The position numbers and the translations under genes are program-made. From assembly GCA_964645245.1 (NCBI GenBank), contig CAZYBS010000001.1, forward strand, positions 526-64,525: a stretch of DNA of 64,000 nucleotides. Reading direction: 5' to 3'. This document shows positions 1 to 64,000 of this stretch, piece after piece; position 1 is the first letter of the stretch, and every line of letters starts with the position of its first letter. The notes under the pieces were generated by a model. It was not told the DNA's origin and searched no databases. It was given only the letters and a program-made list of their open reading frames with translations. Source of the DNA: an uncultured Candidatus Saccharibacteria bacterium. GTDB lineage: Bacteria > Patescibacteriota > Minisyncoccia > Phycocordibacterales > UBA9973.

Positions 1-156
1 CTCTCATTTTGTGCAACTGTTCTACTCTTTTCCTAATAGCTTCTGATCGTGTCTCCTGTCCTGGTATAGATTCTGGCATAAAATTTATTTACATTTTAAC
101 TTTAATAATTTCGACTGCCTGGCCATATTATAGACCCAACAATAAAATATGCAACC

Positions 157-363
157 TTCCTCCCCTCCTTAATCAAGGAGGGGTTCGGGGTGGTAACTCA
201 AAAATAACTCCAGAATCACCACCTCGCCCCAGTAAATCTTGGGGCACTCCTCCTCAACAAGAAGGAGGAGAGGAATTCATCCACCTCCCCCTTCGGGTAC
301 TCCTCAAGAGGAGAATACAAAAAAGATGTCCCCGCCCGTACCGAACGGTACGTTCGGGCGGGA
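157..363. repeat. cluster of GC-rich palindromic mini-elements (family 1 at 157-194 and 247-300; family-2-like at 331-363)
   Basis: cccctccttaatcaaggagggg; cctcctcaacaagaaggagg; cccgcccgtaccgaacggtacgttcgggcggg; the 9-371 ORF is their translation. Confidence 0.7.
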
Positions 364-408
364 AGGAATGACATCTTTTTTACTTGAAATTAATTTAAAA
401 AATCTCAA

Positions 409-1104
409 TTATTGTCTGTGAGACACCTCTTCTCCGAGCTTGGCAATAAAGCGCGCCGCCGCGTCTCTAGCCCCCAAACCGAAAGCCAGGGCGCCACCCA
501 GTGCCAGCATCGCGATGATTCCGGTGAAAAGAACACTCATGTAGTACTCCGCAACGCCGAGTTGCCCTAAGGCAATAATGAAAGCAAAGACCCAGACAGC
601 ATACTTAGCAACAGCGCCAAGTAAGTTGGCTGATCTAAGATTCATAGTTCTGGCAGAGGCTGTAGCTGCCGAAGAAAGAGCTTCGGAGACAATTGTCGCA
701 ATTACCAGGACCAGAGCAGCCACGACAACCCTCGGTAGAAAACCCAACACGTCATCTTTCAGGAAAGATGCGATATAATCCAGGCCGACCAAGCTAAGTG
801 AAGGAAGAAGAAAAACAACGACAACGAACCACTTCACTACTTGTCCGATAAAGTATCCAGTATCAAGAGTCATTCCCGCTTTTCTGAAGAAGTCATCTGC
901 TCCAACAGAAGCAAAAAGTCTATCTATCTTCAGGGTACTGAAAACTTGCTCGAGAGCTCGAGCAATAACATTACCTAAAAGCCAACCTATAATAAATAAA
1001 ACAACCGCGACAACAAGCTTCGGAGTAAATTGAACGAAGCCCCACCACAAACTTTGAAGTGATGAATTAAAAACATCGCCCCATGTAAGCCAAATATTAT
1101 TCAT
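409..1104 (-). CDS. multi-pass membrane protein, conserved TM-helix repeat family (MscS-like small channel)
   Basis: 231-aa ORF, several hydrophobic helices, repeated TM-helix architecture; putative promoter with GAGTTATCCACA motif plus TATAAT upstream. Confidence 0.5.
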   Translation of the reverse strand: MNNIWLTWGDVFNSSLQSLWWGFVQFTPKLVVAVVLFIIGWLLGNVIARALEQVFSTLKIDRLFASVGADDFFRKAGMTLDTGYFIGQVVKWFVVVVFLLPSLSLVGLDYIASFLKDDVLGFLPRVVVAALVLVIATIVSEALSSAATASARTMNLRSANLLGAVAKYAVWVFAFIIALGQLGVAEYYMSVLFTGIIAMLALGGALAFGLGARDAAARFIAKLGEEVSHRQ

Positions 1105-1208
1105 AATATTGATAATCTCCGCCAGAGGCGGATCAGCCTATGGCTGAAATAAAAGCACTTTGTTAAGTTTCGACCTTATTAAAGTTCTAACCTACATTAT
1201 ATCAAATC

Positions 1209-1790
1209 CTAGCCCTTTTTTAAGGCTTGTGTGGATAACTCCTTAACCTCTAAAAGAACCTCATGTGGGTAATCAAGGATATCTCGGACAAGTTTATCAT
1301 ACATATTGAGCCTATAAATAAACTCTTTTGTGTCAAAAATAGCATAAACAAGCTCTGCACCAATTTCGGCCTCAAGCCTGCGAATCCCCTTTTCAATCTT
1401 GCCTCGCTTCATTTTATCCCCGACAATCAATAAATCCACTCGGCTATCATCCTTTTTAATAAAGATGCCAGAAACTACAACAAGCTTTACCCGCCCAACT
1501 TTTTTAAAATTGTCTAAAATAGTCTGTTTATTCAAACTATCAGACCTTACCAAAAGATCTTCAAATTTTTCCGCATATTTAAAAAAAGAATTAAAAAACC
1601 AATCCAAAGCACGCCTTTTAATAAAATTAACGGAAGAAAGCAACCTGAGTTCCCGACGAACGATAAGAGGACTGACCCGGCTGCGCTTGACAATATCCTT
1701 ATTCTTGAAACCCTTACCTTTATTGAGTAGGAATAGCCTCATTATTTTTACTCTGGCTCCATTGCCCAGTATTTTTCCCAAAATTTCCAT
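1209..1790 (-). CDS. hypothetical protein, possible N-terminal winged-helix
   Basis: 193-aa ORF, basic N-terminus (KNKDIVKRSRVSPLIVRRELRLL); no recognisable catalytic motif. Confidence 0.4.
   Translation of the reverse strand: MEILGKILGNGARVKIMRLFLLNKGKGFKNKDIVKRSRVSPLIVRRELRLLSSVNFIKRRALDWFFNSFFKYAEKFEDLLVRSDSLNKQTILDNFKKVGRVKLVVVSGIFIKKDDSRVDLLIVGDKMKRGKIEKGIRRLEAEIGAELVYAIFDTKEFIYRLNMYDKLVRDILDYPHEVLLEVKELSTQALKKG
1230..1241 (-). promoter_or_regulatory. GAGTTATCCACA (DnaA-box-like) upstream element, 28 nt before TATAAT (promoter of 409-1104)
   Basis: minus-strand reading gagttatccacacaagccttaaaaaagggctaggatttgatataat. Confidence 0.45.
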
Positions 1791-1822
1791 ATATGTGTAT
1801 TATAATGATTTTTCAAGAAAAA

Positions 1823-3544
1823 TCAATGCTGGTAAAAACCCCTGGCTTCCGAGTCGGGAAGCATTATTAAATTCACGCCTTTTGTCCTGCAAAGCTCTAT
1901 TATTTTCTCATCATTGACTGAACCGCTGGTGGAAAAAATCGTTTTTATTCCACGACCGATGAGCACTTCCGGCGCGTCCGGAAAAGGAAAGAAGCTGTCG
2001 CTGTATGCGACAGCTTCTTTCAAATCCGCTATAGTTTCGGATTTAGGAGCTAAGCTCCCAAAAGGGAGCTTAGCTCCTAAATCGTTAGCAAATGCTGCCG
2101 CCTCATCGGCACGGAAAATAGCCAGCTTGGCCGCCCCGACGCGGTCTTGCTGTCCAACACCGTTGCCATAAAGTCTGCCGCCTTTGACTAAAGTAATAGT
2201 ATTGCTATTTGAGGTTGAGCCGATAGCCCAAGCAAGCACTGCGTCCTTGCTCTCAATCGCCGGCACAAAAGTATAATTGGGCTGTTCCATAAAGCCGCCC
2301 CGGACATAACGGAACCTTCTGGCATTATCTAAGGCAGACAATCCTGCTTTTAAAATGCCGCGGTTTGCTAAAAGCCGACATTTGCCTCCTTTACGAGAGA
2401 GAATTTGTTTTGCTTCTTCCGAGAATGACGGCGCGGCAACAACATCAAGCAGCCGTCTATTCGTTCCGGCATATTTGTGTATCAATTCTTCGGCTATTTT
2501 TTCATCAACATTAAAATTAAGCATTACCGAGCCGCCGAAAATTGCGCGCAGATCTCCCAATAGCATTTTGCCAATGGCATCGAGCCCTGACTCTCCTGTG
2601 CCTGCTCCGCAGGCATTGCCGTGCTTTGCCCCAATGGCAACACTTGACACTTCGCCGAAATTTTTTTCAAATCCAGCGCCAATGTGCGTCATCGTCTGCA
2701 TCATTCTGTCCAAATCGCAAATATTATTATAGGAAAGAGGGCTTCCGGCAACCAGAGCCCAATTATGAATCGCAAGCTTATCTTCACTAGCTGGGTCTTG
2801 CCTAGCTAGTTTGTACAAACTGGCAGGTTTTTGATAGGCATTTTCGCCGTATAATAAGGATTCTAAATTCCCGCCCGAACGACTAACGTCATCCAGTCGG
2901 GCGGGCTTCTTCCCAAAAATTCCTTTGTATTCGCCTTTACCATGATATTCACCTGAGACAGAGCAATATCTCGCAATTAATATCTCTGCTTTAGCAGCCA
3001 AATCATTTAAAAATTCTTCGCGATTGGGCTCGCCATTTTTGAGCCACTTAAGTACTGCTGCTCTATCAGAAGGTTCGCAAATTGTGATACGTCGCCCCTT
3101 CGCGCTTGAACGAATTAAAGCCACTCCACCCATATCCGTTTTTTCCAGTACCCCTTTCCTTCCTCCCCCTACGTAGGGGGAGGTGCCAGGGGCGGAGGGG
3201 GCATATTTTGCAATTTCTTCTTCGAGCGGGTACAGATCTACGCACACCAAATCAATCCAAGGAATGTCATATTTTTCAAGTTCAGCCAAGTGCTCGGGTG
3301 TGTCTAAGGCCAAAAGTCCGCCGTGAATCTTTGGATGAAGAGTCACAACACGATGACCTAAAATAGCGGGAAATCCGGTAATATCTGCCACATCGGTAAC
3401 GCTTACTCCAGCATCAGATAAATGCTTGGCCGTACCGCCGGAAGAAATGATTTTCCAGCCTAAATTTGCCAAACTTTGAGCAAAGTCCGCGATACCCGTT
3501 TTGTCATATACAGAAATTAGCGCTATTTTCTGTCTTTGTTCCAT
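1823..3544 (-). CDS. purH: bifunctional AICAR transformylase / IMP cyclohydrolase PurH
   Basis: MGS-like N-terminal domain (ALISVYDKTG...GGTAK) followed by AICARFT domain; 573 aa, lengthened by two in-frame palindromic insertions. Confidence 0.9.
   Translation of the reverse strand: MEQRQKIALISVYDKTGIADFAQSLANLGWKIISSGGTAKHLSDAGVSVTDVADITGFPAILGHRVVTLHPKIHGGLLALDTPEHLAELEKYDIPWIDLVCVDLYPLEEEIAKYAPSAPGTSPYVGGGRKGVLEKTDMGGVALIRSSAKGRRITICEPSDRAAVLKWLKNGEPNREEFLNDLAAKAEILIARYCSVSGEYHGKGEYKGIFGKKPARLDDVSRSGGNLESLLYGENAYQKPASLYKLARQDPASEDKLAIHNWALVAGSPLSYNNICDLDRMMQTMTHIGAGFEKNFGEVSSVAIGAKHGNACGAGTGESGLDAIGKMLLGDLRAIFGGSVMLNFNVDEKIAEELIHKYAGTNRRLLDVVAAPSFSEEAKQILSRKGGKCRLLANRGILKAGLSALDNARRFRYVRGGFMEQPNYTFVPAIESKDAVLAWAIGSTSNSNTITLVKGGRLYGNGVGQQDRVGAAKLAIFRADEAAAFANDLGAKLPFGSLAPKSETIADLKEAVAYSDSFFPFPDAPEVLIGRGIKTIFSTSGSVNDEKIIELCRTKGVNLIMLPDSEARGFYQH
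2870..2905. repeat. family-2 palindrome (variant loop) in-frame in purH
   Basis: cccgcccgaacgactaacgtcatccagtcgggcggg. Confidence 0.75.
3151..3202. repeat. family-1 GC palindrome inserted in-frame in purH
   Basis: cctccccctacgtagggggagg plus flanking G/C runs; encodes KYAPSAPGTSPYVGGGRKG absent from canonical PurH. Confidence 0.75.
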
Positions 3545-3550
3545 ATTGAA

Positions 3551-3925
3551 TTACTTTAATTCCACTTTCCCTCCGGCTGTTTCAATTTTTTTCTTAAGTT
3601 CTTCAGCTTCGGCTTTCTTCATTCCCGCTTTTAAGGTTCCCGGAGCGGCATCAACCAAATCTTTGGCATCCTTCAGTCCGAGACCCAAGACTTCTTTTAC
3701 GATTTTCATCACCGCAATTTTCTGTTCACCGGCAGATGCCAGAACGGCAGTAAAAGTATTTTGCTCCTCCTTTGCCTCGCTCGCCTCGCTGTCGCTTTGG
3801 CGAAGCGGGCCGGAGCCTTGAGCAGACACTCCAAACTTTTCCTCCAATGCCCTGACAAGCTCATGTAAGTCCAATACGGACATAGTTTCTATTTTTTCTA
3901 TAAGGTCTTTAAATTTTTCTGACAT
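3551..3925 (-). CDS. rplL: 50S ribosomal protein L7/L12
   Basis: 124 aa, conserved C-terminal domain KIAVMKIVKEVLGLGLKDAKDLVD...GGKVELK. Confidence 0.9.
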   Translation of the reverse strand: MSEKFKDLIEKIETMSVLDLHELVRALEEKFGVSAQGSGPLRQSDSEASEAKEEQNTFTAVLASAGEQKIAVMKIVKEVLGLGLKDAKDLVDAAPGTLKAGMKKAEAEELKKKIETAGGKVELK

Positions 3926-3936
3926 AATTCTAATTA

Positions 3937-4419
3937 TTAGTTTTTAATTTTTGCTATTTCATTCAACACAATAGCAAGGCGCTGTATTGGAGAATTAACA
4001 AGATTCACGAACTGCGCGTATAGAATTTCCCGACTTGGAATCATTGCCAGCTCCATCATCTTTTCTTTGCCAATAAATTTCCCCTCAAAAATTCCACCCA
4101 AAATATTCAGGACTCCTTTGTGAGTTTTTTGGAAATTATAGACTCCGCGCGGTGAGGCAATAGCATCTTTCGAGTACGCAATGGCAACCTCGCCGGCAAG
4201 TTCTGGAATTTCACCTTCCGCTTTTCCTTTCAACGCACGGGCCAGAAGTGTTTTTCTAGAAACTTTATAGCTCACCCCTTTCTTTCGGAGATCTCGACGC
4301 AGTATCGTCTCGTCGCTTACTTTCAGGCCATGAAAATTTACGAAGACGAGAGACTCGCTTTCTTGTATTGCTCCTTCGAGATCCCTTATCATTTCTTCTT
4401 TTTTTGATTTTTGTAACAT
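3937..4419 (-). CDS. rplJ: 50S ribosomal protein L10
   Basis: 160 aa, L10 fold, immediately upstream of rplL. Confidence 0.9.
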   Translation of the reverse strand: MLQKSKKEEMIRDLEGAIQESESLVFVNFHGLKVSDETILRRDLRKKGVSYKVSRKTLLARALKGKAEGEIPELAGEVAIAYSKDAIASPRGVYNFQKTHKGVLNILGGIFEGKFIGKEKMMELAMIPSREILYAQFVNLVNSPIQRLAIVLNEIAKIKN

Positions 4420-4700
4420 GATATTTTGAAACTAAAAAACGGCTCGCGCCGTCAAAGATATCGACCCACTAAACAGGACTTATTTTACCCGCCATAGCTT
4501 TAGCGACGGAGGGTTGTGCCTATCTTCTTTGCGGTAAATTCACTATAGCACAGACATTTTACTTTGCAACTGTATTATTTAGCGCATCTTTCTGCTCATT
4601 TCCTTGGTCAAAATGACTCACCAAAAAAACTCCAACGAGGCCCAAGACTATCATTCCGGTAAAAATAATCAGAGTCTTAAAAAAGTGTTTGGTCACAATT
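4420..4700 (-). promoter_or_regulatory. rplJ 5' leader (putative L10 autoregulatory leader) with extended -10 (tgatataat) near 4700
   Basis: ~275-nt untranslated, GC-richer structured region between a TGnTATAAT-like box and the rplJ start; typical position of the L10 leader. Confidence 0.4.
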
Positions 4701-4724
4701 TAATTATATCATAAACCTTGCAGT

Positions 4725-4916
4725 TTAACGATATCCTTTGCTCCATAAGATGATGGCCAGAATAATGGACAAGAGAAGCAAAGAGTGCCAGTAGTCCCAA
4801 TGCGAATATACTCTTCTTTTCTTTAGAAAATCTGCGAACATCTTATTCCCTTCCAGAAAAATAATGAGGGGCAAAATGGCTATCATATACCAAATTTTAA
4901 AAAGAATCATAAACAT
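4725..4916 (-). CDS. small hydrophobic membrane protein (hypothetical)
   Basis: 63-aa ORF with two predicted TM helices. Confidence 0.3.
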   Translation of the reverse strand: MFMILFKIWYMIAILPLIIFLEGNKMFADFLKKRRVYSHWDYWHSLLLLSIILAIILWSKGYR

Positions 4917-4944
4917 ATGTTAATTATAGCATATTGGGAATCAT

Positions 4945-6975
4945 CTAAATATCCGAATCTGACCAGACATCAGAATTATTGCGATGCAGACGGGCAAAAC
5001 TATAGGGAGCGTTAGGTACACATGCCACGCCAATTGCCGGTGCACAATTTGTTCCTGTTCCTGTTAAAAAAGTAGCAACATAGTACCAACCTACATAATT
5101 CGCATAACCAGCCGAACCTGAAAATTTTTGTCCATTACCCATAGCGGTATAAGAACTGCCAGAACAAGAAAAAACTTCAACTGGGCCAATTGGAGACTCA
5201 TTCATAAAGTTATAAGAATTATCAGTATCTGAAATAGCGTACATTACACGACTGCCTGAGTTAGCGACACAAGACAAAATAATATCTTGGGTAAATTCCC
5301 CAGTACTGGCAAAGGTGGGAAAAATTTGGATGGCAGAATTAGCTACCTGTCCATTAATTATTAGAGTATTCGCAGCTACTGTGGTATAAGCAACATTTGA
5401 ATTACCAACGGCATCGGTCAAGATAACGCTAGCTGGAACAGTGCCGGATGCCCTGTTGGTATTTCCGGAAACCACAGTGTAAGTAGCTGTGTAAATATTA
5501 CCTCCGGCATTTGTAAATCCAGTGGTCGCTACTCCATTAACAGTAATTGTTCCAGCGGTATAGTTCGCACCATCAGCCGTAATGGTTAAAGTAACAGTGC
5601 CACCGACTCCTTTAGAGCCAGAATTCGGAGTAAGAGTCAGGGCAGAAATCACAGGCGGGGTGGTGTCAGCCGGTGCTGGTGTCGGGTATGGTGTCGCATA
5701 TGGTGTTGAATATGGAGTCGAGTATGGTGTTTGGTAAGGCAATGGCAGATTGGCTGCCGCTACGCCGCCGCCGCCAGGCAAGAGACTGGGGTGGGAGATT
5801 TCTGGTACAACCCCCTCGGATTCCCCCTTGTCAGGGGGAACTGCCTCCCCTGATAAGGGGAGGTCAGGAGGGGTTTTTTCGGTATCTGCTATGGGAACAT
5901 TATCGACAACCGGTTTAGCTCCGACGCTTTCAGTCGGAGTCCCAACTTTAGTCGGGAGATTTTCTTTGGTAGAATTTTCGGTAGGTTCGGAGGAAGTGTC
6001 CTGTGACGCAGGAATACCGGCAAGAATTACAGCTGCGGCATTATTGGGGTTTTTATTAGTAAAAGACTTAGCAAAAGAATATGCATTTGACGCTATTTGT
6101 ATTACTTTATTTCCAATGGCCAAGCCAACCTTCTTAACTGTATTTTTTGCCAGAGCAATACCAGCCTTGCCAGAATCAATCGGATGATCAACAAAAGACA
6201 GCAGATTTCTTTGTAATTCATGCGCAAAGGTAACTGCGGGAGGATTTATGCATGGCATATACACATTTTGCATATTATTTGTTTGAAGTTTTTCAAGCGA
6301 CGATTCTATATCGGAAACAATTTTCGCGCCTTGATATTTTAAGTAAACGTCGGAAAAACTGTGACCGTCAGGGTCATCTGACAGCTGAAACAGAATATGG
6401 GTATTGGGTGGCAATATTTTAAGTACACGCCCGACACGCGCAGCGATAACTCTATCTGTATCGGAAGTTATGTAATTTCCTCCTCCGGCCACATGGGAAG
6501 CCGGAGTGGCCACGCCATATACACCAATGGACTCTCTCGGGATAGAGGCTAAGCCTCTATCTGTAACTTTATCGTAAAAATTATTGGCATAAAAGTTGCC
6601 TTGGGAATGGCCGACCAGTAATAATTTTTGAGTGGTGACCTTTTGACTGGCATCATTCCACATTTCGATCAGATCATAATCGGATTTTTCATCAAAAAGT
6701 CCTTGCTGTACGGCGTCTATGAGATCAAGAGCTCCGCCGGCGTGGGATGGGTTATGAAGAAAATCTATAGTTACAAATTCATTTTTGTATATTTTTGTTA
6801 ACTTATCTTCAAGAGCTTTTTTATTTTCTTGTGCTCCTCTTTGGTCAGTATTTATTCCGTTGATTGTAAAAATAGAATATCCAACAGGTGAACAAGCCCC
6901 CACCTGAGCAAAAACAAAACTAGGTAATAAAGATATGATTAGCGCAAAAATAACTAATTTAAAAAACAAGGTCAT
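4945..6975 (-). CDS. secreted alpha/beta-hydrolase (lipase/esterase-like, GHSQG nucleophile elbow) with Pro/Thr-rich linker and C-terminal Ig-like domains
   Basis: signal peptide MTLFFKLVIFALIISLLPSFVFA (start moved to internal Met to avoid overlap with the upstream gene), GXSXG motif GHSQG, PYxTPY repeats, beta-rich C-terminus; carries an in-frame GC-palindrome insertion at 5811-5880. Confidence 0.55.
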   Translation of the reverse strand: MTLFFKLVIFALIISLLPSFVFAQVGACSPVGYSIFTINGINTDQRGAQENKKALEDKLTKIYKNEFVTIDFLHNPSHAGGALDLIDAVQQGLFDEKSDYDLIEMWNDASQKVTTQKLLLVGHSQGNFYANNFYDKVTDRGLASIPRESIGVYGVATPASHVAGGGNYITSDTDRVIAARVGRVLKILPPNTHILFQLSDDPDGHSFSDVYLKYQGAKIVSDIESSLEKLQTNNMQNVYMPCINPPAVTFAHELQRNLLSFVDHPIDSGKAGIALAKNTVKKVGLAIGNKVIQIASNAYSFAKSFTNKNPNNAAAVILAGIPASQDTSSEPTENSTKENLPTKVGTPTESVGAKPVVDNVPIADTEKTPPDLPLSGEAVPPDKGESEGVVPEISHPSLLPGGGGVAAANLPLPYQTPYSTPYSTPYATPYPTPAPADTTPPVISALTLTPNSGSKGVGGTVTLTITADGANYTAGTITVNGVATTGFTNAGGNIYTATYTVVSGNTNRASGTVPASVILTDAVGNSNVAYTTVAANTLIINGQVANSAIQIFPTFASTGEFTQDIILSCVANSGSRVMYAISDTDNSYNFMNESPIGPVEVFSCSGSSYTAMGNGQKFSGSAGYANYVGWYYVATFLTGTGTNCAPAIGVACVPNAPYSFARLHRNNSDVWSDSDI
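5811..5880. repeat. family-1 GC palindromes (two hairpins) in-frame in hydrolase gene
   Basis: tcccccttgtcaggggga and cctcccctgataaggggagg followed by ggaggggtttttt. Confidence 0.75.
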
Positions 6976-6979
6976 TACT

Positions 6980-7600
6980 TTAGTTTGGTAAAGTGGAATA
7001 ATCAATATCACAAATTATATCTAATGAATTATAACTACTTAGATTTTTATAAAAATCAGCCTGTGCTTGATCTCTCGCTTTTGTATTAATTTGTAGTTTT
7101 TTAATAAAATTAATAAATACCTTAATTTTCTCCATATCAGTATCACTTCTGGACGACTCAGGACTTTTTCTTGGCACAAGAGTATCACTGACACAGGAAC
7201 TGGCTCTGTCTTCTTCACGAATTACCTCTGTTACCGTTTCTTTATTTACTATCGGTTGTATAAACTCCATCTGCAACGCCAGTGCATACTGCAAAAGGAC
7301 GGCGCGGGTTTTGGCGGAGTTGGGATATTCTTTGAAAATAGCCAGTTCAACGTCGTCACGAATGCCGTTATTATTGGCATCAATGCCTGGCACCGTTTTA
7401 TCCGCATCGGCGCCGGGGTCCGGCGGAAGATTTTCGCCCAGCACGTCAGAAAACTGGAGTTTGGTGGCGTGAATTTTCGCCACCTGCTCTTTGGTCTTTT
7501 CCTCTTCCAGACGAAACGGCAGTCTGATGATTTCCGCCAGAATAAATAAACTTACTAAAACAATCCCCGTCCATTTTAATATTTTTAATGTTTTATTCAT
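6980..7600 (-). CDS. hypothetical membrane-anchored protein
   Basis: 206-aa ORF with N-terminal TM anchor. Confidence 0.45.
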   Translation of the reverse strand: MNKTLKILKWTGIVLVSLFILAEIIRLPFRLEEEKTKEQVAKIHATKLQFSDVLGENLPPDPGADADKTVPGIDANNNGIRDDVELAIFKEYPNSAKTRAVLLQYALALQMEFIQPIVNKETVTEVIREEDRASSCVSDTLVPRKSPESSRSDTDMEKIKVFINFIKKLQINTKARDQAQADFYKNLSSYNSLDIICDIDYSTLPN

Positions 7601-8005
7601 TTATGAATTATATAATACTTTATATTAAAAATAGAGCAGGCCGGCGCTTGAAAGCTGCCGGCCTGAGATTTCTCGCCGCAGACGTAAGTGTTATGTATCT
7701 ACTATATGAGGGGGATGGCAACCCCTCACGCAGGACATTCCTCACCATCCACGGCGAGATTTGTTGGAGAGAGGCTAAAACTAGCCCTCAATCTCCGATG
7801 TCTATTCCGAAGAACTTGTACGCCGCGGACTGGGGGCCCAAGCCCAGCGCGATAATCGCCTCTCGCCCCCCGGTGAGAAACGCCATACCACGCTAAACAC
7901 CCCAGTCCACGGCTGATTTATCTTCGCATGTGAAGTATGCCCTTGTCAATGAAAACAAGCACAACAAAAATACAGAGGATTATCCTCTGTATTTTTGTTC
8001 AGCTC

Positions 8006-8120
8006 GCCTCTTCCCCCTCTCCTTGAACCCCTTTGTATTCCCCCTTATCAGGGGGAAATCATTTGTCTCCCCTGATAAGGGGAGGTCAGGAGGGGTTGGA
8101 GAGGGGCTGGGGAGAGGTCG
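8006..8120. repeat. intergenic tandem cluster of family-1 GC palindromes
   Basis: cccccttatcaggggga, ctcccctgataaggggag, ggaggggttggagaggggctggggagagg. Confidence 0.8.
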
Positions 8121-8123
8121 TTT

Positions 8124-8573
8124 CTATTTCTGAATCAGAATCGCAGCGACGTTTTGCGATTTGTCGCAATCCACATACCAAGTCGCCGGCAAGGTTAGGC
8201 TGGAGAGCTTCACTATCTTAAAACCATACGCCTTGATAGAAAACACGGAACCGACTTTGACAGCGCGGGAAATAGGAGCGCGGTTGTCAATCATAATATT
8301 CGTATTGTTCTTGTAAGTGACATTAGCCGGAGTTGCTCGGCACTCTTGGTCAAGCTGCAGACGAGCGTCTTTATATTTTACTAGAGCCTGCGCATAGCTA
8401 ATTGACGTTGCCGGAAATGTAACATTGACGCTGCCATCGTTTGCATTCTCCACAGAATCTGTGGGCTGATTGGTATAAGTGGGAACAGGATTCTTCTTCA
8501 CTAGCCAGAATCCGTAGATGACAAGGATTAAAACGATAACTAAGATAAAAACCGGACTATCGCCTTTATTCAT
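8124..8573 (-). CDS. hypothetical membrane-anchored/secreted protein
   Basis: 149-aa ORF with N-terminal hydrophobic anchor VFILVIVLILVIYGFWLV. Confidence 0.45.
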   Translation of the reverse strand: MNKGDSPVFILVIVLILVIYGFWLVKKNPVPTYTNQPTDSVENANDGSVNVTFPATSISYAQALVKYKDARLQLDQECRATPANVTYKNNTNIMIDNRAPISRAVKVGSVFSIKAYGFKIVKLSSLTLPATWYVDCDKSQNVAAILIQK

Positions 8574-8596
8574 GCTGTTTATTATAACACAAATTC

Positions 8597-8648
8597 ACCT
8601 CACCCCTTCCCCCTCTCCTTAATAAGGGGAGGGGCTGGGGAGGGGTTA
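8597..8648. repeat. family-1 GC palindrome directly downstream of giant gene stop
   Basis: cctcaccccttccccctctccttaataaggggaggggctggggaggggt. Confidence 0.8.
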
Positions 8649-8650
8649 GA

Positions 8651-8880
8651 TTACTTCGCCATAGCGTTCATCAAAGCTTTTGTTTTCTTGCCGATCAGGC
8701 CGTCAGCTTTCAGGCCATTGTCCTTTTGCCATTGCTTGATAACAGCAATGGTCTTGGGACCGAGTTTGCCATCCAGGACTAGACCCAGATTCAAGACTTT
8801 GTTCAAGAATCTTTGCAGCTCCTTGACCGGTTCACCTTTGCTGCCGCTCTTCAGAGTGACGGTGCCGAAATTGTAGGGTG
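8651..8880 (-). repeat. peptidoglycan-binding-domain 3' cassette, copy 1 (end of giant gene)
   Basis: ~230 bp ~93% identical to 15744-15970. Confidence 0.8.
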
Positions 8881-11800
8881 TAGCTGGAGTAGCCGGCGTT
8901 GCAGAGCTTACTCCCGGAACTGCCGGGGTAGCCGGTGTTGCAGGAGCGGCCGTACTTACAATATTCCCTACACAGGACTTACCTGTAACTGTGCTGAAAC
9001 CAGTGGTTCTATTGCCACAGCCAGTAATTGCTGTTGGGGTAGTCGCAGTTGTGGTAGGAGTGGTGGTCGTAGTAGTAGAAGGAGTACTTGAACTGCTGGA
9101 GCTGCTGCTCGAGGTACTGGCTGCGGGAGAATAAGATGCTCCTGAAGAAGCCGCAGCGCTGGCAATAAATGTTGGAACGGCTGAAGACGCGCTGCTTGCG
9201 GCCGATTCATCTCCAGTCGAATTTAGCGCGCTGATTTTAAAGTAATAAGTCGTCCCGGAAGTCAAGCCCGTTGCTTGAAAACCCACTGAAGTAGACGAAC
9301 CAGCTAGAGGGAAACTGCTATTATCGGTGGATTGGTAAATATTATAACTGGCAGCGTTGGCTACGGCTGTCCAGCTGAGACCAACAATAGTTCCGCTATT
9401 AGGCTGGATAGAGAGCGTCAGACCAGTTGGTGTGGCTGGAGGAGTTCCGCCGGACGCAACCATTGGGGCAAAGTCGGACAAGTGAGAAACTGTGGCGGTC
9501 AGAGTATTAAGAGTTGTGTCCACGGTGGTTGACAAGGTGTCGTAAGTTTGGTTCGCATCATTCCACACACCAATCACTAGCGATGCTTCACTCGTGCCGG
9601 CGGGCAAATCACCTTCGGTATATGGAATGGTGATTGTAATTTCGTCATTCAAGCTGGAAATCGGCGAGCCGTCAGAACCTACCGCGTCAATTGATACCGC
9701 GTTCTTAGAAAGGATAGCGCCGCTTGGCGGATTAGGCATAGCCGTATTAACCCTAGTCGTGACCGTTGCGGCATTAGAGCCCGTGCCCAATGCGTTGGCC
9801 GGAATTTCCATTTGGAAGAAATTGCCAATGTCAGTGTTGGTTAGGAATCCTCCAGATGCGGGAGTAACAGTTTCCGGACGTTCCGCTTTAATGGTAAAGC
9901 CGGAAATCGCGGTCAAGGCAAGGTTTTGGCCTGAAGGACTATTGTTGCTGACCGTGACCGGTAAAGGACCGCCTTCGTAGCCGTGGCTATGAGCTCTTAT
10001 CGTCCAGGTGCCATTATCCACGTTGAGGGTATAAGCGCCCGCGGCATTAGTCTGGGCTACGGCGTAGCCGCCGGCTCCATCGGTAGCGTCAACAAAGGCA
10101 TTAGACACGCCGCTGGCATCAATGGTAATCGTACCAGTAATGGTTCTGGCAGCAGTAGTTAAGGCGATAGTGCTTACGGCAACGGTTGCGTTTGTCACCG
10201 TAGCGGTGCTTTCGGCCGGAGATTTGTATCCCGGCTTGTCGGCCCGAACTTTATACACTCCCGGCGGAACACTAATACTGAATGTTCCATTGGAAGCGGT
10301 TTGTCCGCCTAAGAAGATAGTGTTGGTTTGTCCAGTTGGAGTTCCGTTCAAAGACACCCAAGCGCCAGATAAAGCCGATCCATCTCCGTTCACTGTTCCA
10401 GTTACCGCATATAGTACTCCAGCCGATGCCGTGTAGGTAATCGTGCGCGTGGTATTAACCCCGGTGGTTGTTCCGACACTGCCATAGGCCGGATGCCCTG
10501 CCCGGACAGTATACGTTCCCGGTGGAACAACCACGGTATAAACCGCGTTGGCGCCGGAAGTGGTTGAGGTTGAAGTAAAGTTACCGCGGCCATTGGAATC
10601 ACGAACTTCCACTCCGGCATTGGCAATGGCATTGGTGCCATCAGTGATATTAATCGTAATGGTGATAGGCGCCGCTTGGGTGCAATTTTTTCCGGAAGTA
10701 GTAGTGTTAGCCGTCACCGCAATACCGGTTACCGGCGTGCCTTCTCCGACTCCCGGGAAATAACAAACAAGCGAATAAGTTCCAGCTGGAACCCTTAAGC
10801 TGTAAGTGCCGTCAGAGCCAGTTGTGGTCATATTGCCGCTAGAGCCCGTAGAATCCTCCGCCCGCACCATCACGCCCTGCACGGCAACAGTTGCCTGCGT
10901 GGCAGTACCGGTAATGGTCCCCATAGATAAACTTTGCGCGGAGAAATCCTGACCGCTGGAACTGCTGGTGGTAATCGTAATAGTTTTGGTTCCCAAGCGT
11001 CCAAAGCCGGGAGCAAAAGCTTCCACGACCCAAGTGCCGGCCGAGACATACAGAGTGTAGGCGCCGTTAGCGTCAGTCGGACCACCGACAAAGTTTCCGC
11101 TATCGCCTCCAACGGCTGTGGTATTGGAAGTGGAAACGACTTTGCGTCCGGAAACACCAGCGTAAGAGATGGCATTGCCTGAATCGTCTTTAATCGTTCC
11201 GGTAATAGTCAAAGTGGTTGCGGCATCAAGCACGAAGGCGAGAGTGGTTGGAGTATTGGCAGATGCGCCCACGGTAATTTGTTTTTCTGGAACCGGCGGC
11301 ATGCCCGGTTTAAACACTCCGCAGAGGTAAACTCCCTGGACTGTCTTTAAGGTAAAGGCCCCGGTAGTTCCAGTTTGGCCGCCGGTGCCGAATCCGCCGG
11401 CCGAACCAGTGGTGGATGCGGCTACTGGACGGCAGAAGACACCAGCACCGGAGACTCCGGTACCCGCAGAATCAACTACGGTTCCAGTAATGGTTTTATC
11501 AGCCGTGGATAAAACGAAGGCCAGCGCCGGGACAGTTGAGTTAGAGACACTGACACCTGCCACATTTACCTGAACGCTTGGCGGAGGCATGAAAGAAAAG
11601 TCCGGTGGTGGTGGAGGCGGAGCGCCCGGAGTAAAGGAAGTTTCCGGCATGGCTGGGCCAACTCCAATATTGTAAGAACTATTGGCCAAAACCGGCAGAG
11701 AATAAGCAACGGGAGACCCGGTCATCGTTAAGGTCTTTTTAGTAAAACCATTGGGCGAAGAAGCAAAAATGTCCACTTTCGTAGTATTGGCCCCATTGAT

Positions 11801-14800
11801 AGTGCCGGAGATTGTTAGAGCCGCGGCATTGCTTAAGGCAAAGTTTTTGGTATGAGTTGCTGCATCCGAGGTAATCTTATGCGACTGGGGCATGGAGTTA
11901 AATGCTACATCAATCGCCGCGGTCGGCTTAAGCCCGACCATATAATCACCGTCGGCCAGATTAGTAAAGGTCGCGACACCGGCAATACTGACGGTGGCCG
12001 TAGTAGCTTCTTGTCCTCCGGTAGCCGGACTGAATAAGTAGACGGTAACACTGTTAATACCTTCTCCAGAATCATTTGTACCATTTGTGTTAGCATCTTT
12101 AAATACATTCACCGTCAAAGTGCGAGAACCGGCAGCGCCCAAGAAGAACGGCGCCGCGGTTATGGTCTGTAAAGTTGCCCGATTATTGGCAGATGTATTT
12201 TTGGTCTGCATAGTCACAGTGTAGCCACTGCTTGAAGGTACTGTAGAATTAACAATGCCCGAAAGGTCCATGCAGATGAATGAATTGGCTCCGGTGGCTG
12301 CGGCTGCGGTAGTGGTAATGGTAATGGTACCTGCATCATTGTTAGCAACAACCGTATCAATAACAGGCGCGCCGGTAGCCGGACCGTTTAAGTCGGCATT
12401 GCAGAAACTTAAGGCTACAGCCACCTTGTCCGCTGCGGTCAGAGTAAACCCGGCAGGAAAAGTCAGAACAATCTGGCCGGTAGCAGGAATAGAGGTTCCG
12501 GCCAAAAATTCCACGTGATAATTGGAAGTAGCTCCAGCTCCCCGACTCATTGGCATCACCCGGCTCGGATTCATACCTTGCATACTCATGTCAATCGTGC
12601 CCCCGCCCGGACCAATTAGACCGCCGGAAGTGGCGGAATTGGCAACTGTGCCAAATTGAGTGTTCAAGGCAGGAGTACCAGTAACATCCATAACTTGGCT
12701 ACTCAAGTCTTGAACAACCGAAGAAACTGTGATTTTAAAAGTTGCAGGAGTTTCAGTGGTTCCATTTTGCAAGGACAAACCGGTAATGCGGGCCGTCTTG
12801 GTTCCCGCTTCATAGACTACAGTCTTCCCGCCTAAAGAGATGGAAGAACCGACAGGGCTTTCCAGAGTGAAGTTGGCAATATTGTCCGCCGCATTCGGTC
12901 CTCCACCTGATTTCATTTGTTCGGAGAAAGTAACAGCCACGCTGAAGTTATCGGCGTTAGCAAAAGTGAGTATTGGCTTGACCGTATCGGCGGTAGCTGT
13001 AGTGGTGAAGGCCGAAGTGTAATTGGCGGCCAGCGCGTTGGCTGAAAGGTCTTTGACGCGCGGATCACTTCCCCCACCGATTATCGTGAAGGTGTACTGT
13101 CCGTTTGAACCGCCGCCGGAACTGGATTCAAGGGCCGTACTTGGAGAAAAGCTGACAGACCGACTCTGTGGATTATAGGTAACACTGCCGGTAACTGCGG
13201 CGCTATTGCTGGTTTTCTTTAATGTTACAGTATTGGCGTTGATAGTAGAGGGATCCATATCCTCGCTGAAGCCAGCCGTCACGACTGTGCCAAGGGCAGC
13301 ACCCGTGGCGGCGTTGGCCGGCGAAACGCCTGAGACTGTCGGCGCTGTGGTGTCAGCTGCACCCGATGGTGTATGGAAGAATAAGAAATATGGCGCCGTA
13401 AGTACCGCACCCGTGGCGCTCGTTGCCGTAATGTTGACTTTGGCCACATAGCCGGTTGCTGCGGTCAAGGCCGAGGACGGGGTAAGTGTGACTGTTTTGG
13501 AAGGCGAATCATAAGCTTTGGTAGTAGTCACAGCGATTCCAGGAGCGCCGTTGACATCGGTAAACAATCCAATGTTGGCCGCATCGGTAATTGAACCTCC
13601 CCCGCTTGAGGCCATATCCACGCTAAATGTTAATTTAATAGGCGCGCCAATCGGATGAGTCTGGCTTCCCGGACTTGGCTGGCTGGATTGAACAAATGGA
13701 GGTGTGGTATTGGTTCCGCCGGTTGAGCCGGTGGTAAAGGTTACTGTTCCGTTGGCTGCCAGGGCATTGCCGGCGGAATCCTTAACTCCGGTAGTGACTG
13801 TCGTAACGTAAGTCGTAGAAATAGTCAAGTTGGCGGGAGCGTTGTCTAATCGCAATGCCGTGCCATTAACCGCGGCAGCGCCGGTGACAATGTGAAAGAC
13901 GTAAGAGTTATTGTTAAAGGCGTTGGCCGTGGTTTTGGCCATGACAATATCGCCGAACGAAAGCGCAGTGGCGGCAGTTACCGCTCCTTCTGCCCCTGGA
14001 GTGATTTTGGAAACTTGAGAAGAAGCGGCAAAAGTTGGAGCTCCACCGGTAGCGCCGTCTAAGCGTAAAGTTGTAGGCGCGATATCAGTAGTAATATTCT
14101 GGGCTGTAGTAACTATATGCCAAGCAAAAGAGTCAAGATTGTCTCCGTTGGTAGTAACTTTGGCAAATACCAAATCACCGACTACAAAGTTAATGCCGCT
14201 GTCTACACTACCCACCACTTGACTTGAGGCGTTAACTGCAGAAGTATCGTTAGGAGCAATGGTTGAAAATTTAGAGCCGGAAACATAAGCCGGCGCCGCT
14301 CCCGCACCGTCAAGTCTTAGAGAAGTGTTATTAACTGCAGCACCAGTTGTTACTATATGCCAGTTATATTTAACATCAGTAGGGTTGGTTGTAGTATTTA
14401 CGACAATTATATCACCGGCGGTGACAGAAGTCGCAGCAGTGACAGCGCCCGTGGCCGTCGGAGTGGCAACCTTGGTGACCTGGCTGGAACCATGCAAGGG
14501 AAAACCGTTGAAAGCGAATGTTCCAGAAGTCAAGGTAGCATCTGTGATTAAACCAACGTCTGACGGGAAGGTTTCGTGCTGTTTGATGACAATATCACCA
14601 ACTGTGGGAGAAGCATAACCGGTGGGCGGCTGCGGAGAAATAGGATTGGTGCCGGCAATCGGATAGAAAGCGGTGGAAGTGCTCCCGAGCTTGGCAAAAC
14701 GCGAGCTGTCCGCAAAAGTTGGGGTATTGGAAACAACCACATCAAAGCCATCGGGGAATGGTCGAATACCGGCGCCCACCGGAGTGCCGCCACTGGTGAA

Positions 14801-15514
14801 GGTGACATTGGAAGGAGTGATGGTTGACTGGTCAATATTTTCACTGAAACAAACGTGAACGAATGTAGAAATAGGAACACCGGTTGAAAGATTGGCTGGA
14901 CCGGTGCAGCTGGCGCTCACGGTCGGAACGACTGTATCAATCGTTAAAGCTTGGACTGCGGCAGCTAATAAAGCTGTGCCAAGCGCCGCTCCTCCAGTTC
15001 CCCCTGCGGTAATGGCGTTGGCTGCCATAGTCGCCTTAAAAGCGTGGCCGTTGACTGCTCCAGCAGCGGTGCTGGCTGTCACGATATACCAAGAAGCGGC
15101 TGCGCCTATCGTCTCCCCTGTAACAGTAATGGTAGTTGTGGAGCCGACATTAACCGTTGTTTGTGTTCCCTTGACTGTGTCTCCACCATCTAAAATATTA
15201 TCAGCTGATTTAAAAACTTTAAGATTGGTAAAATCTCCCGTCACGGTCGGACCGGCGGTGCTTTCAATACTGACCACGACTTGTGTGATTGTGTTATCGG
15301 CATTATTTCCGGTTAACTGAAATCGAATAAGAGGGGTATCCGTGCTACTTGCTTTGATTGTCTGGGAAGGGGTTACCACGCCGGCCGGCGCTGTGGTTTC
15401 AGAAACGGCTGCGTAGACAACAGTGTATACCACTACGCTTAATAAAATAAAAACAGCAAAAATTGCTGTTAGTATTGCGACTGGAGAAAACATTTTTCTA
15501 AGAGAAATATTCAT
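8651..15514 (-). CDS. giant cell-surface protein (2287 aa) with Ig-like / carboxypeptidase-regulatory-like / FN3 repeats and C-terminal peptidoglycan-binding (PG_binding_1-like) domain
   Basis: N-terminal signal/TM, Thr/Ala/Gly/Val-rich beta-repeat body, FN3-like segment (GTTYYFKISALN), C-terminal ...LDGKLGPKTIAVIKQWQKDNGLKADGLIGKKT. Confidence 0.7.
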   Translation of the reverse strand: MNISLRKMFSPVAILTAIFAVFILLSVVVYTVVYAAVSETTAPAGVVTPSQTIKASSTDTPLIRFQLTGNNADNTITQVVVSIESTAGPTVTGDFTNLKVFKSADNILDGGDTVKGTQTTVNVGSTTTITVTGETIGAAASWYIVTASTAAGAVNGHAFKATMAANAITAGGTGGAALGTALLAAAVQALTIDTVVPTVSASCTGPANLSTGVPISTFVHVCFSENIDQSTITPSNVTFTSGGTPVGAGIRPFPDGFDVVVSNTPTFADSSRFAKLGSTSTAFYPIAGTNPISPQPPTGYASPTVGDIVIKQHETFPSDVGLITDATLTSGTFAFNGFPLHGSSQVTKVATPTATGAVTAATSVTAGDIIVVNTTTNPTDVKYNWHIVTTGAAVNNTSLRLDGAGAAPAYVSGSKFSTIAPNDTSAVNASSQVVGSVDSGINFVVGDLVFAKVTTNGDNLDSFAWHIVTTAQNITTDIAPTTLRLDGATGGAPTFAASSQVSKITPGAEGAVTAATALSFGDIVMAKTTANAFNNNSYVFHIVTGAAAVNGTALRLDNAPANLTISTTYVTTVTTGVKDSAGNALAANGTVTFTTGSTGGTNTTPPFVQSSQPSPGSQTHPIGAPIKLTFSVDMASSGGGSITDAANIGLFTDVNGAPGIAVTTTKAYDSPSKTVTLTPSSALTAATGYVAKVNITATSATGAVLTAPYFLFFHTPSGAADTTAPTVSGVSPANAATGAALGTVVTAGFSEDMDPSTINANTVTLKKTSNSAAVTGSVTYNPQSRSVSFSPSTALESSSGGGSNGQYTFTIIGGGSDPRVKDLSANALAANYTSAFTTTATADTVKPILTFANADNFSVAVTFSEQMKSGGGPNAADNIANFTLESPVGSSISLGGKTVVYEAGTKTARITGLSLQNGTTETPATFKITVSSVVQDLSSQVMDVTGTPALNTQFGTVANSATSGGLIGPGGGTIDMSMQGMNPSRVMPMSRGAGATSNYHVEFLAGTSIPATGQIVLTFPAGFTLTAADKVAVALSFCNADLNGPATGAPVIDTVVANNDAGTITITTTAAAATGANSFICMDLSGIVNSTVPSSSGYTVTMQTKNTSANNRATLQTITAAPFFLGAAGSRTLTVNVFKDANTNGTNDSGEGINSVTVYLFSPATGGQEATTATVSIAGVATFTNLADGDYMVGLKPTAAIDVAFNSMPQSHKITSDAATHTKNFALSNAAALTISGTINGANTTKVDIFASSPNGFTKKTLTMTGSPVAYSLPVLANSSYNIGVGPAMPETSFTPGAPPPPPPDFSFMPPPSVQVNVAGVSVSNSTVPALAFVLSTADKTITGTVVDSAGTGVSGAGVFCRPVAASTTGSAGGFGTGGQTGTTGAFTLKTVQGVYLCGVFKPGMPPVPEKQITVGASANTPTTLAFVLDAATTLTITGTIKDDSGNAISYAGVSGRKVVSTSNTTAVGGDSGNFVGGPTDANGAYTLYVSAGTWVVEAFAPGFGRLGTKTITITTSSSSGQDFSAQSLSMGTITGTATQATVAVQGVMVRAEDSTGSSGNMTTTGSDGTYSLRVPAGTYSLVCYFPGVGEGTPVTGIAVTANTTTSGKNCTQAAPITITINITDGTNAIANAGVEVRDSNGRGNFTSTSTTSGANAVYTVVVPPGTYTVRAGHPAYGSVGTTTGVNTTRTITYTASAGVLYAVTGTVNGDGSALSGAWVSLNGTPTGQTNTIFLGGQTASNGTFSISVPPGVYKVRADKPGYKSPAESTATVTNATVAVSTIALTTAARTITGTITIDASGVSNAFVDATDGAGGYAVAQTNAAGAYTLNVDNGTWTIRAHSHGYEGGPLPVTVSNNSPSGQNLALTAISGFTIKAERPETVTPASGGFLTNTDIGNFFQMEIPANALGTGSNAATVTTRVNTAMPNPPSGAILSKNAVSIDAVGSDGSPISSLNDEITITIPYTEGDLPAGTSEASLVIGVWNDANQTYDTLSTTVDTTLNTLTATVSHLSDFAPMVASGGTPPATPTGLTLSIQPNSGTIVGLSWTAVANAASYNIYQSTDNSSFPLAGSSTSVGFQATGLTSGTTYYFKISALNSTGDESAASSASSAVPTFIASAAASSGASYSPAASTSSSSSSSSSTPSTTTTTTPTTTATTPTAITGCGNRTTGFSTVTGKSCVGNIVSTAAPATPATPAVPGVSSATPATPATPYNFGTVTLKSGSKGEPVKELQRFLNKVLNLGLVLDGKLGPKTIAVIKQWQKDNGLKADGLIGKKTKALMNAMAK

Positions 15515-15615
15515 AAAAATATTTAAGATTAAAAGCTAATAAAAAAGACGACGTTCTTTTTATATATAAAAGTCATTTTTTATTATACCACTAATTTATT
15601 ACACCACACTTAAGA

Positions 15616-15627
15616 TGTGGATAACTC
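15616..15627 (-). promoter_or_regulatory. GAGTTATCCACA upstream element, 28 nt before tggtataat (promoter of giant surface gene)
   Basis: gagttatccacatcttaagtgtggtgtaataaattagtggtataat. Confidence 0.5.
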
Positions 15628-15633
15628 AAACAC

Positions 15634-15661
15634 AAAAAACCACTCTGAAAAGTGGTTTTTT
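15634..15661 (-). terminator. rho-independent terminator hairpin
   Basis: aaaaaaccactctgaaaagtggtttttt, stem flanked by A/T runs (potentially bidirectional). Confidence 0.6.
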
Positions 15662-15666
15662 GCATT

Positions 15667-15726
15667 CACCTCTCCCCTTCGCCCCTCTCCATAAGAGAGC
15701 TTATGGAGAGGGGTTGGGGTGAGGCT
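15667..15726. repeat. family-1 GC palindrome downstream of 15744-16547 gene
   Basis: cctctccccttcgcccctctccataagagagcttatggagaggggttggggtgagg. Confidence 0.8.
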
Positions 15727-15743
15727 ACTAATTTACAAATTTT

Positions 15744-15970
15744 CTACTTCGCCATCGCATTCATCAGAGCTTTTGTTTTCTTGCCGATCAGGCCATCAGC
15801 TTTCAGGCCATTGTCCTTTTGCCATTTCTTGATGACGGCAATGGTCTTGGGACCAAGTTTACCATCCAGGACTAGACCCAGATTCAAGACTTTGTTCAAG
15901 AATCTTTGCAGTTCCTTGACTGGTTCACCTTTACTGCCGCTCTTCAGAGTAGTGGTGCCGAAGTTGTAGG
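15744..15970 (-). repeat. peptidoglycan-binding-domain 3' cassette, copy 2
   Basis: ~230 bp ~93% identical to 8651-8880. Confidence 0.8.
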
Positions 15971-16547
15971 GACCGGCCGAAACTGGAGAGACAACACCGC
16001 TGACACACAGTGCGCCAGTTGAGGTATTGTATTTATTGCCTCCGGAACAGCCGGGAGAAACCGTCGTCATGGTAACTTCTGGAGAAATGGTCAAGGCGAC
16101 GGGTGTCGTACTCGTCGCTACGGTTGCAGTCGGTGAAGCTGAAGAGGAACCTCCCCCGCCGCCTCCGCCGGAAACTAATCCTCCGCTACCGCCGAAAGTA
16201 CAAGCGGTAGAAGTAGGCGTAAAGATTACCGTCGTTGCTCCGGTAACCAGAACCGAGTTCTGAGAAAGGTTACAAGACTGAGCCAGACCCAAGTTATTCG
16301 TCAAGGTATCTCTAAGCGGAGACACCAAGGTTAAGGTACTGGAAGCCGGCACCGTCACGGTCAGCGTCGTCGCGCCGACTTCTATTGTCGTGGCCGCTGA
16401 ATTAGCTGTAATCGTGTAGTCGCGGCTATTAACCGTGACTGTCGTATCAACGCTGAAAGTCAAGTCAGCCGCTTGCGCAACCGAAACGACTCCAACACAG
16501 AGAGACAAGACAGCTATTAACAAACCGATTTTTAATTTTTTAATCAT
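15744..16547 (-). CDS. secreted protein with the same C-terminal peptidoglycan-binding domain
   Basis: signal peptide MIKKLKIGLLIAVLSLCVGVVSVAQA; last ~70 aa ~93% identical at DNA level to the end of the giant gene. Confidence 0.6.
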   Translation of the reverse strand: MIKKLKIGLLIAVLSLCVGVVSVAQAADLTFSVDTTVTVNSRDYTITANSAATTIEVGATTLTVTVPASSTLTLVSPLRDTLTNNLGLAQSCNLSQNSVLVTGATTVIFTPTSTACTFGGSGGLVSGGGGGGGSSSASPTATVATSTTPVALTISPEVTMTTVSPGCSGGNKYNTSTGALCVSGVVSPVSAGPYNFGTTTLKSGSKGEPVKELQRFLNKVLNLGLVLDGKLGPKTIAVIKKWQKDNGLKADGLIGKKTKALMNAMAK

Positions 16548-16641
16548 TTTGTTTTTAAGATTATATATACGGGATTCGACCCAGAGAAAGTTTCAAGAAA
16601 AATCCCGTATATTTATTTGTTGATAATGTACTTAACTTAAG

Positions 16642-16679
16642 CCTGCCCGCAATGCTACGCATATAGCGTTGCAGGCGGG
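16642..16679. repeat. family-3 palindrome, intergenic, just downstream of the 16691 gene stop
   Basis: cctgcccgcaatgctacgcatatagcgttgcaggcggg. Confidence 0.75.
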
Positions 16680-16690
16680 AAACAAAATAA

Positions 16691-18886
16691 TTATTTGTTG
16701 GTATAAACACTCCAAGTATTTGCAGCTGTGTTCACGAAAGTTAATTCAATATCTGTACCTGAAGCAACTGTTGCAGTTCCAATAATTGTCATACCTGAAG
16801 CTCCAGCAGTAATGGTCAAGGTTTGAGCACCACCGAGGTTAGCAAACACTACTCTGAATGTATCCCCAACTGCGACACCTGGAATAGCAGCAGAAAGAAG
16901 AGTACCAGTAGGGAAAGTAACCGTACCTGCCCCCGTAGCACTTGTTTGAGTTAGAACACCACCTAGAGTCTGAGCTGCTGTTGGAGTAGAGTTTTGAACT
17001 GTACCAAGTGCAGTAGTCGTCGTACTAAACAATGGAACTCTTAATGTGCCTCGTCCAAGGGAAATAAAACCATTAGCACCAGCCGTACCACCATTAGCAC
17101 CACCACCAGCACCTGGAACTAAGGTTACATTTCCACCAGCACCACCAGTACCAGAAGCACCACCTGACAAACCACCAGCACCTGCTGTTAAGCCCAATGC
17201 GCCACCAGCACCAGATGTACCAGCGTTAGTTGAGTTTGCTCCACCAGTACCTGTCGTAATTGATACAGCACCACCAGCACCTGAGCCATTAGTTGCACCC
17301 GTAGCAACACCACCATTTCCAACGGTAACAGTCAATGCGCCACCAGCGCCACCAACAGTAGCTGCAGCTGCAGTAGAACCAACACCTGTTGTAAGAGTAA
17401 TCGCACCACCGGCCGTGCCACCTGTAGAAGCAGTACCACCTGCGCCAGCAGTTATAGCAACAGCTCCACCAGCAGCTAGAGTACCAGCAGCACCTGCTTG
17501 GACTGTAACAGTACCTGGGGTATTTCCTAAGTTAGCAGTTCCAGATTGAACTGTTACATCACCAGAAGCACCACCAGTCGCAACACCTGATCTAAGAGAA
17601 ACCGCACCGGAAGCGCCGGAAGTTGTAGTACCAGAAAGGAAAGCAACAGTTCCGGAAGCGCCGGAAGTTGAACCACCAGCACCAGAAGTAAGAGCAACCG
17701 CGCCACCTGCGCCAGTTACACCACCTGCACCAGCAACACCAGTAACGGCACCACCAGCAGCAGCGACAGAACCAGCACCAGCTGTCAATGTAACAGCACC
17801 ACCAGCCGCACCAGTTGTGGCTGAGCCAACACCTGCAGCACCAGCAGTAAGAGTAATAGCACCAGCGGCACCGGATGTACCGGCACCAGAAGGAGCACCA
17901 GAAGCACCAGCAGTAAGCGAGTATGAACCACCAGCACCGGATGTACCAGTAGTAGTAGTGCCACCAGCGCCGAGAGTAACAGTAGAAGCACCACCGGCGC
18001 CACCTGTACCAGCACCAGAAGCATTACCTCCAGCGCCAGCTGTAAGGGTAGATGCGCCACCGGCGCCACCTGTACCCGTGACAGTAACGCCACCAGCACC
18101 AAGAGTTACGGTAGAAGCACCACCGGCACCACCAGTGTTACCTAATGTAGCCGCACTACCTGCACCCGAAGTTAAAGAGTAAGCACCACCTGCACCTGCA
18201 GAAGCGCCGGCAGTTGTGCCTGCAGCACCAGCAACAAGTGTAATTGCACCACCTGCACCTTGTCCGCCAGTTCCGCCAGCGCCAGCTGTAACAGTAACTG
18301 CGCCACCGGCGCCAGTTCCGGCACCGTTAGCACCCGCGGTAATTGCAACCGTACCCGGAGTGTTAGCGGCAGTCGTTGTACCTGAAGAGAGAGTTACCGC
18401 ACCAGAGACACCGGCTGTGGCATTACCAGAACCTAAAGCAACAGCACCCGAAGCACCGGAAGTAGTCGTGCCTGTAGCGACAGTCAATGCGCCTGAAGCG
18501 CCAGAAGTTGCGCCTCCAGCACCAGTAGTAACAGAAATAGCACCACCGGCACCAGTTGCGCCACCGGCACCAGCCGTCACTGCGCTAGCACCACCAGCCG
18601 CACTACCTTGACCTGCGCCAGCAATTAGAGAAGATGCGCCACCGGCAGAGTTGCCAGCCGTACCTGCACCGGAAGTTAACAAAATAGCACCACCAACACC
18701 CGTAGTTGAACCTCCAGCACCAGCTGTCACAGTGATAGCATCACCGGCTGCTGAAGCAGAACCTTGCGCGCTAGTAACACTTGTTGCGGCAACAGTCAGA
18801 GTTGCGCTAGCCTGACCCGCGCCGACAAATGCGACCAGAGCCAGAGACATCAAAATTAAACCTAAACCTTTAAATAATTTTTTCAT
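16691..18886 (-). CDS. Gly/Ala/Thr-rich highly repetitive secreted protein (putative surface fibril/adhesin)
   Basis: start set at MKKLFKGLGLILMSLALVAFVGAGQASA signal peptide; >600 aa of GAGGxTxGAxGAVTxT degenerate repeats; distinct beta-rich C-terminal domain. Confidence 0.55.
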   Translation of the reverse strand: MKKLFKGLGLILMSLALVAFVGAGQASATLTVAATSVTSAQGSASAAGDAITVTAGAGGSTTGVGGAILLTSGAGTAGNSAGGASSLIAGAGQGSAAGGASAVTAGAGGATGAGGAISVTTGAGGATSGASGALTVATGTTTSGASGAVALGSGNATAGVSGAVTLSSGTTTAANTPGTVAITAGANGAGTGAGGAVTVTAGAGGTGGQGAGGAITLVAGAAGTTAGASAGAGGAYSLTSGAGSAATLGNTGGAGGASTVTLGAGGVTVTGTGGAGGASTLTAGAGGNASGAGTGGAGGASTVTLGAGGTTTTGTSGAGGSYSLTAGASGAPSGAGTSGAAGAITLTAGAAGVGSATTGAAGGAVTLTAGAGSVAAAGGAVTGVAGAGGVTGAGGAVALTSGAGGSTSGASGTVAFLSGTTTSGASGAVSLRSGVATGGASGDVTVQSGTANLGNTPGTVTVQAGAAGTLAAGGAVAITAGAGGTASTGGTAGGAITLTTGVGSTAAAATVGGAGGALTVTVGNGGVATGATNGSGAGGAVSITTGTGGANSTNAGTSGAGGALGLTAGAGGLSGGASGTGGAGGNVTLVPGAGGGANGGTAGANGFISLGRGTLRVPLFSTTTTALGTVQNSTPTAAQTLGGVLTQTSATGAGTVTFPTGTLLSAAIPGVAVGDTFRVVFANLGGAQTLTITAGASGMTIIGTATVASGTDIELTFVNTAANTWSVYTNK

Positions 18887-19085
18887 AATCTTTTTCAGCC
18901 CGAGGCTGATCCGCCTTGGGCGGAAATAATAATTAATAATAATGTCACTAATAATTTTCCTCAATCGCCTAAGAGTGCCCTTAAGGGAATGCACTGTAAG
19001 ACAATTCAAGATGACAAAAGCGTATTCGACTCGCCAATGTGTCCCTAATTATACAATAGGAACAAATATTATGACACAAGGGGGG

Positions 19086-19097
19086 TGTGGATAACCC
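19086..19097 (-). promoter_or_regulatory. GGGTTATCCACA upstream element, ~32 nt before ttgtataat (promoter of Gly-rich surface gene)
   Basis: gggttatccacaccccccttgtgtcataatatttgttcctattgtataat. Confidence 0.45.
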
Positions 19098-19195
19098 GAA
19101 CTAGGGGCTAGTTGCTAGGGACTAGGGGATAGTTTTTATGCCAAATTTGTTTTTACTTTCCTAGAACCTAGAACCTTGTCCCTAGAACCTAACCT
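19094..19195. repeat. CTAG-rich motif cluster (ctaggggctag, ctagggactagggg, cctagaacctagaacc, ccctagaacctaacc)
   Basis: shares ctagaacctag / ctaggggctag words with 23655-23750 and 19765-19785. Confidence 0.45.
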
Positions 19196-19547
19196 ACTTC
19201 TTCGCTGCTAAAGCTTCAGCGATTTTGCTATTGGGAAGTATCGGACCGTAAAATACGACATGTTTCCTATTTAGATATAGGTGTTTGGGCGCCCAAAGAG
19301 CTTCAGTCAGCGGATTAAGCTGGAAATTGCTCTTCTTAGGGTCGGTAGCGTCTGGTGCCGTAGCTAGAATATAGCCATTTTTCAATTCCATCATTGGAAA
19401 TGTAGATAGCTTGCCTATATATACTTCCCCGGTGGAAAGATATACGACAGAAATAGAATTACCTGTATCCCTATATTTGCTCCAAAGAGCAACTCCCACG
19501 ACAACCAAAACCACGATAACTATCAGCGCGATATTTTTTTTAGACAT
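19194..19547 (-). CDS. hypothetical membrane-anchored protein
   Basis: 117-aa ORF with N-terminal TM anchor IALIVIVVLVVVGVALW. Confidence 0.4.
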   Translation of the reverse strand: MSKKNIALIVIVVLVVVGVALWSKYRDTGNSISVVYLSTGEVYIGKLSTFPMMELKNGYILATAPDATDPKKSNFQLNPLTEALWAPKHLYLNRKHVVFYGPILPNSKIAEALAAKK

Positions 19548-19611
19548 AATAAATTCTTTTTTATGTTATTTGTAATAGAGATACTATAGAGGAATTTGAT
19601 ACAAAATACAA

Positions 19612-19682
19612 CCTCACCCTACCCTCTCCAAAGGAGAGGGTAAATCACCCCTCCCTTTTGGGGAGGGGTTGGGGAGAGGTGG
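19612..19682. repeat. family-1 GC palindromes (two adjacent hairpins)
   Basis: ccctctccaaaggagaggg and cccctcccttttggggagggg. Confidence 0.8.
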
Positions 19683-19688
19683 TAAATA

Positions 19689-19719
19689 CAAAAAACCACT
19701 CTGAAAGGAGTGGTTTTTT
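19689..19719 (-). terminator. rho-independent terminator hairpin, near-identical duplicate of the 15634 copy
   Basis: aaaaaaccactctgaaaggagtggtttttt. Confidence 0.6.
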
Positions 19720-19785
19720 GAAGTTTTAGAAGATCGACCCCGCCCAAGGCGGGCAGGCATCTAAAAGCTATTTCTAGAACCTAGG

Positions 19786-19842
19786 CCTCACCCCTCCGCC
19801 CCTCTCCATAACTTAGTTATGGAGAGGAGTTGGGGGAGAGGT
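19786..19842. repeat. family-1 GC palindrome directly downstream of 19842-23348 gene stop
   Basis: cctcacccctccgcccctctccataacttagttatggagaggagttgggggagagg. Confidence 0.8.
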
Positions 19843-22800
19843 TAGCTTGATACGCCAACCGTACCGGTAGGATAGTTGTAGAAGAAGCCAGGAGTTGTGG
19901 TCGTACGGTCAAGGTATCTGTTGGATACGGTCGTAGCCGCGCTTCCGGCGACATCTATACCATTGGTAGTAGCGGCATTTCCAGCCGTGTCAGTCCAGCT
20001 CAAGAGGTCCGCATTACCGGTGCTCAATGTAGCTTGACCGGCTTTGTTCGTACTGGTAACCGCGTCAAACTGCAAGAAAATCTTGAAGGTCTGACTTGTT
20101 CCAGCCGGAATCTGATAACCACCGGTAAAGGTAATGGTTGAAGTACCTCCAGCTGTCGTACTACCCATTGCCGTATTAGTCGTAGTCACCGGATTGCCGT
20201 CCTTGTCTTTAACACGAATACCGTCAGCCGCATAACCAGGGTTAGCATTAGGTAGTGTAGCCGAAGTTAGAATGGCATTAATTGGCAGAGCGTTAAGTGT
20301 GATATCACCCTTGAGATTAGCCGTCACAACCACATTACCAATTTGAACTGACCCAGTAGTAAGTACTTGAGTTGAGGTCGTCAGCGTCATGGTAGGAGCC
20401 GAACCAACCAATTTCATAGTCGGAGCAGCTACTGTAGCCGCGGTCTGAACAGTATCACAAGTTTGGATAGCCGCCGTACAAAGCGTACTGGTCGTATTAC
20501 CGCTGGTGTACTTGATGTACTCCAGAGCGACACGCGCAGTAGCGCCGGTAGAAATACCATTAGTGCCAACTTCGGCGTAGGAAACAAACACCTCCTGGCT
20601 AAGTCCGGAACCGCCGTTTGGAACAGTCAGAGCCAGACCGGTCAAGTAGGAAACACCAGCAACCGGCGCAGCTGACACATTGCCAACCTTAATCGCCGTA
20701 ACCGTTGAAGGAACTAATCTAACCGCTGAAGGAGTACCGGTAGAAGCTACAGCCACATAAACAGTCAGGTTTGGAGCGGAAATTGCGGTAACCGTACCCA
20801 AACCGTTGGTGGTCGCGGCCACTAGCTGAACGACATCACCCACCGCAAACTTAGCCGTATCGGCTGAAGTCGTCAGGGTCAGTGTCTGGGCAGTAGTTGT
20901 GTTTGCATCGGCATCGGTAGAAGCGGCCGAGAAGTCTTGGCTGTTGACAGTGAATTTCATTTCTGAAATTACTGCCGAGCCGCCAGTCGCTTGAATCTTG
21001 AACACTGCCTTGGTAGCATTAGCCGCACCGCCATTGGCCGCCGGAACGAATTGCTGAGAGGTAGATGGAGCGGTCAGCAAGGCAATGTTGTTAGAAACTG
21101 TACCGACAGCCAAAGTAACTGTTTGACCGGTTACCGCTGTCGCATTACCGTTCTGACTAATTGAAACATTGCTGCTTGAACCAATAGAAGTAACAACCAG
21201 CTTGGTCAAAACTGATGCGCTGCCAGCTGTAGCACCCGTATCAGCCAACACATCAATTACTTTGGTTGCTCCAGGTAGAAGCGTAAAGTCAACGGAGAAT
21301 GTGTTGGAAGCCGCCGGCTGAATTGGATTAGCGCCGGAGCCAGTAGTTTCGGAAGTTCTAAGATTGGAGAAGTTGGTCAAGGCCGGGGTGGTAGAAGTTG
21401 ACAGGGCTGTGCCCGCACCATTGAATAAGGTAACAGCCAAACTGGTTACCCGAACAGATTCAGAAGAACTCTGGTTTTGCAGAACGAATGAGCCAACCTT
21501 CACACCGGCGGTGTTCGGATTAGCATTTTGACTGGCATAACCGGTATTCCTGGAAACCGCCAGGACTCCGGTCTGAACAGTCAGGATTGTTCCGGTGACG
21601 GTAGAAGTCGGGAAATTCAAAGTGGCCTTTGAATTCTGACCCTGTCCATTGCTGGAACCGACATTAAGGTTAGCCGAGACCGAACCGGCAGTATAGTTGA
21701 TACTGGTAGAGTTCTGAAGGTCGGCGCGAATTTCAATATAACTGTCCGCACCGGCTGGCAGAATCATTTGTGAACCAAGCTGGAAGGTAAGCGCATCCGT
21801 GCCGTTGTAGGCAGCGCTGGAACCAACCTGTGAACCGTTAAAGTAGATAGTCACATTGTTCAAGTTGGTCGTTGAACCGGAGGCGGTAACACCGCTAGTC
21901 ATGATAGGTTTAACAATAAGATTGCTAACCTTCACATCCTCGCCATATCCATGCACTTTGAATTTACCAATAGCGACGTTGGTCGCGCCGCCAGTAATAT
22001 TCGTCAGCGCTTGGAAAGTAGGGTCAACATTGACCGAAGCCGAACCGGCATTAATTGTTATTTGACCGGCCGTATTGGCAGTAAAGGCAGTGGTAGAACT
22101 AACAGCCGCAGCCAAATTTACTCCAACTTGACCATCGTAGAGAACTAAGTCAGAGGCTTGCTGAACTGAAACTGTAACCGTGTAGCTTGCACCCTTGACA
22201 ATATCTGCGCGCACATCAACCGTGTGCGTACCAGTTGAAAGCTTTAGAGGGCTAGCGGAAAAGTCAAACATTGCGTAGTTGGAGCCGGTAATCGTGCCCA
22301 TCGTAGCGGCACTGCCTACATTGACACCATCAACATAAAGCTTGACATTGCCCAGCGCGTCAACCGGGGCTGAACCAACTGTGCGGAAGTTCGCACCCTT
22401 GAGCCAGACTTCACGTACATTTACTTGTACCGGAGCTGACCAGACTGTGTAGGCGGAGGTCCCGGCATTGACTGATGCGGCCGGAACAGCCACCGAAGCT
22501 TGCGTGGCCAGATAGACACTCGCTAAGTTACCGCTACCGTAAGTCATTGTATTACCGCTTACGTTAGCTGTCACAGCTGTTTGACCAGCGGCGGTAAAGC
22601 TAAGTAGAGTAATGCCCAGAGTGGAAGCATTAGTCACAACAGCCACATCAGCTTTGACCGAAATAGTTCTGGAACCACTGACCGCCAGACCAAGACTATT
22701 CATTGTTAGTTCACCAGTATTGTTGAATGAATAACCGTCGGTCAGACGAGTCGTCCCGTCATATAAGTAGAGATTGGACAAGGTGTTTTGGTCAGAGACA

Positions 22801-23348
22801 CCAGTGCGCTTGAGCATAACTGTATTGACAGTGCCTGCACCACTGAAGGTAAAGTGCGCCAGGTCAGCCGTAGATTGACCGCCGATGATGTATCTGGAAG
22901 CTGGATTGTCTGCCGCAACTGCGACGGTTACTGGACCAGTTTGTGCTACTGGAGTTGTTGCTGCACAAGGAGCGCCGGTATTACTATTGTACATAGCCCC
23001 GCCCTCACAACCTGCAGCTGGAGCAGAAGTCATAGCCGCACCGCCGGACCAAGCAGCGCGTGATTTAGGACCGAAGACTCCGTCAGCCGCCAAGCCTGCA
23101 TCGCTTTGCCAAGCCATGACAGCCGCTTTGGTTTTCGGACCAAATTTACCGTCGGCAGTGGCTCCGACCGCCGTCTGCAGACATTTAACTTGCTCGCCTT
23201 TTGAACCTACTCTCAAGGTGCTAGTGATTGTACAATCAGCCGCAAGAGCTGTAGTCGCGAACGCAAAGGCGAACAAGACGACACCTACGAGCAGAGCCGA
23301 CGCAACCATCGCTCCAAGAAGGAATTTTGATTTTAATATATTACTCAT
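19842..23348 (-). CDS. large cell-surface protein (1168 aa) with N-terminal peptidoglycan-binding-like domain and Ig-like beta repeats
   Basis: signal peptide, then GSKGEQVKCLQTAVGATADGKFGPKTKAAVMAWQSDAGLAADGVFGPKS (PG_binding_1-like), long Thr/Ala/Val/Gly-rich body. Confidence 0.65.
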   Translation of the reverse strand: MSNILKSKFLLGAMVASALLVGVVLFAFAFATTALAADCTITSTLRVGSKGEQVKCLQTAVGATADGKFGPKTKAAVMAWQSDAGLAADGVFGPKSRAAWSGGAAMTSAPAAGCEGGAMYNSNTGAPCAATTPVAQTGPVTVAVAADNPASRYIIGGQSTADLAHFTFSGAGTVNTVMLKRTGVSDQNTLSNLYLYDGTTRLTDGYSFNNTGELTMNSLGLAVSGSRTISVKADVAVVTNASTLGITLLSFTAAGQTAVTANVSGNTMTYGSGNLASVYLATQASVAVPAASVNAGTSAYTVWSAPVQVNVREVWLKGANFRTVGSAPVDALGNVKLYVDGVNVGSAATMGTITGSNYAMFDFSASPLKLSTGTHTVDVRADIVKGASYTVTVSVQQASDLVLYDGQVGVNLAAAVSSTTAFTANTAGQITINAGSASVNVDPTFQALTNITGGATNVAIGKFKVHGYGEDVKVSNLIVKPIMTSGVTASGSTTNLNNVTIYFNGSQVGSSAAYNGTDALTFQLGSQMILPAGADSYIEIRADLQNSTSINYTAGSVSANLNVGSSNGQGQNSKATLNFPTSTVTGTILTVQTGVLAVSRNTGYASQNANPNTAGVKVGSFVLQNQSSSESVRVTSLAVTLFNGAGTALSTSTTPALTNFSNLRTSETTGSGANPIQPAASNTFSVDFTLLPGATKVIDVLADTGATAGSASVLTKLVVTSIGSSSNVSISQNGNATAVTGQTVTLAVGTVSNNIALLTAPSTSQQFVPAANGGAANATKAVFKIQATGGSAVISEMKFTVNSQDFSAASTDADANTTTAQTLTLTTSADTAKFAVGDVVQLVAATTNGLGTVTAISAPNLTVYVAVASTGTPSAVRLVPSTVTAIKVGNVSAAPVAGVSYLTGLALTVPNGGSGLSQEVFVSYAEVGTNGISTGATARVALEYIKYTSGNTTSTLCTAAIQTCDTVQTAATVAAPTMKLVGSAPTMTLTTSTQVLTTGSVQIGNVVVTANLKGDITLNALPINAILTSATLPNANPGYAADGIRVKDKDGNPVTTTNTAMGSTTAGGTSTITFTGGYQIPAGTSQTFKIFLQFDAVTSTNKAGQATLSTGNADLLSWTDTAGNAATTNGIDVAGSAATTVSNRYLDRTTTTPGFFYNYPTGTVGVSS

Positions 23349-23614
23349 AAATTTTTTCTAATTTTTACGCCATTAATTAGTTTCGACTCGCCCCTCACTT
23401 GCACGCAAGTGAGGGACAAAACTAAAAGCGTATTTTTTCTATCGTTATTTTTTACCCGCTAATAATAATGACCTTTTATTCTCCTTCAAGATTTTTTCGA
23501 CGAAATCGTGAACGAAAACAAATTACGATTGGTGAATATAGATTGCACAAAGATGTGCAGTCAACAGACACCATGACATTATAATATACAGCTCCAGGAT
23601 AGAGCAATATACTA

Positions 23615-23626
23615 TGTGGATAACTC
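23615..23626 (-). promoter_or_regulatory. GAGTTATCCACA upstream element, ~30 nt before tattataat (promoter of 19842-23348 surface gene)
   Basis: gagttatccacatagtatattgctctatcctggagctgtatattataat. Confidence 0.45.
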
Positions 23627-23654
23627 CCACACCCCTATATTTGCACACTTTTAA

Positions 23655-23750
23655 CTGGAATGCAAGGGGGTAAATCAGGGGCTAGGTGCTAGGTTCTAGA
23701 TTATGCTGTTTTTCACTAGTCCCTAGCACCTAGAACCTAGCCCCTGATTT
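23655..23750. repeat. CTAG-rich long imperfect inverted repeat downstream of the 23737 gene
   Basis: atcaggggctaggtgctaggttctag ... ctagtccctagcacctagaacctagcccctgat. Confidence 0.5.
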
Positions 23751-24456
23751 GGTACCTACTCCAGCGTTTCTCTCCTGTCTTATTAAGGATACTGTCCTTG
23801 ACCATAGATACTAACTCTCTCTGTAATGTCTTTTCACTACAAGAAGAAATGAGTGACCCTGCCTCGCCGGCAGGCAGGCCTGAAGCTTTGGTTTTAATAT
23901 CCGTTATGGTAACACCACTAGGACTGGCTTTTATTACAGATATTATTAGATCTCGTCTTTGTTTTTTTACGGACAAAGCAAGAGTTCTATCGGACAAAGC
24001 TTTCATAAGAGTGCTCCCTTTTTGGACACCGATTCTAGTATGTCCTTTAGAATTTTCTCTCCCCCTGCTAAGGGGGAGTGCTCCGACCCGGGTCGGAGCG
24101 AGGGGGTCAGACCCCTCCTCATTCCTCCCCTTAGCAGGGGAGGAATTTTCTAAAAATTCTTCAAGCCATGTAGGTTTTATTTGCTTGGACTCACTTATGG
24201 ATTGATTGAGTTCTGTGAATTCTTTTCTGAGAATATTGCTATTCATTTCAGAAATGATATTAACGGCGGAAGCTATGTCCAAAAAGGACATGATCTCAGA
24301 TATTTTAGGTAAAGTATTTACCGGGGCAAAATGCATGTCCGATATAATATTAGTGCCTAATGTCCTTAACTTATTCCGAAGTGGCTCTTCTTTGTCCATA
24401 ATGTCTGTTACCATATAAAGCGCAGTAATAAGTTTATTGGTCTTGGTGTAAGACAT
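23737..24456 (-). CDS. hypothetical protein with C-terminal winged-helix-like segment
   Basis: start set at MSYTK (upstream ORF extension is a translated repeat half-copy); contains in-frame ~90-bp GC-palindrome insertion at 24056-24144. Confidence 0.4.
   Translation of the reverse strand: MSYTKTNKLITALYMVTDIMDKEEPLRNKLRTLGTNIISDMHFAPVNTLPKISEIMSFLDIASAVNIISEMNSNILRKEFTELNQSISESKQIKPTWLEEFLENSSPAKGRNEEGSDPLAPTRVGALPLSRGRENSKGHTRIGVQKGSTLMKALSDRTLALSVKKQRRDLIISVIKASPSGVTITDIKTKASGLPAGEAGSLISSCSEKTLQRELVSMVKDSILNKTGEKRWSRYQIRG
24056..24144. repeat. composite family-1 GC palindrome (nested hairpins) in-frame in 23737-24456 gene
   Basis: ctccccctgctaagggggag ... ctccgacccgggtcggag ... gagggggtcagacccctcctc ... 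cctccccttagcaggggagg. Confidence 0.75.
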
Positions 24457-24458
24457 CA

Positions 24459-24488
24459 ACCTCACCCCTTCGCCCCTCTCCTTAATAT
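24459..24488. repeat. family-1 half-copy (left arm only) at the 5' end of the same gene
   Basis: cctcaccccttcgcccctctccttaata. Confidence 0.6.
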
Positions 24489-24586
24489 TTTTTTCATCTC
24501 CAAGCATCTGTCCGTTATACTATAGGACAAGGAAAAACGCAAGGTATTTTTACTAAAAAACTTTTCTGTGTTAAAATATAAATATC

Positions 24587-26809
24587 ATGAAAAATAAAAA
24601 AGAAAATCCAGTAGGACTAAAAACTCAAACCAAACACGGGATAATGGCAGTCATTTTTTTTGTTTTGGCATTATTTTTTTTAATGTCCGCCTTTGAGATG
24701 ACGGGAGTCGCCGGTGAATTTATTTATGAAAAACTTAATTACCTTTTAGGTATCGGCTATGCACTTCTTCCTGCCCTTTTTGTCTTGCTTGGGTCTTCAT
24801 TTGTAAAATCGGAGACTCCGGATATCGGATGGACAAGTACAATAAGTGGAATAATGTTTCTCCTCTCGGGGCTCGGACTAATAGACATTGCCTCCGGTAA
24901 GCATTCGGGCGGATTGTTAGGAGAAATTTTATCAATACCTCTGGTCTCTCTTTTTGACGCATATGCGAGCATTATTTTCCTCGGCGCAATTTTAATAATT
25001 TCAATTCTGGTAATATTTGACGCAAAACTGGACATCGCGCCTTTTTTTGAAAAACTCTGGATTTTGATAACGAAGAAAAAAGCAGAGAAATACTCTTCCC
25101 CTGCTAAGGGGGAGATAGCCGAAGTAGAGGGGGTCGACCCCTCCCTAATCCTCCCCTTAGCAGGAGAGGAGGAATCAGAACCGATAACTAAAAAAATTAA
25201 AAAAGTATTGGGTATAAGTAAGGAAGACGAAGAAGAGATGCCAATTAAAAAAAGGAAAGCGGATCTTTCTACTTACGTTCCTCCCCCACTGTCTCTATTG
25301 GAAGAAGATCAAGGTAAGCCGAATACCGGCGACATAAAAGCTAATGCCAATATAATAAAACGCACGCTCCTAAACTTCGGCATTGAAGTGGAAATGGATG
25401 AAATAACAATCGGGCCGACCGTCACGCGTTATGCATTGAAACCGGCCGAGGGAATGAAACTCTCGCGCATTATCGGCCTCACCAACGACCTGGCGCTGGC
25501 GCTGGCGGCGCACCCGATTAGAATAGAGGCGCCGATTCCGGGAAAATCTTTGGTTGGCATTGAAATTCCAAATAGAACAAAGTCGCTAGTCGGTCTGGCC
25601 ACCCTGCTGGCTGATGATAAATTCCAAAATTCTTCAAAACCCCTGACTATAGCCCTAGGCCGCAACATCGGAGGCAAGTCAGTATTTGGCAACCTGGCCA
25701 GAATGCCGCATTGTCTGGTCGCCGGCGCAACCGGTTCCGGGAAATCAGTAGCTATTCACGCGATGATTACTTCCCTGCTTTATAGAAACGGGCCAGACGA
25801 CTTGAAATTTATAATGATAGACCCCAAGCGCGTAGAGCTCACCCTTTATAATAATATTCCGCACTTGCTCACTCCCGTCATCACTGATGCCAAAAAGACA
25901 ATCCTGGCTTTGAAGTGGGCAGCCAAAGAAATGGATCGCCGTTATGACATATTGGAAGCAGAATCCGTGCGAGACATAGAATCTTACCATAACAATATCT
26001 GGAAAGAAGGGGGTGGTGATCGTCTACCTTATATTATCATTATAATAGATGAGTTAGCAGACATAATGAGTTCTTATCCGAGAGAACTTGAATCCGCCAT
26101 CATCCGCCTGGCGCAACTGTCCAGAGCTGTGGGCATTCATTTAATCTTGTCTACCCAGCGTCCGGAAGTAAATATCATTACCGGCCTAATTAAAGCTAAT
26201 ATTCCGGCTCGAGTCGCCCTGAAAGTTTCTTCGCAAGTAGATTCACGCACCATACTGGATGCCGGCGGCGCAGAAAAACTTTTGGGCGCCGGAGATATGC
26301 TTTATTCTTCGGGCGAAGCTCAGCCAGAACGCTTGCAGAGCGCGTTTATTTCCGAAGCCGAAGTTAAAAAAGTCGTAAAGTATCTGGCCGATGTATATAA
26401 AGATGAAATATCCGAAGAGATAGCATTTTCGGCAGGAAATATGGCAGTTGATAAAAGTATTTTTTCCGCCCAAGGCGCCGCGCCTGCCGGATTTGGCGGG
26501 CAGGGACCAGCCTTGGGCTGGGAAAGCTTAGATGAAGGAGGTGATGACGATGAACTGTACGAAGAAGCGAGAGCTTGTGTCATAGAGGCCGGTAAAGCGT
26601 CAACTTCTTATCTGCAAAGAAAATTAAAATTAGGATACGCACGCGCGGCGCGCCTAATGGATAAATTGGAAGAACGTGGAGTAATCGGCCCCGGCGATGG
26701 CGCAAAACCCAGGGAGGTATTGTCCCGACGTCCAGAGGAGTCGGGATCCCGACCGCAAACGTCGGGAGAGAAAATCACGCATGATGATATGGGGGGTAAT
26801 ACAATATGA
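24587..26809 (+). CDS. ftsK: DNA translocase FtsK
   Basis: N-terminal TM helices, linker, motor domain with Walker A GATGSGKSV, C-terminal gamma domain (SYLQRKLKLGYARAARLMDKLEERGVIGP). Confidence 0.9.
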   Translation: MKNKKENPVGLKTQTKHGIMAVIFFVLALFFLMSAFEMTGVAGEFIYEKLNYLLGIGYALLPALFVLLGSSFVKSETPDIGWTSTISGIMFLLSGLGLIDIASGKHSGGLLGEILSIPLVSLFDAYASIIFLGAILIISILVIFDAKLDIAPFFEKLWILITKKKAEKYSSPAKGEIAEVEGVDPSLILPLAGEEESEPITKKIKKVLGISKEDEEEMPIKKRKADLSTYVPPPLSLLEEDQGKPNTGDIKANANIIKRTLLNFGIEVEMDEITIGPTVTRYALKPAEGMKLSRIIGLTNDLALALAAHPIRIEAPIPGKSLVGIEIPNRTKSLVGLATLLADDKFQNSSKPLTIALGRNIGGKSVFGNLARMPHCLVAGATGSGKSVAIHAMITSLLYRNGPDDLKFIMIDPKRVELTLYNNIPHLLTPVITDAKKTILALKWAAKEMDRRYDILEAESVRDIESYHNNIWKEGGGDRLPYIIIIIDELADIMSSYPRELESAIIRLAQLSRAVGIHLILSTQRPEVNIITGLIKANIPARVALKVSSQVDSRTILDAGGAEKLLGAGDMLYSSGEAQPERLQSAFISEAEVKKVVKYLADVYKDEISEEIAFSAGNMAVDKSIFSAQGAAPAGFGGQGPALGWESLDEGGDDDELYEEARACVIEAGKASTSYLQRKLKLGYARAARLMDKLEERGVIGPGDGAKPREVLSRRPEESGSRPQTSGEKITHDDMGGNTI
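25094..25172. repeat. composite family-1 GC palindrome in-frame in ftsK linker
   Basis: cttcccctgctaagggggag ... gagggggtcgacccctccc ... cctccccttagcaggagagg; close relative of the 24056-24144 copy. Confidence 0.75.
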
Positions 26810-27219
26810 ATCACAACGCAAAAAGAATATCACAAATAGCTGGCCTGTCTATTTTTTTTCTTCTGATTATTATTTACGCCTTTTTCCGCTCTCATGATTT
26901 AATTTTCGGAGTGAAAATAAAAAATGTAAATATAGTAGACGGGGCACCCGCCCGAACGACTGTTCAGTCGGGCGGGAAAGTTGCAAACAGTGTTCTCCAA
27001 GTGACAGGAAATGCGAGAAATGCGACAAACTTGACTTTAAACGGCCGGGAAATTTCAATAGACCAAGAAGGTAATTTCGACGAGACAATAGTTCTCCTGA
27101 TAGGATATAATATAATAAATATAACAGCCAAAGATAAATTTGGATATATTGATGAAAAAAATTATCAAATTATAAATAACGAGCGAAGTGAGTATATTTT
27201 ATTTGACCCTGTTAAATGA
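26806..27219 (+). CDS. hypothetical membrane-anchored protein
   Basis: 137 aa, start overlaps ftsK stop (ATGA), N-terminal TM; contains in-frame 30-bp family-2 palindrome. Confidence 0.4.
   Translation: MNHNAKRISQIAGLSIFFLLIIIYAFFRSHDLIFGVKIKNVNIVDGAPARTTVQSGGKVANSVLQVTGNARNATNLTLNGREISIDQEGNFDETIVLLIGYNIINITAKDKFGYIDEKNYQIINNERSEYILFDPVK
26947..26976. repeat. family-2 30-bp palindrome in-frame in ORF 26806-27219
   Basis: cccgcccgaacgactgttcagtcgggcggg (identical 30-mer). Confidence 0.85.
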
Positions 27220-27306
27220 TTTTTGAAGACAAAAATCAAAATCTAAAAGATTTTATTTAACAGGGTGGTGATTTTATATAGTCGCTACGCTCATTAAAAA
27301 TCAACC

Positions 27307-28380
27307 ATGTTAAAGAAAAAAGAAAAAAAAGAAGACAAGACTGTGGGAATAGCTGTGCTGGAAGATACTTTGAAGTCAATCCAAAATAAATTTGGCGAAG
27401 GAGCCATAATGAAGTTCGGTGATTCACCGAAGGTGGACGTCAATGTGGTGCCAACTGGCTCTATCGGCCTGGATATGGCGCTCGGAGTCGGCGGGATACC
27501 ACGCGGCAGAATTATTGAAATATTCGGGCCGGAATCATCCGGAAAGACAACGCTCGCCTTGCATATCGCGGCGGAAGCGCAAAAGCTCGGTGGGATCTGC
27601 GCCTACATAGATGCCGAACACGCAATGGACCCGGAATATACCAAAAAACTTGGAGTTAACATAAATAATCTGCTCATTTCCCAACCGGATAACGGCGAAC
27701 AAGCGCTGGAAATCGTAGAGAGCTTAGTGCGAACGGGAAAAATTGATGTCATCGTTATCGACTCGGTGGCAGCGCTCACTCCCAAAGATGAGATTGAAGG
27801 TGATATGGGCGCATATCATGTCGGCAAGCAGGCCCGCCTGATGTCCCAAGCGCTGCGCAAGCTTACGGCAATAGTGGCAAGGTCTAAGACCGTTGTTATT
27901 TTTATAAATCAAATCCGCATGCAAATCGGAGTGATGTTCGGCAATCCAGAAACTACTCCGGGAGGCAAAGCGCTGAAGTTCTACACTTCGGTCCGGCTGG
28001 ATATTCGAAAAATCGCTCAAATAAAAAAAGGGGAAGAAGTTGTGGGTTCGCGCACCCGTGTCAAGGTAGTGAAAAATAAGGTCTCAGCTCCATTCAAGCA
28101 GACGGAATTTGATATTATTTACAACGAAGGCATTTCCAAAGAAGGCGAGATTATGGCATTGGGAGAGAAATTCAAAATCATAGAAAAAACCGGGAATTCG
28201 TATTTCTATGTACCCCTACCCGGCCTCCCCCTTAATAAGGGGGAGGAGAAAGGAGGGGGTAAAGAGAAAATAAAGCTCGGCGTAGGCTATGACTCTACCC
28301 GCACGTTCCTGAAAGAAAACAAAAAAATCTCCGACCAAATCCTGAAAGAAATTAAAAAGAAATTTACGGAGGAAGCGTAA
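27307..28380 (+). CDS. recA: recombinase RecA
   Basis: [36 protein letters not shown] and remaining conserved RecA core; C-terminal region has an in-frame palindromic insertion. Confidence 0.95.
28212..28260. repeat. family-1 GC palindrome in-frame in recA C-terminal region
   Basis: cctcccccttaataagggggagg; adds [17 protein letters not shown] relative to canonical RecA. Confidence 0.75.
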
Positions 28381-28514
28381 AAACTCGTTGAAACATAACT
28401 TTTCGGAGGGGTTTTGAGCGCGACGGCGCGAAAACTTCAGGATTTTTTAAGCTTCAAAAAATCCGTACCGAAGAAAAGTTGTGTTGAGAAAGAGTTTCTG
28501 ATAATATAGCCCCT

Positions 28515-29132
28515 ATGTCCCAGCTTCAATACAACGAAATTCGAGAGAAAAAAATAATAATTTACAACGGCGAGCCATGCGAAGTGGTAGAGAGCCACGT
28601 CGCGCGGACGCAACAGAGGAAACCGCAAAATCAGGTAAAACTCAAAAGCTTGATTTCCGGCAGGACCATCGCCGCCACTTTTCATGTCTCTGAATCGGCT
28701 GATGAAGCGGATATTATAAAGCGTGATATTACTTTTTTGTATCACAACAAACCTGCCCGCAATGCTTCGCATAGCGATGCGGGCGGGGGTGAATATTGGT
28801 TCTGCGACCCGCAAGACAAAAGTGACAGATTCAAACTTGATGCCATACTTATCGGCGAAGGAGCTAAATTCTTAAAACAAAACGGAAACGTTACAGCCCT
28901 AGTTTGGGAAAATGAAGAAGAAAATGAAAAAATTATAAAGGTAACCCTGCCGATTAAAATGGAATTTAAAGTAAAAGAGGCTCCACCGGCTGTCCGCGGA
29001 GACACATCTAAATCAGGCATGAAAGTTATCACTCTTGAAAACGGTGCAACCCTCAACGCCCCGATGTTCATAAACGGAGGAGATGTCATCCGCGTTAATA
29101 CGGAGACCGGAGAATATGTGGAGCGAGTTTAA
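28515..29132 (+). CDS. efp: elongation factor P
   Basis: 205 aa, three-domain EF-P layout with conserved KPxxxxVKLK region; loop insertion PARNASHSDAGG from a family-3 palindrome. Confidence 0.9.
   Translation: MSQLQYNEIREKKIIIYNGEPCEVVESHVARTQQRKPQNQVKLKSLISGRTIAATFHVSESADEADIIKRDITFLYHNKPARNASHSDAGGGEYWFCDPQDKSDRFKLDAILIGEGAKFLKQNGNVTALVWENEEENEKIIKVTLPIKMEFKVKEAPPAVRGDTSKSGMKVITLENGATLNAPMFINGGDVIRVNTETGEYVERV
28752..28787. repeat. family-3 palindrome in-frame in efp
   Basis: cctgcccgcaatgcttcgcatagcgatgcgggcggg. Confidence 0.75.
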
Positions 29133-29192
29133 ATGAGCGAGACCCTGAGTACATTGAAGGGTGGAGCGAGTCTAATTTATAAAACTTAATTT

Positions 29193-29579
29193 TTATACAT
29201 CAAGACCCAATTGTTGGGCCCTCGCTTTAATTTCCGCTAAGGCTTTTGTAAATAATTCTATATCTTTAACATGTTTTATTGTTTCATCTCTCGCAAGAGA
29301 TCGAGTCACTAATTCAATCATTAAAATAAATTCGGGGGCAATTTCTTCATTGGATTTTTTAGGACCAAAAAATACCCCAAGCAGAATTTTGAGTGGACCC
29401 AAAATACTATCTTCTGCAATTTGTATATCTAGGGCGACATCTGAATATTTTCTCGACCGAGACAATTGCAGAGCTTCAGAAAATTGCTCGCTGGTAAAAT
29501 GCAAACTCATATCTTGAATACGCTGAAGCACCGGAGATAACTTTTCAGGCTGGGGGAATCTTACTATTTCTTTTACCAT
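29193..29579 (-). CDS. hypothetical protein
   Basis: 128-aa ORF between efp and rpsR, no recognisable motifs. Confidence 0.35.
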   Translation of the reverse strand: MVKEIVRFPQPEKLSPVLQRIQDMSLHFTSEQFSEALQLSRSRKYSDVALDIQIAEDSILGPLKILLGVFFGPKKSNEEIAPEFILMIELVTRSLARDETIKHVKDIELFTKALAEIKARAQQLGLDV

Positions 29580-29584
29580 AAATT

Positions 29585-29785
29585 TTATTTCACCACAAAA
29601 GGAAGCAAGCCTAAAAATCTCGCGTGTTTGATGGCGGAAGTCAAAGCGCGCTGATTTTTAGCAGTAACGCCGGTGCGCTTATGGCCCATGATTTTGCCAT
29701 TAGGATTTAGAAATTTCTTCAGGATTTCAATATCCTTATAGTCTATGTATTTTATGTTATTGGCTGAAAAGTAATCTTGCTTCAT
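29585..29785 (-). CDS. rpsR: 30S ribosomal protein S18
   Basis: 66 aa, GKIMGHKRTGVTAKNQRALTSAIKHARFLGLLPF. Confidence 0.85.
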   Translation of the reverse strand: MKQDYFSANNIKYIDYKDIEILKKFLNPNGKIMGHKRTGVTAKNQRALTSAIKHARFLGLLPFVVK

Positions 29786-29804
29786 AGCTGTGTGTTTTTA
29801 TTTG

Positions 29805-30254
29805 CTAAAAAGGAATGTCTTCAGGATTAATATCTTCTTCCGGATATTCTATGCTATCGACTTCTTCACTTTTATTGCTTGAATCTTTCAGTGCATTTTG
29901 AGCTCCCGTAGTTCCTCCGCCACTTCCTTTGGGACCAAACTGGGTGCGGTCGGCTATCACCTCCGTACGATACTTTTTTTCTCCACTGGTCTTATCATCC
30001 CAACTCCTTGTTTGCATCCTGCCTTCCACTAAAATGGAAGACCCTTTCTTCATGTACTGCGCAACTGTCTCGGCTTGACGTCCGAATACTACGACATTGT
30101 GATAGTCAGCTGCTTCCTGGCGCACGCCATTTTTATCTTTCCAAACGCGATTGGTGGCTAGGGAAAATGAACAAACTTTAACTCCTGTCGTCGTCGAGCG
30201 AAGTTCCGGATCCCGGGTTAAATTTCCTATTAATATTACTTTGTTTAAATACAT
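29805..30254 (-). CDS. ssb: single-stranded DNA-binding protein
   Basis: OB-fold N-terminus, Gly-rich linker, acidic C-terminal tail ending DIPF. Confidence 0.9.
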   Translation of the reverse strand: MYLNKVILIGNLTRDPELRSTTTGVKVCSFSLATNRVWKDKNGVRQEAADYHNVVVFGRQAETVAQYMKKGSSILVEGRMQTRSWDDKTSGEKKYRTEVIADRTQFGPKGSGGGTTGAQNALKDSSNKSEEVDSIEYPEEDINPEDIPF

Positions 30255-30276
30255 AATTTTAAAAGACTAATAATAA

Positions 30277-30768
30277 TTATACTGCAACTAATGCGTCTAT
30301 TTCTTTATCTATCTCTTCTTTATTTATAGGGACGGCTATTTCATTTTCGGTATGCTTTCTCATGACTGGCCTTTTATATTCTCCACGTACAAATCTTTTT
30401 GCCGCAATAGTATTTTCTCTGACTGTTTTTAAGAGCAGAAATCGAATAAAGTTCGGATCAAGGTCAAGATGCCTCTTCAATTCCAAAATCGCTTCTGGAT
30501 TCATTATAAATTTAGTCCAACCAAAATACGCCGTGTTAAATTTATTGCGTACATTGGATGTCACTTTTTTCATAGAATAAGCAAGTGTAGTCATCCTGGG
30601 CATTTCATCCGTTATAATCTCACCCCCAAAAGATGAGACAAGTTCTTTAAGATTACCATAACTAACTGGCACATCTTCCTGCCCAATTGTAGGCACCAAA
30701 AGATAACCAAGCTCATAGACTTGCTTGTCATTTTTATTATTTTCTGCCCCACTATCCATATCTTGCAT
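30277..30768 (-). CDS. rpsF: 30S ribosomal protein S6 (with C-terminal extension)
   Basis: YELGYLLVP... S6-like N-terminal domain; canonical rpsF-ssb-rpsR arrangement. Confidence 0.75.
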   Translation of the reverse strand: MQDMDSGAENNKNDKQVYELGYLLVPTIGQEDVPVSYGNLKELVSSFGGEIITDEMPRMTTLAYSMKKVTSNVRNKFNTAYFGWTKFIMNPEAILELKRHLDLDPNFIRFLLLKTVRENTIAAKRFVRGEYKRPVMRKHTENEIAVPINKEEIDKEIDALVAV

Positions 30769-30792
30769 GAATTACATATTAACAAAAAGCCG

Positions 30793-31650
30793 CTAAATTG
30801 TAAATACTCGCTGGGCATTTGCAATCAAAGCTTGCGCAACTTCGTCTTCCGGCAGATTTTTAATCTCGGCAGTTTTTTTGACGACTTCTTTTACATAAGA
30901 GGGTTCATTACGTTTGCCTCGGTGTGGTACAGGAGTGACATACGGAGAATCTGTCTCAGACATAATCATATCAAGCGGCGTATTTCTGATAACTTCATCG
31001 TAGTCCCGGGTAAATGTAATGACCCCGGTAAAAGAAAGAGTAAAACCAAAATCCAAAAAACTTTTTGCTTCCTCCCAAGTCCCGGCAAAAAAATGCACAT
31101 TGCCTTTAACTTGAGCATAAGTCTTTAGAATTTCTAGAGCATCACTATAAGCCCGCCCGAACGACTGTTCAGTCGGGCGGGCATTGCGAATATGAAGCAT
31201 CAAGGGTTTATTAAATTCATTGGCCAGTTCTATTTGCTGTATAAAAGCTTCTTTTTGTTTTAATATTGACTCTTCGGTGCAACGATAATAATCCAACCCG
31301 CACTCGCCTATTCCGACTATTTTTTCATTTGCTTTTTTGTCTTTTAAAAGTTCTCGGTAAGATTCTTTATCAAAAACTTCTCCGCGCGAGGTAAATTCTT
31401 TTCCGCCAACACCTAACTCCTTTTCATCGTGATACGACACTCCAGTATGTATCGGGTGCAGTCCGATAATCGCATACACGCCTTCTTTATACTGATTGGC
31501 CATTTTCACCGCTTTTCTTGAAGTATCCATTTGCGTACCGACATTTATCACCCAGGTATTATTTTCCAAGGCGCGCTTAATCACCTCATCTCTATCTTCA
31601 TCAAAGGCCTTAAAATTAACATGGCTATGTATATCTATGTATTTGGGCAT
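30793..31650 (-). CDS. tatD: TatD-family metal-dependent hydrolase/DNase
   Basis: N-terminal IDIHSHVNF, TIM-barrel metal ligands; in-frame family-2 palindrome insertion (NARPTEQSFGRAYS). Confidence 0.85.
   Translation of the reverse strand: MPKYIDIHSHVNFKAFDEDRDEVIKRALENNTWVINVGTQMDTSRKAVKMANQYKEGVYAIIGLHPIHTGVSYHDEKELGVGGKEFTSRGEVFDKESYRELLKDKKANEKIVGIGECGLDYYRCTEESILKQKEAFIQQIELANEFNKPLMLHIRNARPTEQSFGRAYSDALEILKTYAQVKGNVHFFAGTWEEAKSFLDFGFTLSFTGVITFTRDYDEVIRNTPLDMIMSETDSPYVTPVPHRGKRNEPSYVKEVVKKTAEIKNLPEDEVAQALIANAQRVFTI
31152..31181. repeat. family-2 30-bp palindrome in-frame in tatD
   Basis: cccgcccgaacgactgttcagtcgggcggg (identical 30-mer). Confidence 0.85.
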
Positions 31651-31654
31651 AAAT

Positions 31655-32197
31655 TTATATAATTAAATCATTATGGGTATACCCCATTTCCCTGAGTTTG
31701 ATATAAAGCGGTAAAAGTAATACTACCTCTTTTTTGGGATCGTGTTTATGATGATCCTTAGCTATCATGGCTATATATTCCTTTAGCTCTTGTTTGTCTA
31801 TGTTTGTTTCTTTAATGGCTTGCTCAACACTTTTCAGAAAATCATCATCTGTTTCTTCCCACCTTCTCTTACTAAAACCTCTTTCTTTTCTTCTGGCTTC
31901 TTCGTCTTTATCTGGCCGTAAGTACCATTCTTTCCATTTTTTACCTCTGTCCTCAAGAACTTGTTCTAAACTTCTGTTACCTCTTCCTAACCTAGCTGTA
32001 TGTTCACGAGCATCTTTTCCTGAAGTTGCAGGTAATCTTGTATAAAAATTATTCATATAATAGTCAGCTCTCATTTCAGGAGTCCACTGCTCTTCAGATT
32101 TATGTGAAGGTCGCTCCTGGGCATTAATTTCGGCCCATATAATTTTTTCCATAGACTTTTCGGGCTTCTTAGGTTGCTGTGGTGGTTTTGGTTCCAT
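31655..32197 (-). CDS. hypothetical protein (charged, Lys/Glu-rich)
   Basis: 180-aa ORF, no recognisable domain. Confidence 0.4.
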   Translation of the reverse strand: MEPKPPQQPKKPEKSMEKIIWAEINAQERPSHKSEEQWTPEMRADYYMNNFYTRLPATSGKDAREHTARLGRGNRSLEQVLEDRGKKWKEWYLRPDKDEEARRKERGFSKRRWEETDDDFLKSVEQAIKETNIDKQELKEYIAMIAKDHHKHDPKKEVVLLLPLYIKLREMGYTHNDLII

Positions 32198-32246
32198 ATA
32201 TTTTATATTCCTTACAGAGGTTTAACCTCTGTATTGTATTATTAAT

Positions 32247-33728
32247 TTAGTCCTTGCGGGGGAATAATGGAGTTTCGGGCATCTTATTTTCTTTTACTAA
32301 GTTAATTATTCTTTGAGATGTATGAGGAAGCAGTGGTCTAAGCATTCTCCCAACTCTAAAAAGTGATGCTAATAGTTGTTCTATGTCTTTTTTTGCTTGA
32401 TCAGGATTTATTTTTATTTTCTTGAAGGGCTCTTCTGCCTGTATATATGCATCAAGATAAGTAGTATAGGCCATAACTTCCTCAACACCTTTATTAAAAT
32501 AATATTTATTTAAATGTTGACCTAATCTATCTTCCTGAGGCAAAATCTCTGGCTCTTTCTCTAGGAAAACATTATTACTTACTGCCATTTTCATTATTCT
32601 TGAGACTAAATTCCCCAAACCATTTGCCAGATTTGCATTGTAGGCGTCCTTAAATCTTTCCATCGTAAACGGACTGTCTTCAAAAGGAGAAATCTCGCGC
32701 AAGAGAAAATAGCGCAGAGCATCCGTGCCGTATTCTTTTACAATTTCTCCTGGAGAAATTACATTGCCGAGGGACTTGGACATTTTAATCCCGCCCTCGC
32801 TGGTAATGAAACCGTGATAGACAACTCTGTCGGTTGTCGGCAGGCCTGCCGACATGAGCATCCCCTGCCACATGACTGACTGAAATTTCACCATATCTTT
32901 GCCGGCAGTTTGGACCGTTTCCCCATCCTGCCAAAATTTTTCAAACAGATTTTCTTTTTCATCCGGTTTACCCGCCGTAGCTTTAGCGGAGGCGGGCCAG
33001 CCCAAGGTGGAAATATAATTTATCAGAGCGTCAAACCAAACATACATGACCTGCGTATCGTCCCCGGGTATTGGTATACCCCAAGAAAAACGTTTTTTAT
33101 CGCGGGAGATTGAAAAATCTTCCATTCCATCTTGCACGAAATCAATTGCTTCCTTCCTGCGCCACTCCGGAATGATTACTTTCTCATTTGATAGATAGTC
33201 TAGAAGTTGCTTTTTATAATTTCCTAATCTAAAAAAATAATTTTCTTCTTCAACGACTTCAGGCTCTTGAGTCGGATGAAGTGAGCACTTACTATTCACA
33301 AGGTCTCTCTCTGTAATAAATTTTTCACACCCGACACAATAAAGCCCTCTATAAATCTTTTTATAAATGTCCCCCTTTTTATCACAAAGACGCCAAAATT
33401 CTTGCGCCGCTTTGATATGCTCTTTACTGGTTGTTCTGATAAAATTATTATAAGAAAGATTCAAGATGTCTTTAAGATCGAGAAATTTTTGCGCATAATG
33501 ATCAACATAATCTTGAATATCTTTGCCTTCTTTTTGACTTGCTTCCCAAATCTTTTGGCCGTATTCATCCGTGCCGGTACTAAAAAAAACGTCTTTGCCC
33601 GTCAGGCGCTGATAGCGCGCAATGGCATCGGACTGCACTAATTCAAGCGCAAAACCAATATGAGGCTCCGCATTTACATAGGGAATCGTTGTCGTAATGA
33701 AGAAAGGTTTTTTTTCATTGCTCGTCAT
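32247..33728 (-). CDS. metG: methionyl-tRNA synthetase
   Basis: class I HIGH-like region (PYVNAEPHIGF) and KMSKSLGN motif. Confidence 0.9.
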   Translation of the reverse strand: MTSNEKKPFFITTTIPYVNAEPHIGFALELVQSDAIARYQRLTGKDVFFSTGTDEYGQKIWEASQKEGKDIQDYVDHYAQKFLDLKDILNLSYNNFIRTTSKEHIKAAQEFWRLCDKKGDIYKKIYRGLYCVGCEKFITERDLVNSKCSLHPTQEPEVVEEENYFFRLGNYKKQLLDYLSNEKVIIPEWRRKEAIDFVQDGMEDFSISRDKKRFSWGIPIPGDDTQVMYVWFDALINYISTLGWPASAKATAGKPDEKENLFEKFWQDGETVQTAGKDMVKFQSVMWQGMLMSAGLPTTDRVVYHGFITSEGGIKMSKSLGNVISPGEIVKEYGTDALRYFLLREISPFEDSPFTMERFKDAYNANLANGLGNLVSRIMKMAVSNNVFLEKEPEILPQEDRLGQHLNKYYFNKGVEEVMAYTTYLDAYIQAEEPFKKIKINPDQAKKDIEQLLASLFRVGRMLRPLLPHTSQRIINLVKENKMPETPLFPRKD

Positions 33729-33738
33729 TATTTATCTA

Positions 33739-34812
33739 TTATTTGTTGCTGGTTCGGGCTAAGGTTTTATCTTTTTCAATGTCACTCAAAAATTCCATGA
33801 CAATGACCGCCACCGGAATAGCCAGCACCACTCCCCAGAATCCGCCCAATTCGAAACCAATCAAAGCGGATAAAATTATGACAATTGGCGAAAGACCCAC
33901 TATTTTTTTAATAATCAGCGGAGCAAAAAGGAAAACTTCAAATTGATGAACAATTACATAAGCTCCGGTGACCATAAGTGCGCTTCCGATCCCTCCGGAA
34001 AGATAAGAAAAAGTAAAAGCGGGAATCAGGGCGACTAAAATACCATAAGGCACAAGTTCCATTATTCCCGCAATAATGGAAAGAAGCAGGGCATATTCTA
34101 TGCCTAAAAGAGAGAGCACCAAATAAATGAGGACGGCCACCACCAAACCCAAGACCACTTGCCCTTTCATCCATAACGCAATTTTGCGACGTGAGCGTTC
34201 CCACAGGTCTACCACATAATCATCGTATTGAATAGGCACAATGATTCGAAGGAAATTTTCTATTCCCCTTTCTTGGATTGAAAGATAAAAAGAAATAAGA
34301 ATAATTAATATAAAATTGAAAATACCTCCGAAGGCGACAGAAAGCGTTTGGAAAAATCCCCCCGAAAGATTCAAGACAAAAGCTTTGGATACTGAAAATA
34401 GTGTGGTGAGTGAAAAATTACTTGAAAGATTACTGACTATATCTTTAGCGCCAGAGAAGGCTTCATTTTGAAAATAATTCAAGAAAGAGACACCCGGAAT
34501 ATAAGTCGAGATAAAACTGGAAAAGTTATAAATTTCGGTTATTAAAAGCGGAGCAAAAAGATAAAATATCCCGGCTAAAACAAAAAGTGACATAGCATAC
34601 AAAATCACAATTCCAAATACTCGATTGATTCCTATTTTTCTAAAATGGGGAACAGCTGATTCTACAAATGAAGCGATTACAATGGAGGTCAAAACTATCA
34701 GGACTAAATCCCGTAAATACCACAATAAAAATACACCCAAAGCAAGTAAAACGGCTCGGACCATTGTGTCGGTGGATATGGAAATAGAAGTGATATTGTT
34801 CTTTTCAAACAT
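33739..34812 (-). CDS. AI-2E family (UPF0118/PerM-like) transporter
   Basis: 357 aa, ~8 TM helices with typical PerM-like topology. Confidence 0.6.
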   Translation of the reverse strand: MFEKNNITSISISTDTMVRAVLLALGVFLLWYLRDLVLIVLTSIVIASFVESAVPHFRKIGINRVFGIVILYAMSLFVLAGIFYLFAPLLITEIYNFSSFISTYIPGVSFLNYFQNEAFSGAKDIVSNLSSNFSLTTLFSVSKAFVLNLSGGFFQTLSVAFGGIFNFILIILISFYLSIQERGIENFLRIIVPIQYDDYVVDLWERSRRKIALWMKGQVVLGLVVAVLIYLVLSLLGIEYALLLSIIAGIMELVPYGILVALIPAFTFSYLSGGIGSALMVTGAYVIVHQFEVFLFAPLIIKKIVGLSPIVIILSALIGFELGGFWGVVLAIPVAVIVMEFLSDIEKDKTLARTSNK

Positions 34813-34833
34813 AGAAATACTATATCACAAAAC

Positions 34834-34883
34834 ACACCCCTCCCCAACCCTCCCCTTATTAAGGGGAGGGCGAAGGGTGAGGT
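34834..34883. repeat. family-1 GC palindrome, intergenic, opposite orientation
   Basis: cacccctccccaaccctccccttattaaggggagggcgaagggtgagg. Confidence 0.8.
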
Positions 34884-34887
34884 GAAT

Positions 34888-36156
34888 TTAAAATTTTAGT
34901 ATTTTCAAAAATTTAGCCTTCTCTTTGAAGGGCCCGATGAGGGCCAGATTGAGCTTTTTGTTTTTAAAAATATTGTTTGCCAGGTTTTGGATTTGGCTGG
35001 CTGTGACTTTACGTATTTCATTGGCCTTTTCTTCGGCTCCTTTGATTTCGCGTTTCAAAAGTTCTTGCCCGCCGTAAAAATTAGCAATGTCATCGCTGGA
35101 CTCCAGAGAGAGTTTCATATTGCCAATCAGGCACTCTTTGACTTTCTCTAATTCTTCTTTTCCAACTTTATAACTCTTTAATTTTCTGCATTCTTCCAGT
35201 ACTGCTTGCACAACTTCATTTATTCTTTTATTATCCACCCCGGCCGAAATTTGCAAAAATCCGTGGTCAGTATAAGCGTCGCTGTAAGCGCGAACATAGT
35301 AGCCAACACCCATCTCTTCACGAAGCTTGACGAAAAGGCGAGAGCTCATTCCCGCGCCTAGGACTCCGCCGAGCACGGAGAGAATTGCATTTTTCTTATT
35401 AAATAAATTGAAACTCCTCACCCCTAAAACAAGATGCGTTTGGTCTGTCTTTTTAAAATTAATTAAGGCGCATGGCTTTTTTTGTCTTTCTTTTACTCTT
35501 ATTTTATGACTCTTCCTGCCGCGCGGAACTCTGCTGAAAATTTTATTTACCTCTTTCATTACTTCTTTTTGTTTTACTTGCCCGGCGACTATTAATACGG
35601 TAGCTTCCGGCAGATAGTGTCTCTTTTTATAATTAACAAAATCAGCAGTTTTCATATTCAAAATATTTTTCTTTTCACCGGCAACATTCCAACCAGCTGG
35701 CTGATTTCCGTAAAGCAATTTCATAAATAAATCTTGCACATGTCTTTGCGGCATATCTTCATACATATTTATCTCTTCTATAATCACGCCTTTTTCTTTT
35801 TGCATCTCGGCGTCAGGAAAAGTGGAATTTAGATATATATCCGACACAACGTCGAAAATCTGCCGGAAATGCCGAGCACCGGATTTGGCATAATATCCCG
35901 TATATTCTTGCGCGGTAAAAGCATTGTATTGACTTCCGAGCGCGTCTAATTCTTTTGAAATATCAACGGCTTTTGGCCTTTTGGCTGTGCCTTTGAAACA
36001 CATATGCTCTAAAAAATGAGAAATACCATTCACCTTTTTTTCTTCGTATTTTGACCCCGCCTCTACTAAGACCAAGACCGTCACCGTCGGATTGTCTTTC
36101 ATCGGTACGGTGATAACTCTTAAACCATTCTTTAAAACTCTTTTTGAGAATTTCAT
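34888..36156 (-). CDS. M16 family (insulinase-like) zinc peptidase
   Basis: HxxEH inverted zinc motif HFLEHMCFKGT; start set at MKFSKRV behind an extended -10 (tggtataat). Confidence 0.75.
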   Translation of the reverse strand: MKFSKRVLKNGLRVITVPMKDNPTVTVLVLVEAGSKYEEKKVNGISHFLEHMCFKGTAKRPKAVDISKELDALGSQYNAFTAQEYTGYYAKSGARHFRQIFDVVSDIYLNSTFPDAEMQKEKGVIIEEINMYEDMPQRHVQDLFMKLLYGNQPAGWNVAGEKKNILNMKTADFVNYKKRHYLPEATVLIVAGQVKQKEVMKEVNKIFSRVPRGRKSHKIRVKERQKKPCALINFKKTDQTHLVLGVRSFNLFNKKNAILSVLGGVLGAGMSSRLFVKLREEMGVGYYVRAYSDAYTDHGFLQISAGVDNKRINEVVQAVLEECRKLKSYKVGKEELEKVKECLIGNMKLSLESSDDIANFYGGQELLKREIKGAEEKANEIRKVTASQIQNLANNIFKNKKLNLALIGPFKEKAKFLKILKF

Positions 36157-36203
36157 AATGAATATTATACCAGAATTTTTTGTCCAACTCAAATTTACCA
36201 GAA

Positions 36204-36233
36204 CTACGCTATAGCGTAGGCTATGTAAATAAA
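36204..36233. promoter_or_regulatory. putative operator: 14-bp perfect palindrome TACGCTATAGCGTA plus tatgtaaata, upstream of M16 peptidase gene
   Basis: ctacgctatagcgtaggctatgtaaataaa; 28/32 match to the copy at 36870-36899. Confidence 0.5.
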
Positions 36234-36249
36234 GGAAATAACAAAAAAA

Positions 36250-36840
36250 CTAATAGTGTGCCAGTTTAAAATGTTTAATTAGGAAATTGTCATTTTCAAT
36301 TTTATCTGCTACTACATAGAGTACATCACGCCCAACTCTAAAATCTGCTTTCATTAAAGTAATAAAATCTTCACAATCATACGGATACACCCACACACTA
36401 TCCTGCAATCTTAGAAATTCCATTTTAAATAAATTGCGTCGGATTCTATCTCTGATATTTTTTCTTTTTTCTTTGACATCAAACATGAGTAATCTCCATT
36501 TTCCATCCCACCTTTTAGGTTTTTTAATCTGAAAACCATTAAATCTCAGTTGGCGCAGTTTATCTTGCCCCCTTAGGGTTAACCTAGCAAAATTTCCCCT
36601 TTCTGTTTTTTCAAAAACAATAAAACCGGCATTCTTTAACCGTGCCAATGATCTATTGAAGGAATATTTTCTATATTTGCTTTTCATAAAGTCGGGCTCA
36701 AATTGCGCCAAGACTTTTGTCATTTTCGGAGCTATTAAAGCAACACTTAAACCGCCTAGTGCAAAAATAGTGGACAGAATGGCTCTTTGTAGTTTTGCTC
36801 TTTTTTCTCTTTTTCGTACCTCTTGTTCTATGCTTCTCAT
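36250..36840 (-). CDS. hypothetical regulator-like protein: N-terminal winged-helix plus C-terminal Cas2/VapD-like segment (PaaX-like layout)
   Basis: C-terminal LLMFDVKEKRKNIRDRIRRNLFKMEFLRLQDSVWVYP follows the Cas2 pattern hydrophobic-x-DV...R-rich...RxQxSV; flanked on both sides by a TACGCTATAGCGTA palindrome. Confidence 0.4.
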   Translation of the reverse strand: MRSIEQEVRKREKRAKLQRAILSTIFALGGLSVALIAPKMTKVLAQFEPDFMKSKYRKYSFNRSLARLKNAGFIVFEKTERGNFARLTLRGQDKLRQLRFNGFQIKKPKRWDGKWRLLMFDVKEKRKNIRDRIRRNLFKMEFLRLQDSVWVYPYDCEDFITLMKADFRVGRDVLYVVADKIENDNFLIKHFKLAHY

Positions 36841-36869
36841 GTTTACTTATCTTACCATAATTTACTTAA

Positions 36870-36899
36870 CTTACGCTATAGCGTATCTTATGTAAATAT
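36870..36899. promoter_or_regulatory. putative operator, second copy, upstream of the wHTH/Cas2-like gene
   Basis: ttacgctatagcgtatcttatgtaaatatt. Confidence 0.5.
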
Positions 36900-36970
36900 T
36901 GGAATACTATTGAAACAATAGTTTTTAAGAGTTGAATGGTAACTTACCTTTGTATAATTCCAATTCTTTC

Positions 36971-38212
36971 TTAGATTTTTTCTTTTAGATAATTCTCTAA
37001 ATCAGTTATTTTTACTCGCTCTTGTTCCCCCGTGTCCCGGTCACGAACAGTCACGGTGTCATCAGTTAAAGTATCAAAGTCAACGACGATGCAAAACGGC
37101 GTGCCGATTTCGTCTTGTCGGCGGTAGCGTTTGCCGATGTTGCCATTGTCATCCCAAGCTACCCTGCCAAATTGCGCTTTTAGAGGAGTGTAAACTTTGG
37201 TATTGGCATACTCCACCAGCCCTGGTTTGTTTTTAAGCAGTGGCGAGACAGCACAAATAACTGGAGCAATATTTGGCTTTAATTTTAGATATTCTCTTAC
37301 TTCACCATCTTTTTTATCCTCGGCATAAGCGGACAATAATAGCGCCAAAACTGCGCGATCCACGCCAAAAGTCGGCTCTATTACATGAGGCACCATTTTC
37401 TCCCCTTCCTCTTCGTCAATGTATTCAAGCTTGTGATTGGTCAAATCAAAGTCTGCCCTATATGCCAAACCGAAAAGCTCTTTCCTGCCAAATGGATAAT
37501 CAAATTCAAAATCTACCGTTCTCTTTGAATAATGAGCACGGTCGGCGTCAGGCACTTCAAGCTCGTGCACTTTACCCATATCAAGACCGATTTCTTCCAT
37601 CCATTCAAGCATTTCACCTTTCCAGTATTCAAAATATTTCTCCCATTCAGTAGAACGAACAAAATATTCTATCTCCATTTGTTCAAATTCTCTTTGGCGA
37701 AAAAGAAAATCTCTGGGGGCTATTTCGTTTCGAAAAGCTTTGCCAATTTGTGCCAGACCGAAAGGGAGTTTAGGGTGAAAAGCATCCACGGTATTTTTAA
37801 AATTAACAAACATCCCCTGGGCTGTTTCTGGACGCAAGTAAGAAATACTAACTTCTTCTTTCTTTGCTCCAACCTCCGTTTTAAGCATAGTGTTGAACTG
37901 CTTGCCATCAAGTAAGTCTGCAAAATTAGCAACGTGGCCCGCTACTTCCCAGACTCTACTATTCATCAGTATCGCTGCATCAATGCCATACATATCACGC
38001 CTATTGTCTACAAATTTTTTCCACCAAGATTGCTTAATATTATTTTTAAAAGCTAAACCAAGATGTCCCCAATCATAAGTACCGGCAAATCCCCCGTAAA
38101 TTTCTGAACCTGGAAAAACAAATCCGCGCCTTTTGCACAGCGAAACTATTTTTTCCATTAGATTATTTTCTTCTGCATTATCTTTATTTTCTTTTTTATT
38201 TCTTTCTGACAT
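36971..38212 (-). CDS. glyS: glycyl-tRNA synthetase (alpha2 archaeal/eukaryote-type)
   Basis: class II GlyRS N-terminal sequence GFVFPGSEIYGGFAGTYDWGHLG; single-chain type. Confidence 0.85.
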   Translation of the reverse strand: MSERNKKENKDNAEENNLMEKIVSLCKRRGFVFPGSEIYGGFAGTYDWGHLGLAFKNNIKQSWWKKFVDNRRDMYGIDAAILMNSRVWEVAGHVANFADLLDGKQFNTMLKTEVGAKKEEVSISYLRPETAQGMFVNFKNTVDAFHPKLPFGLAQIGKAFRNEIAPRDFLFRQREFEQMEIEYFVRSTEWEKYFEYWKGEMLEWMEEIGLDMGKVHELEVPDADRAHYSKRTVDFEFDYPFGRKELFGLAYRADFDLTNHKLEYIDEEEGEKMVPHVIEPTFGVDRAVLALLLSAYAEDKKDGEVREYLKLKPNIAPVICAVSPLLKNKPGLVEYANTKVYTPLKAQFGRVAWDDNGNIGKRYRRQDEIGTPFCIVVDFDTLTDDTVTVRDRDTGEQERVKITDLENYLKEKI

Positions 38213-38215
38213 ACG

Positions 38216-40165
38216 TTATTCCACCACCACGCCTCCAGCCGGAGGAAAAGAGGGATCATTATCCAATTCCGCGCGAAGCGATGTTTTACTGACTCTCACA
38301 TCCACCTTAGCAAAATCATCATGTCCAGTCAAAATTACGTCATTGATAAGAACTGGAATGGTGCCAATTTGAGAAAGCGAAGGAGTAAATGAGACTTGAA
38401 AAGAAACTGCGCGGCTTGTGTTAGTGATACCGGTGCCTTTGGGAATTCTGCCGATGTTCCAAACTAGTTCTTTAGTGGAAGGGTTATAAGTTAAATCTTC
38501 ATCGGCCGGTGAAATAGGACCGACAAAACGCATCCACGAGGGGATGGTGGAATGGATAATACCTTTCGAAATATTGTTAGCCGTATTGGAAAGAGACCAG
38601 ACTATTGTATAAGTTGTTTCTTTTTCAACCCTGGGAGGCACAGGGCCTTTGTTGGTGAAAGGTCCCGAATAATAAAGCGCCTTAGCCGCCAGCCCGACGT
38701 CGGAAATAATTCGAACTGTTGAAGACTCAAAATTATTTAAATCTTTATTTGCATAGCCTTCAACTAACTGTTTGCCGGAAATAGAAACTTCTATATTAAT
38801 AGAAGGGTTAGAAAGTAGTCCGTCTGCAGCAGAGAACAATGAAAGCGATGAAACAGAGAAGCTGACAGACCCGGAATCACCAGGGTTTACTTCCGCAAAT
38901 TCATTTTGAGAATTTCTGTCCCAAGTTATTAGATTTTTTGAAGAATCATAAAAACCTTGTTGCGCATTTATTGTTTTGCGATTGACTGCATTGCCGGAAA
39001 TCTCCGCTCGAATAATTAAATCATTTACCTTGGTATCTAAATTATTTGTCCATTGAATTTCGCCATTAATTGGAGTCTTTGTATCGGTGGCATATTCTCT
39101 CTGATATACGCCATTGATAAAAAGCTTCGCCTCAATGAAGGGCTTTTTTATTGTAACCGTATGCGAAAGAGAGTTAAAAACTACATCAATCACCGATTTG
39201 TCCGATGCGGATTGCAACCCGGTTGATATGTGAAAACTTTTTTCTTCTCCGTCAAAAACATCAAGCATTTTACCAAGTATAGAAATACCACGCTCGGAGC
39301 CAGGAGCCAGATCTCCTAAACTCCAAATACTGTTTCCCAGAGAAGAGGCTGGAACAGATGACGTAAATTGAAACCCCGCCGGATAATTAAGTTTCAGGAG
39401 TATTTTGGAGGCTGGTTTAGTAGCGTTTAATGTCATTTTTATATTAAGAGTGATATCTTGATTTGGACTTATTGTCAGAGGAGCATCAACGGAAAGATTT
39501 ATGGGCGTAGAACTGATGGTAACTTCATAAGGTTTTTCCTTCACAAAAATAGCATTAGATCCTTCCACCCGGTACTCCAGAGAAATTTTTATAGGACGCC
39601 TGCTTCCTTGCTCGCCAAAAAGCACTATTTTTAGATTTTCATTGCGTACTGCTCCAGCCGGGATTGTACCTAATGATAAACGATTTCTCTCCGTCCCAGC
39701 CGATAAGTCCGCTTCAGAACCTGAAGAACTCTTGGGGTATTCCAGGACCAGATCAACTAAGTCTAACGGAGAATTATTTCTATTGGTAATCCCGACAATC
39801 AGCGACAGTTCTTCTCCCCCGGCAGTGAAATTGTTTCCAAGGATGGAAATATCAATATTGTCATTAGAAACAGTATTGCCTCCGGCCCAGAACACATAAG
39901 AGGCATAGAAAAGGGTTAAAATAAAAAAAGCTAGCGAAAAGATAAAAAAATTCTTGAACATAGAGGTTTTCATAAAAAATTTCTCGCCGGAATGGGAAGA
40001 ATCAAGGTCAACTTTCTTTCCATTTTCCCAGGCGTCCGGTACATCTTTTCTATTTAAATGTGTAAAGCTATCTCGGTGTTCTATCTTTGTTTGATAATTC
40101 TTACTGAAAAGCTTGCCCTTGAGTTCCTCAATTCTGTTTAGTTTATTTCTATCATTTAGTGGCAT
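38216..40165 (-). CDS. hypothetical large membrane-anchored extracytoplasmic protein
   Basis: 649 aa, single N-proximal TM (FFIFSLAFFILTLFYASYVFWAGG), beta-rich remainder. Confidence 0.45.
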   Translation of the reverse strand: MPLNDRNKLNRIEELKGKLFSKNYQTKIEHRDSFTHLNRKDVPDAWENGKKVDLDSSHSGEKFFMKTSMFKNFFIFSLAFFILTLFYASYVFWAGGNTVSNDNIDISILGNNFTAGGEELSLIVGITNRNNSPLDLVDLVLEYPKSSSGSEADLSAGTERNRLSLGTIPAGAVRNENLKIVLFGEQGSRRPIKISLEYRVEGSNAIFVKEKPYEVTISSTPINLSVDAPLTISPNQDITLNIKMTLNATKPASKILLKLNYPAGFQFTSSVPASSLGNSIWSLGDLAPGSERGISILGKMLDVFDGEEKSFHISTGLQSASDKSVIDVVFNSLSHTVTIKKPFIEAKLFINGVYQREYATDTKTPINGEIQWTNNLDTKVNDLIIRAEISGNAVNRKTINAQQGFYDSSKNLITWDRNSQNEFAEVNPGDSGSVSFSVSSLSLFSAADGLLSNPSINIEVSISGKQLVEGYANKDLNNFESSTVRIISDVGLAAKALYYSGPFTNKGPVPPRVEKETTYTIVWSLSNTANNISKGIIHSTIPSWMRFVGPISPADEDLTYNPSTKELVWNIGRIPKGTGITNTSRAVSFQVSFTPSLSQIGTIPVLINDVILTGHDDFAKVDVRVSKTSLRAELDNDPSFPPAGGVVVE

Positions 40166-40183
40166 TATGTAATTGTATCATAT

Positions 40184-40765
40184 TTATAAGTGTGTTTCTC
40201 TAAGAGCCTTGTTGATTTCGGAAAGTATTTTTGTTCTATCTTTTGAAACTTCAAATATGACACTTTCTTCAAACGGGAACTTGATAAGAGCATCAATCTT
40301 CTCATTCCCGCCTATATAACCAAGGTTGTTAAGTATCCGCAAAACAATAACTGCCTCAATATTGCGCAAATCTTCTTTTGTTTCAATCTTTTCCAAAATA
40401 GATAAACCCTGGAGTAGGTCGACAAATAAAGCTTCATTTGGTTCAACACCGGCCAATAAGCGTTTTAGCAAATGTGCAATGTTTGCCAAAATTTGAAAGT
40501 TTTCAGGCTGTTTAGCGATTTGCTCTAACCCATTTGTCTTCGATGCATTCGTTACCCGCCAAAAGTCTTTGCCTTGGACAAGATCAATTTTAAGATAGGC
40601 AAAATCTTGCAACACAAAACGCAATTTTGAAGACATTTTACGTACCCCTTGGGCCGAGGCCGTTATCATTCCTAAATCGCGAGTAAAAATGGAATAATGT
40701 TTTCCTGCTTCCCCAAAATTCTTACTTCCCAATATTATTCCTTCGGTGTGATAAATGTGATGCAT
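40184..40765 (-). CDS. recO: DNA repair protein RecO (probable)
   Basis: 193 aa, N-terminal OB-like region HTEGIILGSKNFGEAGKHYSIFTRDLGMITASAQGVRK typical of RecO. Confidence 0.55.
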   Translation of the reverse strand: MHHIYHTEGIILGSKNFGEAGKHYSIFTRDLGMITASAQGVRKMSSKLRFVLQDFAYLKIDLVQGKDFWRVTNASKTNGLEQIAKQPENFQILANIAHLLKRLLAGVEPNEALFVDLLQGLSILEKIETKEDLRNIEAVIVLRILNNLGYIGGNEKIDALIKFPFEESVIFEVSKDRTKILSEINKALRETHL

Positions 40766-40775
40766 TAGAATCCTT

Positions 40776-43700
40776 TTATTGTATCACAAAATTTTTCAAC
40801 TGCTCAATTACAGGGGCCACGGTTTTATCATTTATATCTTCCGGCCTGATTTTGCATTTTGAGAAAATCTGCTTTTCCATTTGCCTGACGGCATTTTCAA
40901 AGGCAATACGTTCGGGTGTATTGCCACCACGATGCTCGTAACGTTTTCTTAAGTCTAAAAATCTCTGTTCCAGGCTCACTACTCCGAAGGGAATTACGCG
41001 ATCGTCGCAGTATTCTACAATCTTTTTTCCATAATCAATGCCCAAGGCATTGCCTGGTGCGCCTAAAAAACTAATAGCTTTGATTAATTCTAAAACCTCA
41101 TCTGAAACTTGAAGTTCCTGTGCAATTTTCAGGCTAGCTGAATATTCATCATTGCCATACTTATTTACATATCCATCCTTCACTTTCTGCCAATATGATA
41201 AACCCTCCGGTTTCAAAAATTCAGGAAAAGAATCTAATTTAAACTTGAGAATATTCCCCATATCGTGGAGCAAGCATGCAGTAATAATTTCTTCTTTGTT
41301 TAAAGATTCATTAAAATTATCGCAAATCAATGATGCCACAGCCGCCACGCGGAGCATATGCTCCTGCAGACTAGGAATGATTTTATATTTTTTATATATT
41401 GTTTCAATACTCATGGCCATCTTATCGCCCGGAGCAAGTCCCATTTTCTTTCTCGTGTCTTGAAGCTCTCGCATAAAATCTCGATATTCCCCTTCAGCCC
41501 TAAGCTCTGGAGTGATTGTTGTATCCAGCCATACTTCTTCTGAAATATTTTTATCCTCCAAAATTCTTCCGACATTCAACTCCTCCTTCATGATCTCCAA
41601 AAATTCACCGCCCAACTTCAAACTTTTAACTTTTAACTCGCCAAGCGGTTGGCGAACTTTTATTCCGGTTTTTTGTCTGGCTTCGAGGCCTAGAGTCACA
41701 ATCTGCCTGACTGTTTCCATATTTTTCAAAACCTTATTCTTCTCTCCACTAAAAATGTCAAGGATACCCTTTAGCATTTTTGGCCACTCGCACAAATGCA
41801 CGCTCTCCTTGTCATCCTCATTTCTTAATTTCAGCCAAATATCCTCCGCCGCAAATGGAGCGAAGGGCGCGAGCAGTTTCGCCAGGTTTTTTAACACAAA
41901 ATATAAAGTTTGCTTTGCTTCTTTATCACCCTCTTTTATCCGTTCACGCGAGCGGCGCAAATACCAAGTGGAAAGGTCTCCTATAAAATCCCGCATAGCG
42001 CGCACCGGTTCAAGCAATTTATAATTGTCCAGATTCTTCGTCGTCATTTCCGTCAGCTCATCTAATCTGGCTAAAATCCAAACATCAAGAACATGTTTTG
42101 ATTTTGGTTTATCTCGACTTGCCCCGTACCGAGCTTGCTCTGGTATGGGGTAAAGCTCATAAAAGGCGAGCACGTTATAGAGTAACCCAAAGACCTGCTG
42201 GTGAAGCAAGGCTACAGTTCTTTCGTCAAAATTTTTAGACTCGCCGGGCTGATTCACCGAGTACATCCATAAGCGAAGCGTGTCCACGCCATACTTCCCT
42301 ATCATAACCCAAGGGTCAACAACGTTCCCCAGAGACTTAGACATTTTTTTGCCGGCGACATCCAAAAGGTGTCCTAGACAGGTTACATTTTTATAAGCCT
42401 TGCCTCGGCCCATTAGCACTCCCACAGCATGCAAGGTATAAAACCACCCGCGAGTCTGATCAACCGCCTCGCAGATAAAATCTGCTGGATATAGAATTTT
42501 TTTGGGGTCAAAAGGATAATGGTCTTGCGCAAATGGCATCGCGCCGGAATCAAACCAAACATCCATGACTTCTTTGGTACGTATTAAATTACCGCCACAA
42601 GAGCAGACAAGTGTAACCTTATCAATATACGGCCGGTGCAAATCAAGCTCATAATTTTCATTGTGCGGTAAGGGAATAAAATCAAACTCTTTAACTTCAG
42701 CATTCTGTAGGTAAATTAGAGGATTATTCTTAATTGACAACCCGCTAAATAACAAACCCTTTAGCACAAAACTTAATGCTCGAGTAGCTCCGTCATGGCC
42801 AACGATAAGAATATTTTTGTCAGAATATTTCTTTTCTAAATCATAAATAAAATCACCAATTCGTTTAACCACTTGAACAAAATTTTCTCCGTCGGATAAA
42901 ATTTCAAAAGGATCATTCAAATAATCTACATCATAGTATTTCCTAAATAAAGTTCGGTCTTTGCCTTCAAAAAATGAACTGGTCTCCCATTCTTGAACTC
43001 GTTCATCATAAATAACTTTTTCTAACGGAAAACCAATTTGTTCACAAGTTATTTTAGCGGTCTGTTTTGCCCGATTAAGTGGTGAAGAAATAATGACGTC
43101 AATTTTTCTGGCCAATTTTTGAGCACTTTCTAATACTTGTCTTTCTCCATTTTTTGTCAAATTCGCTTTATGTTCAGAATCTTGATGATGGAAATTATTT
43201 ACATTATTGTCAGCCTCTCCATGCCGCATCACAAAATATTTATTGCCGGATTTTTCGGTTTTTTCTCTTAAGCCGGCAATGCTGCCTATAACCTCAACCT
43301 TCTTGCAGGATTCGCAAACCCACACCGGCAGGGGCGTGCCCCAATACCGCTCACGGGATATTGCCCAGTCTTTTATTTCGCGAAGCCACTCGCCAAAACG
43401 CCCGTCCCGAATATGCGACGGCTCCCAATTAATTTCCCTATTTTCTTTTATCATCTGCTCTTTTATTCCTGGATTTGACATTTTGATATACCAAGAATCG
43501 CGGGCATAATAGATAAGTGGGGTTTGGCAACGCCAGCAATGTGGATATGAGTGCTGATAATTTTCTTTACTGAAGAATAAATTTTTGTCCGCTAGATATT
43601 TTATAATATCCAAATCTAAAGTGGGCTTGCCCGGCTCGCCATCTTTACTGATGTCTTTTTCTTTTACAAGCCTTCCTTCCAAAAATCCCGTGCCTTTTAT

Positions 43701-44768
43701 AAATTTGCCTTCAAGGTTTACCAAGTGATGCTTGGGCAGTCCCAGCTTTGTTCCCAATACAAAATCATCCTGCCCGTACATTACAGCAGTGTGCACAATT
43801 CCCGTACCTTCTTCTGTATTCACAAAATCTGCCGCATATACTTTGTAAGCTTTTTCCAGCTTAGACTTTTCACTTTCAGATATTGTGTCGGCAAGACACG
43901 GGAAAAGCGGCTCGTATTCCAAGCCAATCAAATCTTTGCCTTTCACCTCCTCTAAAATTTCATAGCCTTCGGTCAGTATTGAAACTCTTTCTTTGGCTAA
44001 AATTAATATTTCATTTCTAACTTTTACTTTTATATAAATAATATCTTCTTCCACCGCCAGTGCCACATTGCCAGGAAGAGTCCACGGAGTAGTGGTCCAT
44101 GCCAAAATGTAAGTATTCTCTTGCCCTTTTACTTTAAATTTAACTGTTACAGACAGATCCTTGTCGTCTTCGTATCCTTGTGCGAGCTCGTGCGAGGAAA
44201 GTACTGTACCACACCTTGGACACCATGGCACAACTTTATAATCTTTGTAGAGTAAATCCTGCTCATTTATTTTTTTGACCACATTCCAAAGAGATTCAAT
44301 ATAATCATTGTGATATGTCACATATGGGTTCTCCTGGTCCAGCCAATACCCGATACGCTTGGTAAATTTATTCCATACATCCAGATATTCCCAAACGCTT
44401 TCCTTGCATTTTTGATTAAACTTGGCAATGCTATATTCTTCAATCGCTTTTTTAGAATTCAATCCCAGCTTCTGTTCTGTTTGAATTTCTACCGCCAATC
44501 CATGCGTATCCCACCCGCCCTTGCGACGAACGTGATAGCCACACATTGTCTTGTATCGAGGAATTGCATCCTTAAATGCTCGCGCTTCCAGGTGATGAAT
44601 CCCCGGCTCACCATTGGCGGTCGGTGGACCTTCATAGAAAATAAATTCTTTTTTGCCTTCCGTTTGCCCCAAAGATTTTTCAAAAATTTTATTTTTCTGC
44701 CAAAATTCCAAAACAGCTTCTTCGCGGAAAGCGGCGTCAGATTTTTCATTTGTTCCCTTTTCAGCCAT
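40776..44768 (-). CDS. ileS: isoleucyl-tRNA synthetase (type 2) with internal histidine-phosphatase-like insertion and C-terminal HD-domain fusion
   Basis: PPTANGEPGIHHLEAR HIGH-like region, CP1 editing domain, KMSKSLGN; 1330 aa; RHGE...VGHDG module at aa ~508-700; LLHDMGN HD motif in last ~200 aa. Confidence 0.9.
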   Translation of the reverse strand: MAEKGTNEKSDAAFREEAVLEFWQKNKIFEKSLGQTEGKKEFIFYEGPPTANGEPGIHHLEARAFKDAIPRYKTMCGYHVRRKGGWDTHGLAVEIQTEQKLGLNSKKAIEEYSIAKFNQKCKESVWEYLDVWNKFTKRIGYWLDQENPYVTYHNDYIESLWNVVKKINEQDLLYKDYKVVPWCPRCGTVLSSHELAQGYEDDKDLSVTVKFKVKGQENTYILAWTTTPWTLPGNVALAVEEDIIYIKVKVRNEILILAKERVSILTEGYEILEEVKGKDLIGLEYEPLFPCLADTISESEKSKLEKAYKVYAADFVNTEEGTGIVHTAVMYGQDDFVLGTKLGLPKHHLVNLEGKFIKGTGFLEGRLVKEKDISKDGEPGKPTLDLDIIKYLADKNLFFSKENYQHSYPHCWRCQTPLIYYARDSWYIKMSNPGIKEQMIKENREINWEPSHIRDGRFGEWLREIKDWAISRERYWGTPLPVWVCESCKKVEVIGSIAGLREKTEKSGNKYFVMRHGEADNNVNNFHHQDSEHKANLTKNGERQVLESAQKLARKIDVIISSPLNRAKQTAKITCEQIGFPLEKVIYDERVQEWETSSFFEGKDRTLFRKYYDVDYLNDPFEILSDGENFVQVVKRIGDFIYDLEKKYSDKNILIVGHDGATRALSFVLKGLLFSGLSIKNNPLIYLQNAEVKEFDFIPLPHNENYELDLHRPYIDKVTLVCSCGGNLIRTKEVMDVWFDSGAMPFAQDHYPFDPKKILYPADFICEAVDQTRGWFYTLHAVGVLMGRGKAYKNVTCLGHLLDVAGKKMSKSLGNVVDPWVMIGKYGVDTLRLWMYSVNQPGESKNFDERTVALLHQQVFGLLYNVLAFYELYPIPEQARYGASRDKPKSKHVLDVWILARLDELTEMTTKNLDNYKLLEPVRAMRDFIGDLSTWYLRRSRERIKEGDKEAKQTLYFVLKNLAKLLAPFAPFAAEDIWLKLRNEDDKESVHLCEWPKMLKGILDIFSGEKNKVLKNMETVRQIVTLGLEARQKTGIKVRQPLGELKVKSLKLGGEFLEIMKEELNVGRILEDKNISEEVWLDTTITPELRAEGEYRDFMRELQDTRKKMGLAPGDKMAMSIETIYKKYKIIPSLQEHMLRVAAVASLICDNFNESLNKEEIITACLLHDMGNILKFKLDSFPEFLKPEGLSYWQKVKDGYVNKYGNDEYSASLKIAQELQVSDEVLELIKAISFLGAPGNALGIDYGKKIVEYCDDRVIPFGVVSLEQRFLDLRKRYEHRGGNTPERIAFENAVRQMEKQIFSKCKIRPEDINDKTVAPVIEQLKNFVIQ

Positions 44769-44800
44769 GATTGACTGATTTTAGCATATTATCCTTGTTT

Positions 44801-46513
44801 TTACATCTTCTCCGGAGCCTTGATGCCGAGGAGATGGAGACCTTTTTTCATCACAGAGGCAAAAGCAAAGGTAAGGGCCACTCTGTAAGGCGAAGTCGGG
44901 TCATCTTTATTTACAATGACCGTATTGCCGTAAAAGCTGTTATAGGCGCGCGCAAGTTCTATCAGATAGTTCGCAATGTAATGCGGTTCGTATTCTCTAG
45001 CAGAGCGCAGTACAACTTCTGGAAATCTATATAATAATTTTTCCACTTCGAAAATCTCGGTTAACAAAATATCGGGGTCCGGCAAGATATTTTCTTTTTT
45101 TGCCTTTTCCAAAACGGAATTTGCCCGGGCATAGGAATATTGCAAGTACGGCCCGGAATCTCCTTCAAAGGAAATAGAACTTTTAGAATCATAGACGGTA
45201 TCTCCGCCAGTGGCTTGTTTCAGAATAGAATATTTAAGAGCTGCAATGGAGATTTGTTCCGCAATTTTTTCATTTTCAATTTCCGTGAAATTTCCATCTT
45301 GCATTTTTTCACGGACAAGTGTTTTTGTATCACGAATTAATGTTTCACCGGTTATCACATTCCCTTTACGCGAACTCATTTTCCCAAAGGTAAAGCGCAT
45401 TACGCCATGAGTTATATGCAACATTTTGTTTTCATAATCTGGATGGATGAGAGAGATGGCCTTGGCAACCACTTTCATATAATCTGCTTGTTCATTGGCA
45501 GTAATTACAATAGATAAGCTCATATTGGGCACGGTTTTAAATTTCTCCACAGTCAAACCTAACTCTTTGGTCTCATAAGTGGGAAGACCCTGGGAAGTGA
45601 TAAAAACTCTGGTGTGAAGTTTTTCATCATATTCCCCACCCTCAAAGATAACTGCTCCATCGCTTTTGTGAAACACTTTGCCTAAATTATCCTTCACAAT
45701 CTGTTCACCAATCAATATCATCTCGCTCTCCAAAAAGTAAAAGTCAAACTGCGTGCCAAGCATATCGTATATGTCCTCAAAAGCTTTCATCGTTTCTTCT
45801 AAACCCCAGTCATATATTTGATTTATTTTTTCATCACTCCTATCATAAATTTTTTTATTTATTTCATCTATTTCTTTTTTCGCCTTAGGGTCATTTTCGT
45901 AAGCATTGGCGCCCAGAGCGTAAGCTTTGCCAATATTGGCGGCATGTATCGTATGATTTCCCGTTTTATCTTGCAATTTTTTATCTTTTTGAAGACCCCA
46001 TATCGCTCTAGCCACATGTAAGCCCACATCACCCTGATAATTTGCCCGGGATACAATAGCGCCGGAATGCTCAAGAATTCTAGCAATTGATTCACCGATT
46101 GCATTCGTTTTTAAGTGGCCAATATGGAAAGGCTTGAAAGGATTCGGGTCGGTATACTCAATCATTATTTTCTTGCCGGACAAAACAGCATTCGCCCCGA
46201 CATTTTCTCCTTTATTTAAAATTTCTTCAATACTCCCTGCAAAGAATTTACGGGACAAAAAGAAATTAATAAACCCTACAGAGGCTTCTATTTTCTCTAT
46301 GTATTTATCAGTATTTAATCTCAACATTTCCGCAACAATCTTATCCGCAAGCTCTTTCGGATTGGTTTTTGATGCCTTCGCGCAAACCATCGCAATATTC
46401 GTAGAATAATCTCCCATCTCTAAAATGCTCGGGTGTTCCAGGGAAATTTCTGTAACTGCTATATCCAGGTTTTCTAACGCATCTCGTATTAAATTTTTAA
46501 TTTTTTCCTGCAT
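44801..46513 (-). CDS. argS: arginyl-tRNA synthetase
   Basis: 570 aa, N-terminal Arg-tRNA-binding domain, class I catalytic core, DALR anticodon-binding C-terminus. Confidence 0.9.
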   Translation of the reverse strand: MQEKIKNLIRDALENLDIAVTEISLEHPSILEMGDYSTNIAMVCAKASKTNPKELADKIVAEMLRLNTDKYIEKIEASVGFINFFLSRKFFAGSIEEILNKGENVGANAVLSGKKIMIEYTDPNPFKPFHIGHLKTNAIGESIARILEHSGAIVSRANYQGDVGLHVARAIWGLQKDKKLQDKTGNHTIHAANIGKAYALGANAYENDPKAKKEIDEINKKIYDRSDEKINQIYDWGLEETMKAFEDIYDMLGTQFDFYFLESEMILIGEQIVKDNLGKVFHKSDGAVIFEGGEYDEKLHTRVFITSQGLPTYETKELGLTVEKFKTVPNMSLSIVITANEQADYMKVVAKAISLIHPDYENKMLHITHGVMRFTFGKMSSRKGNVITGETLIRDTKTLVREKMQDGNFTEIENEKIAEQISIAALKYSILKQATGGDTVYDSKSSISFEGDSGPYLQYSYARANSVLEKAKKENILPDPDILLTEIFEVEKLLYRFPEVVLRSAREYEPHYIANYLIELARAYNSFYGNTVIVNKDDPTSPYRVALTFAFASVMKKGLHLLGIKAPEKM

Positions 46514-46524
46514 AGTGTAAAAAG

Positions 46525-46947
46525 TTATTTCTTGCCAGTACTCCCAAACCCGCCTTCGCCCCGGGCAGATTCACTCAATTTATCAGTTTCTTCTAATTCT
46601 CCAACAACCACAGGCATAATTACAAGTTGAGAAACTTTATCACCCTCTTCAAAAGTGTACGACTTATCGGACAAATTCACTAAATGGGTATTATATTCAC
46701 CGCGGAAACCGGCATCAAAAACTCCGCCCATTGTATGCAATCCCGCTTTGGAAATGCTTCCTTTATCCATAACAATAGCCCCATACCCTTCCGGAAATTC
46801 AAGAGCAAACCCATGCCAAAAACGATGATGCCCCATAGGAAGAATCGTCACCGTCTCCATCGCATACATATCCATACCCACATCACCCGGATGATGATAT
46901 TTGGGCAATTTCGCACCCTCCTTAAGTTTTTTAACCTTTATTTTCAT
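46525..46947 (-). CDS. dut: dUTP diphosphatase
   Basis: 140 aa, dUTPase motifs (PGDVGMDMYA, GLHTMGGVFDAGFRGE). Confidence 0.85.
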   Translation of the reverse strand: MKIKVKKLKEGAKLPKYHHPGDVGMDMYAMETVTILPMGHHRFWHGFALEFPEGYGAIVMDKGSISKAGLHTMGGVFDAGFRGEYNTHLVNLSDKSYTFEEGDKVSQLVIMPVVVGELEETDKLSESARGEGGFGSTGKK

Positions 46948-46948
46948 A

Positions 46949-47653
46949 TTATTCTATAATCTTTTTAATCTTTCCATAAATTTTCTGATGGATATTTTTT
47001 CTGGTATCTATTCTATCACCAGAGGTGCATTCTATTTTCATCCAATTCTTTTGCGTCTTTGCCAGCCAAAGCGCGCTTTTGCGGGAATTTTCTAAAAATT
47101 TGACATCCTTCTCATGAACGTCGGTTTTTTTTGCTTTTTTCTTGCCTAAATAACTCCTATTGCTATTTTTATTTCGAGCACGAATCAATTTCAGCACAAT
47201 TGGGATCGGCACATTCAGATAAAACACTACATCCGGCTTTGGAATCTTGAAAACTTCATATTCCATTTCCGCCAGCCATTTAAGAAAACTCTTTCTTTTC
47301 TTTAAATTCGCGATTTTCCCGCCTTGATGAATCTGGTTGGCGCTGGCATATCTATTGGCTATGATAATATTTCCCTCTTTCAGCCATTTTTGGATTTTAC
47401 TTCTTGATTCAAAACGGTCTGCAGCGTAAAGGACAGAAACGATCTTCGGATGCACTTTCACAAAATTATAATACTGCTCGGAAAGGCAGTGCCCGATAAA
47501 TTTGCCGAAAAAATTTGAATAATAATCCGGGAAATCAACCACTTTTACCTTGTGGCCGTCTTCTTTCAAGTGCTTAATTAAAAGCTTTGTCTGCGTCGCC
47601 TTCCCGCTCCCATCCGTGCCGTCTATTACAATGAGTTTGCCCTTTTTTGCCAT
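46949..47653 (-). CDS. tmk: thymidylate kinase-like nucleoside monophosphate kinase
   Basis: P-loop LIVIDGTDGSGKATQ characteristic of dTMP kinase; adjacent to dut. Confidence 0.65.
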   Translation of the reverse strand: MAKKGKLIVIDGTDGSGKATQTKLLIKHLKEDGHKVKVVDFPDYYSNFFGKFIGHCLSEQYYNFVKVHPKIVSVLYAADRFESRSKIQKWLKEGNIIIANRYASANQIHQGGKIANLKKRKSFLKWLAEMEYEVFKIPKPDVVFYLNVPIPIVLKLIRARNKNSNRSYLGKKKAKKTDVHEKDVKFLENSRKSALWLAKTQKNWMKIECTSGDRIDTRKNIHQKIYGKIKKIIE

Positions 47654-47696
47654 CTAGAAAATATAGCAGAAAAAGGCTTAAATTGAAAATTATTTT

Positions 47697-48977
47697 TCAT
47701 ACGAACCGCTTTGGTATTGGGAACTTTTTAGCCAGAGCTTTGATTTCTTTATGCACAGATTCTTTTATTTTTTTATTATCTTTGTCTTTTAAAACTGTAA
47801 CCATCAGCTCGGCGATGCGTTCACATTCTTTTTCTTTTAATCCACGAGTAGTCATTGCGGGAGTACCAAGCCTTAAGCCACTAGGCCTGAAAGGGGGGTT
47901 GGGATCATCGGGAATCATGCTTTTATTAGTAGTAATGCCGACTGCATCCAGTATTTTTTCAACTTCCCCGCCCAGCATATTAAAAGACTTAACGCAATCA
48001 ATTACCATCATATGATTGTCGGTGCCGTCAGTAACCAGTTTGACCCCCATTTTCATCAATCTCGCCGCTAACTTCTTAGAGTTAACCAAAACTTGTTGTG
48101 CATATTTTTTGAATTTGGGTTTCGATGCTTCATCTAAAGCAACAGCAATCGCCGCAATGGTATGCATATGCGGTCCACCTTGTAAGCCGGGGAAAACACT
48201 TCGGTCTAAAACAGTAGGCAAATTTTCTTTGGTAATTTCAATTTCTTTAAGCGGATTTCCAACTTTCCCTTTGGAAAGTATCAAGCCCCCGCGGGGACCA
48301 CGCAGGGTCTTATGAGTCGTAGTGGTAACAATATCAAAACCGTAATCAAAGGGATTTCGCATCACTCCGGCCGCAACCAAACCTCCAAAGTGCGCTACGT
48401 CAGCCATCGTGAAAGCCCCTACTTCATCAGCCACACGCTTGAAAATAGAGTAATCTAAATCTCTCGGGTAACTGGTATAGCCACAAAGAATTACTTTTGG
48501 TTTGTGTTCTTTTGCCATGGCCAAAAGCTCGTCAAAATCAATCCTCCCTTTGTCTTCAGGATGTGTTTTATAGCGCACCCAATTGAATAGCTTACCCATA
48601 TGAGAAACTGGGTGCCCATGAGTTAAATGTCCACCATGTGATAGATCCATACCCATAATTGTGTCCCCTGGCTTCATGAGTCCAAGATAGACTGCCTGAT
48701 TCATTGGGGAACCCGAGAGTGGCTGCACATTAGCATGGTCGCATTTAAATAATTTCTTGGCGCGTTCTATGGCTAAATTCTCTAATTGATCAGTAAATTC
48801 CTGCCCGCCATAATAACGCCGCCCCGGATAGCCTTCGGAATATTTGTTGGTGAAAACAGAACCATTCGCTTTCAAAACATCCTCCGATACGTAATTTTCG
48901 GATGGGATAAGCTCAAAACTTTCTGCTTGTCTCTTTTTCTCTCCTTTTATTAGTTTTTCCACTAGTTTATCCCGCAT
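47697..48977 (-). CDS. glyA: serine hydroxymethyltransferase
   Basis: LIPSENYVS..., GGHLTHG, PLP-lysine region TTTTHKTLRGPRGG. Confidence 0.95.
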   Translation of the reverse strand: MRDKLVEKLIKGEKKRQAESFELIPSENYVSEDVLKANGSVFTNKYSEGYPGRRYYGGQEFTDQLENLAIERAKKLFKCDHANVQPLSGSPMNQAVYLGLMKPGDTIMGMDLSHGGHLTHGHPVSHMGKLFNWVRYKTHPEDKGRIDFDELLAMAKEHKPKVILCGYTSYPRDLDYSIFKRVADEVGAFTMADVAHFGGLVAAGVMRNPFDYGFDIVTTTTHKTLRGPRGGLILSKGKVGNPLKEIEITKENLPTVLDRSVFPGLQGGPHMHTIAAIAVALDEASKPKFKKYAQQVLVNSKKLAARLMKMGVKLVTDGTDNHMMVIDCVKSFNMLGGEVEKILDAVGITTNKSMIPDDPNPPFRPSGLRLGTPAMTTRGLKEKECERIAELMVTVLKDKDNKKIKESVHKEIKALAKKFPIPKRFV

Positions 48978-48994
48978 GTTTGCACTATAACAGA

Positions 48995-49875
48995 TTACTT
49001 ACTAAAAGAAAATGTTACATTTTCGCCATTTGATTTCATAATTATAGTGCCAAGTAAGTCGGTCCTAAAAATCTTGACACCAAATTGAGTTAAGATATTT
49101 AATGTTTCTTGGTGCGGATGACCGTATTTATTATCTTTGCCATCTGAAATAACTGCATAAATTGGAGAAACAGCTTTTATAAATTCGTAAGATGTGGAAG
49201 TACGCGAACCATGATGCCCAACTTTTAAAATAGTGCTAGTAAGTTTGTCTTTAAAATTTTCTCCAAGAATTATATTTTCTGTTTTCGTTGTAGCATCACC
49301 AGTGAGCATCACGGATGTCTTTCCATAGATAAGCTTGGCCATAACTGAACCATCATTGCTCGCCCAAGTTGCTACATCTCTGTCCGGAAACAAAATATCA
49401 ATCGCTGCTCCACCTCCAATATTTAGTCGCATTCCTTTTTTGGCTAAAATGTCAGGTATATTTTTGTTTTTTATTTCTGTTTTAAGGTTTTGATAAGTTT
49501 TAGAATCGGTCTGGGTGCCAGACTCAAAAACTCTATCCACTTTGTACACTTTCAAAACATCCAAAAAACCGCCAACGTGGTCTTGGTCTGGATTAGTGAT
49601 GATAATTGCGTCTATCCTTCTGTCAAAGGCGGGCATGACGCGCGCAGCTGGCTTAGTATCCTCCTAGGCGGTCCGCCATCCACTAATATCTGCGTTCCAG
49701 TCGGCGACTCTATAAAAAGAGCATCTCCTTGACCAATATCCAACATGGCAAAAGTGAGTTTTGGGTGGGAATCTTGAAAGTCCTGATAGAAAATGGAAAT
49801 AACTGCGAGTAAAAGCAAAAAGACTAAAATAAACAAGCCATATTTTTGAACATACTGCTTGATATTTTTAAACAT
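48995..49875 (-). pseudogene. ComEC-type metallo-beta-lactamase domain gene, frameshifted (two overlapping ORFs 49612-49875 and 48995-49636)
   Basis: upstream ORF ends ...DALFIESPTGTQILVDGGPP; downstream ORF begins ...RRIDAIIITNPDQDHVGG (HxHxDH region). One domain is split across two frames near 49640-49680. Confidence 0.5.
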
Positions 49876-49893
49876 GTTATAATACTAGCACGT

Positions 49894-50508
49894 ATGAAAT
49901 TTGAAGAAATGAAATTTAATATTAGCGAGCTGAAAGGTATCTCCGCTAAAAATATAGAAGAGCATTTGAAACTCTACGCCGGTTATGTAAAAAATACCAA
50001 TCTAATCGTTGAAAAAATAGGTGAATATATGGCTGACTCGGAGAAGAATGCTTATGTCATCGGAGAACTACAAAGAAGATTCGGCTTTGAGTTTAATGGT
50101 ATACGCAACCATGAATATTATTTCAAATCTCTAGAGGACGGGGCAAGACCGCTACCAGTAAATTCGAAATTGAGAAAGGCTATAGAAAAATTTACCCCGT
50201 CAACGGCGGGGCAAGCACCGTCTTTTGATTTATGGCTCTCCGGCTTCAAGTTACTCGCAATGACTCGTGGAATCGGCTGGGCAGTACTTGGCTATGACAA
50301 ACAGACACAACAATTTGTACATATCTGGATAGACGAGCAGCATCTGGGACAGTTAAACGGAGTTGATTGGATTTTAGGAATTGATATGTGGGAACACGCT
50401 TATGTTTATGATTATCCAACTTCAGAAAAGAAAAAATATGTGGAAGCATTTTTTGAAAATCTCAATTGGGAAGTAATAGAAGAAAACTTTATAAAAGCAG
50501 AGCGTTAA
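49894..50508 (+). CDS. sodA: Fe/Mn superoxide dismutase
   Basis: C-terminal GIDMWEHAYV...NLNWEVIEENF matches the SOD DxWEHAYY metal-ligand region; start set at MKFEEMKF. Confidence 0.8.
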   Translation: MKFEEMKFNISELKGISAKNIEEHLKLYAGYVKNTNLIVEKIGEYMADSEKNAYVIGELQRRFGFEFNGIRNHEYYFKSLEDGARPLPVNSKLRKAIEKFTPSTAGQAPSFDLWLSGFKLLAMTRGIGWAVLGYDKQTQQFVHIWIDEQHLGQLNGVDWILGIDMWEHAYVYDYPTSEKKKYVEAFFENLNWEVIEENFIKAER

Positions 50509-50565
50509 GGAAAAATATAAAAATTTTCTTGCGGGCAATACAGTAGCCTCCCGCTACTAAAACTT

Positions 50566-52026
50566 TTATATTTCCCCTTCTAGTTTAAAAAAGCTTTTTA
50601 TGCTCCTGCCGAAAAGTCTATAAATAAAATATAAATAGACTAAAAGTGTCAAAAAAAGTGGAAAATCCGGAATGGATAACGAGGCAAATGGAATATTTGC
50701 GAAAAAACTAACGACTCCCAGCTCATAATGCAGCAGCAGATATGAAATATGGCCTAATGGTACAGCTAGTACATACCAAATAATTCCTAGAAAACTAGTC
50801 AGAAATCCCAGAAGCATTGTAAATGGAATAAAGGGAAGTATTAAAACATTTGCCGGCAATGCCACCAGTGACAAATTGCCCATTTTGTAAAGAATAAAAG
50901 GTAGGACAAAAATATATACTGCGCAAGTGACTGATATAATATCTCGCAACTTAAATTTGATGGTAACCCACCAGAAATATTTTTCAATTTTGGGCGCAAA
51001 GAAAATTATGGCAACAGTAGCAATAAAGGAAAGCTGAAAGGACACATCATAAACGAGAACAAACGGATTTAATAAAATCATAACAATACCAGCCAGGAGA
51101 AGTGCCCGCGCGACATCATAGTTTCGCCCAGTCGCGCGGGCCACAAGTACTAAAGTTGCCATTATTCCCGCTCTAAGTGCGGTAGAGCTTGCGCCGGTCA
51201 TTATGATAAATAAAAAGATTGCGAACATCCCCATTCCAATACCAAGATTCTTAGGAAGAAAGGCAAACAATTTCATAAACCATTCGGCAACTATTGTAAT
51301 GTTGTATCCGGACAAAGCGACAATATGTATCGTACCTGTGTCTATGAAACTTTTTCTTAAATCTTCACTAAACGCTGCCTTTTCGCCCAAGATGAGCCCA
51401 CCCATCAGCAAATTCTCTGGACTCCTGATGGCAAAATTAACTTTCTCTAAAAACTTACCTTTAATAGAAAATAAAAAACTTTTGATTTTATTGCCATTGC
51501 CTCGCGATACAATCTCAATGCTTGGATAATTCATCACATAAAAAACTCCGTCTTTCCTCAAGTAATTGACATAATCAAATTCTTTGCCCTGGTCGGTAAT
51601 AAAATTCTTCGGTTTCTCCAGTTTTCCTGAAAAACTAATCTCATCGCCATATCTATAATTATTTTCAGCATCGGTGGTAATTAAAATTTTGGTTTCTTTG
51701 GTTTGAATAATTAACTTTTGATTGTTCTCTCTTATGTCCGGTTCATCAACTATTTCACCAAACATTGAAATGGTCCGCAGTGCCGGCTTATCGGCAACAT
51801 GAAACCTGAAAATCCCTAGGCAAAATGCCAAAATAAAAATCGTCGATATTATATCCCAACGATACTTTAGTGAACTAAAGTTCTTTAGCAGACTAAAGTA
51901 AAGAATTAAGGCCCCAGTTAAGAGTAGGACCAGTAAAACTAAATACAAATTTACAAAAACAAAAGAGCGCAACAGCACCCCGAGAGCAAAACCGAAACAA
52001 GACAAATAAAAAATTCTATCTCGCAT
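50566..52026 (-). CDS. comEC: competence protein ComEC/Rec2, integral membrane DNA-channel domain only
   Basis: 486 aa, many TM helices, typical ComEC competence-domain segments (LRAGIMATLVLVARATGRNYDVARALLLAGIVMIL). Confidence 0.75.
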   Translation of the reverse strand: MRDRIFYLSCFGFALGVLLRSFVFVNLYLVLLVLLLTGALILYFSLLKNFSSLKYRWDIISTIFILAFCLGIFRFHVADKPALRTISMFGEIVDEPDIRENNQKLIIQTKETKILITTDAENNYRYGDEISFSGKLEKPKNFITDQGKEFDYVNYLRKDGVFYVMNYPSIEIVSRGNGNKIKSFLFSIKGKFLEKVNFAIRSPENLLMGGLILGEKAAFSEDLRKSFIDTGTIHIVALSGYNITIVAEWFMKLFAFLPKNLGIGMGMFAIFLFIIMTGASSTALRAGIMATLVLVARATGRNYDVARALLLAGIVMILLNPFVLVYDVSFQLSFIATVAIIFFAPKIEKYFWWVTIKFKLRDIISVTCAVYIFVLPFILYKMGNLSLVALPANVLILPFIPFTMLLGFLTSFLGIIWYVLAVPLGHISYLLLHYELGVVSFFANIPFASLSIPDFPLFLTLLVYLYFIYRLFGRSIKSFFKLEGEI

Positions 52027-52504
52027 CTTTTAACTTCACCGGCATAGCTTCCGCGAAACCGGTGGCAATTTCGTCCGCTCGGTCGTTGTATTTATCTTCA
52101 TTATGTCCTTTGACATAGGTCCATTTAGGATTAAGCTCTTTTGTAAGTGTATAGAGTTCTTCCCAAAGTTCACGATTAAGTACTGGCCTTTTGTTGGCAT
52201 TGCGCCAATTATTTTTCATCCAATTTTTTATCCATTCTGTAATCCCTAAAATCACATATTTTGAATCAGAAACAATTTCTATATGTCTCCTGTTTGAAAA
52301 TTTATTTTTTATATGCTTCAGCGCTTCTATGGGCGCAGTCAGCTCCATCTGGTTGTTCGTAGCATGCTCTACTTTGCCACCAATTTCAATGCGCCCTTGG
52401 CCGCCATAATTTTGCGGAAGCAAAATGACGGCGGCCCAGCCAGCGCTTCCCGGATTCCCCTTTGCCGCCCCGTCAGTATAAATTTTTATTGTATCTTTTG
52501 CCAT
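52016..52504 (-). CDS. rnhA: ribonuclease HI
   Basis: IYTDGAAKGNPGSAGWAAVI... with conserved D-E-D-D residues. Confidence 0.85.
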   Translation of the reverse strand: MAKDTIKIYTDGAAKGNPGSAGWAAVILLPQNYGGQGRIEIGGKVEHATNNQMELTAPIEALKHIKNKFSNRRHIEIVSDSKYVILGITEWIKNWMKNNWRNANKRPVLNRELWEELYTLTKELNPKWTYVKGHNEDKYNDRADEIATGFAEAMPVKLKDAR

Positions 52505-52506
52505 AA

Positions 52507-54231
52507 TTAAGAAATATCAACTACTCTTAATCTTAACTCTTCTTTGCCTCTAAATCTAGACAAATCAAAGGTGGCTAAAAGATCAACGTTCTTATCTTCA
52601 GTCAGGGGTATTTTAAAAGAATCGTGATTAGAAAAAAAAGAAATTGCTTTGGCTTTATGTTTATCGGCATCAGAAAAAATAATTTCTAAATGTTCGCCGG
52701 AGCCATTTTTGCCGAACTTTTTAATATTTTCTATTTTCACATTTTCAAAAAGAAAAATTGGTTTTGGATTGCCAAGACCAAAAGGCGCGAGTTTTTCCAT
52801 TTCACGCCAATTTTTCATATTTACATCAACTAAAGAAAGTTTTGCATCAAAACCGACCCCCTCCCCCCTCCCCCTTGTCAAGGGGGAGGTGCTGGAAGCA
52901 GAGGGGGTAATTTTCGCGTAAGAGATAGATAAGGCTTCTTCTAAGAAATGAATTTTCTCATTATGAACTGTGAATCCTCCAGCCAGTTCGTGCCCGCCGA
53001 AATCCAGGAAATATTCTCGGTTTTCTGTCATCAGCTCCACCACCGATACTGACCCATCACTCCGGCAAGAGCCTTTGATACAATCATTTTCGTCTTTTCC
53101 CCAGACAAAAACAGGTTTTTTGTACTGATCCGAAATTTTCCCAGCCACCAGACCCAATATTCCTACACGCCAATTGGGATTACCCATTACGATAACATCT
53201 CTGTGTTCACGCAAAGGACTCATGCTAAACTTTTTATTTACTTCGCGCATAATACCGGTTACAATAGTTTTTCTCTCATCATTGATTTTGGATAAATAGT
53301 CTGCCAAGACTCCGCCCCTGGCCTCATCATCCGTTGCTAGAAGCTCAAAAGCCCGCAGTGGGTCATCCATGCGGGAAGCGGCATTAAGGCGAGGAGTAAC
53401 CATAAAGCATATATCATCCTCCGACAAATATCTTTGGTCAATATTCATTTTGGCTAAAAGCTTTTGCAAACCCGGGCGAGGAGATTTTCTCAACACTTTC
53501 ATTCCAAAATACGAGATAGCTCTATTTTCTCCTGTTAGCGGAACCATGTCAGAAAGCGTGGCCAAGCCTGCCATATCCAGCATCCACTTCTCAGAGCCCA
53601 TTTTGATTTTAAAATATTCGCCATACTTTTTTACAAAAGCTTGCGCGAACTTAAAAACCACCCCTGCGCCACAGAGCCCGCCCGAATCGCTACGCGAAGC
53701 GTTGCGGGCGGGCATTTTCCCCGGATAACCATCCACTTTTGGGTTCAGAATAGCGTAAGCCCGCGGCAAAATTTCGGGTGGAATATGATGGTCGGTAATT
53801 ATTACATCAATGCCATCTACCTCGGCTTGAGCCACCTCCGCCACGGCCGTAATACCAAGATCAATGGTTATCAAAAGTTTTACTCCTTTTTCGCTAAATT
53901 GTTTTATCGCATCAAGATTGAGCCCGTATCCTTCAGAATTTCTTTGAGGTATATAAATTTCATAATTTTTGTAATTTATTTTTTTTAACAAATCCTGTAA
54001 AATCACCGCTCCCGGAATTCCATCGCAATCATAATCCGCGTAAATGACTATTTTTTCTTTATTCTCTATTGCTTCAAAAAGCCGGACACAAGCCTTCTCC
54101 ATATCTTTCATTAAAAATGGGTCATGCAAATCTCTTTCGTAATTTGGATTAAGAAAAGTCTCCGCTTGTGTTTCGTCAGTAATTCCCCTCTTTTCTAAAA
54201 GTGTCCTTAGTAATTCGCCGTACTTTTGCAT
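52507..54231 (-). CDS. recJ: single-stranded-DNA-specific exonuclease RecJ
   Basis: DHH motifs (ADYDCDGI, ITDHH), DHHA1 domain; start set at MQKYGELL because the upstream ORF extension translates a repeat hairpin; in-frame family-1 insertion at 52855-52908. Confidence 0.85.
   Translation of the reverse strand: MQKYGELLRTLLEKRGITDETQAETFLNPNYERDLHDPFLMKDMEKACVRLFEAIENKEKIVIYADYDCDGIPGAVILQDLLKKINYKNYEIYIPQRNSEGYGLNLDAIKQFSEKGVKLLITIDLGITAVAEVAQAEVDGIDVIITDHHIPPEILPRAYAILNPKVDGYPGKMPARNASRSDSGGLCGAGVVFKFAQAFVKKYGEYFKIKMGSEKWMLDMAGLATLSDMVPLTGENRAISYFGMKVLRKSPRPGLQKLLAKMNIDQRYLSEDDICFMVTPRLNAASRMDDPLRAFELLATDDEARGGVLADYLSKINDERKTIVTGIMREVNKKFSMSPLREHRDVIVMGNPNWRVGILGLVAGKISDQYKKPVFVWGKDENDCIKGSCRSDGSVSVVELMTENREYFLDFGGHELAGGFTVHNEKIHFLEEALSISYAKITPSASSTSPLTRGRGEGVGFDAKLSLVDVNMKNWREMEKLAPFGLGNPKPIFLFENVKIENIKKFGKNGSGEHLEIIFSDADKHKAKAISFFSNHDSFKIPLTEDKNVDLLATFDLSRFRGKEELRLRVVDIS
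52855..52908. repeat. family-1 GC palindrome in-frame in recJ
   Basis: ctcccccttgtcaagggggag plus flanking C/G runs; encodes TSPLTRGRGEGVG. Confidence 0.75.
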
Positions 54232-54260
54232 AAATGGAATTTTAGCATATAATAGAGTAA

Positions 54261-54322
54261 ATAGAACAAATTTTTTGAAGGCGACGTTGCGAAGCAGGAG
54301 TCTGAAAAAACTTTGTTCTATG
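54261..54322. other. hairpin element, copy 1: 16-bp stem enclosing a conserved 30-nt loop (candidate RNA motif or protein-binding cruciform)
   Basis: atagaacaaatttttt-gaaggcgacgttgcgaagcaggagtctg-aaaaaactttgttctat. Confidence 0.5.
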
Positions 54323-54685
54323 AAACAATTTATGGAAAACTGTATTTTCTGCAAAATTATAAAAAAAGAAATACCTTGTACGAAAGTTTACGAGGATGAA
54401 AACTTTTTGGCTTTTTTGGATATAAACCCAATGGGTCCGGGACACACTCAGGTAATACCGAAAAAGCATTACAGATGGGTCTGGGATGTTCCAAATGCTG
54501 GAGAATTTTTTGAAGTTGCTAAGAAAATAGCCTTGGCTCAAAAAAAAGCATTTAATGCGGATATCGTGCGTTCCCAGGTTTACGGTGAAGAAATATCTCA
54601 TGCCCACATCTGGGTCTGGCCGGAAGTTGCCGGCGATGAAAAAGATTTGGTCGGGAATGCGAAAAAAATTATTTCAGCATTTTAA
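54320..54685 (+). CDS. HIT-family nucleotide hydrolase
   Basis: histidine triad ISHAHIWVWP, N-terminal CIFCKII. Confidence 0.8.
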   Translation: MKQFMENCIFCKIIKKEIPCTKVYEDENFLAFLDINPMGPGHTQVIPKKHYRWVWDVPNAGEFFEVAKKIALAQKKAFNADIVRSQVYGEEISHAHIWVWPEVAGDEKDLVGNAKKIISAF

Positions 54686-54690
54686 AGTAA

Positions 54691-55944
54691 TTACTTCAAT
54701 ATCAACGGTGTAAGCGCCGGAAGCTCTTTGCCGGCTAAAAATTCTAAGGTAGCGCCGGCAGCGAGGCTCACGTGTGAATAATCATCTAAATTTCCATACC
54801 GGCGCGCTATAATGGTAGTGTCTCCTCCAGCAAGGATAGTTTGTCCCCCCAGATTTTTGCTGAGTTCTTTCATGGCAGTAAGTATCGCTTCTCCACCATT
54901 TGCAAACTTTTCATCTTCAAACTTTCCCATCGGACCGGCCAGAAAAACAGTTTTAGATTGCGCAATTATGTCCATAAAATTTTTGACTGTTTTAGGCCCA
55001 ATATCAAGCGCTGCCCATTGGTCTGGCACCCCTTCGGAAAAAATATTGATAATTTTTGTTGAAACTCCGTCAGAAATCACCACATCTTCTGGATACACAA
55101 TTTTATCTTTATATTTTTGCAATATTTCTTTCGCATACAAAACCCAGTCTTTCTTTTCACGTTTCTTTTCATCTACAAAGACGTCTTCAATGAAAGAATC
55201 CCCAAGTGCTCTGCCTTGCGCTTTCAGAAAAACACTCGCCACGGCGCCACCCACCAGGACTGTGTCGGCTATTTTTAATAAACTATTTACCGCGTCTACT
55301 TTGTCAGAAATTTTTGCCCCGCCAATAATAACAGTGAAGGGATGTCTCGGACTCTCCAGCAAAGTAGATAACATTTCAACTTCACTCTTCAAATAAAGGC
55401 CGGCCACGGCCTCCAGATGCCGTTCAATGCCGGTCGTGGAAGCATGAATTCTATGGGCTTGAGGAAAACCATCAAAAACAATCAGGTCTTTCCCGCGGCA
55501 GAGCTTTTGCGCGAAAATATCATCATCAATCATTTCTTCGCTATAAAACCGTACATTTTCAAGCATCAGGATATCTCCCGGCTGCATTTTAGCAACTCTG
55601 TCATCAACCTCTTTACCGATACAGTCGTCTACTTTCAGAACCAGATGATGCAAAAGCAGGGAAAGTCTTTGCGCATGAGGCGTGGTGCGAAGTTGTTCCA
55701 CGACATGACCGTCAGGACGCCCGACGTAAGTCAGAATAACGATTTTACAATTTTCTTTCAGGAGATATTGAAGCGTCGGAAGCGTTGCTTTTATGCGCAT
55801 ATCGTCAACAAGCTCCCAAACGCCATTTACTTCCCCGCCCGAACGACTGTTCAGTCGGGCGGGTTTCACATCAATATCATAAGGAGCGCGGTAAAGAATA
55901 GTTTTCTCTTTTAAGTCTATATTTTGTAATGTTTTAAGTTTCAT
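54691..55944 (-). CDS. pgk: phosphoglycerate kinase
   Basis: full-length PGK with conserved N- and C-domain motifs; in-frame family-2 insertion near N-terminus (KPARLNSRSGGE). Confidence 0.95.
   Translation of the reverse strand: MKLKTLQNIDLKEKTILYRAPYDIDVKPARLNSRSGGEVNGVWELVDDMRIKATLPTLQYLLKENCKIVILTYVGRPDGHVVEQLRTTPHAQRLSLLLHHLVLKVDDCIGKEVDDRVAKMQPGDILMLENVRFYSEEMIDDDIFAQKLCRGKDLIVFDGFPQAHRIHASTTGIERHLEAVAGLYLKSEVEMLSTLLESPRHPFTVIIGGAKISDKVDAVNSLLKIADTVLVGGAVASVFLKAQGRALGDSFIEDVFVDEKKREKKDWVLYAKEILQKYKDKIVYPEDVVISDGVSTKIINIFSEGVPDQWAALDIGPKTVKNFMDIIAQSKTVFLAGPMGKFEDEKFANGGEAILTAMKELSKNLGGQTILAGGDTTIIARRYGNLDDYSHVSLAAGATLEFLAGKELPALTPLILK
55834..55863. repeat. family-2 30-bp palindrome in-frame in pgk
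   Basis: cccgcccgaacgactgttcagtcgggcggg (identical 30-mer). Confidence 0.85.
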
Positions 55945-55963
55945 CTGTGTTTTTATAAAAATA

Positions 55964-56025
55964 GCAGGATAAAGTTTTTGAATGGCGACGTTGCGAAGCA
56001 GGAGTCTGAAAAAACTTTATCCTGC
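55964..56025. other. hairpin element, copy 2: different stem sequence, same loop
   Basis: gcaggataaagttttt-gaatggcgacgttgcgaagcaggagtctg-aaaaactttatcctgc; compensatory stem changes relative to copy 1. Confidence 0.5.
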
Positions 56026-56790
56026 TATATTTTCCGCTATTTTAATAATTTCCACGAATTTTTTCGCATCCAGGCTGGCGCGGCCGGGTAATAATCCATC
56101 GACACCCCCATTTTCCAAAAAATCCTCCGCATCTTTTTCATTGGCCGAACCGCCATAAATAACTCTGACTTTGGATGCTTCCAAGCCAAATTTATCAGAA
56201 AGAATTTTACGAATAAAGATAGCCATTTCCAGAGAATCAGCCGGAGTGGCATCTCGGCGATTAAGAGTACTGGAAATCGCCCAAATTGGCTCATAGGCGA
56301 TAATAATTTTTGAAATTGAATTTTTAGAAATCCCATTTAAGCATTCTCCAAGCTGAACTTTGACTAAGTTAAAATAACTGTGATTCTCATCACGCACATT
56401 TTCCCCGACGCAGACTATTGGTCTCAATCCGGCCGAAAGCGATGCCCTGATTTTTTTATTCACCTCGTTATTACTCTCTCCTAAGGCACGCCTCTCGGAG
56501 TGGCCCAAGATTACATATCTGGTGCCAATATTGTAGAGCATCTCTCCTGAAACTTCACCTGTAAAAGCACCCACCTCTCCCCAAAAAGCATCCTGCGCGC
56601 CCAAAGATATTTTTCTAGAGAATTTCTTTAACTTTTCCAAATAAATAAACGGGGGGCAAATTACGACTTCAGTTTTTCTTGCAGTTTTTTTAATACCAGA
56701 AATATACTTTGCCACATCACTAAACAATTTCTCCGCGTCTTTCAGAGATATGGGATTCATTTTCCAGTTGCCGATGATAATTTTCTTCAT
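56017..56790 (-). CDS. tpiA: triosephosphate isomerase
   Basis: KKIIIGNWKMN..., catalytic region AYEPIWAISS; start set at MKKIIIGNWK. Confidence 0.9.
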   Translation of the reverse strand: MKKIIIGNWKMNPISLKDAEKLFSDVAKYISGIKKTARKTEVVICPPFIYLEKLKKFSRKISLGAQDAFWGEVGAFTGEVSGEMLYNIGTRYVILGHSERRALGESNNEVNKKIRASLSAGLRPIVCVGENVRDENHSYFNLVKVQLGECLNGISKNSISKIIIAYEPIWAISSTLNRRDATPADSLEMAIFIRKILSDKFGLEASKVRVIYGGSANEKDAEDFLENGGVDGLLPGRASLDAKKFVEIIKIAENIAG

Positions 56791-56951
56791 ATTGTAAAAA
56801 GTATAGCATATTTGTTTACTGTTCAATAAAATGTATTTTGGAATCAAAAAACCACCGAGAGAGCAGAGTCTTCCCGATGGTCGCGACTGACGATATATTT
56901 TGACTTTGGCGGGCGGGGTGTCAGCAAACCCCCGCCCGAGTGCGACCGAGG

Positions 56952-57389
56952 CTATTTGACCGTTACAACCGCCGACACCTTGTGGTCCGGATCTAACGGA
57001 TGCCAGACTGTCACGATTGCAGTTCCAGGACCCACCGAGAACAATACAATCGTTTGATGGATTTGGTCCTGTCTACCAGACGAAAACGTGTCGACCGGCA
57101 TTGTGGATGTCGCCACAACGCTCGTGTTGTCGCTGGAAACTCTCAAGGAGTCGCCACCGATGTCGCCGCCATCTTGTCTGATTGCTGTCAGGCCGATGAA
57201 CCATCGCGCGCCGGCGAGGTTGTTGAGCTCCATATTGATGCTTGGAGGGAGTCCCGTCACGTCCACCCTCACGACCTTGGTAGCGGTCGGTGTCGGGCCG
57301 GTGGTGGGGCCGTCGCCGCAGGCGACAGTGGCGACGACGAGCGAGGCGAGAGCGATGAGCACGACGACGAGACAAGCCATCCTTTTCAT
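56952..57389 (-). CDS. putative lipoprotein encoded in a high-GC island
   Basis: MKRMACLVVVLIALASLVVATVAC signal plus Cys; surrounding 56860-57480 is ~58% GC versus ~40% window average. Confidence 0.4.
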   Translation of the reverse strand: MKRMACLVVVLIALASLVVATVACGDGPTTGPTPTATKVVRVDVTGLPPSINMELNNLAGARWFIGLTAIRQDGGDIGGDSLRVSSDNTSVVATSTMPVDTFSSGRQDQIHQTIVLFSVGPGTAIVTVWHPLDPDHKVSAVVTVK

Positions 57390-57539
57390 GGTTGAACTCC
57401 GATAAGTGTGTGATTGTGAGCGCGCAATGACCACCGTGGTCGAATCACGCGGGACGAGATGTCTTTTCGCAGTATACACCTTTTGACACATTTTGTCAAG
57501 CCAAAAAACCCGCCTATATTTAAGCTCTTTAGAGAAGCT

Positions 57540-58910
57540 TTATTCTGTTTCTTTCCAGCTGTCTATCTCGTACCCACCCGAAGGACCGGAAGAGAAATTA
57601 GTATTGGCCAATCCGGATTCGTAGGTCACTATAGCGTTATTGGTAATAAGTAAAAGATAAGCCGTTACCTCTTTCAAGGCCGCTGAATTATTAACTTCAA
57701 TTTTACCTTCACCGGCGTATAAAATAGCGGCACCGGCACCATTGCTCATCCTAATCGCGTCGGAAGCAACTCCTTCTTTCTGAGAAAGCAACATGATGTA
57801 GCTACCGCTTGTGCCTGAACCCAAGAGTTGAGCGCTGTTAGAAATTTCTATATAACCATTATTGGAATCCTCATCAATACCGGCCAGAACCATCCCGCTA
57901 TTGCCTCCAAATGACGGAGACAAGCGTAGGATAGAGCTGTTGCTGAGCCTTATCTCCCCCGTAACCCAAAGCGTACCGGTGACTGTTAACTCTGCTGTAT
58001 TGCTTAAAAGCAAATCGCCATTAATTTTTTTGGGACCTAAATTTCTTGTGCCACTGCTATAATTTTGAGTTCCGACAACGCCGCCGGCTACGGCTTCGGC
58101 TTCCCAGAGATCAATTTGGGCTTCCGAGATTGGCAGAGGCAAAATATCCGCGGGAACGAAAACGTCTGGATTGGGAGTGGTAATGGCTCCGGTCACAGTG
58201 CAACTTGCTCTGGTATCATATTTAGCTGTACCCCCAATCGTGCAGTTGGAAATGGAGTCAGCCACGACATTGCCGGTGACGGTCGTATTTTGTAATACTG
58301 AATGCTTAGCATTTCCTCCTACGGTAGAATTGCCCCGTATAGTAAATGAATCCGAATTACCTGTTATGTCCACACCATCAATAATGCCGGTTGGTCCGGA
58401 AGCAATCGCTGCGCCTTGGATTCTGGCTGAATTGGTGCCGATTATATTTCCGCCTGAATAAGCATTGCCGATTATTTTGGAGCTATTAGTCATTTCTAGT
58501 CCGCCTTGTCCTACTTGCACGCCATAATTAAAAGAAGCGCCAACACCGGTCTTAAGCTTAATATTCGTTTTTCGCTGATAACTTGAAACATCACCCAGAG
58601 AAGTTATACCTTTCTGCCCCAAGTTATCGGTAATGGTGGTCGTAACGGAATTAGAGTCCAGAGTCAAATTTTCACTTCCCCCGATCGTTATACCATTTAT
58701 TATCCGATACAATGCATCCTCGCTTCCCGACTCAGCCAGAAAATATGATTTTTTTGAATTCAGGTTCACCTGGGCGTTTTTAAACTCACGCACTGAGGAC
58801 GATACCAGCCCGGAAATTATTGCCAAAGAAATAAAAATAAAAAAGACAACTGATATCAGCATCGCTGCGCCAGATTGATGATTAACTTTTCTTTTTATTT
58901 TCTGTTTCAT
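57540..58910 (-). CDS. large minor-pilin/PilX-like protein of the type IV pilus cluster
   Basis: N-terminal hydrophobic segment (GAAMLISVVFFIFISLAIISG), then Gly/Asn/Thr-rich beta-helix-like repeats; position in pilus operon. Confidence 0.45.
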   Translation of the reverse strand: MKQKIKRKVNHQSGAAMLISVVFFIFISLAIISGLVSSSVREFKNAQVNLNSKKSYFLAESGSEDALYRIINGITIGGSENLTLDSNSVTTTITDNLGQKGITSLGDVSSYQRKTNIKLKTGVGASFNYGVQVGQGGLEMTNSSKIIGNAYSGGNIIGTNSARIQGAAIASGPTGIIDGVDITGNSDSFTIRGNSTVGGNAKHSVLQNTTVTGNVVADSISNCTIGGTAKYDTRASCTVTGAITTPNPDVFVPADILPLPISEAQIDLWEAEAVAGGVVGTQNYSSGTRNLGPKKINGDLLLSNTAELTVTGTLWVTGEIRLSNSSILRLSPSFGGNSGMVLAGIDEDSNNGYIEISNSAQLLGSGTSGSYIMLLSQKEGVASDAIRMSNGAGAAILYAGEGKIEVNNSAALKEVTAYLLLITNNAIVTYESGLANTNFSSGPSGGYEIDSWKETE

Positions 58911-58911
58911 T

Positions 58912-59421
58912 TTAATAGCTTCCTCTTAGAACAATCGTGTCGTAAAAATCTTGTGTGCGACCTAATGCATCATTGACAGATTTGACAGTTAGTAATATTT
59001 TCACGGCTTTGCCTTTCACCGTGGTTATTTGCGTAAAGGTAAGACCAGTTACCACTATATTCGGCGTATTTAAATTACCGGTAAGAATATTATTCTCTAA
59101 AAGTTGCAGATTAGAACCAGAAAGTAAAAATTCGACTGTTTTTTCTGCGCCCAGATTGTCTTTAGTATTCAGCTTTAAATTACTTAGACTGATAGAATTT
59201 ATTCCGTAAGCCGGCCGAATCTCTCTAGATATTTTTTCCATGATGACTCCATTTTGCATCAACTCCATTTGTATCGCATTTTCTCTAAACGACCTAGCCA
59301 TTGTAATCATTGCATTAATCACTACCAAAGAAAGAACAGAAAAAAAGGCAATATAAAAAAGAAGCTCTAAAATGGCATAACCTCTTTTATAACTTTTAGT
59401 TTTCAATTTCATAATTTTCAT
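58912..59421 (-). CDS. type IV pilin-like (pseudopilin) protein
   Basis: class III signal KRGYAILELLFYIAFFSVL (G-1, E+5). Confidence 0.6.
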   Translation of the reverse strand: MKIMKLKTKSYKRGYAILELLFYIAFFSVLSLVVINAMITMARSFRENAIQMELMQNGVIMEKISREIRPAYGINSISLSNLKLNTKDNLGAEKTVEFLLSGSNLQLLENNILTGNLNTPNIVVTGLTFTQITTVKGKAVKILLTVKSVNDALGRTQDFYDTIVLRGSY

Positions 59422-59883
59422 TTAGGGAAAAATATTTATTATATAAAATGGCAAGGTTTTAGTAATGGTAATTCCGCCCTCCAGCCAGGATACAGTAACA
59501 GTGACTAATTTTGTTCCAGGGTCGTCCGTGCCAATGCTCCCGATATCTTTTGTAGTATTATCACGATTCACACTCGCTATGACGACTGTGCGCGTAAAAA
59601 TTCCCACCGTATTGGCGGTAGATGATAAAATCCAAGTACCGCCAGAAAATGCCGGATAATAATTTGTACCCGAGTTTAAAGAAGAAATATTACTCCAGGC
59701 ATTATCTCGAAGTATCCGAACTGCTTCGGCCCCTTCTTCCAGCAGGAATGCCACTTGGCTTGCATGAAAAGCCTGGCGAGAAACATAAACAGATTTTTGA
59801 GCAACCGCCATCGCGGCTAAAATTGAAACAGTAATAATAGAAGCTGCCACTAATATTTCTATTGTCATAAAACCTTTTTTCAT
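59422..59883 (-). CDS. type IV pilin-like (pseudopilin) protein
   Basis: prepilin N-terminus MKKGFMTIEILVAASIITV. Confidence 0.6.
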   Translation of the reverse strand: MKKGFMTIEILVAASIITVSILAAMAVAQKSVYVSRQAFHASQVAFLLEEGAEAVRILRDNAWSNISSLNSGTNYYPAFSGGTWILSSTANTVGIFTRTVVIASVNRDNTTKDIGSIGTDDPGTKLVTVTVSWLEGGITITKTLPFYIINIFP

Positions 59884-59888
59884 TTGAT

Positions 59889-60356
59889 TTAATTCACGCT
59901 AGCAACACCCGTAGCAGAAATTGTAATAATTTTGGAATAAGAGGCAGTGGAAATCGTTATGGTACCAGTAGCACTGGGGGACCCCGAAAGACGATTAAAA
60001 TAAATATCGCCGGATGTCCCGCTGACACCGCCCAGTGTAACGTTTGCAATACTGGCGGGTGTTATGATATTTACTGTTTCGTTGTCCGTGGCCGACGCAG
60101 AAAAAACTTTGCCTTTAAAAATTATAATTTTGTCGGACTGAAAGTGCACTCCATACTCCGAAGAATTGAGAGAAGAAAGCGTCTTGCCACGCGCCTTGTT
60201 TATAGATGATAACGTATCTTGAACTCCGCTTTTCAGTACTTGGTTCTCTTTGATTTTTGAAAATTGCGGAAGGACAATCAAGATTATCAAGCCAATTGCC
60301 GCCGCCAGTACCAGCAGTTCTATAACGGTTATTCCTCTGTTGTAAAAGTTTTTCAT
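59889..60356 (-). CDS. type IV pilin-like protein
   Basis: prepilin N-terminus NRGITVIELLVLAAAIGLI. Confidence 0.6.
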   Translation of the reverse strand: MKNFYNRGITVIELLVLAAAIGLIILIVLPQFSKIKENQVLKSGVQDTLSSINKARGKTLSSLNSSEYGVHFQSDKIIIFKGKVFSASATDNETVNIITPASIANVTLGGVSGTSGDIYFNRLSGSPSATGTITISTASYSKIITISATGVASVN

Positions 60357-60408
60357 AATATTTTTAGTAGATAGCGCCTTAGGCCCTATCTAGGGCCTAA
60401 GGCGCTAT

Positions 60409-61626
60409 CTACTCTATGTTGCCTAAAATGGAATAAAGCGGTGAAATCATGGAAATAGCAAAGAACCCAACCCCGGAGCCGATGACAATCATTAAGAGGG
60501 GCTCAATAATGGTGGAAAGATTTTTAGTTTTATTTTCAACTTCTTCTTCATAAAATAAAGCGATTTGCAGCAACATATCTGACAATTTTCCGGTTTCTTC
60601 TCCGACCTGTATCATTTCCGACATCATTATTGGATAAAGATTATCGTTGTCTACAAAAGTCTGGGAAAACGGAGCCCCTTTTTCTACCGCGGCTCTAGCA
60701 TCCGCTAGGACTTTTTTGTAGTAAATATTTTGGACCACATCTTCCGTAATTTCAACCGCCCGGATGATGGAAACGCCGGAAGATAAAAGCGAAGACATGG
60801 TGCGGGCAGTGCGGGCGGTATTCAACTCTTTGGCCAAATTACCGATAAATGGAAGCCGGACGACCAGGAAATCAATATACTTCGCCATAAATCTAGCACC
60901 CAAAAGCCAGTAAAGGCCGAAGCCTACGCCGATTATAATCAGGAAGGTCAGTATTAAATTATTGGAGAAAAAGTTACCGATAAAAATAAGCAGGCGGGTG
61001 GAAGCCGGTAAAACAACGCCGAGCTCTTTGAAAGTGTTAGCCAAGGTCGGTACCACAAAAGCAAACATTAAAACACCAATCACCACCATCGCGGACAGAA
61101 TCACTCCCGGATAAATAAGCGCTCCGCGTATTTTCTTGGTCAAAGAATGCGATTTCTCTAAATTCATCCCGACATCAGAAAGCGCGCCGGCCAGGTTGCC
61201 GGACTCCTCGCCGGAGCGCGTCATTGACACAAAAAGTTTTGAAAAAATATTCGGGAATTTTGAAAGTCCCGAAGACAATGTCTCTCCGGAATTTATGTTA
61301 TTGGAAAGAGATGTTAAAATCTTGCCGAGTGCGGGATTTTTTGTCTGCTTTTTTAAAACTGATAACGCTCGAAAAAGCGACAGCCCGGCTCGCAGCATGC
61401 CGCTTAAATTTCTGGTTAAAATAATCTGCTCACTGACGCTGACTTTTGAAAACATGACGGCCAATACGGACATTCTGTCAAAAAAACTCTCATTCTGCTC
61501 TTGGATTGATACGGGAATATACCCGCGACCCCTCAAGTCGCGAGCCAGAGAAAGACGATCCAAGGCATCTAGCACCCCTTCTGAAATTTCTCCTGTTTTT
61601 GATCTTGCTCTGTAAGAAAATAGCAT
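60409..61626 (-). CDS. pilC: type IV pilus platform protein PilC (GspF family)
   Basis: two T2SSF-like repeats, three TM segments; start set at MLFSYRARSKTGE. Confidence 0.85.
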   Translation of the reverse strand: MLFSYRARSKTGEISEGVLDALDRLSLARDLRGRGYIPVSIQEQNESFFDRMSVLAVMFSKVSVSEQIILTRNLSGMLRAGLSLFRALSVLKKQTKNPALGKILTSLSNNINSGETLSSGLSKFPNIFSKLFVSMTRSGEESGNLAGALSDVGMNLEKSHSLTKKIRGALIYPGVILSAMVVIGVLMFAFVVPTLANTFKELGVVLPASTRLLIFIGNFFSNNLILTFLIIIGVGFGLYWLLGARFMAKYIDFLVVRLPFIGNLAKELNTARTARTMSSLLSSGVSIIRAVEITEDVVQNIYYKKVLADARAAVEKGAPFSQTFVDNDNLYPIMMSEMIQVGEETGKLSDMLLQIALFYEEEVENKTKNLSTIIEPLLMIVIGSGVGFFAISMISPLYSILGNIE

Positions 61627-61711
61627 CTTTGTTTTTATGAAGGTATACAAATTTTTATAAATAAAATCCCTTGCATTATTTATAAAAATTTGTATACCTG
61701 AATTGAATAAA

Positions 61712-63475
61712 CTATTCGGAAACAACGCGGAATACCTCCTCCAGCGTGGTTATACCCAAGACCGCTTGATAAACTCCGTCTTCCAGCATCGTCATCATTC
61801 CCTCCTTTTTCGCTTGTGTTTCTATATCATCCTGCGAACTTCCTTTTATAATCATTTCTTTTATCGTAGGCGTAATCTTCAACACTTCATGCATGCCAAT
61901 ACGGCTTGAATAGCCATCTTCAAACTCACTAATTCTTACTGGTTTATAAAAAGGAATTTTATCCCAAGTATCATTCAGGCCGATGATGTTTTCCGTTTTT
62001 AATAAAGAGAGCATCCTGTCCAAATCAACAATCTTAGCCAGATTCTTCATTTCAACTTCCGACAAGAAGTATTTTTCTTTATTGGGAACAAGTTTGCGCA
62101 CCAATCTTTGCGCGATAATCGTTTTGACTGTGGCAGTTATCAAAAAGGGCTCAACACCCATATCGATCAGTCTCGGTATTGCGCCGGCGGCAGAATTGGT
62201 ATGAATGGTGGAGAGAACTAAATGGCCAGTCAGCGAAGCATTGACTGCCAGTCCGGCTGTCTCGCTGTCCCGAATCTCCCCGACCATTATTATATCCGGA
62301 TCCTGGCGCAGCAGTGAACGCAATCCATTAGCGAAAGACAATCCTATCTCCGGCTTTACCTGTGTTTGATTGACTCTGGGCATTTGGTATTCAATCGGGT
62401 CTTCCACGGTGGAAATATTGACCTCCGGCTTATTCAAAATATCAAGCATCGTATAGAGGGTGGTGGTTTTTCCACTGCCGGTGGGCCCCGTCGCCAGCAC
62501 CATTCCTGTTTTTTGCTTTAATGAAGCATATATTCTCTCCAGCCCTTCACCATGAAAACCAAGAGTTTCCAAGGAGAATCCGTGCGTATCTTCCTTTAAA
62601 ATTCTCATAACCGTTTTTTCCCCGAAGAAAGTCGGCAAGGTGGAGACACGAAAAGAAATTTTTTCTCCGTCCTGCTCTTTTTTGAATCGGCCGTCCTGGG
62701 GCAGTCTTTTTTCATCCAGTTTCAAATTTGCCAACACCTTGATGCGGGCGGTTATGCCGGCTCCGGCATTCTTGTCCAAGACCATGGCATCATGCAAGAT
62801 GCCATCTATCCGGTAGCGCACCGTCAGCTCTTTTTCCCCGGGTTCAATGTGAATATCGGATGCATTTTGCAAAATGGCGTGAATAATCAGAGAGTCAACT
62901 ATTTTTACCACCGGCAAATCCTCGGCCATTTGCTTCAGTTCCACTTCAGACTTTTCAGACATTTTCTCACCGTCTTCACTGGAGGCGGCTTCTAGCGCGG
63001 TAGATTCTTTTTGGATAATATCTTGAAACTCAGCTTTGAGGCTTTGCCGGTACTGCACCAGCACAGACTTGACTGAAGAAGTATCGGTCAGCCGAGGTAA
63101 AATTTTAAGCCCGGAACGCTTCTTGATAAAATCAATCACCGGCAGGTCATCAACATCCAGCATTGCCACTTCCAAGCTATTCTCACTTTTTTTGTAGGCA
63201 ACGATATTGTAATTGCGCGCAATCGGCTCCGGAATGAGAGAAAGCACGGAGAAATCAATTTTCTGATTAGTTAAACTGATAAATGGTATCCCCAGAACAA
63301 AAGCTTCCATCCGCTTTAAATCAGTTTCCGATATTTTCCCCTCGGAAAGCAGAATATTTCCAAACTTTTGTTTTTTTTCTTTAGCTTTTTTTACCGCAGA
63401 GTCAAAGTCCGGACGATTTATGAGCCCGGATTCTAAAATAAATTTCTTTAACTGTTCCTCATCGATTACCATCAA
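61712..63475 (-). CDS. pilB: type IV pilus assembly ATPase PilB (GspE family)
   Basis: N-terminal T2SSE_N domain, Walker A GPTGSGKTTT, Asp/His boxes. Confidence 0.9.
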   Translation of the reverse strand: MMVIDEEQLKKFILESGLINRPDFDSAVKKAKEKKQKFGNILLSEGKISETDLKRMEAFVLGIPFISLTNQKIDFSVLSLIPEPIARNYNIVAYKKSENSLEVAMLDVDDLPVIDFIKKRSGLKILPRLTDTSSVKSVLVQYRQSLKAEFQDIIQKESTALEAASSEDGEKMSEKSEVELKQMAEDLPVVKIVDSLIIHAILQNASDIHIEPGEKELTVRYRIDGILHDAMVLDKNAGAGITARIKVLANLKLDEKRLPQDGRFKKEQDGEKISFRVSTLPTFFGEKTVMRILKEDTHGFSLETLGFHGEGLERIYASLKQKTGMVLATGPTGSGKTTTLYTMLDILNKPEVNISTVEDPIEYQMPRVNQTQVKPEIGLSFANGLRSLLRQDPDIIMVGEIRDSETAGLAVNASLTGHLVLSTIHTNSAAGAIPRLIDMGVEPFLITATVKTIIAQRLVRKLVPNKEKYFLSEVEMKNLAKIVDLDRMLSLLKTENIIGLNDTWDKIPFYKPVRISEFEDGYSSRIGMHEVLKITPTIKEMIIKGSSQDDIETQAKKEGMMTMLEDGVYQAVLGITTLEEVFRVVSE

Positions 63476-63501
63476 CTATATTGTAGCAAAAAATATCATA
63501 A

Positions 63502-63580
63502 CCCCCTAAATCCCCCTTATCAGGGGGACACCTCTCCCCAACCCCTCTCCTTATTAAGGAGAGGGGCGAAGGGTGAGGCC
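63502..63580. repeat. family-1 GC palindromes (two hairpins), intergenic
   Basis: cccccttatcaggggga and cctctccccaacccctctccttattaaggagaggggcgaagggtgagg. Confidence 0.8.
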
Positions 63581-64000
63581 TTAATCTTCTATAAAGAATG
63601 GTTTTTTCTTGACCGTCACGGTCGCTGCGCTGGTTGAAGCTGATACGCCATTGCAGGTTACGGTGTAAGTAGTCGAGGAAACTGGACTGACACTGATGCT
63701 GCCGGATGTAGCCCCGCCGGTATTAAAGTTTGTGCCAGTACAGGAAGTCGCGCTGGTTGAAGACCAACTAAGCGTTGTTGAGCCGCCGGTGTAGATTGTT
63801 GTCGGATTAACGCTAATGCTTGTGGTTGTACAAGCAGGCGTACTGCAAGATTGAGAAGATGAGCCAGAACAATTAGCTCCTCCGCCGGAAGGAGGCGGAT
63901 TGGTGCAAGTGCGGGTTTGGGTTCCGGTACTGCCGCAGGCCGTCACGCTGCAGCTGCTCCAAGCGCTCCAGCCGCCGTTGATAACAGGCGCAGGGGTCTG
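63581..64000 (-). CDS. partial secreted protein (runs off window) with thrombospondin type-1 repeat followed by Ig-like domain
   Basis: reading frame extended to the window edge gives [50 protein letters not shown], a canonical TSR (WSxWSxCSxTCGxGxxxRxRxC). Confidence 0.5.

Follow-up and report, generated by a model that had tools for sequence, protein, structure and literature searches.

A DnaA-box-like element upstream of envelope gene promoters in the Patescibacteria

A short cis element, GRGTTATCCACA (core GTTATCCACA), recurs in the Patescibacteria (CPR) at a fixed phase and in a fixed orientation upstream of the −35 region of promoters that serve a limited set of envelope, pilus and division genes. 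Its 10-12 bases are identical to the strongest DnaA-binding site known. The element was encountered in a window of 64,000 nucleotides (the whole stretch of DNA analysed), which belongs to the genome of an ultra-small Parcubacteria (CPR) bacterium, and the comparison of genomes described below indicates that it is a feature of the Patescibacteria as a whole and not of the source genome alone. Binding of a protein to the element, the identity of that protein as DnaA and an activating effect are inferences; the reading of the element as the control site of a Patescibacteria envelope regulon, with DnaA as its most likely, activating binder, is given a probability of about 0.5 in the absence of binding or transcription data. 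The CPR/Patescibacteria represent a large share of bacterial diversity, live mostly attached to host cells, and their gene regulation is nearly unexplored. A full-text search of the literature found no comparable promoter motif or regulon described for them, and a conserved, superphylum-wide control element of envelope genes is apparently undescribed.

Motif copies and their genes in the window

The 9-mer TTATCCACA is the consensus of the DnaA R-box, the relaxed form of which is TTWTNCACA. It occurs exactly four times in the window, each time on the minus strand (1230, 15616, 19086 and 23615), and all four copies thus match an R-type, high-affinity DnaA box exactly; in dinucleotide-preserving shuffles of the window the mean was 0.45 copies and the maximum 2, with 0/100 reaching four. 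Every copy is extended to GRGTTATCCACA (by GAG, GAG, GGG and GAG at sites 1 to 4, respectively), and no further exact 12-mer of this form was found in the window. TATAAT follows the final A of the motif at a distance of 28, 28, 32 and 31 nt. Extended −10 boxes (TGnTATAAT) are present at sites 1 and 2, and the candidate −35 hexamers are weak, none being apparent at site 2. The motif copies and promoters are:

1230-1241, minus strand: motif copy 1, GAGTTATCCACA, overlapping codons E-L-S-T near the end of ORF 1209-1790
1196-1223, minus strand: core promoter 1, TTAAAA (1218-1223), 16-nt spacer, extended −10 TGaTATAAT (1196-1204; hexamer 1196-1201)
15616-15627, minus strand: motif copy 2, GAGTTATCCACA, immediately 3' of an intrinsic terminator (hairpin z = −5.1)
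15582-15590, minus strand: promoter 2, extended −10 TGgTATAAT (hexamer 15582-15587), 28 nt past the motif, no recognisable −35
19086-19097, minus strand: motif copy 3, GGGTTATCCACA
19048-19077, minus strand: core promoter 3, GTGTCA, 18-nt spacer, TATAAT (19048-19053); the −35 begins 8 nt past the motif
23615-23626, minus strand: motif copy 4, GAGTTATCCACA, 3' of a −51 kcal/mol hairpin
23578-23607, minus strand: core promoter 4, TTGCTC, 18-nt spacer, TATAAT (23578-23583)

A strong hairpin belonging to the preceding transcription unit comes just before sites 2 and 4 (z = −5.1 and −4.7, respectively), and the fold upstream of site 3 was no better than that of shuffles (z = −1.2). A second promoter with a better consensus, TTGACT-18-TATATT (23564-23535), lies about 40 nt further downstream at site 4, an observation that speaks against the explanation preferred here.

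The four target genes, and the gene in which copy 1 resides, are:

409-1104, minus strand: target gene 1, 231-aa MscS-like TM-helix membrane protein (Pfam MS_channel_1st_1, E = 2.9e-15; score for NCBIfam msc under the curated cutoff)
1209-1790, minus strand: conserved gene of a 193-aa winged-helix protein, its 3' end containing motif copy 1
8651-15514, minus strand: target gene 2, 2287-aa surface protein with Big_5, CarboxypepD_reg, SdrD_B, fn3 and a C-terminal PG_binding_1 domain
16691-18886, minus strand: target gene 3, secreted or anchored protein, a signal peptide followed by Gly/Ala/Thr/Ser-rich repeats; the start is the ATG at 18886, not the TTG at 19009
19842-23348, minus strand: target gene 4, 1168-aa protein with an N-terminal PG_binding_1 domain

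A first-pass annotation of this DNA had claimed four copies where about 0.5 would be expected by chance, a common orientation toward downstream minus-strand genes, extension by G(A/G), a TATAAT-like −10 box 28-32 nt past the motif and, as targets, three big surface-protein genes together with one membrane-channel gene. The counts, strands and distances given above bear this out, and the domain content of the targets agrees with it.

Range, phase and conservation in the Patescibacteria

A total of 185,579 species genomes was scanned with the pattern motif-N24-34-TATAAT, in which TATAAT is obligatory, and the taxonomic shares obtained are those of a sample, not of a census. Among the 121 matches listed, 59 came from named CPR taxa and 13 from unclassified MAGs, although CPR make up, by estimate, only a few percent of the scanned bases. 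The gap between motif and TATAAT was 30-32 nt in 42 of the 59 CPR matches listed (binomial p = 3e-12 relative to an even distribution across the permitted 24-34 nt), whereas the distribution was flat in the non-CPR matches listed, with 13/49 in that range (Fisher p = 6e-6 for CPR vs non-CPR). TTGnnn occurs 7-9 nt past the motif in many CPR sequences; with this −35 and the 30-32 nt gap, the motif is therefore located at about −44 to −55. A same-strand ORF starts no more than 600 nt away at 52/59 of the CPR sites listed, and the sites thus have the fixed −10 distance, the TTGnnn between motif and −10 and the same-strand downstream gene that mark sigma-70-type promoters. Within 425 kb of CPR loci, 17 further copies of TTATCCACA were found vs about 3 expected by chance, and some nine of them share the architecture, with TAG, AAG or TGG replacing GRG.

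Conservation was assessed in 73 orthologous promoters of the MscS-like gene, picked by protein similarity alone. GTTATCCACA was exact in 62 of them, with one mismatch in 5 more, down to 41-50% protein identity. Each of the nine box positions, including an invariant C at position 5, was conserved in 66-69 of the 69 aligned sequences, and the 5' flank carried A at −2 in 60/69 and G at −1 in 65/69. The motif holds about 2 bits of information per position, codon third positions of the overlapping gene included, and synonymous positions of that gene are invariant within the motif and free in the neighbouring codons. On the evidence of these alignments, the motif is under selection at the DNA level. 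TTGNTATAAT of core promoter 1 is also conserved in the orthologs. The few variants found were TTTTCCACA, CTATCCACA, TTATCCCCA and ATTATCCACA, the first two lying within the published relaxed DnaA-box consensus; all four are compatible with the tolerance profile of DnaA, but they are too few to establish that the variation follows it.

Chance, coding constraint or a dispersed repeat as the source of the copies can be regarded as refuted by the shuffles, the 62/73 exact orthologous sites and the invariant synonymous positions. The overlap of copy 1 with the ELST codons of the upstream ORF would suit a coding constraint, but the other copies are intergenic and synonymous invariance is confined to the motif; against a dispersed repeat, the sequences flanking the four copies are unrelated to one another.

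Sites related to replication, either datA-like titration reservoirs or origin remnants, might also come to lie near promoters incidentally. Their boxes would be perfect and of high affinity, as these are, and the non-CPR matches listed, retrieved with the same pattern, were mostly oriC/dnaA regions. However, among the matches listed a dnaA gene was present in 13/49 non-CPR loci vs 0/58 CPR loci, and there were 2.4 boxes per locus in non-CPR vs 1.3 in CPR, where boxes are solitary and not clustered. Titration sites, moreover, would not predict a fixed orientation, a 30-32 nt phase to the −10 box or a specific gene set, and a replication role is considered very improbable. The CPR sites were rejected as replication origins (oriC) on the lack of a cluster, of dnaA (0/58 loci) and of excess secondary boxes; within 90 nt upstream, one secondary box with one mismatch was found vs 1.4 expected. 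Origin prediction by DnaA-box counting will be misled in CPR genomes.

The downstream gene set

The genes downstream of the CPR sites include PG_binding_1 surface proteins (13/60), MscS-like membrane proteins with MS_channel_1st_1 (8/60), type IV pilins with N_methyl (7/60) and MraZ (3/60). None of these four families was among the 25 commonest families of the controls, 120 first genes from the same CPR loci, and family enrichment against these controls gave Fisher p values of 1e-5, 3e-3 and 7e-3, assuming no more than two controls per family. The motif was absent at housekeeping first genes of the same loci, such as those of L10, EF-P, RecA and FtsK, and was not found upstream of rplJL in the window. 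Association of the motif with promoters, an activator or UP-element position and an envelope class of genes had also been claimed at first pass, and the gap peak confined to CPR, the placement at −44 to −55 and an envelope/pilus/division set not seen in controls uphold all three. As for the claim that envelope genes have a dedicated regulator site or form a promoter class dependent on DnaA, each part open to computation (fixed phase, DNA-level selection, gene set) stood, while the binder remains inferred. The sequence rule RGTTATCCACA, N7-9, TTGnnn, N17, TATAAT predicts promoters of surface, pilus and division genes, which are thought to mediate the epibiotic lifestyle, and the element could supply the genetic tools now under development for cultivated Saccharibacteria with a natural promoter module, strong or regulated.

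The element might instead be read by RNA polymerase itself, as a CPR analogue of the UP element contacted by the alpha C-terminal domain or by a sigma extension, and simply mark strong promoters. Like UP elements and class I sites (e.g., CRP at −61.5), it lies just upstream of −35, at −44 to −55, and accompanies weak −35 hexamers or extended −10 boxes; pilins and surface-layer-type proteins are, besides, typically highly expressed. Unlike these sites, it has no A/T tract, carries about 20 bits and is confined to one functional gene set, housekeeping first genes and the rplJL upstream region being without it. A GC-containing 10-mer with about 2 bits per position does not resemble the minor-groove reading of A/T tracts by the alpha C-terminal domain, and the distance exceeds what sigma region 4 could bridge. 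The UP element was rejected, its position fitting but GTTATCCACA having three invariant C positions in place of an A/T-rich tract, and an element intrinsic to the polymerase is considered improbable.

Candidate binders and known systems

DnaA is regarded as the likeliest binder, since the motif is the same as box R4 of the E. coli oriC, flanks included. The 12-mer GAGTTATCCACA is present in the oriC sequence beside mioC in 5400 E. coli genomes, where it is box R4; the 9-mer of R1/R4 (GAGTTATCCACAG) is that of the CPR motif, and the 12-mer with flanks is the same in 3/4 window copies. Genuine oriC-locus boxes of diverse bacteria, not picked by the search pattern, have A at −2 in 32/62 and G at −1 in 32/62 (52% each), the same 5' flank preference as the CPR promoters. 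Both kinds of site are asymmetric and monomer-sized, and the asymmetry fits the monomeric domain-IV contact expected of DnaA. CPR sites differ from oriC in having no nearby dnaA, no cluster and no AT-rich unwinding context, and in carrying a single box whose phase and orientation relative to the −10 hexamer are fixed.

According to this proposal, GRGTTATCCACA would be a protein-binding site directly upstream of −35, on which the C-terminal domain IV of DnaA would dock as on a single high-affinity R-type box, and the bound protein may aid the recruitment or stabilisation of RNA polymerase, as class-I-type activators do. The promoters are of the sigma-70 type, often with a weak −35, and the element marks a conserved CPR promoter set with the four window copies as members, the genes downstream encoding giant surface proteins that bind peptidoglycan, type IV pilins, the MscS-like membrane protein and the products of the mraZ/division cluster. 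Patescibacteria have very few transcription factors. A wider suggestion, which must stay tentative without binding data, is that DnaA was recruited as master activator of Patescibacteria envelope biogenesis, coupled to the state of replication initiation through one perfect R-type box at about −50 and conserved since the radiation of the superphylum. If so, that state would govern pili, peptidoglycan-anchored giant surface proteins, the MscS-like channel and the mraZ/division operon, and the element offers the testable hypothesis that tiny cells tie surface synthesis to replication via DnaA.

Some observations do not favour DnaA. The sites are solitary, whereas several boxes are the usual state of the well-studied promoters under DnaA control; at position 5, where DnaA tolerates any base, C is invariant here; and a conserved winged-helix regulator gene lies right at one site. 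We know of no link of an envelope/pili regulon to DnaA in model bacteria.

The motif could also be an operator read by some other dedicated transcription factor, conserved in CPR, which happens to recognise the same sequence as DnaA; the 193-aa winged-helix protein (1209-1790) is the prime candidate and the main rival to DnaA. Its AF2 model (pLDDT 75.5) has an N-terminal winged helix, which Foldseek matched to regulators of the ArsR (CzrA), MarR, IclR and HrcA types at a probability of about 1, but with weak E-values (0.01-0.07). The protein has 2750 homologs, of which the best 120 are 76-100% identical to it, and some sources name some homologs ArsR-family regulators. Its gene stays adjacent to the MscS-like target gene in five CPR loci (L009, L010, L015, L053 and L055), the regulon is functionally coherent, and the 10-mer is invariant even where DnaA reads loosely. 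Yet winged-helix regulators of these families bind palindromes or repeats as dimers, and the motif has neither dyad nor repeat symmetry and no second copy near. An unrelated factor would need all nine DnaA-box positions as well as the flank preference of oriC boxes, and DnaA, given its general affinity, should sit on any perfect R-type box anyway. Such a factor is rated less probable than DnaA; were it the binder, the element would offer a route to a new global regulator.

DnaA, the preferred binder, is a known transcription factor, acting on dnaA, nrdAB, mioC and polA in E. coli, on dnaA, sda and ywlC in B. subtilis, and on gcrA, ftsZ and podJ in Caulobacter, and DnaA boxes upstream of −35 are associated with activation. 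Known DnaA regulons comprise few genes, mainly those of replication and the cell cycle, vary among species, and usually have several boxes of mixed quality, unlike the one perfect box, stereotyped position, envelope/pilus targets and superphylum-wide range found in CPR. DnaA links replication initiation to division genes in Caulobacter, and control of the CPR mraZ promoters (L005, L035 and L036) would parallel this. The Caulobacter cell-cycle regulator CtrA is reported to drive expression of the pilin gene pilA from sites at or upstream of −35 (PMC11264516). Its control of pilA and envelope genes offers a functional analogy for coupling pili to the cell cycle, although CtrA belongs to another protein family, recognises TTAA-N7-TTAA and comes from another phylum. 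The three CPR mraZ promoters have, straight after the −10, GTGGG-N5-GTGGG repeats shared with the MraZ operator at the mra (dcw) promoter. These repeats, known for MraZ autoregulation, are a separate element downstream of −10, whereas the DnaA-box-like motif lies upstream and is common to non-dcw genes.

Copies of the box in the window and their target genes

The 9-mer TTATCCACA occurs exactly four times in the window, with a mean of 0.45 and never more than two copies in dinucleotide-preserving shuffles, in agreement with the first-pass annotation, which had reported four copies in 64 kb against about 0.5 by chance. The other observations made there on the four copies were reproduced as well: all lie on the minus strand (1230, 15616, 19086 and 23615; sites 1-4), all extend to the 12-mer GRGTTATCCACA, and all are followed 28-32 nt later by TATAAT, the gaps being 28, 28, 32 and 31 nt, respectively. 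No further exact GRGTTATCCACA was found elsewhere in the window. The four regions were compared by motif-anchored extraction; unanchored MAFFT put the motif out of register. Since the flanks are otherwise unrelated, the copies are not a dispersed repeat. The genes downstream of the four sites are the following:

409-1104, minus strand: MscS-like membrane protein, 231 aa (site 1)
8651-15514, minus strand: multi-Ig protein with PG_binding_1, 2287 aa (site 2)
16691-18886, minus strand: signal peptide, then Gly/Ala/Thr/Ser-rich repeats over about 700 aa, with the true start at ATG 18886 (site 3)
19842-23348, minus strand: PG_binding_1 protein, 1168 aa (site 4)

The targets had been described as genes for large surface proteins and a membrane channel, and this description holds, with one MscS-like protein, two PG_binding_1 proteins and one secreted-type repeat protein. 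Homologs of the site-3 protein were aligned over only about 17% of the query and came from loci of 66-72% GC (L204-L207), two of which adjoin capsid genes; these matches are probably compositional, arising from the Gly/Ala-rich repeats, and were of no use for a second promoter footprint ascertained through the protein.

A simple consensus scan identified sigma-70-like promoters at site 1 (TTAAAA-16-TGaTATAAT) and site 3 (GTGTCA-18-TATAAT). Site 2 has an extended -10 only, and site 4 has TTGCTC-18-TATAAT together with a second promoter, closer to consensus, about 40 nt downstream. Site 1 lies within the last codons of the ORF at 1209-1790. Strong terminator-like hairpins of the preceding gene are found upstream of site 2 (z = -5.1) and site 4 (z = -4.7), whereas no such gain in stability over shuffles is seen 5' of site 3 (z = -1.2). 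Long inverted repeats rich in CTAGG/CCTAG, probably terminators, occupy the intergenic regions 19098-19215 and 23627-23745 (minus strand); the one 5' of site 4 folds at -50.9 kcal/mol (z = -4.65) and the one 5' of site 3 at -31 kcal/mol (z = -1.2). Hairpins of the CCCCTCTCC type were also observed at 15640-15730 and 19640-19830. A near-box, TTATCAACA (16618-16626, minus strand), 5' of a 267-aa PG_binding_1 gene (15744-16547), was not counted as a member because it stands about 50 nt from the nearest -10 (TATAAT) and does not match the architecture; a GGTCGAATCC hairpin lies between the two.

The window contains many aminoacyl-tRNA synthetase genes, comEC, genes for the ATPase and platform proteins of type IV pili, and genes for giant surface proteins, which fits a CPR/Patescibacteria genome. 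No Rfam match at gathering thresholds and no tRNA gene was found in the window, nor are tRNAs targets of the motif in the CPR loci.

A positioned promoter element before envelope genes across CPR

The pattern ATTATA-N24-34-TGTGGATAACYC, the reverse complement of the motif plus TATAAT, was scanned against one genome per species from 185,579 species. The scan returned at least 120 stretches; the 121 matches listed are a sample and not a census. Among them, 59 are from named CPR taxa, including Saccharibacteria, Parcubacteria/Paceibacteria, Nomurabacteria, Berkelbacteria, Nealsonbacteria, Campbellbacteria and others, and 13 from unclassified MAGs. As CPR supply, by our own estimate, only a few percent of the sequence in a collection of this kind, this represents a large enrichment.

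Among the matches listed, the gap between motif and TATAAT is 30-32 nt in 42 of the 59 CPR cases (full range 28-33; binomial p = 3e-12 against a uniform distribution over the 11 allowed gap lengths), whereas the non-CPR distribution is flat, with 13/49 at 30-32 nt (Fisher p = 6e-6, CPR versus non-CPR). The non-CPR matches listed carry 2.4 boxes per locus, versus 1.3 in CPR, and have dnaA within 8 kb in 13/49 loci, versus 0/58, and were thus taken to be ordinary origins or dnaA promoters. For the CPR copies, the fixed phase and orientation make a role in titration or at an origin unlikely. Neither the window nor any of the CPR loci fetched contains a dnaA gene or a gene resembling DnaA domain IV, and secondary DnaA boxes show no excess near the CPR sites (1 within 90 nt upstream, 1.4 expected).

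Many CPR sequences have a TTGnnn hexamer 7-9 nt past the motif, giving the architecture RGTTATCCACA-N7-9-TTGnnn-~N17-TATAAT, which places the motif at about -44 to -55 and supports the activator or UP-element position originally proposed. In the same CPR loci (425 kb), 17 copies of TTATCCACA not selected by the search pattern were counted, with about 3 expected by chance; about nine of these have the same architecture, with TAG, AAG or TGG in place of GRG, so that the conserved core is GTTATCCACA plus a purine-rich 5' flank.

Among the CPR matches listed, a same-strand ORF starts no more than 600 nt downstream at 52 of the 59 sites. At seven CPR sites the motif overlaps an ORF on the same strand with 100 aa or more, and six of these ORFs end 15-37 nt past the motif start, resembling site 1 of the window. 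The Pfam families of 60 downstream proteins include PG_binding_1 (13), MS_channel_1st_1 (8), the pilin N_methyl motif (7) and MraZ (3). The control set comprised 120 genes of the same loci that come first after an intergenic gap and have no motif upstream; their commonest families are FtsK (6), RecA (4), EF-P, L10 and T2SSE. None of the four families downstream of the motif is among the 25 most frequent control families, so that each has at most two control members, and with this bound the envelope families are enriched at Fisher p = 1e-5, 3e-3 and 7e-3. The association with envelope genes, initially inferred from this window alone, is therefore found across CPR, and the window's four targets match the CPR-wide gene set exactly. 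That the box is an UP-like element intrinsic to RNA polymerase recognition is unlikely in view of this gene-set specificity and of its information content.

In three CPR mraZ promoters (L005 1590-1700, L035 1603-1700, L036 4191-4300), GTGGG-N5-GTGGG, the known MraZ operator type, directly follows the -10, while the DnaA-box-like motif lies upstream; these promoter regions are thus genuine and the upstream box is a separate element. In the window, ftsK and recA (23737-28380) adjoin site 4 on the opposite strand. The prevalence of both families among the motif-less first genes suggests that the synteny between ftsK-recA and giant surface-protein genes is conserved.

Ascertainment on the motif was removed by using an alignment of the MscS-like protein as the query against metagenome contigs. 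Exact GTTATCCACA was present in 62 of the 73 loci with enough upstream sequence, and with one mismatch in five more, and its conservation persists down to 41-50% protein identity. At this promoter the motif overlaps the final codons (E/Q-L-S-T) of the upstream gene. Every position of the 10-mer carries about 2 bits, even where it is the third base of a codon (TTA, TCC and ACA), whereas the third bases of the codons on either side vary almost freely, which indicates a constraint on DNA and not on protein. In the other promoters the motif is intergenic. A conserved and oriented element thus stands at a fixed distance upstream of a sigma-70-type -10, before envelope, pilus and division genes across CPR.

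Candidate binding proteins and proposed mode of action

DnaA is the most likely protein to bind the motif, although no binding data are available and no CPR DnaA or oriC was examined. This assignment rests on several observations. TTATCCACA is the DnaA R-box consensus. The 12-mer GAGTTATCCACA occurs once per chromosome, adjoining mioC, in 5400 E. coli genomes; this copy is box R4 of oriC. In non-CPR origin-locus boxes not selected by the pattern, A at -2 and G at -1 each occur in 52%, the same flank preference as in CPR promoters (60/69 and 65/69, respectively). The motif stands alone and lacks symmetry, which is what a contact by a single domain IV would require, and its rare natural variants TTTTCCACA and CTATCCACA, though too few to carry weight, are compatible with the published relaxed DnaA-box consensus. 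DnaA is also known to regulate transcription in E. coli, B. subtilis and Caulobacter, in the last of which division genes are among its targets. Counting against DnaA are the lack of secondary boxes nearby and the invariance in the motif of a position that DnaA tolerates as variable; moreover, we know of no link between DnaA and envelope genes.

The main rival is the 193-aa protein encoded at 1209-1790 (minus strand), whose last codons (ELST) are themselves motif copy 1 and which could be the regulator acting at the motif. It has an N-terminal winged helix (AF2 pLDDT 75.5) with Foldseek matches to ArsR, MarR, IclR and HrcA-type regulators; several of its homologs carry the name ArsR-family regulator in their source records, and Pfam HTH_DeoR is matched by four proteins of the control set that are probably homologous to it. 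The protein is very highly conserved (76-100% identity to each of its 120 best-scoring homologs), and the synteny of its gene with the MscS-like gene is kept in many CPR genomes. However, proteins of these types normally bind symmetric sites as dimers, and a winged-helix regulator would leave unexplained the match to all nine DnaA-box positions and the flanks. Sites of the CRP/FNR type and those of WalR, MraZ, LexA and CtsR were set aside by comparison with their consensus sequences, as neither dyad symmetry nor a direct repeat is present in the motif; this comparison serves only as a lead.

The -35 is often poor in the motif-bearing CPR promoters. By inference, a protein bound at about -50 might contact RNA polymerase through alpha-CTD or sigma region 4 and could thereby make up for the weak -35, in a mode resembling that of a class-I-type activator. 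Should DnaA be this protein, its occupancy on a perfect box would track the availability of free DnaA, tying the expression of surface and division genes to the replication cycle. Full-text literature searches yielded no promoter motif, DnaA-box promoter class or envelope regulon in CPR; one T4SS preprint mentions dnaA, but merely as gene neighbourhood. DnaA boxes in promoters are an already known element, while a single stereotyped box defining a superphylum-wide envelope regulon appears to be a new form of it.

Additional elements and genes

Nearly all MscS-like orthologs (L124-L197) have a GGTCGAA(A/C) box (window 1169-1175, minus strand) 19-30 nt past the -10, at about +12 to +25. The box also occurs in 7 of the 59 CPR matches listed (about 1 expected), including at least one pilin promoter. 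Its flanking arms are complementary and clade-dependent (AACTTTA..TTAAAAGT versus AAGGTACTT..AAGTACCTT). RNAalifold gave no consensus structure for this conserved leader region, and an RNA motif is therefore not claimed.

A twin element of 5-6-bp hairpins, TTTCAGCC-N3-GGCTGATCCGCC-N3-GGCGG, together with an arm-swapped version, is found at 1119-1149 and 18896-18926. These are its only two copies in the window (0 expected), 10-15 nt 5' of the ATG of the site-1 and site-3 genes; some orthologs also have it (L134, L157, L172).

In five MscS-like orthologs (L138, L169, L180, L195, L143), an insertion of about 75-90 nt, apparently with target duplication, splits the extended -10 (TTGTTATA|...|TTGTTATAAT). 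The inserted DNA includes the palindrome TATATGGATTACCATATA and regenerates TATAAT. Four of the five insertions also bring a near-perfect box AAGTTATCCACT in reverse orientation; in the three loci where its distance from the new TATAAT was counted, this is 28 nt. The insertion has the look of a small mobile element with the MscS-like promoter as its target.

Two further gene arrangements were observed in the window. At 1823-4419 (minus strand), an AICARFT/IMPCHase (purH-like) gene stands directly behind rplJ-rplL and ahead of the winged-helix gene; one would not expect an enzyme of purine synthesis in a CPR genome. At 40776-44768 (minus strand), a 1330-aa isoleucyl-tRNA-synthetase-type protein combines an inserted His_Phos_1 (histidine phosphatase) domain (residues 512-672) with an HD domain at its C-terminus, an unusual fusion.

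Follow-up and report, generated by a model that had tools for sequence, protein, structure and literature searches.

GC-rich palindromic repeats in gene spacers and, in frame, in protein loops of a Patescibacteria genome

The window analysed here, a stretch of 64,000 nt from a Patescibacteria metagenome-assembled genome (MAG), is about 93% coding and holds approximately 16 copies, at 14 loci, of a nested C-run/G-run palindrome that we call family-1 (Table 1). An initial annotation had counted at least 15 hairpin copies, a fair figure since about 16 elements were found at 14 loci, and the hairpin it described is present at every position it cited. The family-1 unit consists of a pyrimidine-rich left outer arm (ACCCC(C/T)..), a central C-run/G-run hairpin of 7-11 bp with a loop of 3-4 nt, and a purine-rich right outer arm (..GGAGGGGGT). 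The arms ACCCC(C/T).. and ..GGGGGT are terminal inverted repeats, as in MITEs; those of the compound form are TACAACCCCC and GGGGGTTGTA. Simple copies measure 49-54 nt and composites with two to four hairpins 65-118 nt, and nested hairpins were predicted by folding for all copies.

Table 1. Copies of family-1 in the window, with their hosts or neighbouring genes.
Position	Form	Gene context (strand)	Sequence or encoded segment
159..193	short	downstream of MscS-like gene 409-1104 (-)	CCTCCCCTCCTT-AATC-AAGGAGGGG + right G-arm
3151..3202	simple, in frame	purH 1823-3544 (-)	APSAPGTSPYVGGGRKGV, aa 115-132
5811..5875	compound (two-hairpin, REPIN-like), in frame	ORF 4945-7011 (-)	EKTPPDLPLSGEAVPPDKGESEGV, low-complexity linker
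8005..8122	nested	intergenic	compound 8026-8097 in loop of type-A palindrome (8005-8024 and 8098-8122)
8597..8650	type-A	abuts stop codon of 2287-aa surface-protein gene 8651-15514 (-)	
15667..15722	type-A	3' UTR of gene 15744-16547 (-), between stop codon and canonical terminator hairpin	
19646..19683	short	intergenic	ACCCCTCCC-TTTTG-GGGAGGGGT + G-arm
19786..19840	type-A	directly past stop codon of gene 19842-23348 (-), PG_binding_1 domain	
24056..24144	three-to-four-hairpin composite, in frame	ORF 23737-24507 (-)	SSPAKGRNEEGSDPLAPTRVGALPLSRGRE, non-conserved linker
24454..24485	half type-A	ORF 23737-24507 (-)	first 17 codons, MLGDEKNIKERGEGVRL
25094..25172	composite, in frame	ftsK 24587-26809 (+)	SSPAKGEIAEVEGVDPSLILPLAGEEE, linker 4TM-to-alpha domains
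28212..28260	simple, in frame	recA 27307-28380 (+)	17-residue peptide, aa 302-318, C-terminal-domain beta-hairpin
34833..34884	simple/type-A	fills 75-nt spacer between genes 34888-36192 (-) and 33739-34812 (-)	
52855..52908	simple, in frame	recJ 52507-54231 (-)	TPSASSTSPLTRGRGEGV, between DHHA1 and OB domains
63500..63528	L-unit-type	intergenic	AACCCCCTAAA + hairpin TCCCCCT-TATC-AGGGGGA
63529..63578	type-A, adjoining 63500 copy	3' UTR of gene 63581-63946 (-)	CACCTCTCCCCAACCCCTCTCCTT-ATT-AAGGAGAGGGGCGAAGGGTGAGG

The core CCCCTTNNNAAGGGG, searched with at most one mismatch, matched 8 times against 0.18 expected, and none of 100 shuffles gave 8. A C-run with a G-run after it formed 19 clusters, compared with 5.8 in block shuffles (maximum 12), and family-1 loci account for 14 of these; perfect hairpins with a pyrimidine stem of at least 7 bp and containing CCCC numbered 15. 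In the non-coding 7% of the window the density of family-1 is raised about 19-fold, chiefly in 3' UTRs directly past stop codons. Inside genes there are six full copies, in purH, ftsK, recA, recJ and two ORFs without a Pfam match (4945-7011 and 23737-24507), plus one half copy. The window carries 0.23 copies per kb, L003 0.81 and L013 0.57, and most of 80 sister loci carry none; the expansion is patchy among lineages.

Several copies share long stretches of sequence. A 31-nt block at 5845-5875 recurs exactly at 8067-8097, the copies at 24056 and 25094 can be aligned over their length, two sites in L003 carry identical 47-nt copies, and further repeat families (D9-D12 and D15) link copies to one another. 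Nesting occurs in both directions (8005-8122 in the window, 5974-6107 in L003). Family-1 is a multi-copy, modular repeat in which one copy can sit within another.

The intergenic copies at 8597, 15667 and 19786 had been described as lying right after the stop codons of surface-protein genes, and they do lie 0-21 nt past the stops of genes with PG_binding_1, Big_5 or fn3 domains. Those at 8597 and 15667 may stem from one duplication, since the 227-nt gene ends that precede them are 93% identical. TAA is frequent in the loops of intergenic copies. None of these three type-A 3'-UTR copies was called as a terminator, the sole family-1 call being the hairpin 8038-8057 within the nested element, and canonical terminators, at 15640-15665 and 19684-19725, adjoin copies. 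An identity as intrinsic (Rho-independent) terminators was rejected because the GC-rich hairpins have no T-run. Rfam 15 at gathering score gave 0 matches in the window and 0 on a Photobacterium array; in the window its E-value mode gave chance-level matches only.

Among the hosts, Pfam supports the identities of PurH, FtsK, RecA and RecJ. The in-frame copy in ORF 4945-7011 was confirmed, but the alpha/beta-hydrolase label once given to this ORF is tentative, with a GHSQG motif only and no Pfam match. In ORF 23737-24507 codon 18, an M, may be the true start. All six full intragenic copies leave their ORFs open, as had been claimed, and the extra residues fall where loops or linkers were anticipated: in the C-terminal-domain beta-hairpin of RecA, an inter-helix loop of PurH (flanked by helices 107-114 and 128-135; residues 117-125 have a pLDDT below 50), the DHHA1-OB linker of RecJ and the membrane-to-motor linker of FtsK. 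The expectation that intragenic copies have lengths divisible by 3 fails for the element lengths themselves but holds for the net change relative to empty orthologous sites, which is +33, +24 or +45 nt for the filled forms of recA, whose empty loop measures 30 nt, and +27 nt for LepA.

Other CPR-like contigs carry in-frame copies in LepA, RecA, an RluA-like protein, CCA-adding enzyme, TruB, SerRS, ArgRS, RNase HI and TrmD. Of 91 exact-core copies on contigs whose GC is below 0.5, 41 fall within frames that run for 150 aa or more without a stop, and frame usage is skewed (LPLxKGE 25, SPLxRGR 10, PPPxxGGG 6). The intragenic copies that persist are in loops or linkers only, always in frame and free of stops. 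The inserts are apparently translated; this is argued by the recA copies of L001, L013 and L016, which have decayed by a synonymous change that disrupts the stem and leaves the frame intact. It is very improbable that the segments are instead missing from the mature proteins, bypassed in translation as the Magnusiomyces mitochondrial 'byp' elements are, or removed from RNA. GC-rich mobile hairpins that ribosomes skip do exist (PMC6649704), but a bypassed segment would not account for net lengths that are all multiples of 3, for a frame usage biased to benign peptides, or for decayed copies that hold the frame, whereas intergenic copies often have TAA in their loops.

Presence and absence at the same sites in sister genomes, which the initial annotation had proposed as a check, was seen at recA, purH, recJ and the intergenic site 34833; each of the checks it proposed turned out in favour of its reading. 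In most sister RecA, PurH and RecJ proteins the loop is short and empty (in PurH, EEEIxNPNATRESVIEKTD in about 110 of 120 homologues), and orthologues from E. coli, Mycobacterium and distant Paceibacteria are without the segments. The comparison shows the extra peptides to be lineage-specific fillings of loops or linkers. At 34833, the two flanking genes are still adjacent in 13 sister genomes; the orthologous spacer is empty (26-42 nt) in 10 of them and measures 51-64 nt in the other 3, one of which holds a degraded copy. Ancestral low-complexity protein loops, or assembly artefacts, have a negligible probability as an explanation of the segments. Nothing specific favours either; MAGs can hold chimeric repeats, and one short-read contig (Logan contig L083) stops within the 5811 copy. 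Both are contradicted by the empty orthologues and solved structures, by palindromy at the DNA level and by the window sequence, which is the same in three independent assemblies (NCBI, ENA and Logan); the same elements occur, moreover, in hundreds of unrelated samples.

Among relatives the RecA loop is occupied by at least five different palindrome families, and the same permissive loops are struck repeatedly. Two LepA contigs from other metagenomes, L108 and L206, agree at every position of 652 + 1310 nt (1,962 nt; 100% identity), and their sole difference is that 34 nt in one are replaced by a 61-nt element in the other. This filled/empty pair, the one recent pair, has no target-site duplication of the kind typical of MITEs, and it may record either a gain or a loss. 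The events resemble the replacement of a loop with no duplicated target, not clean insertion, and the sites are polymorphic between sister species and, once, within an otherwise clonal population.

Replacement would also be expected if the palindromes arose in situ and independently at similar host sequences, with fold-back or template switching during synthesis on runs of purine-rich Gly/Glu/Lys codons (GGnGAGGAGAAAG) making the pyrimidine arm locally. In the recA copy the right spacer (GGAGAAAGGAG) resembles GGAGAGAAAGCCGAG of the empty site, the short recA form approximates 24 nt added upstream of the host GGT GAG GAG AAA, and the favoured frame sets KGEEK on the purine arm. We nevertheless consider such an origin improbable: the long exact identities across unrelated loci (31 nt; the 47-nt copies) include spacers and outer arms, the same architecture recurs in intergenic DNA and in other phyla, and the 34 nt replaced at LepA do not constitute a purine-rich precursor.

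At synonymous third positions, conservation is much higher among orthologous copies than in the genes that host them (recA, 96.7% vs 45.6%; recJ, 93.5% vs 56.1%; lepA, 92.9% vs 71.2%), which indicates that the copies are maintained or renewed and not simply decaying. Such conservation is unexpected of neutral selfish DNA and would fit a selected structure or very frequent renewal. The label 'selfish' in the initial annotation is therefore not established, as this nucleotide-level conservation contrasts with the decay reported for Rickettsia palindromic elements (RPEs).

The elements might be thought host-beneficial and REP/BIME-like, useful for example in stabilising mRNA 3' ends, in attenuation or in binding gyrase or nucleoid proteins, kept by purifying selection and forced in part into coding loops by a compact genome. 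The nucleotide conservation in three host genes, far beyond their synonymous background, the position of intergenic copies directly past stop codons, the BIME/REPIN-like arrays and doublets between genes in Photobacterium and Aeromonas, and the occurrence of at least five hairpin families in one RecA loop, as if the hairpin itself mattered, would all suit such a role. We regard it as possible, though rather unlikely, given that about half of the close relatives have no hairpin at the same sites, that some orthologous copies have decayed with the peptide retained, and that both alleles occur within one clonal population; the missing T-run also removes terminators from the list of functions, and no Rfam family matched.

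The same unit was found on contigs of Gammaproteobacteria, Burkholderiales, Reyranella and Abditibacteriaceae, mostly between genes. Its closest relatives in sequence, those of Photobacterium sp. GJ3 and Aeromonas caviae, form arrays and doublets between genes, those of Photobacterium being BIME-like. Family-1 is thus not CPR-specific, with a REP/BIME-like look in Proteobacteria, and the proteobacterial copies are unexplained by a lineage-restricted mobile element. No transposase was found within the window, and a tblastn search of related loci totalling 2.1 Mb with an approximate IS200-type Y1 query gave no match. The available sequence showed no RAYT gene, and the copies showed no consistent GT[AG]G head. 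In agreement with the initial annotation, which knew of no such elements in CPR/Patescibacteria-like genomes, a search of the literature library at hand found no paper describing them in Patescibacteria.

RPEs are palindromes located between genes and in frame in housekeeping genes (Ogata et al. 2000, summarised in PMC10969869 and PMC6649704). The likeness to RPEs drawn earlier holds functionally, because orthologues show lineage-specific loop fillings and the LepA pair is filled and empty; the comparison concerns architecture, not sequence similarity. Like RPEs, family-1 is a dispersed, multi-copy palindromic repeat with no associated transposase, found in frame at surface loops of unrelated protein-coding genes, where it would add a surface peptide without loss of the gene, and its occupancy varies between related species. 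It is about three times shorter (49-89 nt vs ~100-150 nt), is built of C-runs and G-runs, has as its host a Patescibacteria MAG of 43% GC, not Rickettsia, uses several frames, shares its loops with several families that take them repeatedly, is conserved at synonymous sites and has relatives in other phyla.

Family-1 also has the architecture of REP/BIME/REPIN elements (Nunvar et al. 2010, PMC2817692), in which an imperfect, GC-rich palindrome of 20-40 nt lies next to a conserved 'head' and units pair up as inverted doublets or build mosaic arrays. This is seen in the compound copies at 5811 and 8026 and in the L and R units of Aeromonas and Photobacterium, where the relatives of family-1 are arranged exactly in REP fashion. 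Shared, too, are high copy number and a preference for 3' UTRs and short spacers (PMC2817692). REPs are, however, extragenic by definition, whereas about 40-45% of family-1 copies on CPR-like contigs are intragenic, and RAYT-associated REP sequences differ between species (published table, PMC2817692), whereas the family-1 unit is near-identical across phyla. Bacterial MITEs include in-frame copies (Coxiella QMITE1, intragenic ERIC and Correia elements; PMC10969869, PMC5896051) and are likewise small, non-autonomous, bounded by terminal inverted repeats and sometimes fused in frame to host ORFs. Family-1 differs in its much smaller size, its palindromy throughout rather than at the ends, its lack of a known parent IS and its sole recent event, a 34-to-61-nt replacement without target-site duplication.

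In the reading we think likely, family-1 is a palindromic repeat, dispersed and non-autonomous, that spreads as DNA by copying and survives in spacers and loops. Selection would purge copies elsewhere than in spacers and solvent-exposed loops, and loop copies would be translated as flexible peptides of ~17-30 aa rich in Pro/Gly/Lys/Glu. Integration would proceed as a short replacement patch, resembling recombination or repair and leaving no target-site duplication, unlike cut-and-paste transposition. Intact copies would owe their persistence to renewal, through turnover or conversion, or to selection acting on the hairpin sequence, either of which would account for the near-invariant synonymous sites of orthologous copies.

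A wider version, which we put forward tentatively and think unlikely, is that a cross-phylum hairpin family without an element-encoded transposase is patch-written by recombination- or repair-templated synthesis and re-invades Gly/Glu/Lys-rich loops, being in Patescibacteria a major ongoing source of core-protein insertions, with intact copies near-invariant by selection or renewal. If true, RecA, LepA and aminoacyl-tRNA synthetases would be among the core proteins with lineage-specific insertions. The family matters as a case of small repeats remodelling loops of essential proteins; what goes beyond the initial annotation is its range outside CPR, the apparent loop replacement and the strong synonymous conservation.

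Comparable coding palindromes are found in mitochondria (PMC6649704). The GC-rich palindromic clusters and 'byp' elements of yeasts also invade coding sequence as GC-rich hairpins, and those of Nematomorpha are translated and actively kept perfect. Both are organellar, however; 'byp' elements are skipped by the ribosome, and the Nematomorpha palindromes are locus-specific repeats rather than one dispersed family.

The core of family-1, the GC-rich palindromic hairpin repeat with C-runs and G-runs, was found eight times in the window when one mismatch was allowed (CCCCTTNNNAAGGGG; 0.18 expected). Clusters of C-runs and G-runs numbered 19, as compared with a mean of 5.8 and a maximum of 12 in shuffled sequence, and 14 of the 19 are family-1 loci, together holding about 16 elements. 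A 31-nt block is identical between 5845-5875 and 8067-8097, and the composites at 24056 and 25094 can be aligned end to end. The initial annotation had recognized a dispersed palindromic family with copies inserted in frame, and in our judgement this family is almost certainly real. Its layout is nested, with a pyrimidine-rich outer arm (ACCCC[C/T]...), a short spacer, a central hairpin of 7-11 bp (e.g. CCTCCCCCTT-NNN-AAGGGGGAGG), another spacer and an outer arm rich in purines (...GGAGGGGGT), and folding of every copy gave the expected nested hairpins. At 8005-8122 a type-A copy holds a compound copy within its loop, and the reverse nesting was observed in sister locus L003. Most sister loci have no element at all, and the density per kb is 0.23 in the window, 0.81 in L003 and 0.57 in sister locus L013. 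Since the 227-nt 3' ends of two surface-protein genes (8652-8878 and 15745-15971; PG_binding_1) are 93% identical and a type-A element comes after each, gene end and element may have been duplicated together.

Palindromic elements of the window, with their arms or sizes and their positions
Feature	Size, arms or sequence	Position
Family-1, simple form	49-54 nt	purH, recA, recJ, 34833
Family-1, type-A form	arms CCTCACCCCTTCGCCCCTCTCC / GGAGAGGGGCGAAGGGTGAGG	8597, 15667, 19786, 63529
Family-1, compound form	two to four hairpins	5811, 8026, 24056, 25094
Second hairpin family, copies 100% identical	CCCGCCCGAA-loop-TTCGGGCGGG	26947-26976, 31152-31181, 55834-55863
GC-rich segment of ftsK (aa 628-645)	QGAAPAGFGGQGPALGWE	26461-26524
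GC-rich segment of ftsK (aa 712-726)	SRRPEESGSRPQTSG	~26720-26765
CTAGG-rich inverted repeats, intergenic	e.g. AGGGGCTAGGTGCTAGGTTCTAG / CTAGCACCTAGAACCTAGCCCCT	19106-19194, 23672-23750
Perfect palindrome in purH	15-nt arms	1987-2021
Perfect palindrome in purH	20-nt arms	2040-2083
Perfect palindrome, intergenic	23-nt arms (AGTAGATAGCGCCTTAGGCCCTA)	60366-60413
AT-rich perfect palindrome	24-nt arms	61641-61699

Two conventional identities were considered and rejected. Family-1 lacks the T-runs of an intrinsic terminator and its copies after stop codons (8597, 15667, 19786) were not called as such, the single terminator call in the family being the hairpin 8038-8057 inside the nested element. Rfam searches for a known RNA family were empty in both gathering and E-value modes.

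The window sequence is the reverse strand of VMFV01000001.1 (GCA_007376215.1, listed at NCBI as Parcubacteria group bacterium Gr01-1014_24), and ENA and Logan each have an independent assembly of this sequence. Judged by RecA, MAGs of Candidatus Nomurabacteria / Paceibacteria are the nearest species-level genomes (72-94% identity). About 93% of the window is coding, its GC content is 43%, and it carries ordinary housekeeping genes together with several large cell-surface proteins; Pfam detected no transposase domain in any window ORF. A gene-poor part of the source contig just outside the window start contains an ORF for a LAGLIDADG homing endonuclease (L081 16417-16920). The isoleucyl-tRNA synthetase (40776-44768, minus strand; 1330 aa) carries a His_Phos_1 insertion at aa 512-672 as well as an HD domain close to its C-terminus, an unusual domain fusion. 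ORF 16691-19009 (minus strand; 772 aa, no Pfam match) consists almost wholly of degenerate repeats with periods of 9 nt and longer (GCACCACCAGC-like on the plus strand), and its product is probably a repetitive surface protein rich in Gly and Ala.

Six full family-1 copies lie inside window ORFs and all six leave the reading frame unbroken, as the initial annotation had claimed. Pfam supports PurH, FtsK, RecA and RecJ as hosts, and gave no match for ORF 23737-24507 or for ORF 4945-7011, previously described as a hydrolase. The extra residues had been expected to fall in surface loops or linkers, and this was borne out. Solved RecA structures align to residue 301 and pick up again beyond the insert, and the Pfam RecA_C match spreads 74 residues over 56 profile positions. 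In the AlphaFold model of RecA, of which the reasonably confident C-terminal domain alone was used because overall confidence is low (mean pLDDT 55), the insert forms the tip of a beta-hairpin whose strands are 298-301 and 322-326 (pLDDT <50 at 310-319). The PurH insert forms a coil flanked by helices 107-114 and 128-135 (pLDDT <50 at 117-125), that of RecJ is positioned in the DHHA1-OB interdomain stretch, and those of FtsK and ORF 23737 lie within non-conserved linkers.

Contigs of less than 0.5 GC gave 41 exact-core copies within frames that run for 150 aa or more with no stop; LPLxKGE was read in 25 of them, SPLxRGR in 10 and PPPxxGGG in 6, counts that are not phylogenetically independent. 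This frame bias, the universal preservation of the frame and the existence of copies that are decayed but still in frame argue that the segments are translated rather than bypassed. A further proposal, that a polypyrimidine/polypurine design would leave all six frames of the element open, was dismissed, since copies were no more stop-free than composition-matched shuffles.

Sister genomes were compared at the same sites for presence or absence of the element, and recA, purH, recJ and the 34833 spacer all proved variable. The RecA loop reads SYSYG-EEKLGRGYD in distant Paceibacteria and is a 10-aa loop (xPxGEKxEKI, 30 nt) in the closer Nomurabacteria clade. Relative to these 30 nt, recA is longer by 33 nt in the window, by 45 nt in L003, where an extra hairpin is nested inside, and by 24 nt in three other loci (L001, L013, L016), in which a synonymous GGG-to-GGT change breaks the hairpin and the frame is retained. 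In 120 RecA clusters with at least 85% identity to the window protein, the empty 10-aa loop was seen in 45, a loop of 8-9 aa in five more and family-1 in about 25, and at least four other palindrome families occupy the same loop. For PurH the empty loop EEEIxNPNATRESVIEKTD is present in about 110 of 120 homologues, and filled sites are read in differing frames (APSA.GTSPYVGGGR, SSSPAKGRTEEG, TSFPLGRIEEG). A recognizable family-1 peptide, judged by eye, is carried by about 30-35 of 120 RecJ homologues in several frames and subtypes; a cruder length cut-off flagged 46, and their clustering on a poorly resolved tree is weak. On a UPGMA tree the filled RecJ sites required 25 Fitch changes versus 37 with shuffled labels, and this star-like tree is compatible with multiple gains or losses. 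The 34833 spacer is filled by the copy in the window. Thirteen sisters have the two genes flanking it adjacent, and the spacer is empty and 26-42 nt long in 10 of them and 51-64 nt in the other three, one with a degraded copy. The FtsK motor loop (~aa 470-480) is about 20 aa in most sisters, and L003, L013 and L015 have a compound family-1 copy there.

The motor-domain loop of window FtsK (WKEGGGDRLPY) is much shorter than in the sisters, and may have arisen by a palindrome-mediated deletion that removed the ancestral loop too. One PurH homologue (P0023, IAKGGGREAV) looks like a similar remnant.

Direct evidence of turnover comes from two LepA proteins, P0289 (636 aa) and P0292 (627 aa), which are 99% identical and whose contigs show 100% identity across 652 and 1310 nt. 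The sole difference between the contigs is a stretch of 34 nt (ACCTAAAGAAAGTTATCACGGAGACAATATTTTA, ..PKESYHGDNIL) in place of which the filled allele has a 61-nt element encoding a 21-letter peptide, a net difference of 27 nt, and no target duplication is present at the site. The element thus turned over in a near-clonal background, and the event was a replacement that could be either a gain or a loss. L096, from a lineage 83% identical in DNA, has the filled allele too, and its junctions are the same. The recA, purH and recJ sites follow the same replacement pattern, with flanking loop residues that differ between filled and empty sites, and purine-rich GGnGAGGAGAAAG-like motifs would be a candidate target preference. 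Comparison of the flanks of 381 clusters with all loci yielded no recent filled/empty pair beyond LepA; in the 90%-identity clusters of ArgRS, RecA and SerRS, differences were limited to tandem duplication or start codons.

Nucleotide conservation was assessed at third positions of codons for the same amino acid, for recA in six orthologues with a full copy (74-81% DNA identity). Identity was 45.6% over the whole recA gene and did not exceed 55% in any 17-codon window, as compared with 96.7% (207/214) inside the element. The corresponding values for element and gene are 93.5% and 56.1% in recJ, where the element exceeds all 490 control windows, and 92.9% and 71.2% in lepA. Variable positions are restricted to the loop and, on the 5' side of the coding strand, to the spacer or outer arm; the hairpin and 3' purine arm are invariant among the compared copies. 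Arm-to-arm correction within the hairpin was ruled out as the cause, because paired changes would still accumulate. The conservation would reflect either purifying selection or frequent renewal, in which a conserved pool would supply copies through re-insertion or conversion. The synonymous-site result adds weight to the main rival account, according to which the hairpins are functional REP-like structures under selection, and which is compatible with much of the data. Frequent renewal would also fit the clonal polymorphism, the fact that filled sites are not monophyletic and the presence of many families in a single loop.

At least 120 metagenome contigs match the exact core CCTCCCCCTTNNNAAGGGGGAGG. 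Where contigs are low in GC and CPR-like, in-frame copies occur in LepA, RecA, an RluA-type pseudouridine synthase, the CCA-adding enzyme (twice), TruB, SerRS, ArgRS, RNase HI and TrmD (the last in a Buchananbacteria MAG). Among the core-bearing contigs listed, GC ranges from 30 to 67%, and one outer arm or both are retained in most. Some, placed by 90%-identity protein clusters, are from Gammaproteobacteria, Burkholderiales, Reyranella and Abditibacteriaceae, with copies that are intergenic or at gene ends. Several genera in PLSDB carry the unit in multiple copies, with at least 40 places in Photobacterium sp. GJ3 and nine, as L+R doublets, in Aeromonas caviae, and it is present in Rahnella and Shewanella; single, weak matches to Thermus/Deinococcus plasmids (E 0.3-0.9) were discounted. 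Photobacterium pGJ3-1 has an unannotated tandem array (L208 18484-20908, ~2.4 kb, period ~141 nt; no Rfam match) in which an L unit (TAACCCCCTCCTAG plus hairpin) alternates with an R unit (hairpin plus CCAGGGTGGGGTT), the hairpin units being near-identical to the CPR element. CPR compound copies are likewise L+R doublets, and simple copies are an L and an R unit with one common hairpin. With an almost identical 50-nt unit found across phyla, family-1 is, on these matches, not confined to CPR.

Family-1 resembles several known systems. The likening to Rickettsia palindromic elements (RPEs) in the initial annotation stands as regards in-frame palindromes tolerated in protein loops, but membership fails on size and host, the features on which the comparison was made in place of sequence. 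Moreover, RPEs are reported to decay (PMC6649704), whereas family-1 copies are conserved at synonymous sites. The proteobacterial extragenic palindromes (REP/BIME/REPIN) are alike in architecture, as seen in the Photobacterium array and the Aeromonas doublets, and include sequence relatives, but REPs are extragenic and family-1 has copies inside ORFs. RAYT-associated REPs start with GT[AG]G (PMC2817692), a head not consistently found in family-1 units, and a search of 2.1 Mb of loci with an approximate query sequence, a weak test, gave no IS200/RAYT-type transposase. MITE membership fails on the target-site duplication, absent from the LepA pair. The account we favour, and consider fairly probable, is that of a non-autonomous hairpin repeat that would be copied into many places in the genome, filtered by selection down to 3' UTRs and permissive loops, and there translated and either turned over or maintained; any specific mobilization mechanism is proposed with much less confidence.

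That such elements had not been described in CPR agrees with our full-text searches, which returned no MITE-, REP- or RPE-like elements in Patescibacteria/CPR; likewise, nothing was found on the unit's sequence strings or on REP/RAYT in Aeromonas or Photobacterium. In reviews, RPEs figure as the main example of bacterial coding palindromes (PMC6649704). The novelty lies in the phylum of the host, a C-run/G-run unit of very small size, the several families that repeatedly hit the same loops in universal proteins, polymorphism of the replacement type, conservation at the nucleotide level and the relatives in other phyla. Protein-coding palindromes, a rare phenomenon and so far essentially a Rickettsia one, are thereby extended to CPR, where they affect universal proteins including RecA, RecJ, FtsK, PurH, LepA and tRNA synthetases and offer a concrete source for the many unexplained small insertions in CPR proteins. 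Family-1 repeats also create spurious N-termini and ORFs, break short-read assemblies and bring non-homologous columns into the marker-gene alignments used in CPR phylogenomics. With the LepA alleles and the synonymous conservation, questions of movement, and of parasite versus domesticated element, become testable in existing metagenomes.

Other palindrome families were also observed in the window. A second hairpin family, read as PARxxxxSGG, lies in frame in ORF 26806-27219, TatD, PGK, RecJ (PARNASRSDSGG, aa 174-185) and PurH (PARLDDVSRSGGN, aa 214-226), and also fills RecA and RecJ loops of sister lineages. The two further GC-rich segments of ftsK are window-specific, being missing from 19 of 19 sister FtsK proteins, and the first belongs to another palindrome family (CCCAAGGC...GCCTTGGG); the CTAGG-rich repeats represent a further one. 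The perfect palindromes of purH encode a variable, low-confidence loop (aa ~487-519) where PurH homologues have many different small inserts, and show a weak Rfam match to rli61 (E = 6e-4, under the gathering score). The palindromes with 23-nt and 24-nt arms are unrelated to family-1, the latter lying near the junction of T2SSE- and T2SSF-family genes (61712-63475 and 60409-61725).

Follow-up and report, generated by a model that had tools for sequence, protein, structure and literature searches.

Short in-frame DNA hairpins shared across phyla and their association with a tRNA-invading GIY-YIG nuclease cassette

How can one short DNA sequence lie, letter for letter the same, inside unrelated protein genes of a single bacterium and leave all of them open? 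The question arises from a 64-kb window (the whole stretch of DNA analysed here) of an uncultured groundwater bacterium, in which hairpin copies of 30-36 nt are found. By exact-match search the 30-mer CCCGCCCGAACGACTGTTCAGTCGGGCGGG occurs there exactly three times, at 26947-26976, 31152-31181 and 55834-55863, against an expectation of 0 matches from 100 dinucleotide shuffles. An earlier note on this DNA had located and correctly translated these copies; its claim of identity in four proteins applies to three of them (ORF 26806-27219, tatD and pgk), the purH copy being, as the note also said, a loop variant. A relative that it placed at 331-363 exists but ends at 362, and a sixth copy, in recJ, had been overlooked. 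The copies are:

331-362, - strand: 32-nt relative, intergenic; TACCG/CGGTA inner-stem type; AACG on the - strand
2870-2905, + strand: 36-nt family member in purH (1823-3544, - strand); same stems, loop AACGTCATC; read PARLDDVSRSGG
26947-26976, + strand: 30-nt hairpin in ORF 26806-27219 (+ strand), exact match; AACG on the + strand; read PARTTVQSGG
31152-31181, + strand: identical 30-nt hairpin in tatD (30793-31650, - strand); opposite-strand reading (N)ARPTEQSFGR(A)
53677-53712, strand unassigned: 36-nt relative in recJ (52507-54354, - strand); outer stem CCCGCCCG/CGGGCGGG; read PARNASRSDSGG
55834-55863, + strand: identical 30-nt hairpin in pgk (54691-55944, - strand); PARLNSRSGG between DIDVK and EVNGV

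Five of these six copies are ORF-internal, as are 23 read-through copies outside the window. The product of ORF 26806-27219 is small and anchored in the membrane, and carries a Glucodextran_B-like domain (Pfam PF09136). The intergenic copy lies in the loop of a hairpin that resembles a terminator (AAAAAAGATGTC..GACATCTTTTTT) and has the same sequence as hairpins found 5′ of GIY-YIG genes in two metagenome loci (L133 and L141). The window is also dotted with several other GC-rich hairpin families.

The 30-mer had been described as a perfect palindrome, which it is not, because its reverse complement differs from the element. It folds into an imperfect hairpin whose 9-bp outer stem is based on CCCGCCCG/CGGGCGGG; AACG stays unpaired, and the inner stem has 2-4 bp (DNA MFE -11.5 kcal/mol, z = -4.5). 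Its relatives form a family of GC-rich elements of 30-44 bp, stable by folding, that have this outer stem, the unpaired AACG, a covarying inner stem of 4-5 bp and a variable loop. The inner stem is paired in 90 of 108 distinct oriented elements and takes the forms ACTG/CAGT, ACCG/CGGT, TACC/GGTA and TGCC/GGTA (the latter with G-T pairs). The commonest family form is 36 nt long, a length shared by the purH copy with another loop, and the 30-mer equals this form minus AAGTCG; the recJ copy shares the outer stem and departs in its inner stem (CGCT/AGCG). Sequence similarity breaks off precisely at the element edges, the flanks are not conserved, and the hairpin has no match in Rfam. The 30-mer is probably a solitary and shortened member of a widespread family of GC-rich stem-loop DNA.

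The family comprises at least 119 loci in MAGs and metagenome contigs, the MAGs being labelled as Patescibacteria, Bacteroidota, Ignavibacteria, Planctomycetota, Proteobacteria and, in one case, Nanoarchaeota. More than 100 independent assemblies, one of them (L088) a MAG submitted as a chromosome, contain hairpins with varied, compensated inner sequences; the plasmid and cultured-phage collections gave no match. Identical pairs account for 18% of hairpin pairs within genomes versus 2.4% between them, and are thus about eight times commoner within, which speaks for copying inside genomes. However, copy identity is no clock, because the same 30-mer also sits, independently inserted, in unrelated genes of unrelated phyla. 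The earlier conclusion that identical copies imply recent spread is therefore weakly justified, with the within-genome excess as the part that speaks for it.

As had been proposed, the hairpin is a real element that was inserted as DNA. Its insertion is precise and lineage-specific. The inserts in PGK (DIDVK, 10 residues, EVNGV) and TatD (HIRN, 10 residues, AYSDA) are each exactly 10 residues long. Aligned with PDB 1j6o, TatD shows its insert as a gap of 10 residues exactly, and the empty site HIRNAYSDA is visible in a homologue (P0143); the purH insert region gives a poor, partly gapped alignment to PDB 9ou7. For PGK and for TatD alike, all 119 other homologues among the closest matches listed lack the insert. 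There is no target-site duplication at the PGK or TatD insertions, in residues or in bases, and the only target feature at solitary sites is a weak palindromic preference, GATR|YATC, with weak flank profiles of the form G.T.|.A.C. Solitary sites showed no resemblance to tRNA D-arm sites and no excess at the edges of predicted stems and loops (p = 0.52). AF2 places residues 31-40 of PGK, at pLDDT below 50, in the turn that joins strand 26-28 to strand 43-45; the model shows the fold kept, with the insert as a low-confidence, apparently disordered loop.

The earlier note had also stressed that the element is read in different frames and strands while always keeping the host ORF open. In the window, host ORFs indeed stay open across three different frame/strand combinations. 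Among copies flanked on each side by 80 or more open codons ('deep' copies), the length is a multiple of 3 in 28 out of 28, and 23 deep-ORF copies are read straight through; among copies with short open flanks, 27 out of 85, about a third, are not a multiple of 3. This difference suggests that in-frame inserts are translated and not spliced out. The 30-mer contains a stop in one of its six frames and is open in five, and the 36-mer is open in four of six. That host ORFs always stay open is more readily explained by a survivorship filter than by a property of insertion.

Beyond what the earlier note covered, this cross-phylum family goes together with a GIY-YIG nuclease cassette that invades tRNA genes. 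Of the protein families in the hairpin-selected loci, a GIY-YIG nuclease recurs most often, and the hairpin lies directly 5′ of its gene. The cassette reads: hairpin-interrupted 5′ tRNA remnant, nuclease gene of about 80 codons, the same tRNA gene in intact form. At 79-86 aa, the nucleases are of minimal size without extra domains; they match Pfam PF01541 (E = 2e-11 to 3e-14), the UPF0213 structures PDB 1ywl (E = 4e-11) and 1zg2 (E = 1.5e-8), and SLX1 (6seh, E = 0.003), matches that assign them to the Slx1/UPF0213 branch of the GIY-YIG superfamily. In a reciprocal set of 80 metagenome loci picked solely by the GIY-YIG protein, a hairpin lies within 120 nt upstream of the gene in 49 (61%), and a tRNA gene begins at or just past the end of the GIY-YIG ORF in about 65. 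Hairpin density is 5.4 per kb in the upstream stretch versus 0.065 per kb elsewhere in the same loci, an 83-fold enrichment. The cassette is inserted in 15 different tRNA isoacceptor genes, with the 5′ part duplicated in each; the remnant forms a direct repeat of 27-34 bp that the hairpin splits, at D-stem or acceptor-stem edges in 36 out of 36 resolved cases. Nearly all remnants carry the hairpin, at few discrete tRNA positions, as a single internal hairpin and not as two terminal repeats, and it is a constant part of the cassette, the same family accompanying it in different phyla. Both orientations relative to the gene occur (18:14). The only hairpin array, L102, has a GIY-YIG gene in each 327-bp unit; other copies are solitary.

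These observations are probably best explained by the copies being solitary, MITE-like hairpins of a tRNA-invading GIY-YIG module; those in the window are most likely such solitary derivatives. The family's usual home is a three-part selfish module made of a tRNA remnant with hairpin, the GIY-YIG gene and an intact tRNA. From there, solitary copies would enter genome-wide as DNA, in either orientation, precisely and with no target duplication. In gene-dense Patescibacteria ORFs would receive most insertions, and those that survive would be multiples of 3, stop-free in the frame of the host gene and placed at a tolerant surface loop, to be translated as a harmless, disordered loop of 10-12 residues rich in Pro, Gly, Arg and Ser. 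The nuclease, acting in trans from elsewhere in the genome, may excise and/or insert the hairpin, and we infer that it mobilises it; a possible route is junction-type cutting of an extruded cruciform, by analogy with Slx1 on branched DNA. The cassette would also ferry the hairpin between phyla. Against this explanation, the window contains no GIY-YIG gene, tRNA gene or tRNA remnant, and the exact 30-nt form is never beside a GIY-YIG gene in the metagenome loci selected by that protein; the character of the solitary sites, described above, and the lack of co-variation between protein and hairpin, given below, also count against it. Hairpins may persist in tRNA remnants merely as neutral DNA, or by breaking direct repeats that would otherwise delete the cassette.

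More tentatively, the hairpin and the minimal Slx1-like nuclease could constitute an undescribed two-component mobile system; we found no published description. The nuclease gene would ride in tRNA genes, rebuilding an intact tRNA, while its cognate hairpin of 30-44 bp would be cut and pasted, or copied, genome-wide, essential proteins included. The pair crosses phylum (possibly domain) borders, and would therefore be a lasting source of surface loops in Patescibacteria, Bacteroidota and others.

A different view, which we regard as unlikely but worth weighing, is that of an autonomous-looking selfish palindrome spread through the host's own replication, repair or recombination (for instance by template switching, by gene conversion following natural transformation or by some host enzyme), with the cassette as a frequent bystander. 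Hairpins would then pile up in the tRNA remnant because it is neutral DNA, or because the split 27-34-bp repeat shields the cassette from deletion. In favour of host-driven spread, the window contains no GIY-YIG gene. Solitary sites differ from remnant sites. Inner-stem type is unrelated to similarity among the GIY-YIG proteins (permutation p = 0.64), which gives no hint that nuclease and hairpin co-evolved as cognates. Homologous exchange is plausible because the genome encodes RecA and ComEC, and the other GC-rich hairpin families of the window suggest a general host-level permissiveness. However, a neutral refuge of about 30 nt alone cannot yield the enrichment and occupancy found upstream of the gene. 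Host-driven spread is also at odds with a hairpin in nearly all remnants at discrete positions, and with one sequence family accompanying the cassette in different phyla.

Transposition of a REP-like element by a Y1/HUH (IS200/RAYT-type) enzyme acting on single-stranded hairpins is very improbable. The size and imperfect-hairpin shape are those of REPs, and 4 of the 119 loci (L014, L034, L109 and L112) contain Y1_Tnp genes (PF01797, E = 1e-9), but these genes lie 0.7-5 kb from the hairpin and are not flanked by hairpin copies. The 64-kb window has no Y1 gene, no conserved GTAG or CGTC tag adjoins the hairpin, and REPs are extragenic and species-specific while the hairpin family is intragenic and cross-phylum. 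We disfavour just as strongly a selected host motif, be it a terminator or attenuator, an mRNA-stabilising stem, a protein-binding site or an RNA-level intron. Such a role would fit the very stable stem, the terminator-like setting of the 331-362 copy and the position of the cassette hairpin at the 5′ end of the GIY-YIG message, but not the hairpin's occurrence in either orientation with respect to host genes and the GIY-YIG gene, the ORF-internal copies in three different frames, the orthologues that lack the hairpin or the blank Rfam search; the multiple-of-3 filter speaks against splicing. Finally, an assembly, adapter or amplification artefact is rejected: although every match is in a MAG or metagenome contig, the matches come from many independent studies and assemblers, lie inside contigs in a specific genetic context, and have variable loops, compensatory stem changes and a reading-frame filter that is obeyed.

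The family resembles several known systems. Rickettsia palindromic elements (RPEs), which are confined to Rickettsia, measure about 100-150 bp, and we know of no nuclease associated with them. Ogata and colleagues are said to have described them in 2000. Like the hairpin, RPEs are short palindromic repeats inside protein genes, kept in frame and translated as extra surface segments, and also occur in RNA genes and intergenic DNA; the hairpin, at 30-44 bp, cross-phylum and with its GIY-YIG/tRNA cassette, differs from them in these respects. Yeast mitochondrial GC clusters are GC-rich palindromic mobile elements of 30-60 bp in an AT-rich compact genome. They too are intergenic, with some in frame inside a coding gene (var1), but are organellar, of other sequence, typically with short target duplications and with no known nuclease gene. 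RAYTs are Y1/HUH enzyme genes, present in few copies and flanked by REPs, which carry a GTAG or CGTC tag and are extragenic. Di Nocera et al. 2013 (PMC3733652) describe REPs as imperfect palindromes of 20-40 bp in many copies. The two systems share a short hairpin repeat and a few-copy nuclease gene adjoining copies of it; the hairpin differs in having no tag, in being ORF-internal and in its partner, a GIY-YIG nuclease wedged in a tRNA gene. Phage T4 SegB is a free-standing GIY-YIG homing endonuclease gene in a tRNA gene cluster (PMC2330249). In SegB as in the cassette, a small GIY-YIG nuclease gene has settled between tRNA genes or inside one and behaves as selfish DNA. The Seg and I-TevI enzymes are of the HEase/UvrC lineage and have DNA-binding domains, whereas the cassette enzyme is of the minimal Slx1/UPF0213 type, and Seg systems are not known to include a hairpin repeat or a duplicated tRNA half.

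REP/RAYT membership is contradicted by the missing GTAG/CGTC tag, extragenic location and repeat-flanked Y1/HUH gene; a classical MITE with target-site duplication, by the clean PGK and TatD junctions; a self-splicing or endonuclease-spliced intron, by the lengths of the 28 deep copies, the 23 read through and the lack of an Rfam match; and a CRISPR repeat (regular arrays, spacers of about 25-50 bp), by the solitary copies and the 327-bp period of the sole array.

The Slx1/UPF0213 type has been considered mainly vertically inherited, with few horizontal transfers, and is cited as predicted for double-strand break repair (PMC1564403). If the link between hairpin and nuclease holds, it would give a function to uncharacterised prokaryotic Slx1/UPF0213 GIY-YIG proteins, known from prediction and structural-genomics structures, and a large subfamily of them would be selfish elements aimed at tRNA genes and not mainly vertical. 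It would also be a new pairing of repeat and nuclease, a counterpart of REP/RAYT on a different nuclease fold, whose cis element is exceptionally small and whose host range is exceptionally wide; a single 80-aa protein and a single 36-nt hairpin would allow a direct test of its mechanism. Such elements may account for some of the tRNA-like fragments that confuse tRNA finders. For ultra-small bacteria with their reduced genomes, it would mean that the essential enzymes PGK, PurH, TatD, RecJ and probably EF-P keep gaining loops of 10-12 residues from mobile DNA, which would bear on the origin of new protein loops and on the annotation and alignment of CPR proteins.

An exact-match search of the window confirmed three copies of the 30-mer CCCGCCCGAACGACTGTTCAGTCGGGCGGG and no more (starts 26947, 31152 and 55834), as the earlier note had reported, against an expectation of zero from 100 dinucleotide shuffles of the window. 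A looser pattern, CCCGCCCG-N(4-30)-CGGGCGGG, recovered six copies, these three included:

331-362, hairpin, 32-nt form
2870-2905, hairpin, 36-nt form
26947-26976, hairpin, 30-mer
31152-31181, hairpin, 30-mer
53677-53712, hairpin, 36-nt form, not listed previously
55834-55863, hairpin, 30-mer

Translation of the host ORFs reproduced the peptides already reported and added one in recJ: the element is read as PARTTVQSGG in ORF 26806-27219, ARPTEQSFGRA in tatD, PARLNSRSGG in pgk, PARLDDVSRSGG in purH and PARNASRSDSGG in recJ (insert-spanning stretches include DIDVKPAR... and ...SGGEVNGVWELVDDMR). When the six copies were aligned with their flanks, similarity ended precisely at the element borders. 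The 30-mer had been described as a perfect palindrome; its sequence is imperfect, and the single-stranded DNA folds so that an outer stem of 9 bp encloses four unpaired bases, AACG, and a short inner stem (ACTG/CAGT), with a minimum free energy of -11.5 kcal/mol (z = -4.5 versus shuffles). With such corrections the original observation is real, and describing it as a mobile element that has entered ORFs in frame is correct in essence.

The window PGK and TatD match at 100% the proteins of the MAG Parcubacteria group bacterium Gr01-1014_24. The PGK insert is missing from all 119 other homologues listed (68-77% identical), and the TatD insert is likewise missing from all 119 others listed for that protein. 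In PGK the alignment (DIDVK-PARLNSRSGG-EVNGV, hyphens marking the borders) gives an insert of exactly 10 residues whose flanks carry no duplication, which answers the earlier proposal to look at target-site features; the TatD insert is also exactly 10 residues, relative both to the solved structure 1j6o and to homologue P0143, whose empty site is HIRNAYSDA. Modelling of PGK with the insert, proposed at the same time, suggests that the fold is kept: in the AlphaFold2 model (40 input sequences, mean pLDDT 82.9) the insert falls in a predicted turn that joins strand 26-28 to strand 43-45, and pLDDT drops below 50 at residues 31-40 and nowhere else. The homologue alignments together with the PGK model therefore indicate that these elements are DNA insertions specific to their lineage, which the host proteins tolerate as disordered loops at the surface. 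At the TatD site after HIRN, other Patescibacteria (homologues P0132, P0141, P0158, P0137 and P0163) have different Pro/Ala/Gly-rich inserts, such as VHPAPTEVGA and PAPDRTGGLAGN, and at another site P0163 has PSSAQSFGQAR, which is like a decayed copy of the 30-mer element.

The element had been said to lie always in frame. Where at least 80 stop-free codons flank a copy on both sides, its length is a multiple of three in 28 of 28 cases, with straight read-through in 23, so this part of the claim stands; among copies with short open flanks, however, 27 of 85 have other lengths, and the regularity is not a property of the insertion step. Stops occur in one of the six frames of the 30-mer and two of the six of the 36-mer. 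Taken together, the length filter and the small number of stop frames make the in-frame pattern best read as what purifying selection leaves. The same filter (28/28 versus 27/85 off-length) led us to reject an RNA-level intron; it argues against removal of the hairpin from the transcript, and the element is read here as probably translated rather than spliced.

A second family of GC-rich hairpins (CCTCCCCC..GGGGGAGG / CCCCTCTCC..GGAGAGGGG), probably the 'Family 1' of the earlier note, is more abundant in the window; it lies in intergenic DNA and inside ORFs (purH, recJ and those of 688, 256 and 357 aa). The window also contains some GCCCGC...GCGGGC hairpins. The copies of both include:

3162-3183, second hairpin family
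5821-5863, second hairpin family
8038-8084, second hairpin family
24059-24144, second hairpin family
28224-28246, second hairpin family
34838-34870, second hairpin family
52860-52907, second hairpin family
63511-63564, second hairpin family
28755-28784, GCCCGC...GCGGGC hairpin in the EF-P gene (28515-29132), in frame as ARNASHSDAG
51104-51141, GCCCGC...GCGGGC hairpin in the ComEC gene (50566-52026), in frame as ARATGRNYDVARA
56910-56938, GCCCGC...GCGGGC hairpin

At least three different hairpins are inserted in purH. The EF-P hairpin resembles the recJ variant, and in Pfam the N- and C-terminal domains of EF-P are detected and the central one is not. Separately, positions 8651-23348 have about 50% G+C versus about 40% elsewhere, and contain very large minus-strand ORFs (2287, 772 and 1168 aa); the deviant composition suggests a foreign or special region.

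A scan with CCCGCCCGAACGACT-N(0-12)-CAGTCGGGCGGG of one genome per species (GTDB) returned at least 119 loci, all in MAGs, whose labels span many Patescibacteria classes, Bacteroidota, Ignavibacteria, Planctomycetota and Bdellovibrionales, as well as one Gammaproteobacteria and one Nanoarchaeota contig. The commonest form among the loci listed is 36 nt long (CCCGCCCGAACGACTGAAGTCGTTCAGTCGGGCGGG), and the window 30-mer is this form minus AAGTCG. Across the family the inner stem covaries (ACTG/CAGT, ACCG/CGGT, TACC/GGTA, and TGCC/GGTA with G-T pairs) and AACG is kept. The exact 30-mer is found in 11 other loci from different taxa, within or beside unrelated ORFs that look like a Pif1-like helicase, Mfd, adenylosuccinate synthetase, EF-P, DNA polymerase I and acyl-CoA synthetase. 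Identity between copies, previously taken to imply recent spread, is therefore an unreliable clock; what survives of that claim is that identical pairs are about eightfold commoner within genomes (18%) than between them (2.4%), which points to within-genome copying. Phages as the vector were rejected, since the family has only two matches among 2.9 million viral contigs and none in the cultured-phage or plasmid collections. Rfam at gathering thresholds, applied to the window and 20 loci, returned tRNAs only and no match at the hairpin. In some Bacteroidota/Ignavibacteria MAGs (L006, L016, L017, L041, L046; L002, L013, L084) the hairpin lies within larger, composite conserved repeat units, with flanks ..aagcgaaacattgggcaaga-hairpin-aatctaattc.. 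or ..gaaatc-hairpin-taaaatcta.. and no Rfam match.

In an all-against-all comparison of the ORFs in these loci, the most recurrent protein was a GIY-YIG nuclease of about 80 aa (match to Pfam PF01541); a 7-member profile of it finds two UPF0213 structures, 1ywl and 1zg2, and gives a weaker match to SLX1. Prokaryotic Slx1-like proteins are treated as mainly vertically inherited in background work on the family (PMC1564403). A common layout (L005, L033, L049, L052, L070, L083 and L105), here called a cassette, opens with a 5' tRNA piece that the hairpin interrupts, followed by the GIY-YIG ORF and a complete copy of the same tRNA; the TAG at which the ORF stops is often supplied by that tRNA's conserved T8-A9-G10. 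In L005, L033, L052, L070 and L083 the ORF extends into the downstream tRNA, its last 3-4 codons being acceptor-stem bases. In a Bacteroidales MAG (L102:2024-5015) nine tandem 327-bp units lie directly 3' of an intact tRNA, each combining a GIY-YIG gene with a tRNA 3' fragment whose T-loop holds a hairpin. This layout mirrors that of Patescibacteria, where the GIY-YIG gene is upstream of the tRNA.

For the reciprocal test, 80 metagenome loci were picked by GIY-YIG protein alignment alone. A CCCGCCCG...CGGGCGGG hairpin lay within 120 nt upstream of the GIY-YIG gene in 49 of the 80, and in about 65 a tRNA gene began at or just past the end of the ORF. Hairpin density was 5.4 per kb in the 120-nt upstream stretch versus 0.065 per kb in the remainder of the same loci, and the apparent exceptions that we inspected (remnants without a hairpin) had decayed hairpins or a second hairpin nested in the loop. 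Cassettes are carried by 15 different isoacceptor genes, with the hairpin in both orientations (18:14). In 36 well-resolved cases the split falls after tRNA nucleotide 20-22 (28 cases), 13 (2), 9-10 (4) or 7 (2), positions that are D-stem and acceptor-stem edges in standard numbering. Insertion into the D-loop of functional tRNAs was rejected: with the hairpin removed in silico, ARAGORN finds no junction-spanning tRNA, and the hairpin-bearing pieces are 5' remnants adjoining intact tRNAs. In three metagenome loci (L140:~1395-1455, L142:~1415-1480 and L187:~1410-1465) the loop of the first hairpin contains a nested one of a second family (CCCGCCAGAAYGAC..GTCGGGYTGGCG), so hairpin loops are themselves targets of hairpin insertion. 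The window copy at 331-362 is likewise inserted in the loop of a terminator-like hairpin, and is identical to the cassette hairpins of metagenome loci L133 and L141.

The 64 kb of the window contain no GIY-YIG gene, Y1 transposase, tRNA or D-arm remnant, so all six copies are solitary, and their density (0.09 per kb) is about the background density in cassette loci. The window element is a member of a hairpin family that crosses phyla and is tied to a selfish GIY-YIG/tRNA module. We read the window copies as probable non-autonomous, MITE-like derivatives of the cassette hairpin, and on this reading a short ORF-compatible variant would have undergone a local burst to give the three identical 30-mers. 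Slx1-type nucleases prefer branched and stem-loop DNA. Because of this preference, and because the hairpin and the GIY-YIG gene are tightly and reciprocally associated, the nuclease may be what moves the hairpin; cutting at the base of a cruciform and then rejoining would give precise insertions without duplication, as found. Several results count against such a role or leave it open: nuclease and hairpin type show no co-variation (p = 0.64), and solitary copies are not enriched at predicted stem/loop edges (p = 0.52) and have only a weak palindromic preference in their flanks (GATR|YATC). The chief alternative is spread of the hairpin through host recombination or repair; it would then simply persist in remnants of the cassette, perhaps by splitting the direct repeats through which the cassette would otherwise be deleted. 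A RAYT/Y1 partner is a weak candidate, with no Y1 gene in the window and IS200-like Y1 transposase genes (PF01797) in four hairpin loci (L014, L034, L109 and L112), 0.7-5 kb from the hairpin. Readings as a CRISPR repeat or an adapter artefact were rejected.

As palindromic repeats that can lie in frame within genes, the solitary copies are functionally like Rickettsia palindromic elements and yeast mitochondrial GC clusters; REP/RAYT offers the parallel for a short hairpin repeat paired with a low-copy nuclease gene. However, the element is of the wrong size for a Rickettsia palindromic element, has no GTAG/CGTC tag and no flanking Y1 gene, is not extragenic, and inserts without target duplication; it carries the defining features of none of the three. 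We rate its general class as short palindromic repeats with an associated nuclease. Neither the hairpin, nor in-frame palindromes in CPR, nor UPF0213 genes associated with tRNAs turned up in full-text searches of incomplete coverage, and a paper on tRNA introns of Patescibacteria (PMC13011429) does not mention such hairpins. The GIY-YIG/tRNA module thus appears undescribed, and novelty of the hairpin with its tRNA-invading UPF0213 cassette is probable; that this represents a new two-component mobile system is a tentative proposal, which we judge somewhat less likely than not.

Some tRNA-like remnants (L067:~290-380, L036, L039 and the tRNA-like region of L100) contain two or three hairpins that differ from one another, in the D-loop and replacing the anticodon loop, and adjoin an intact tRNA with no GIY-YIG gene between. 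They look like decayed cassettes, and remnants of this type could mislead tRNA finders. In proteins, old hairpin insertions may over time become ordinary loops.
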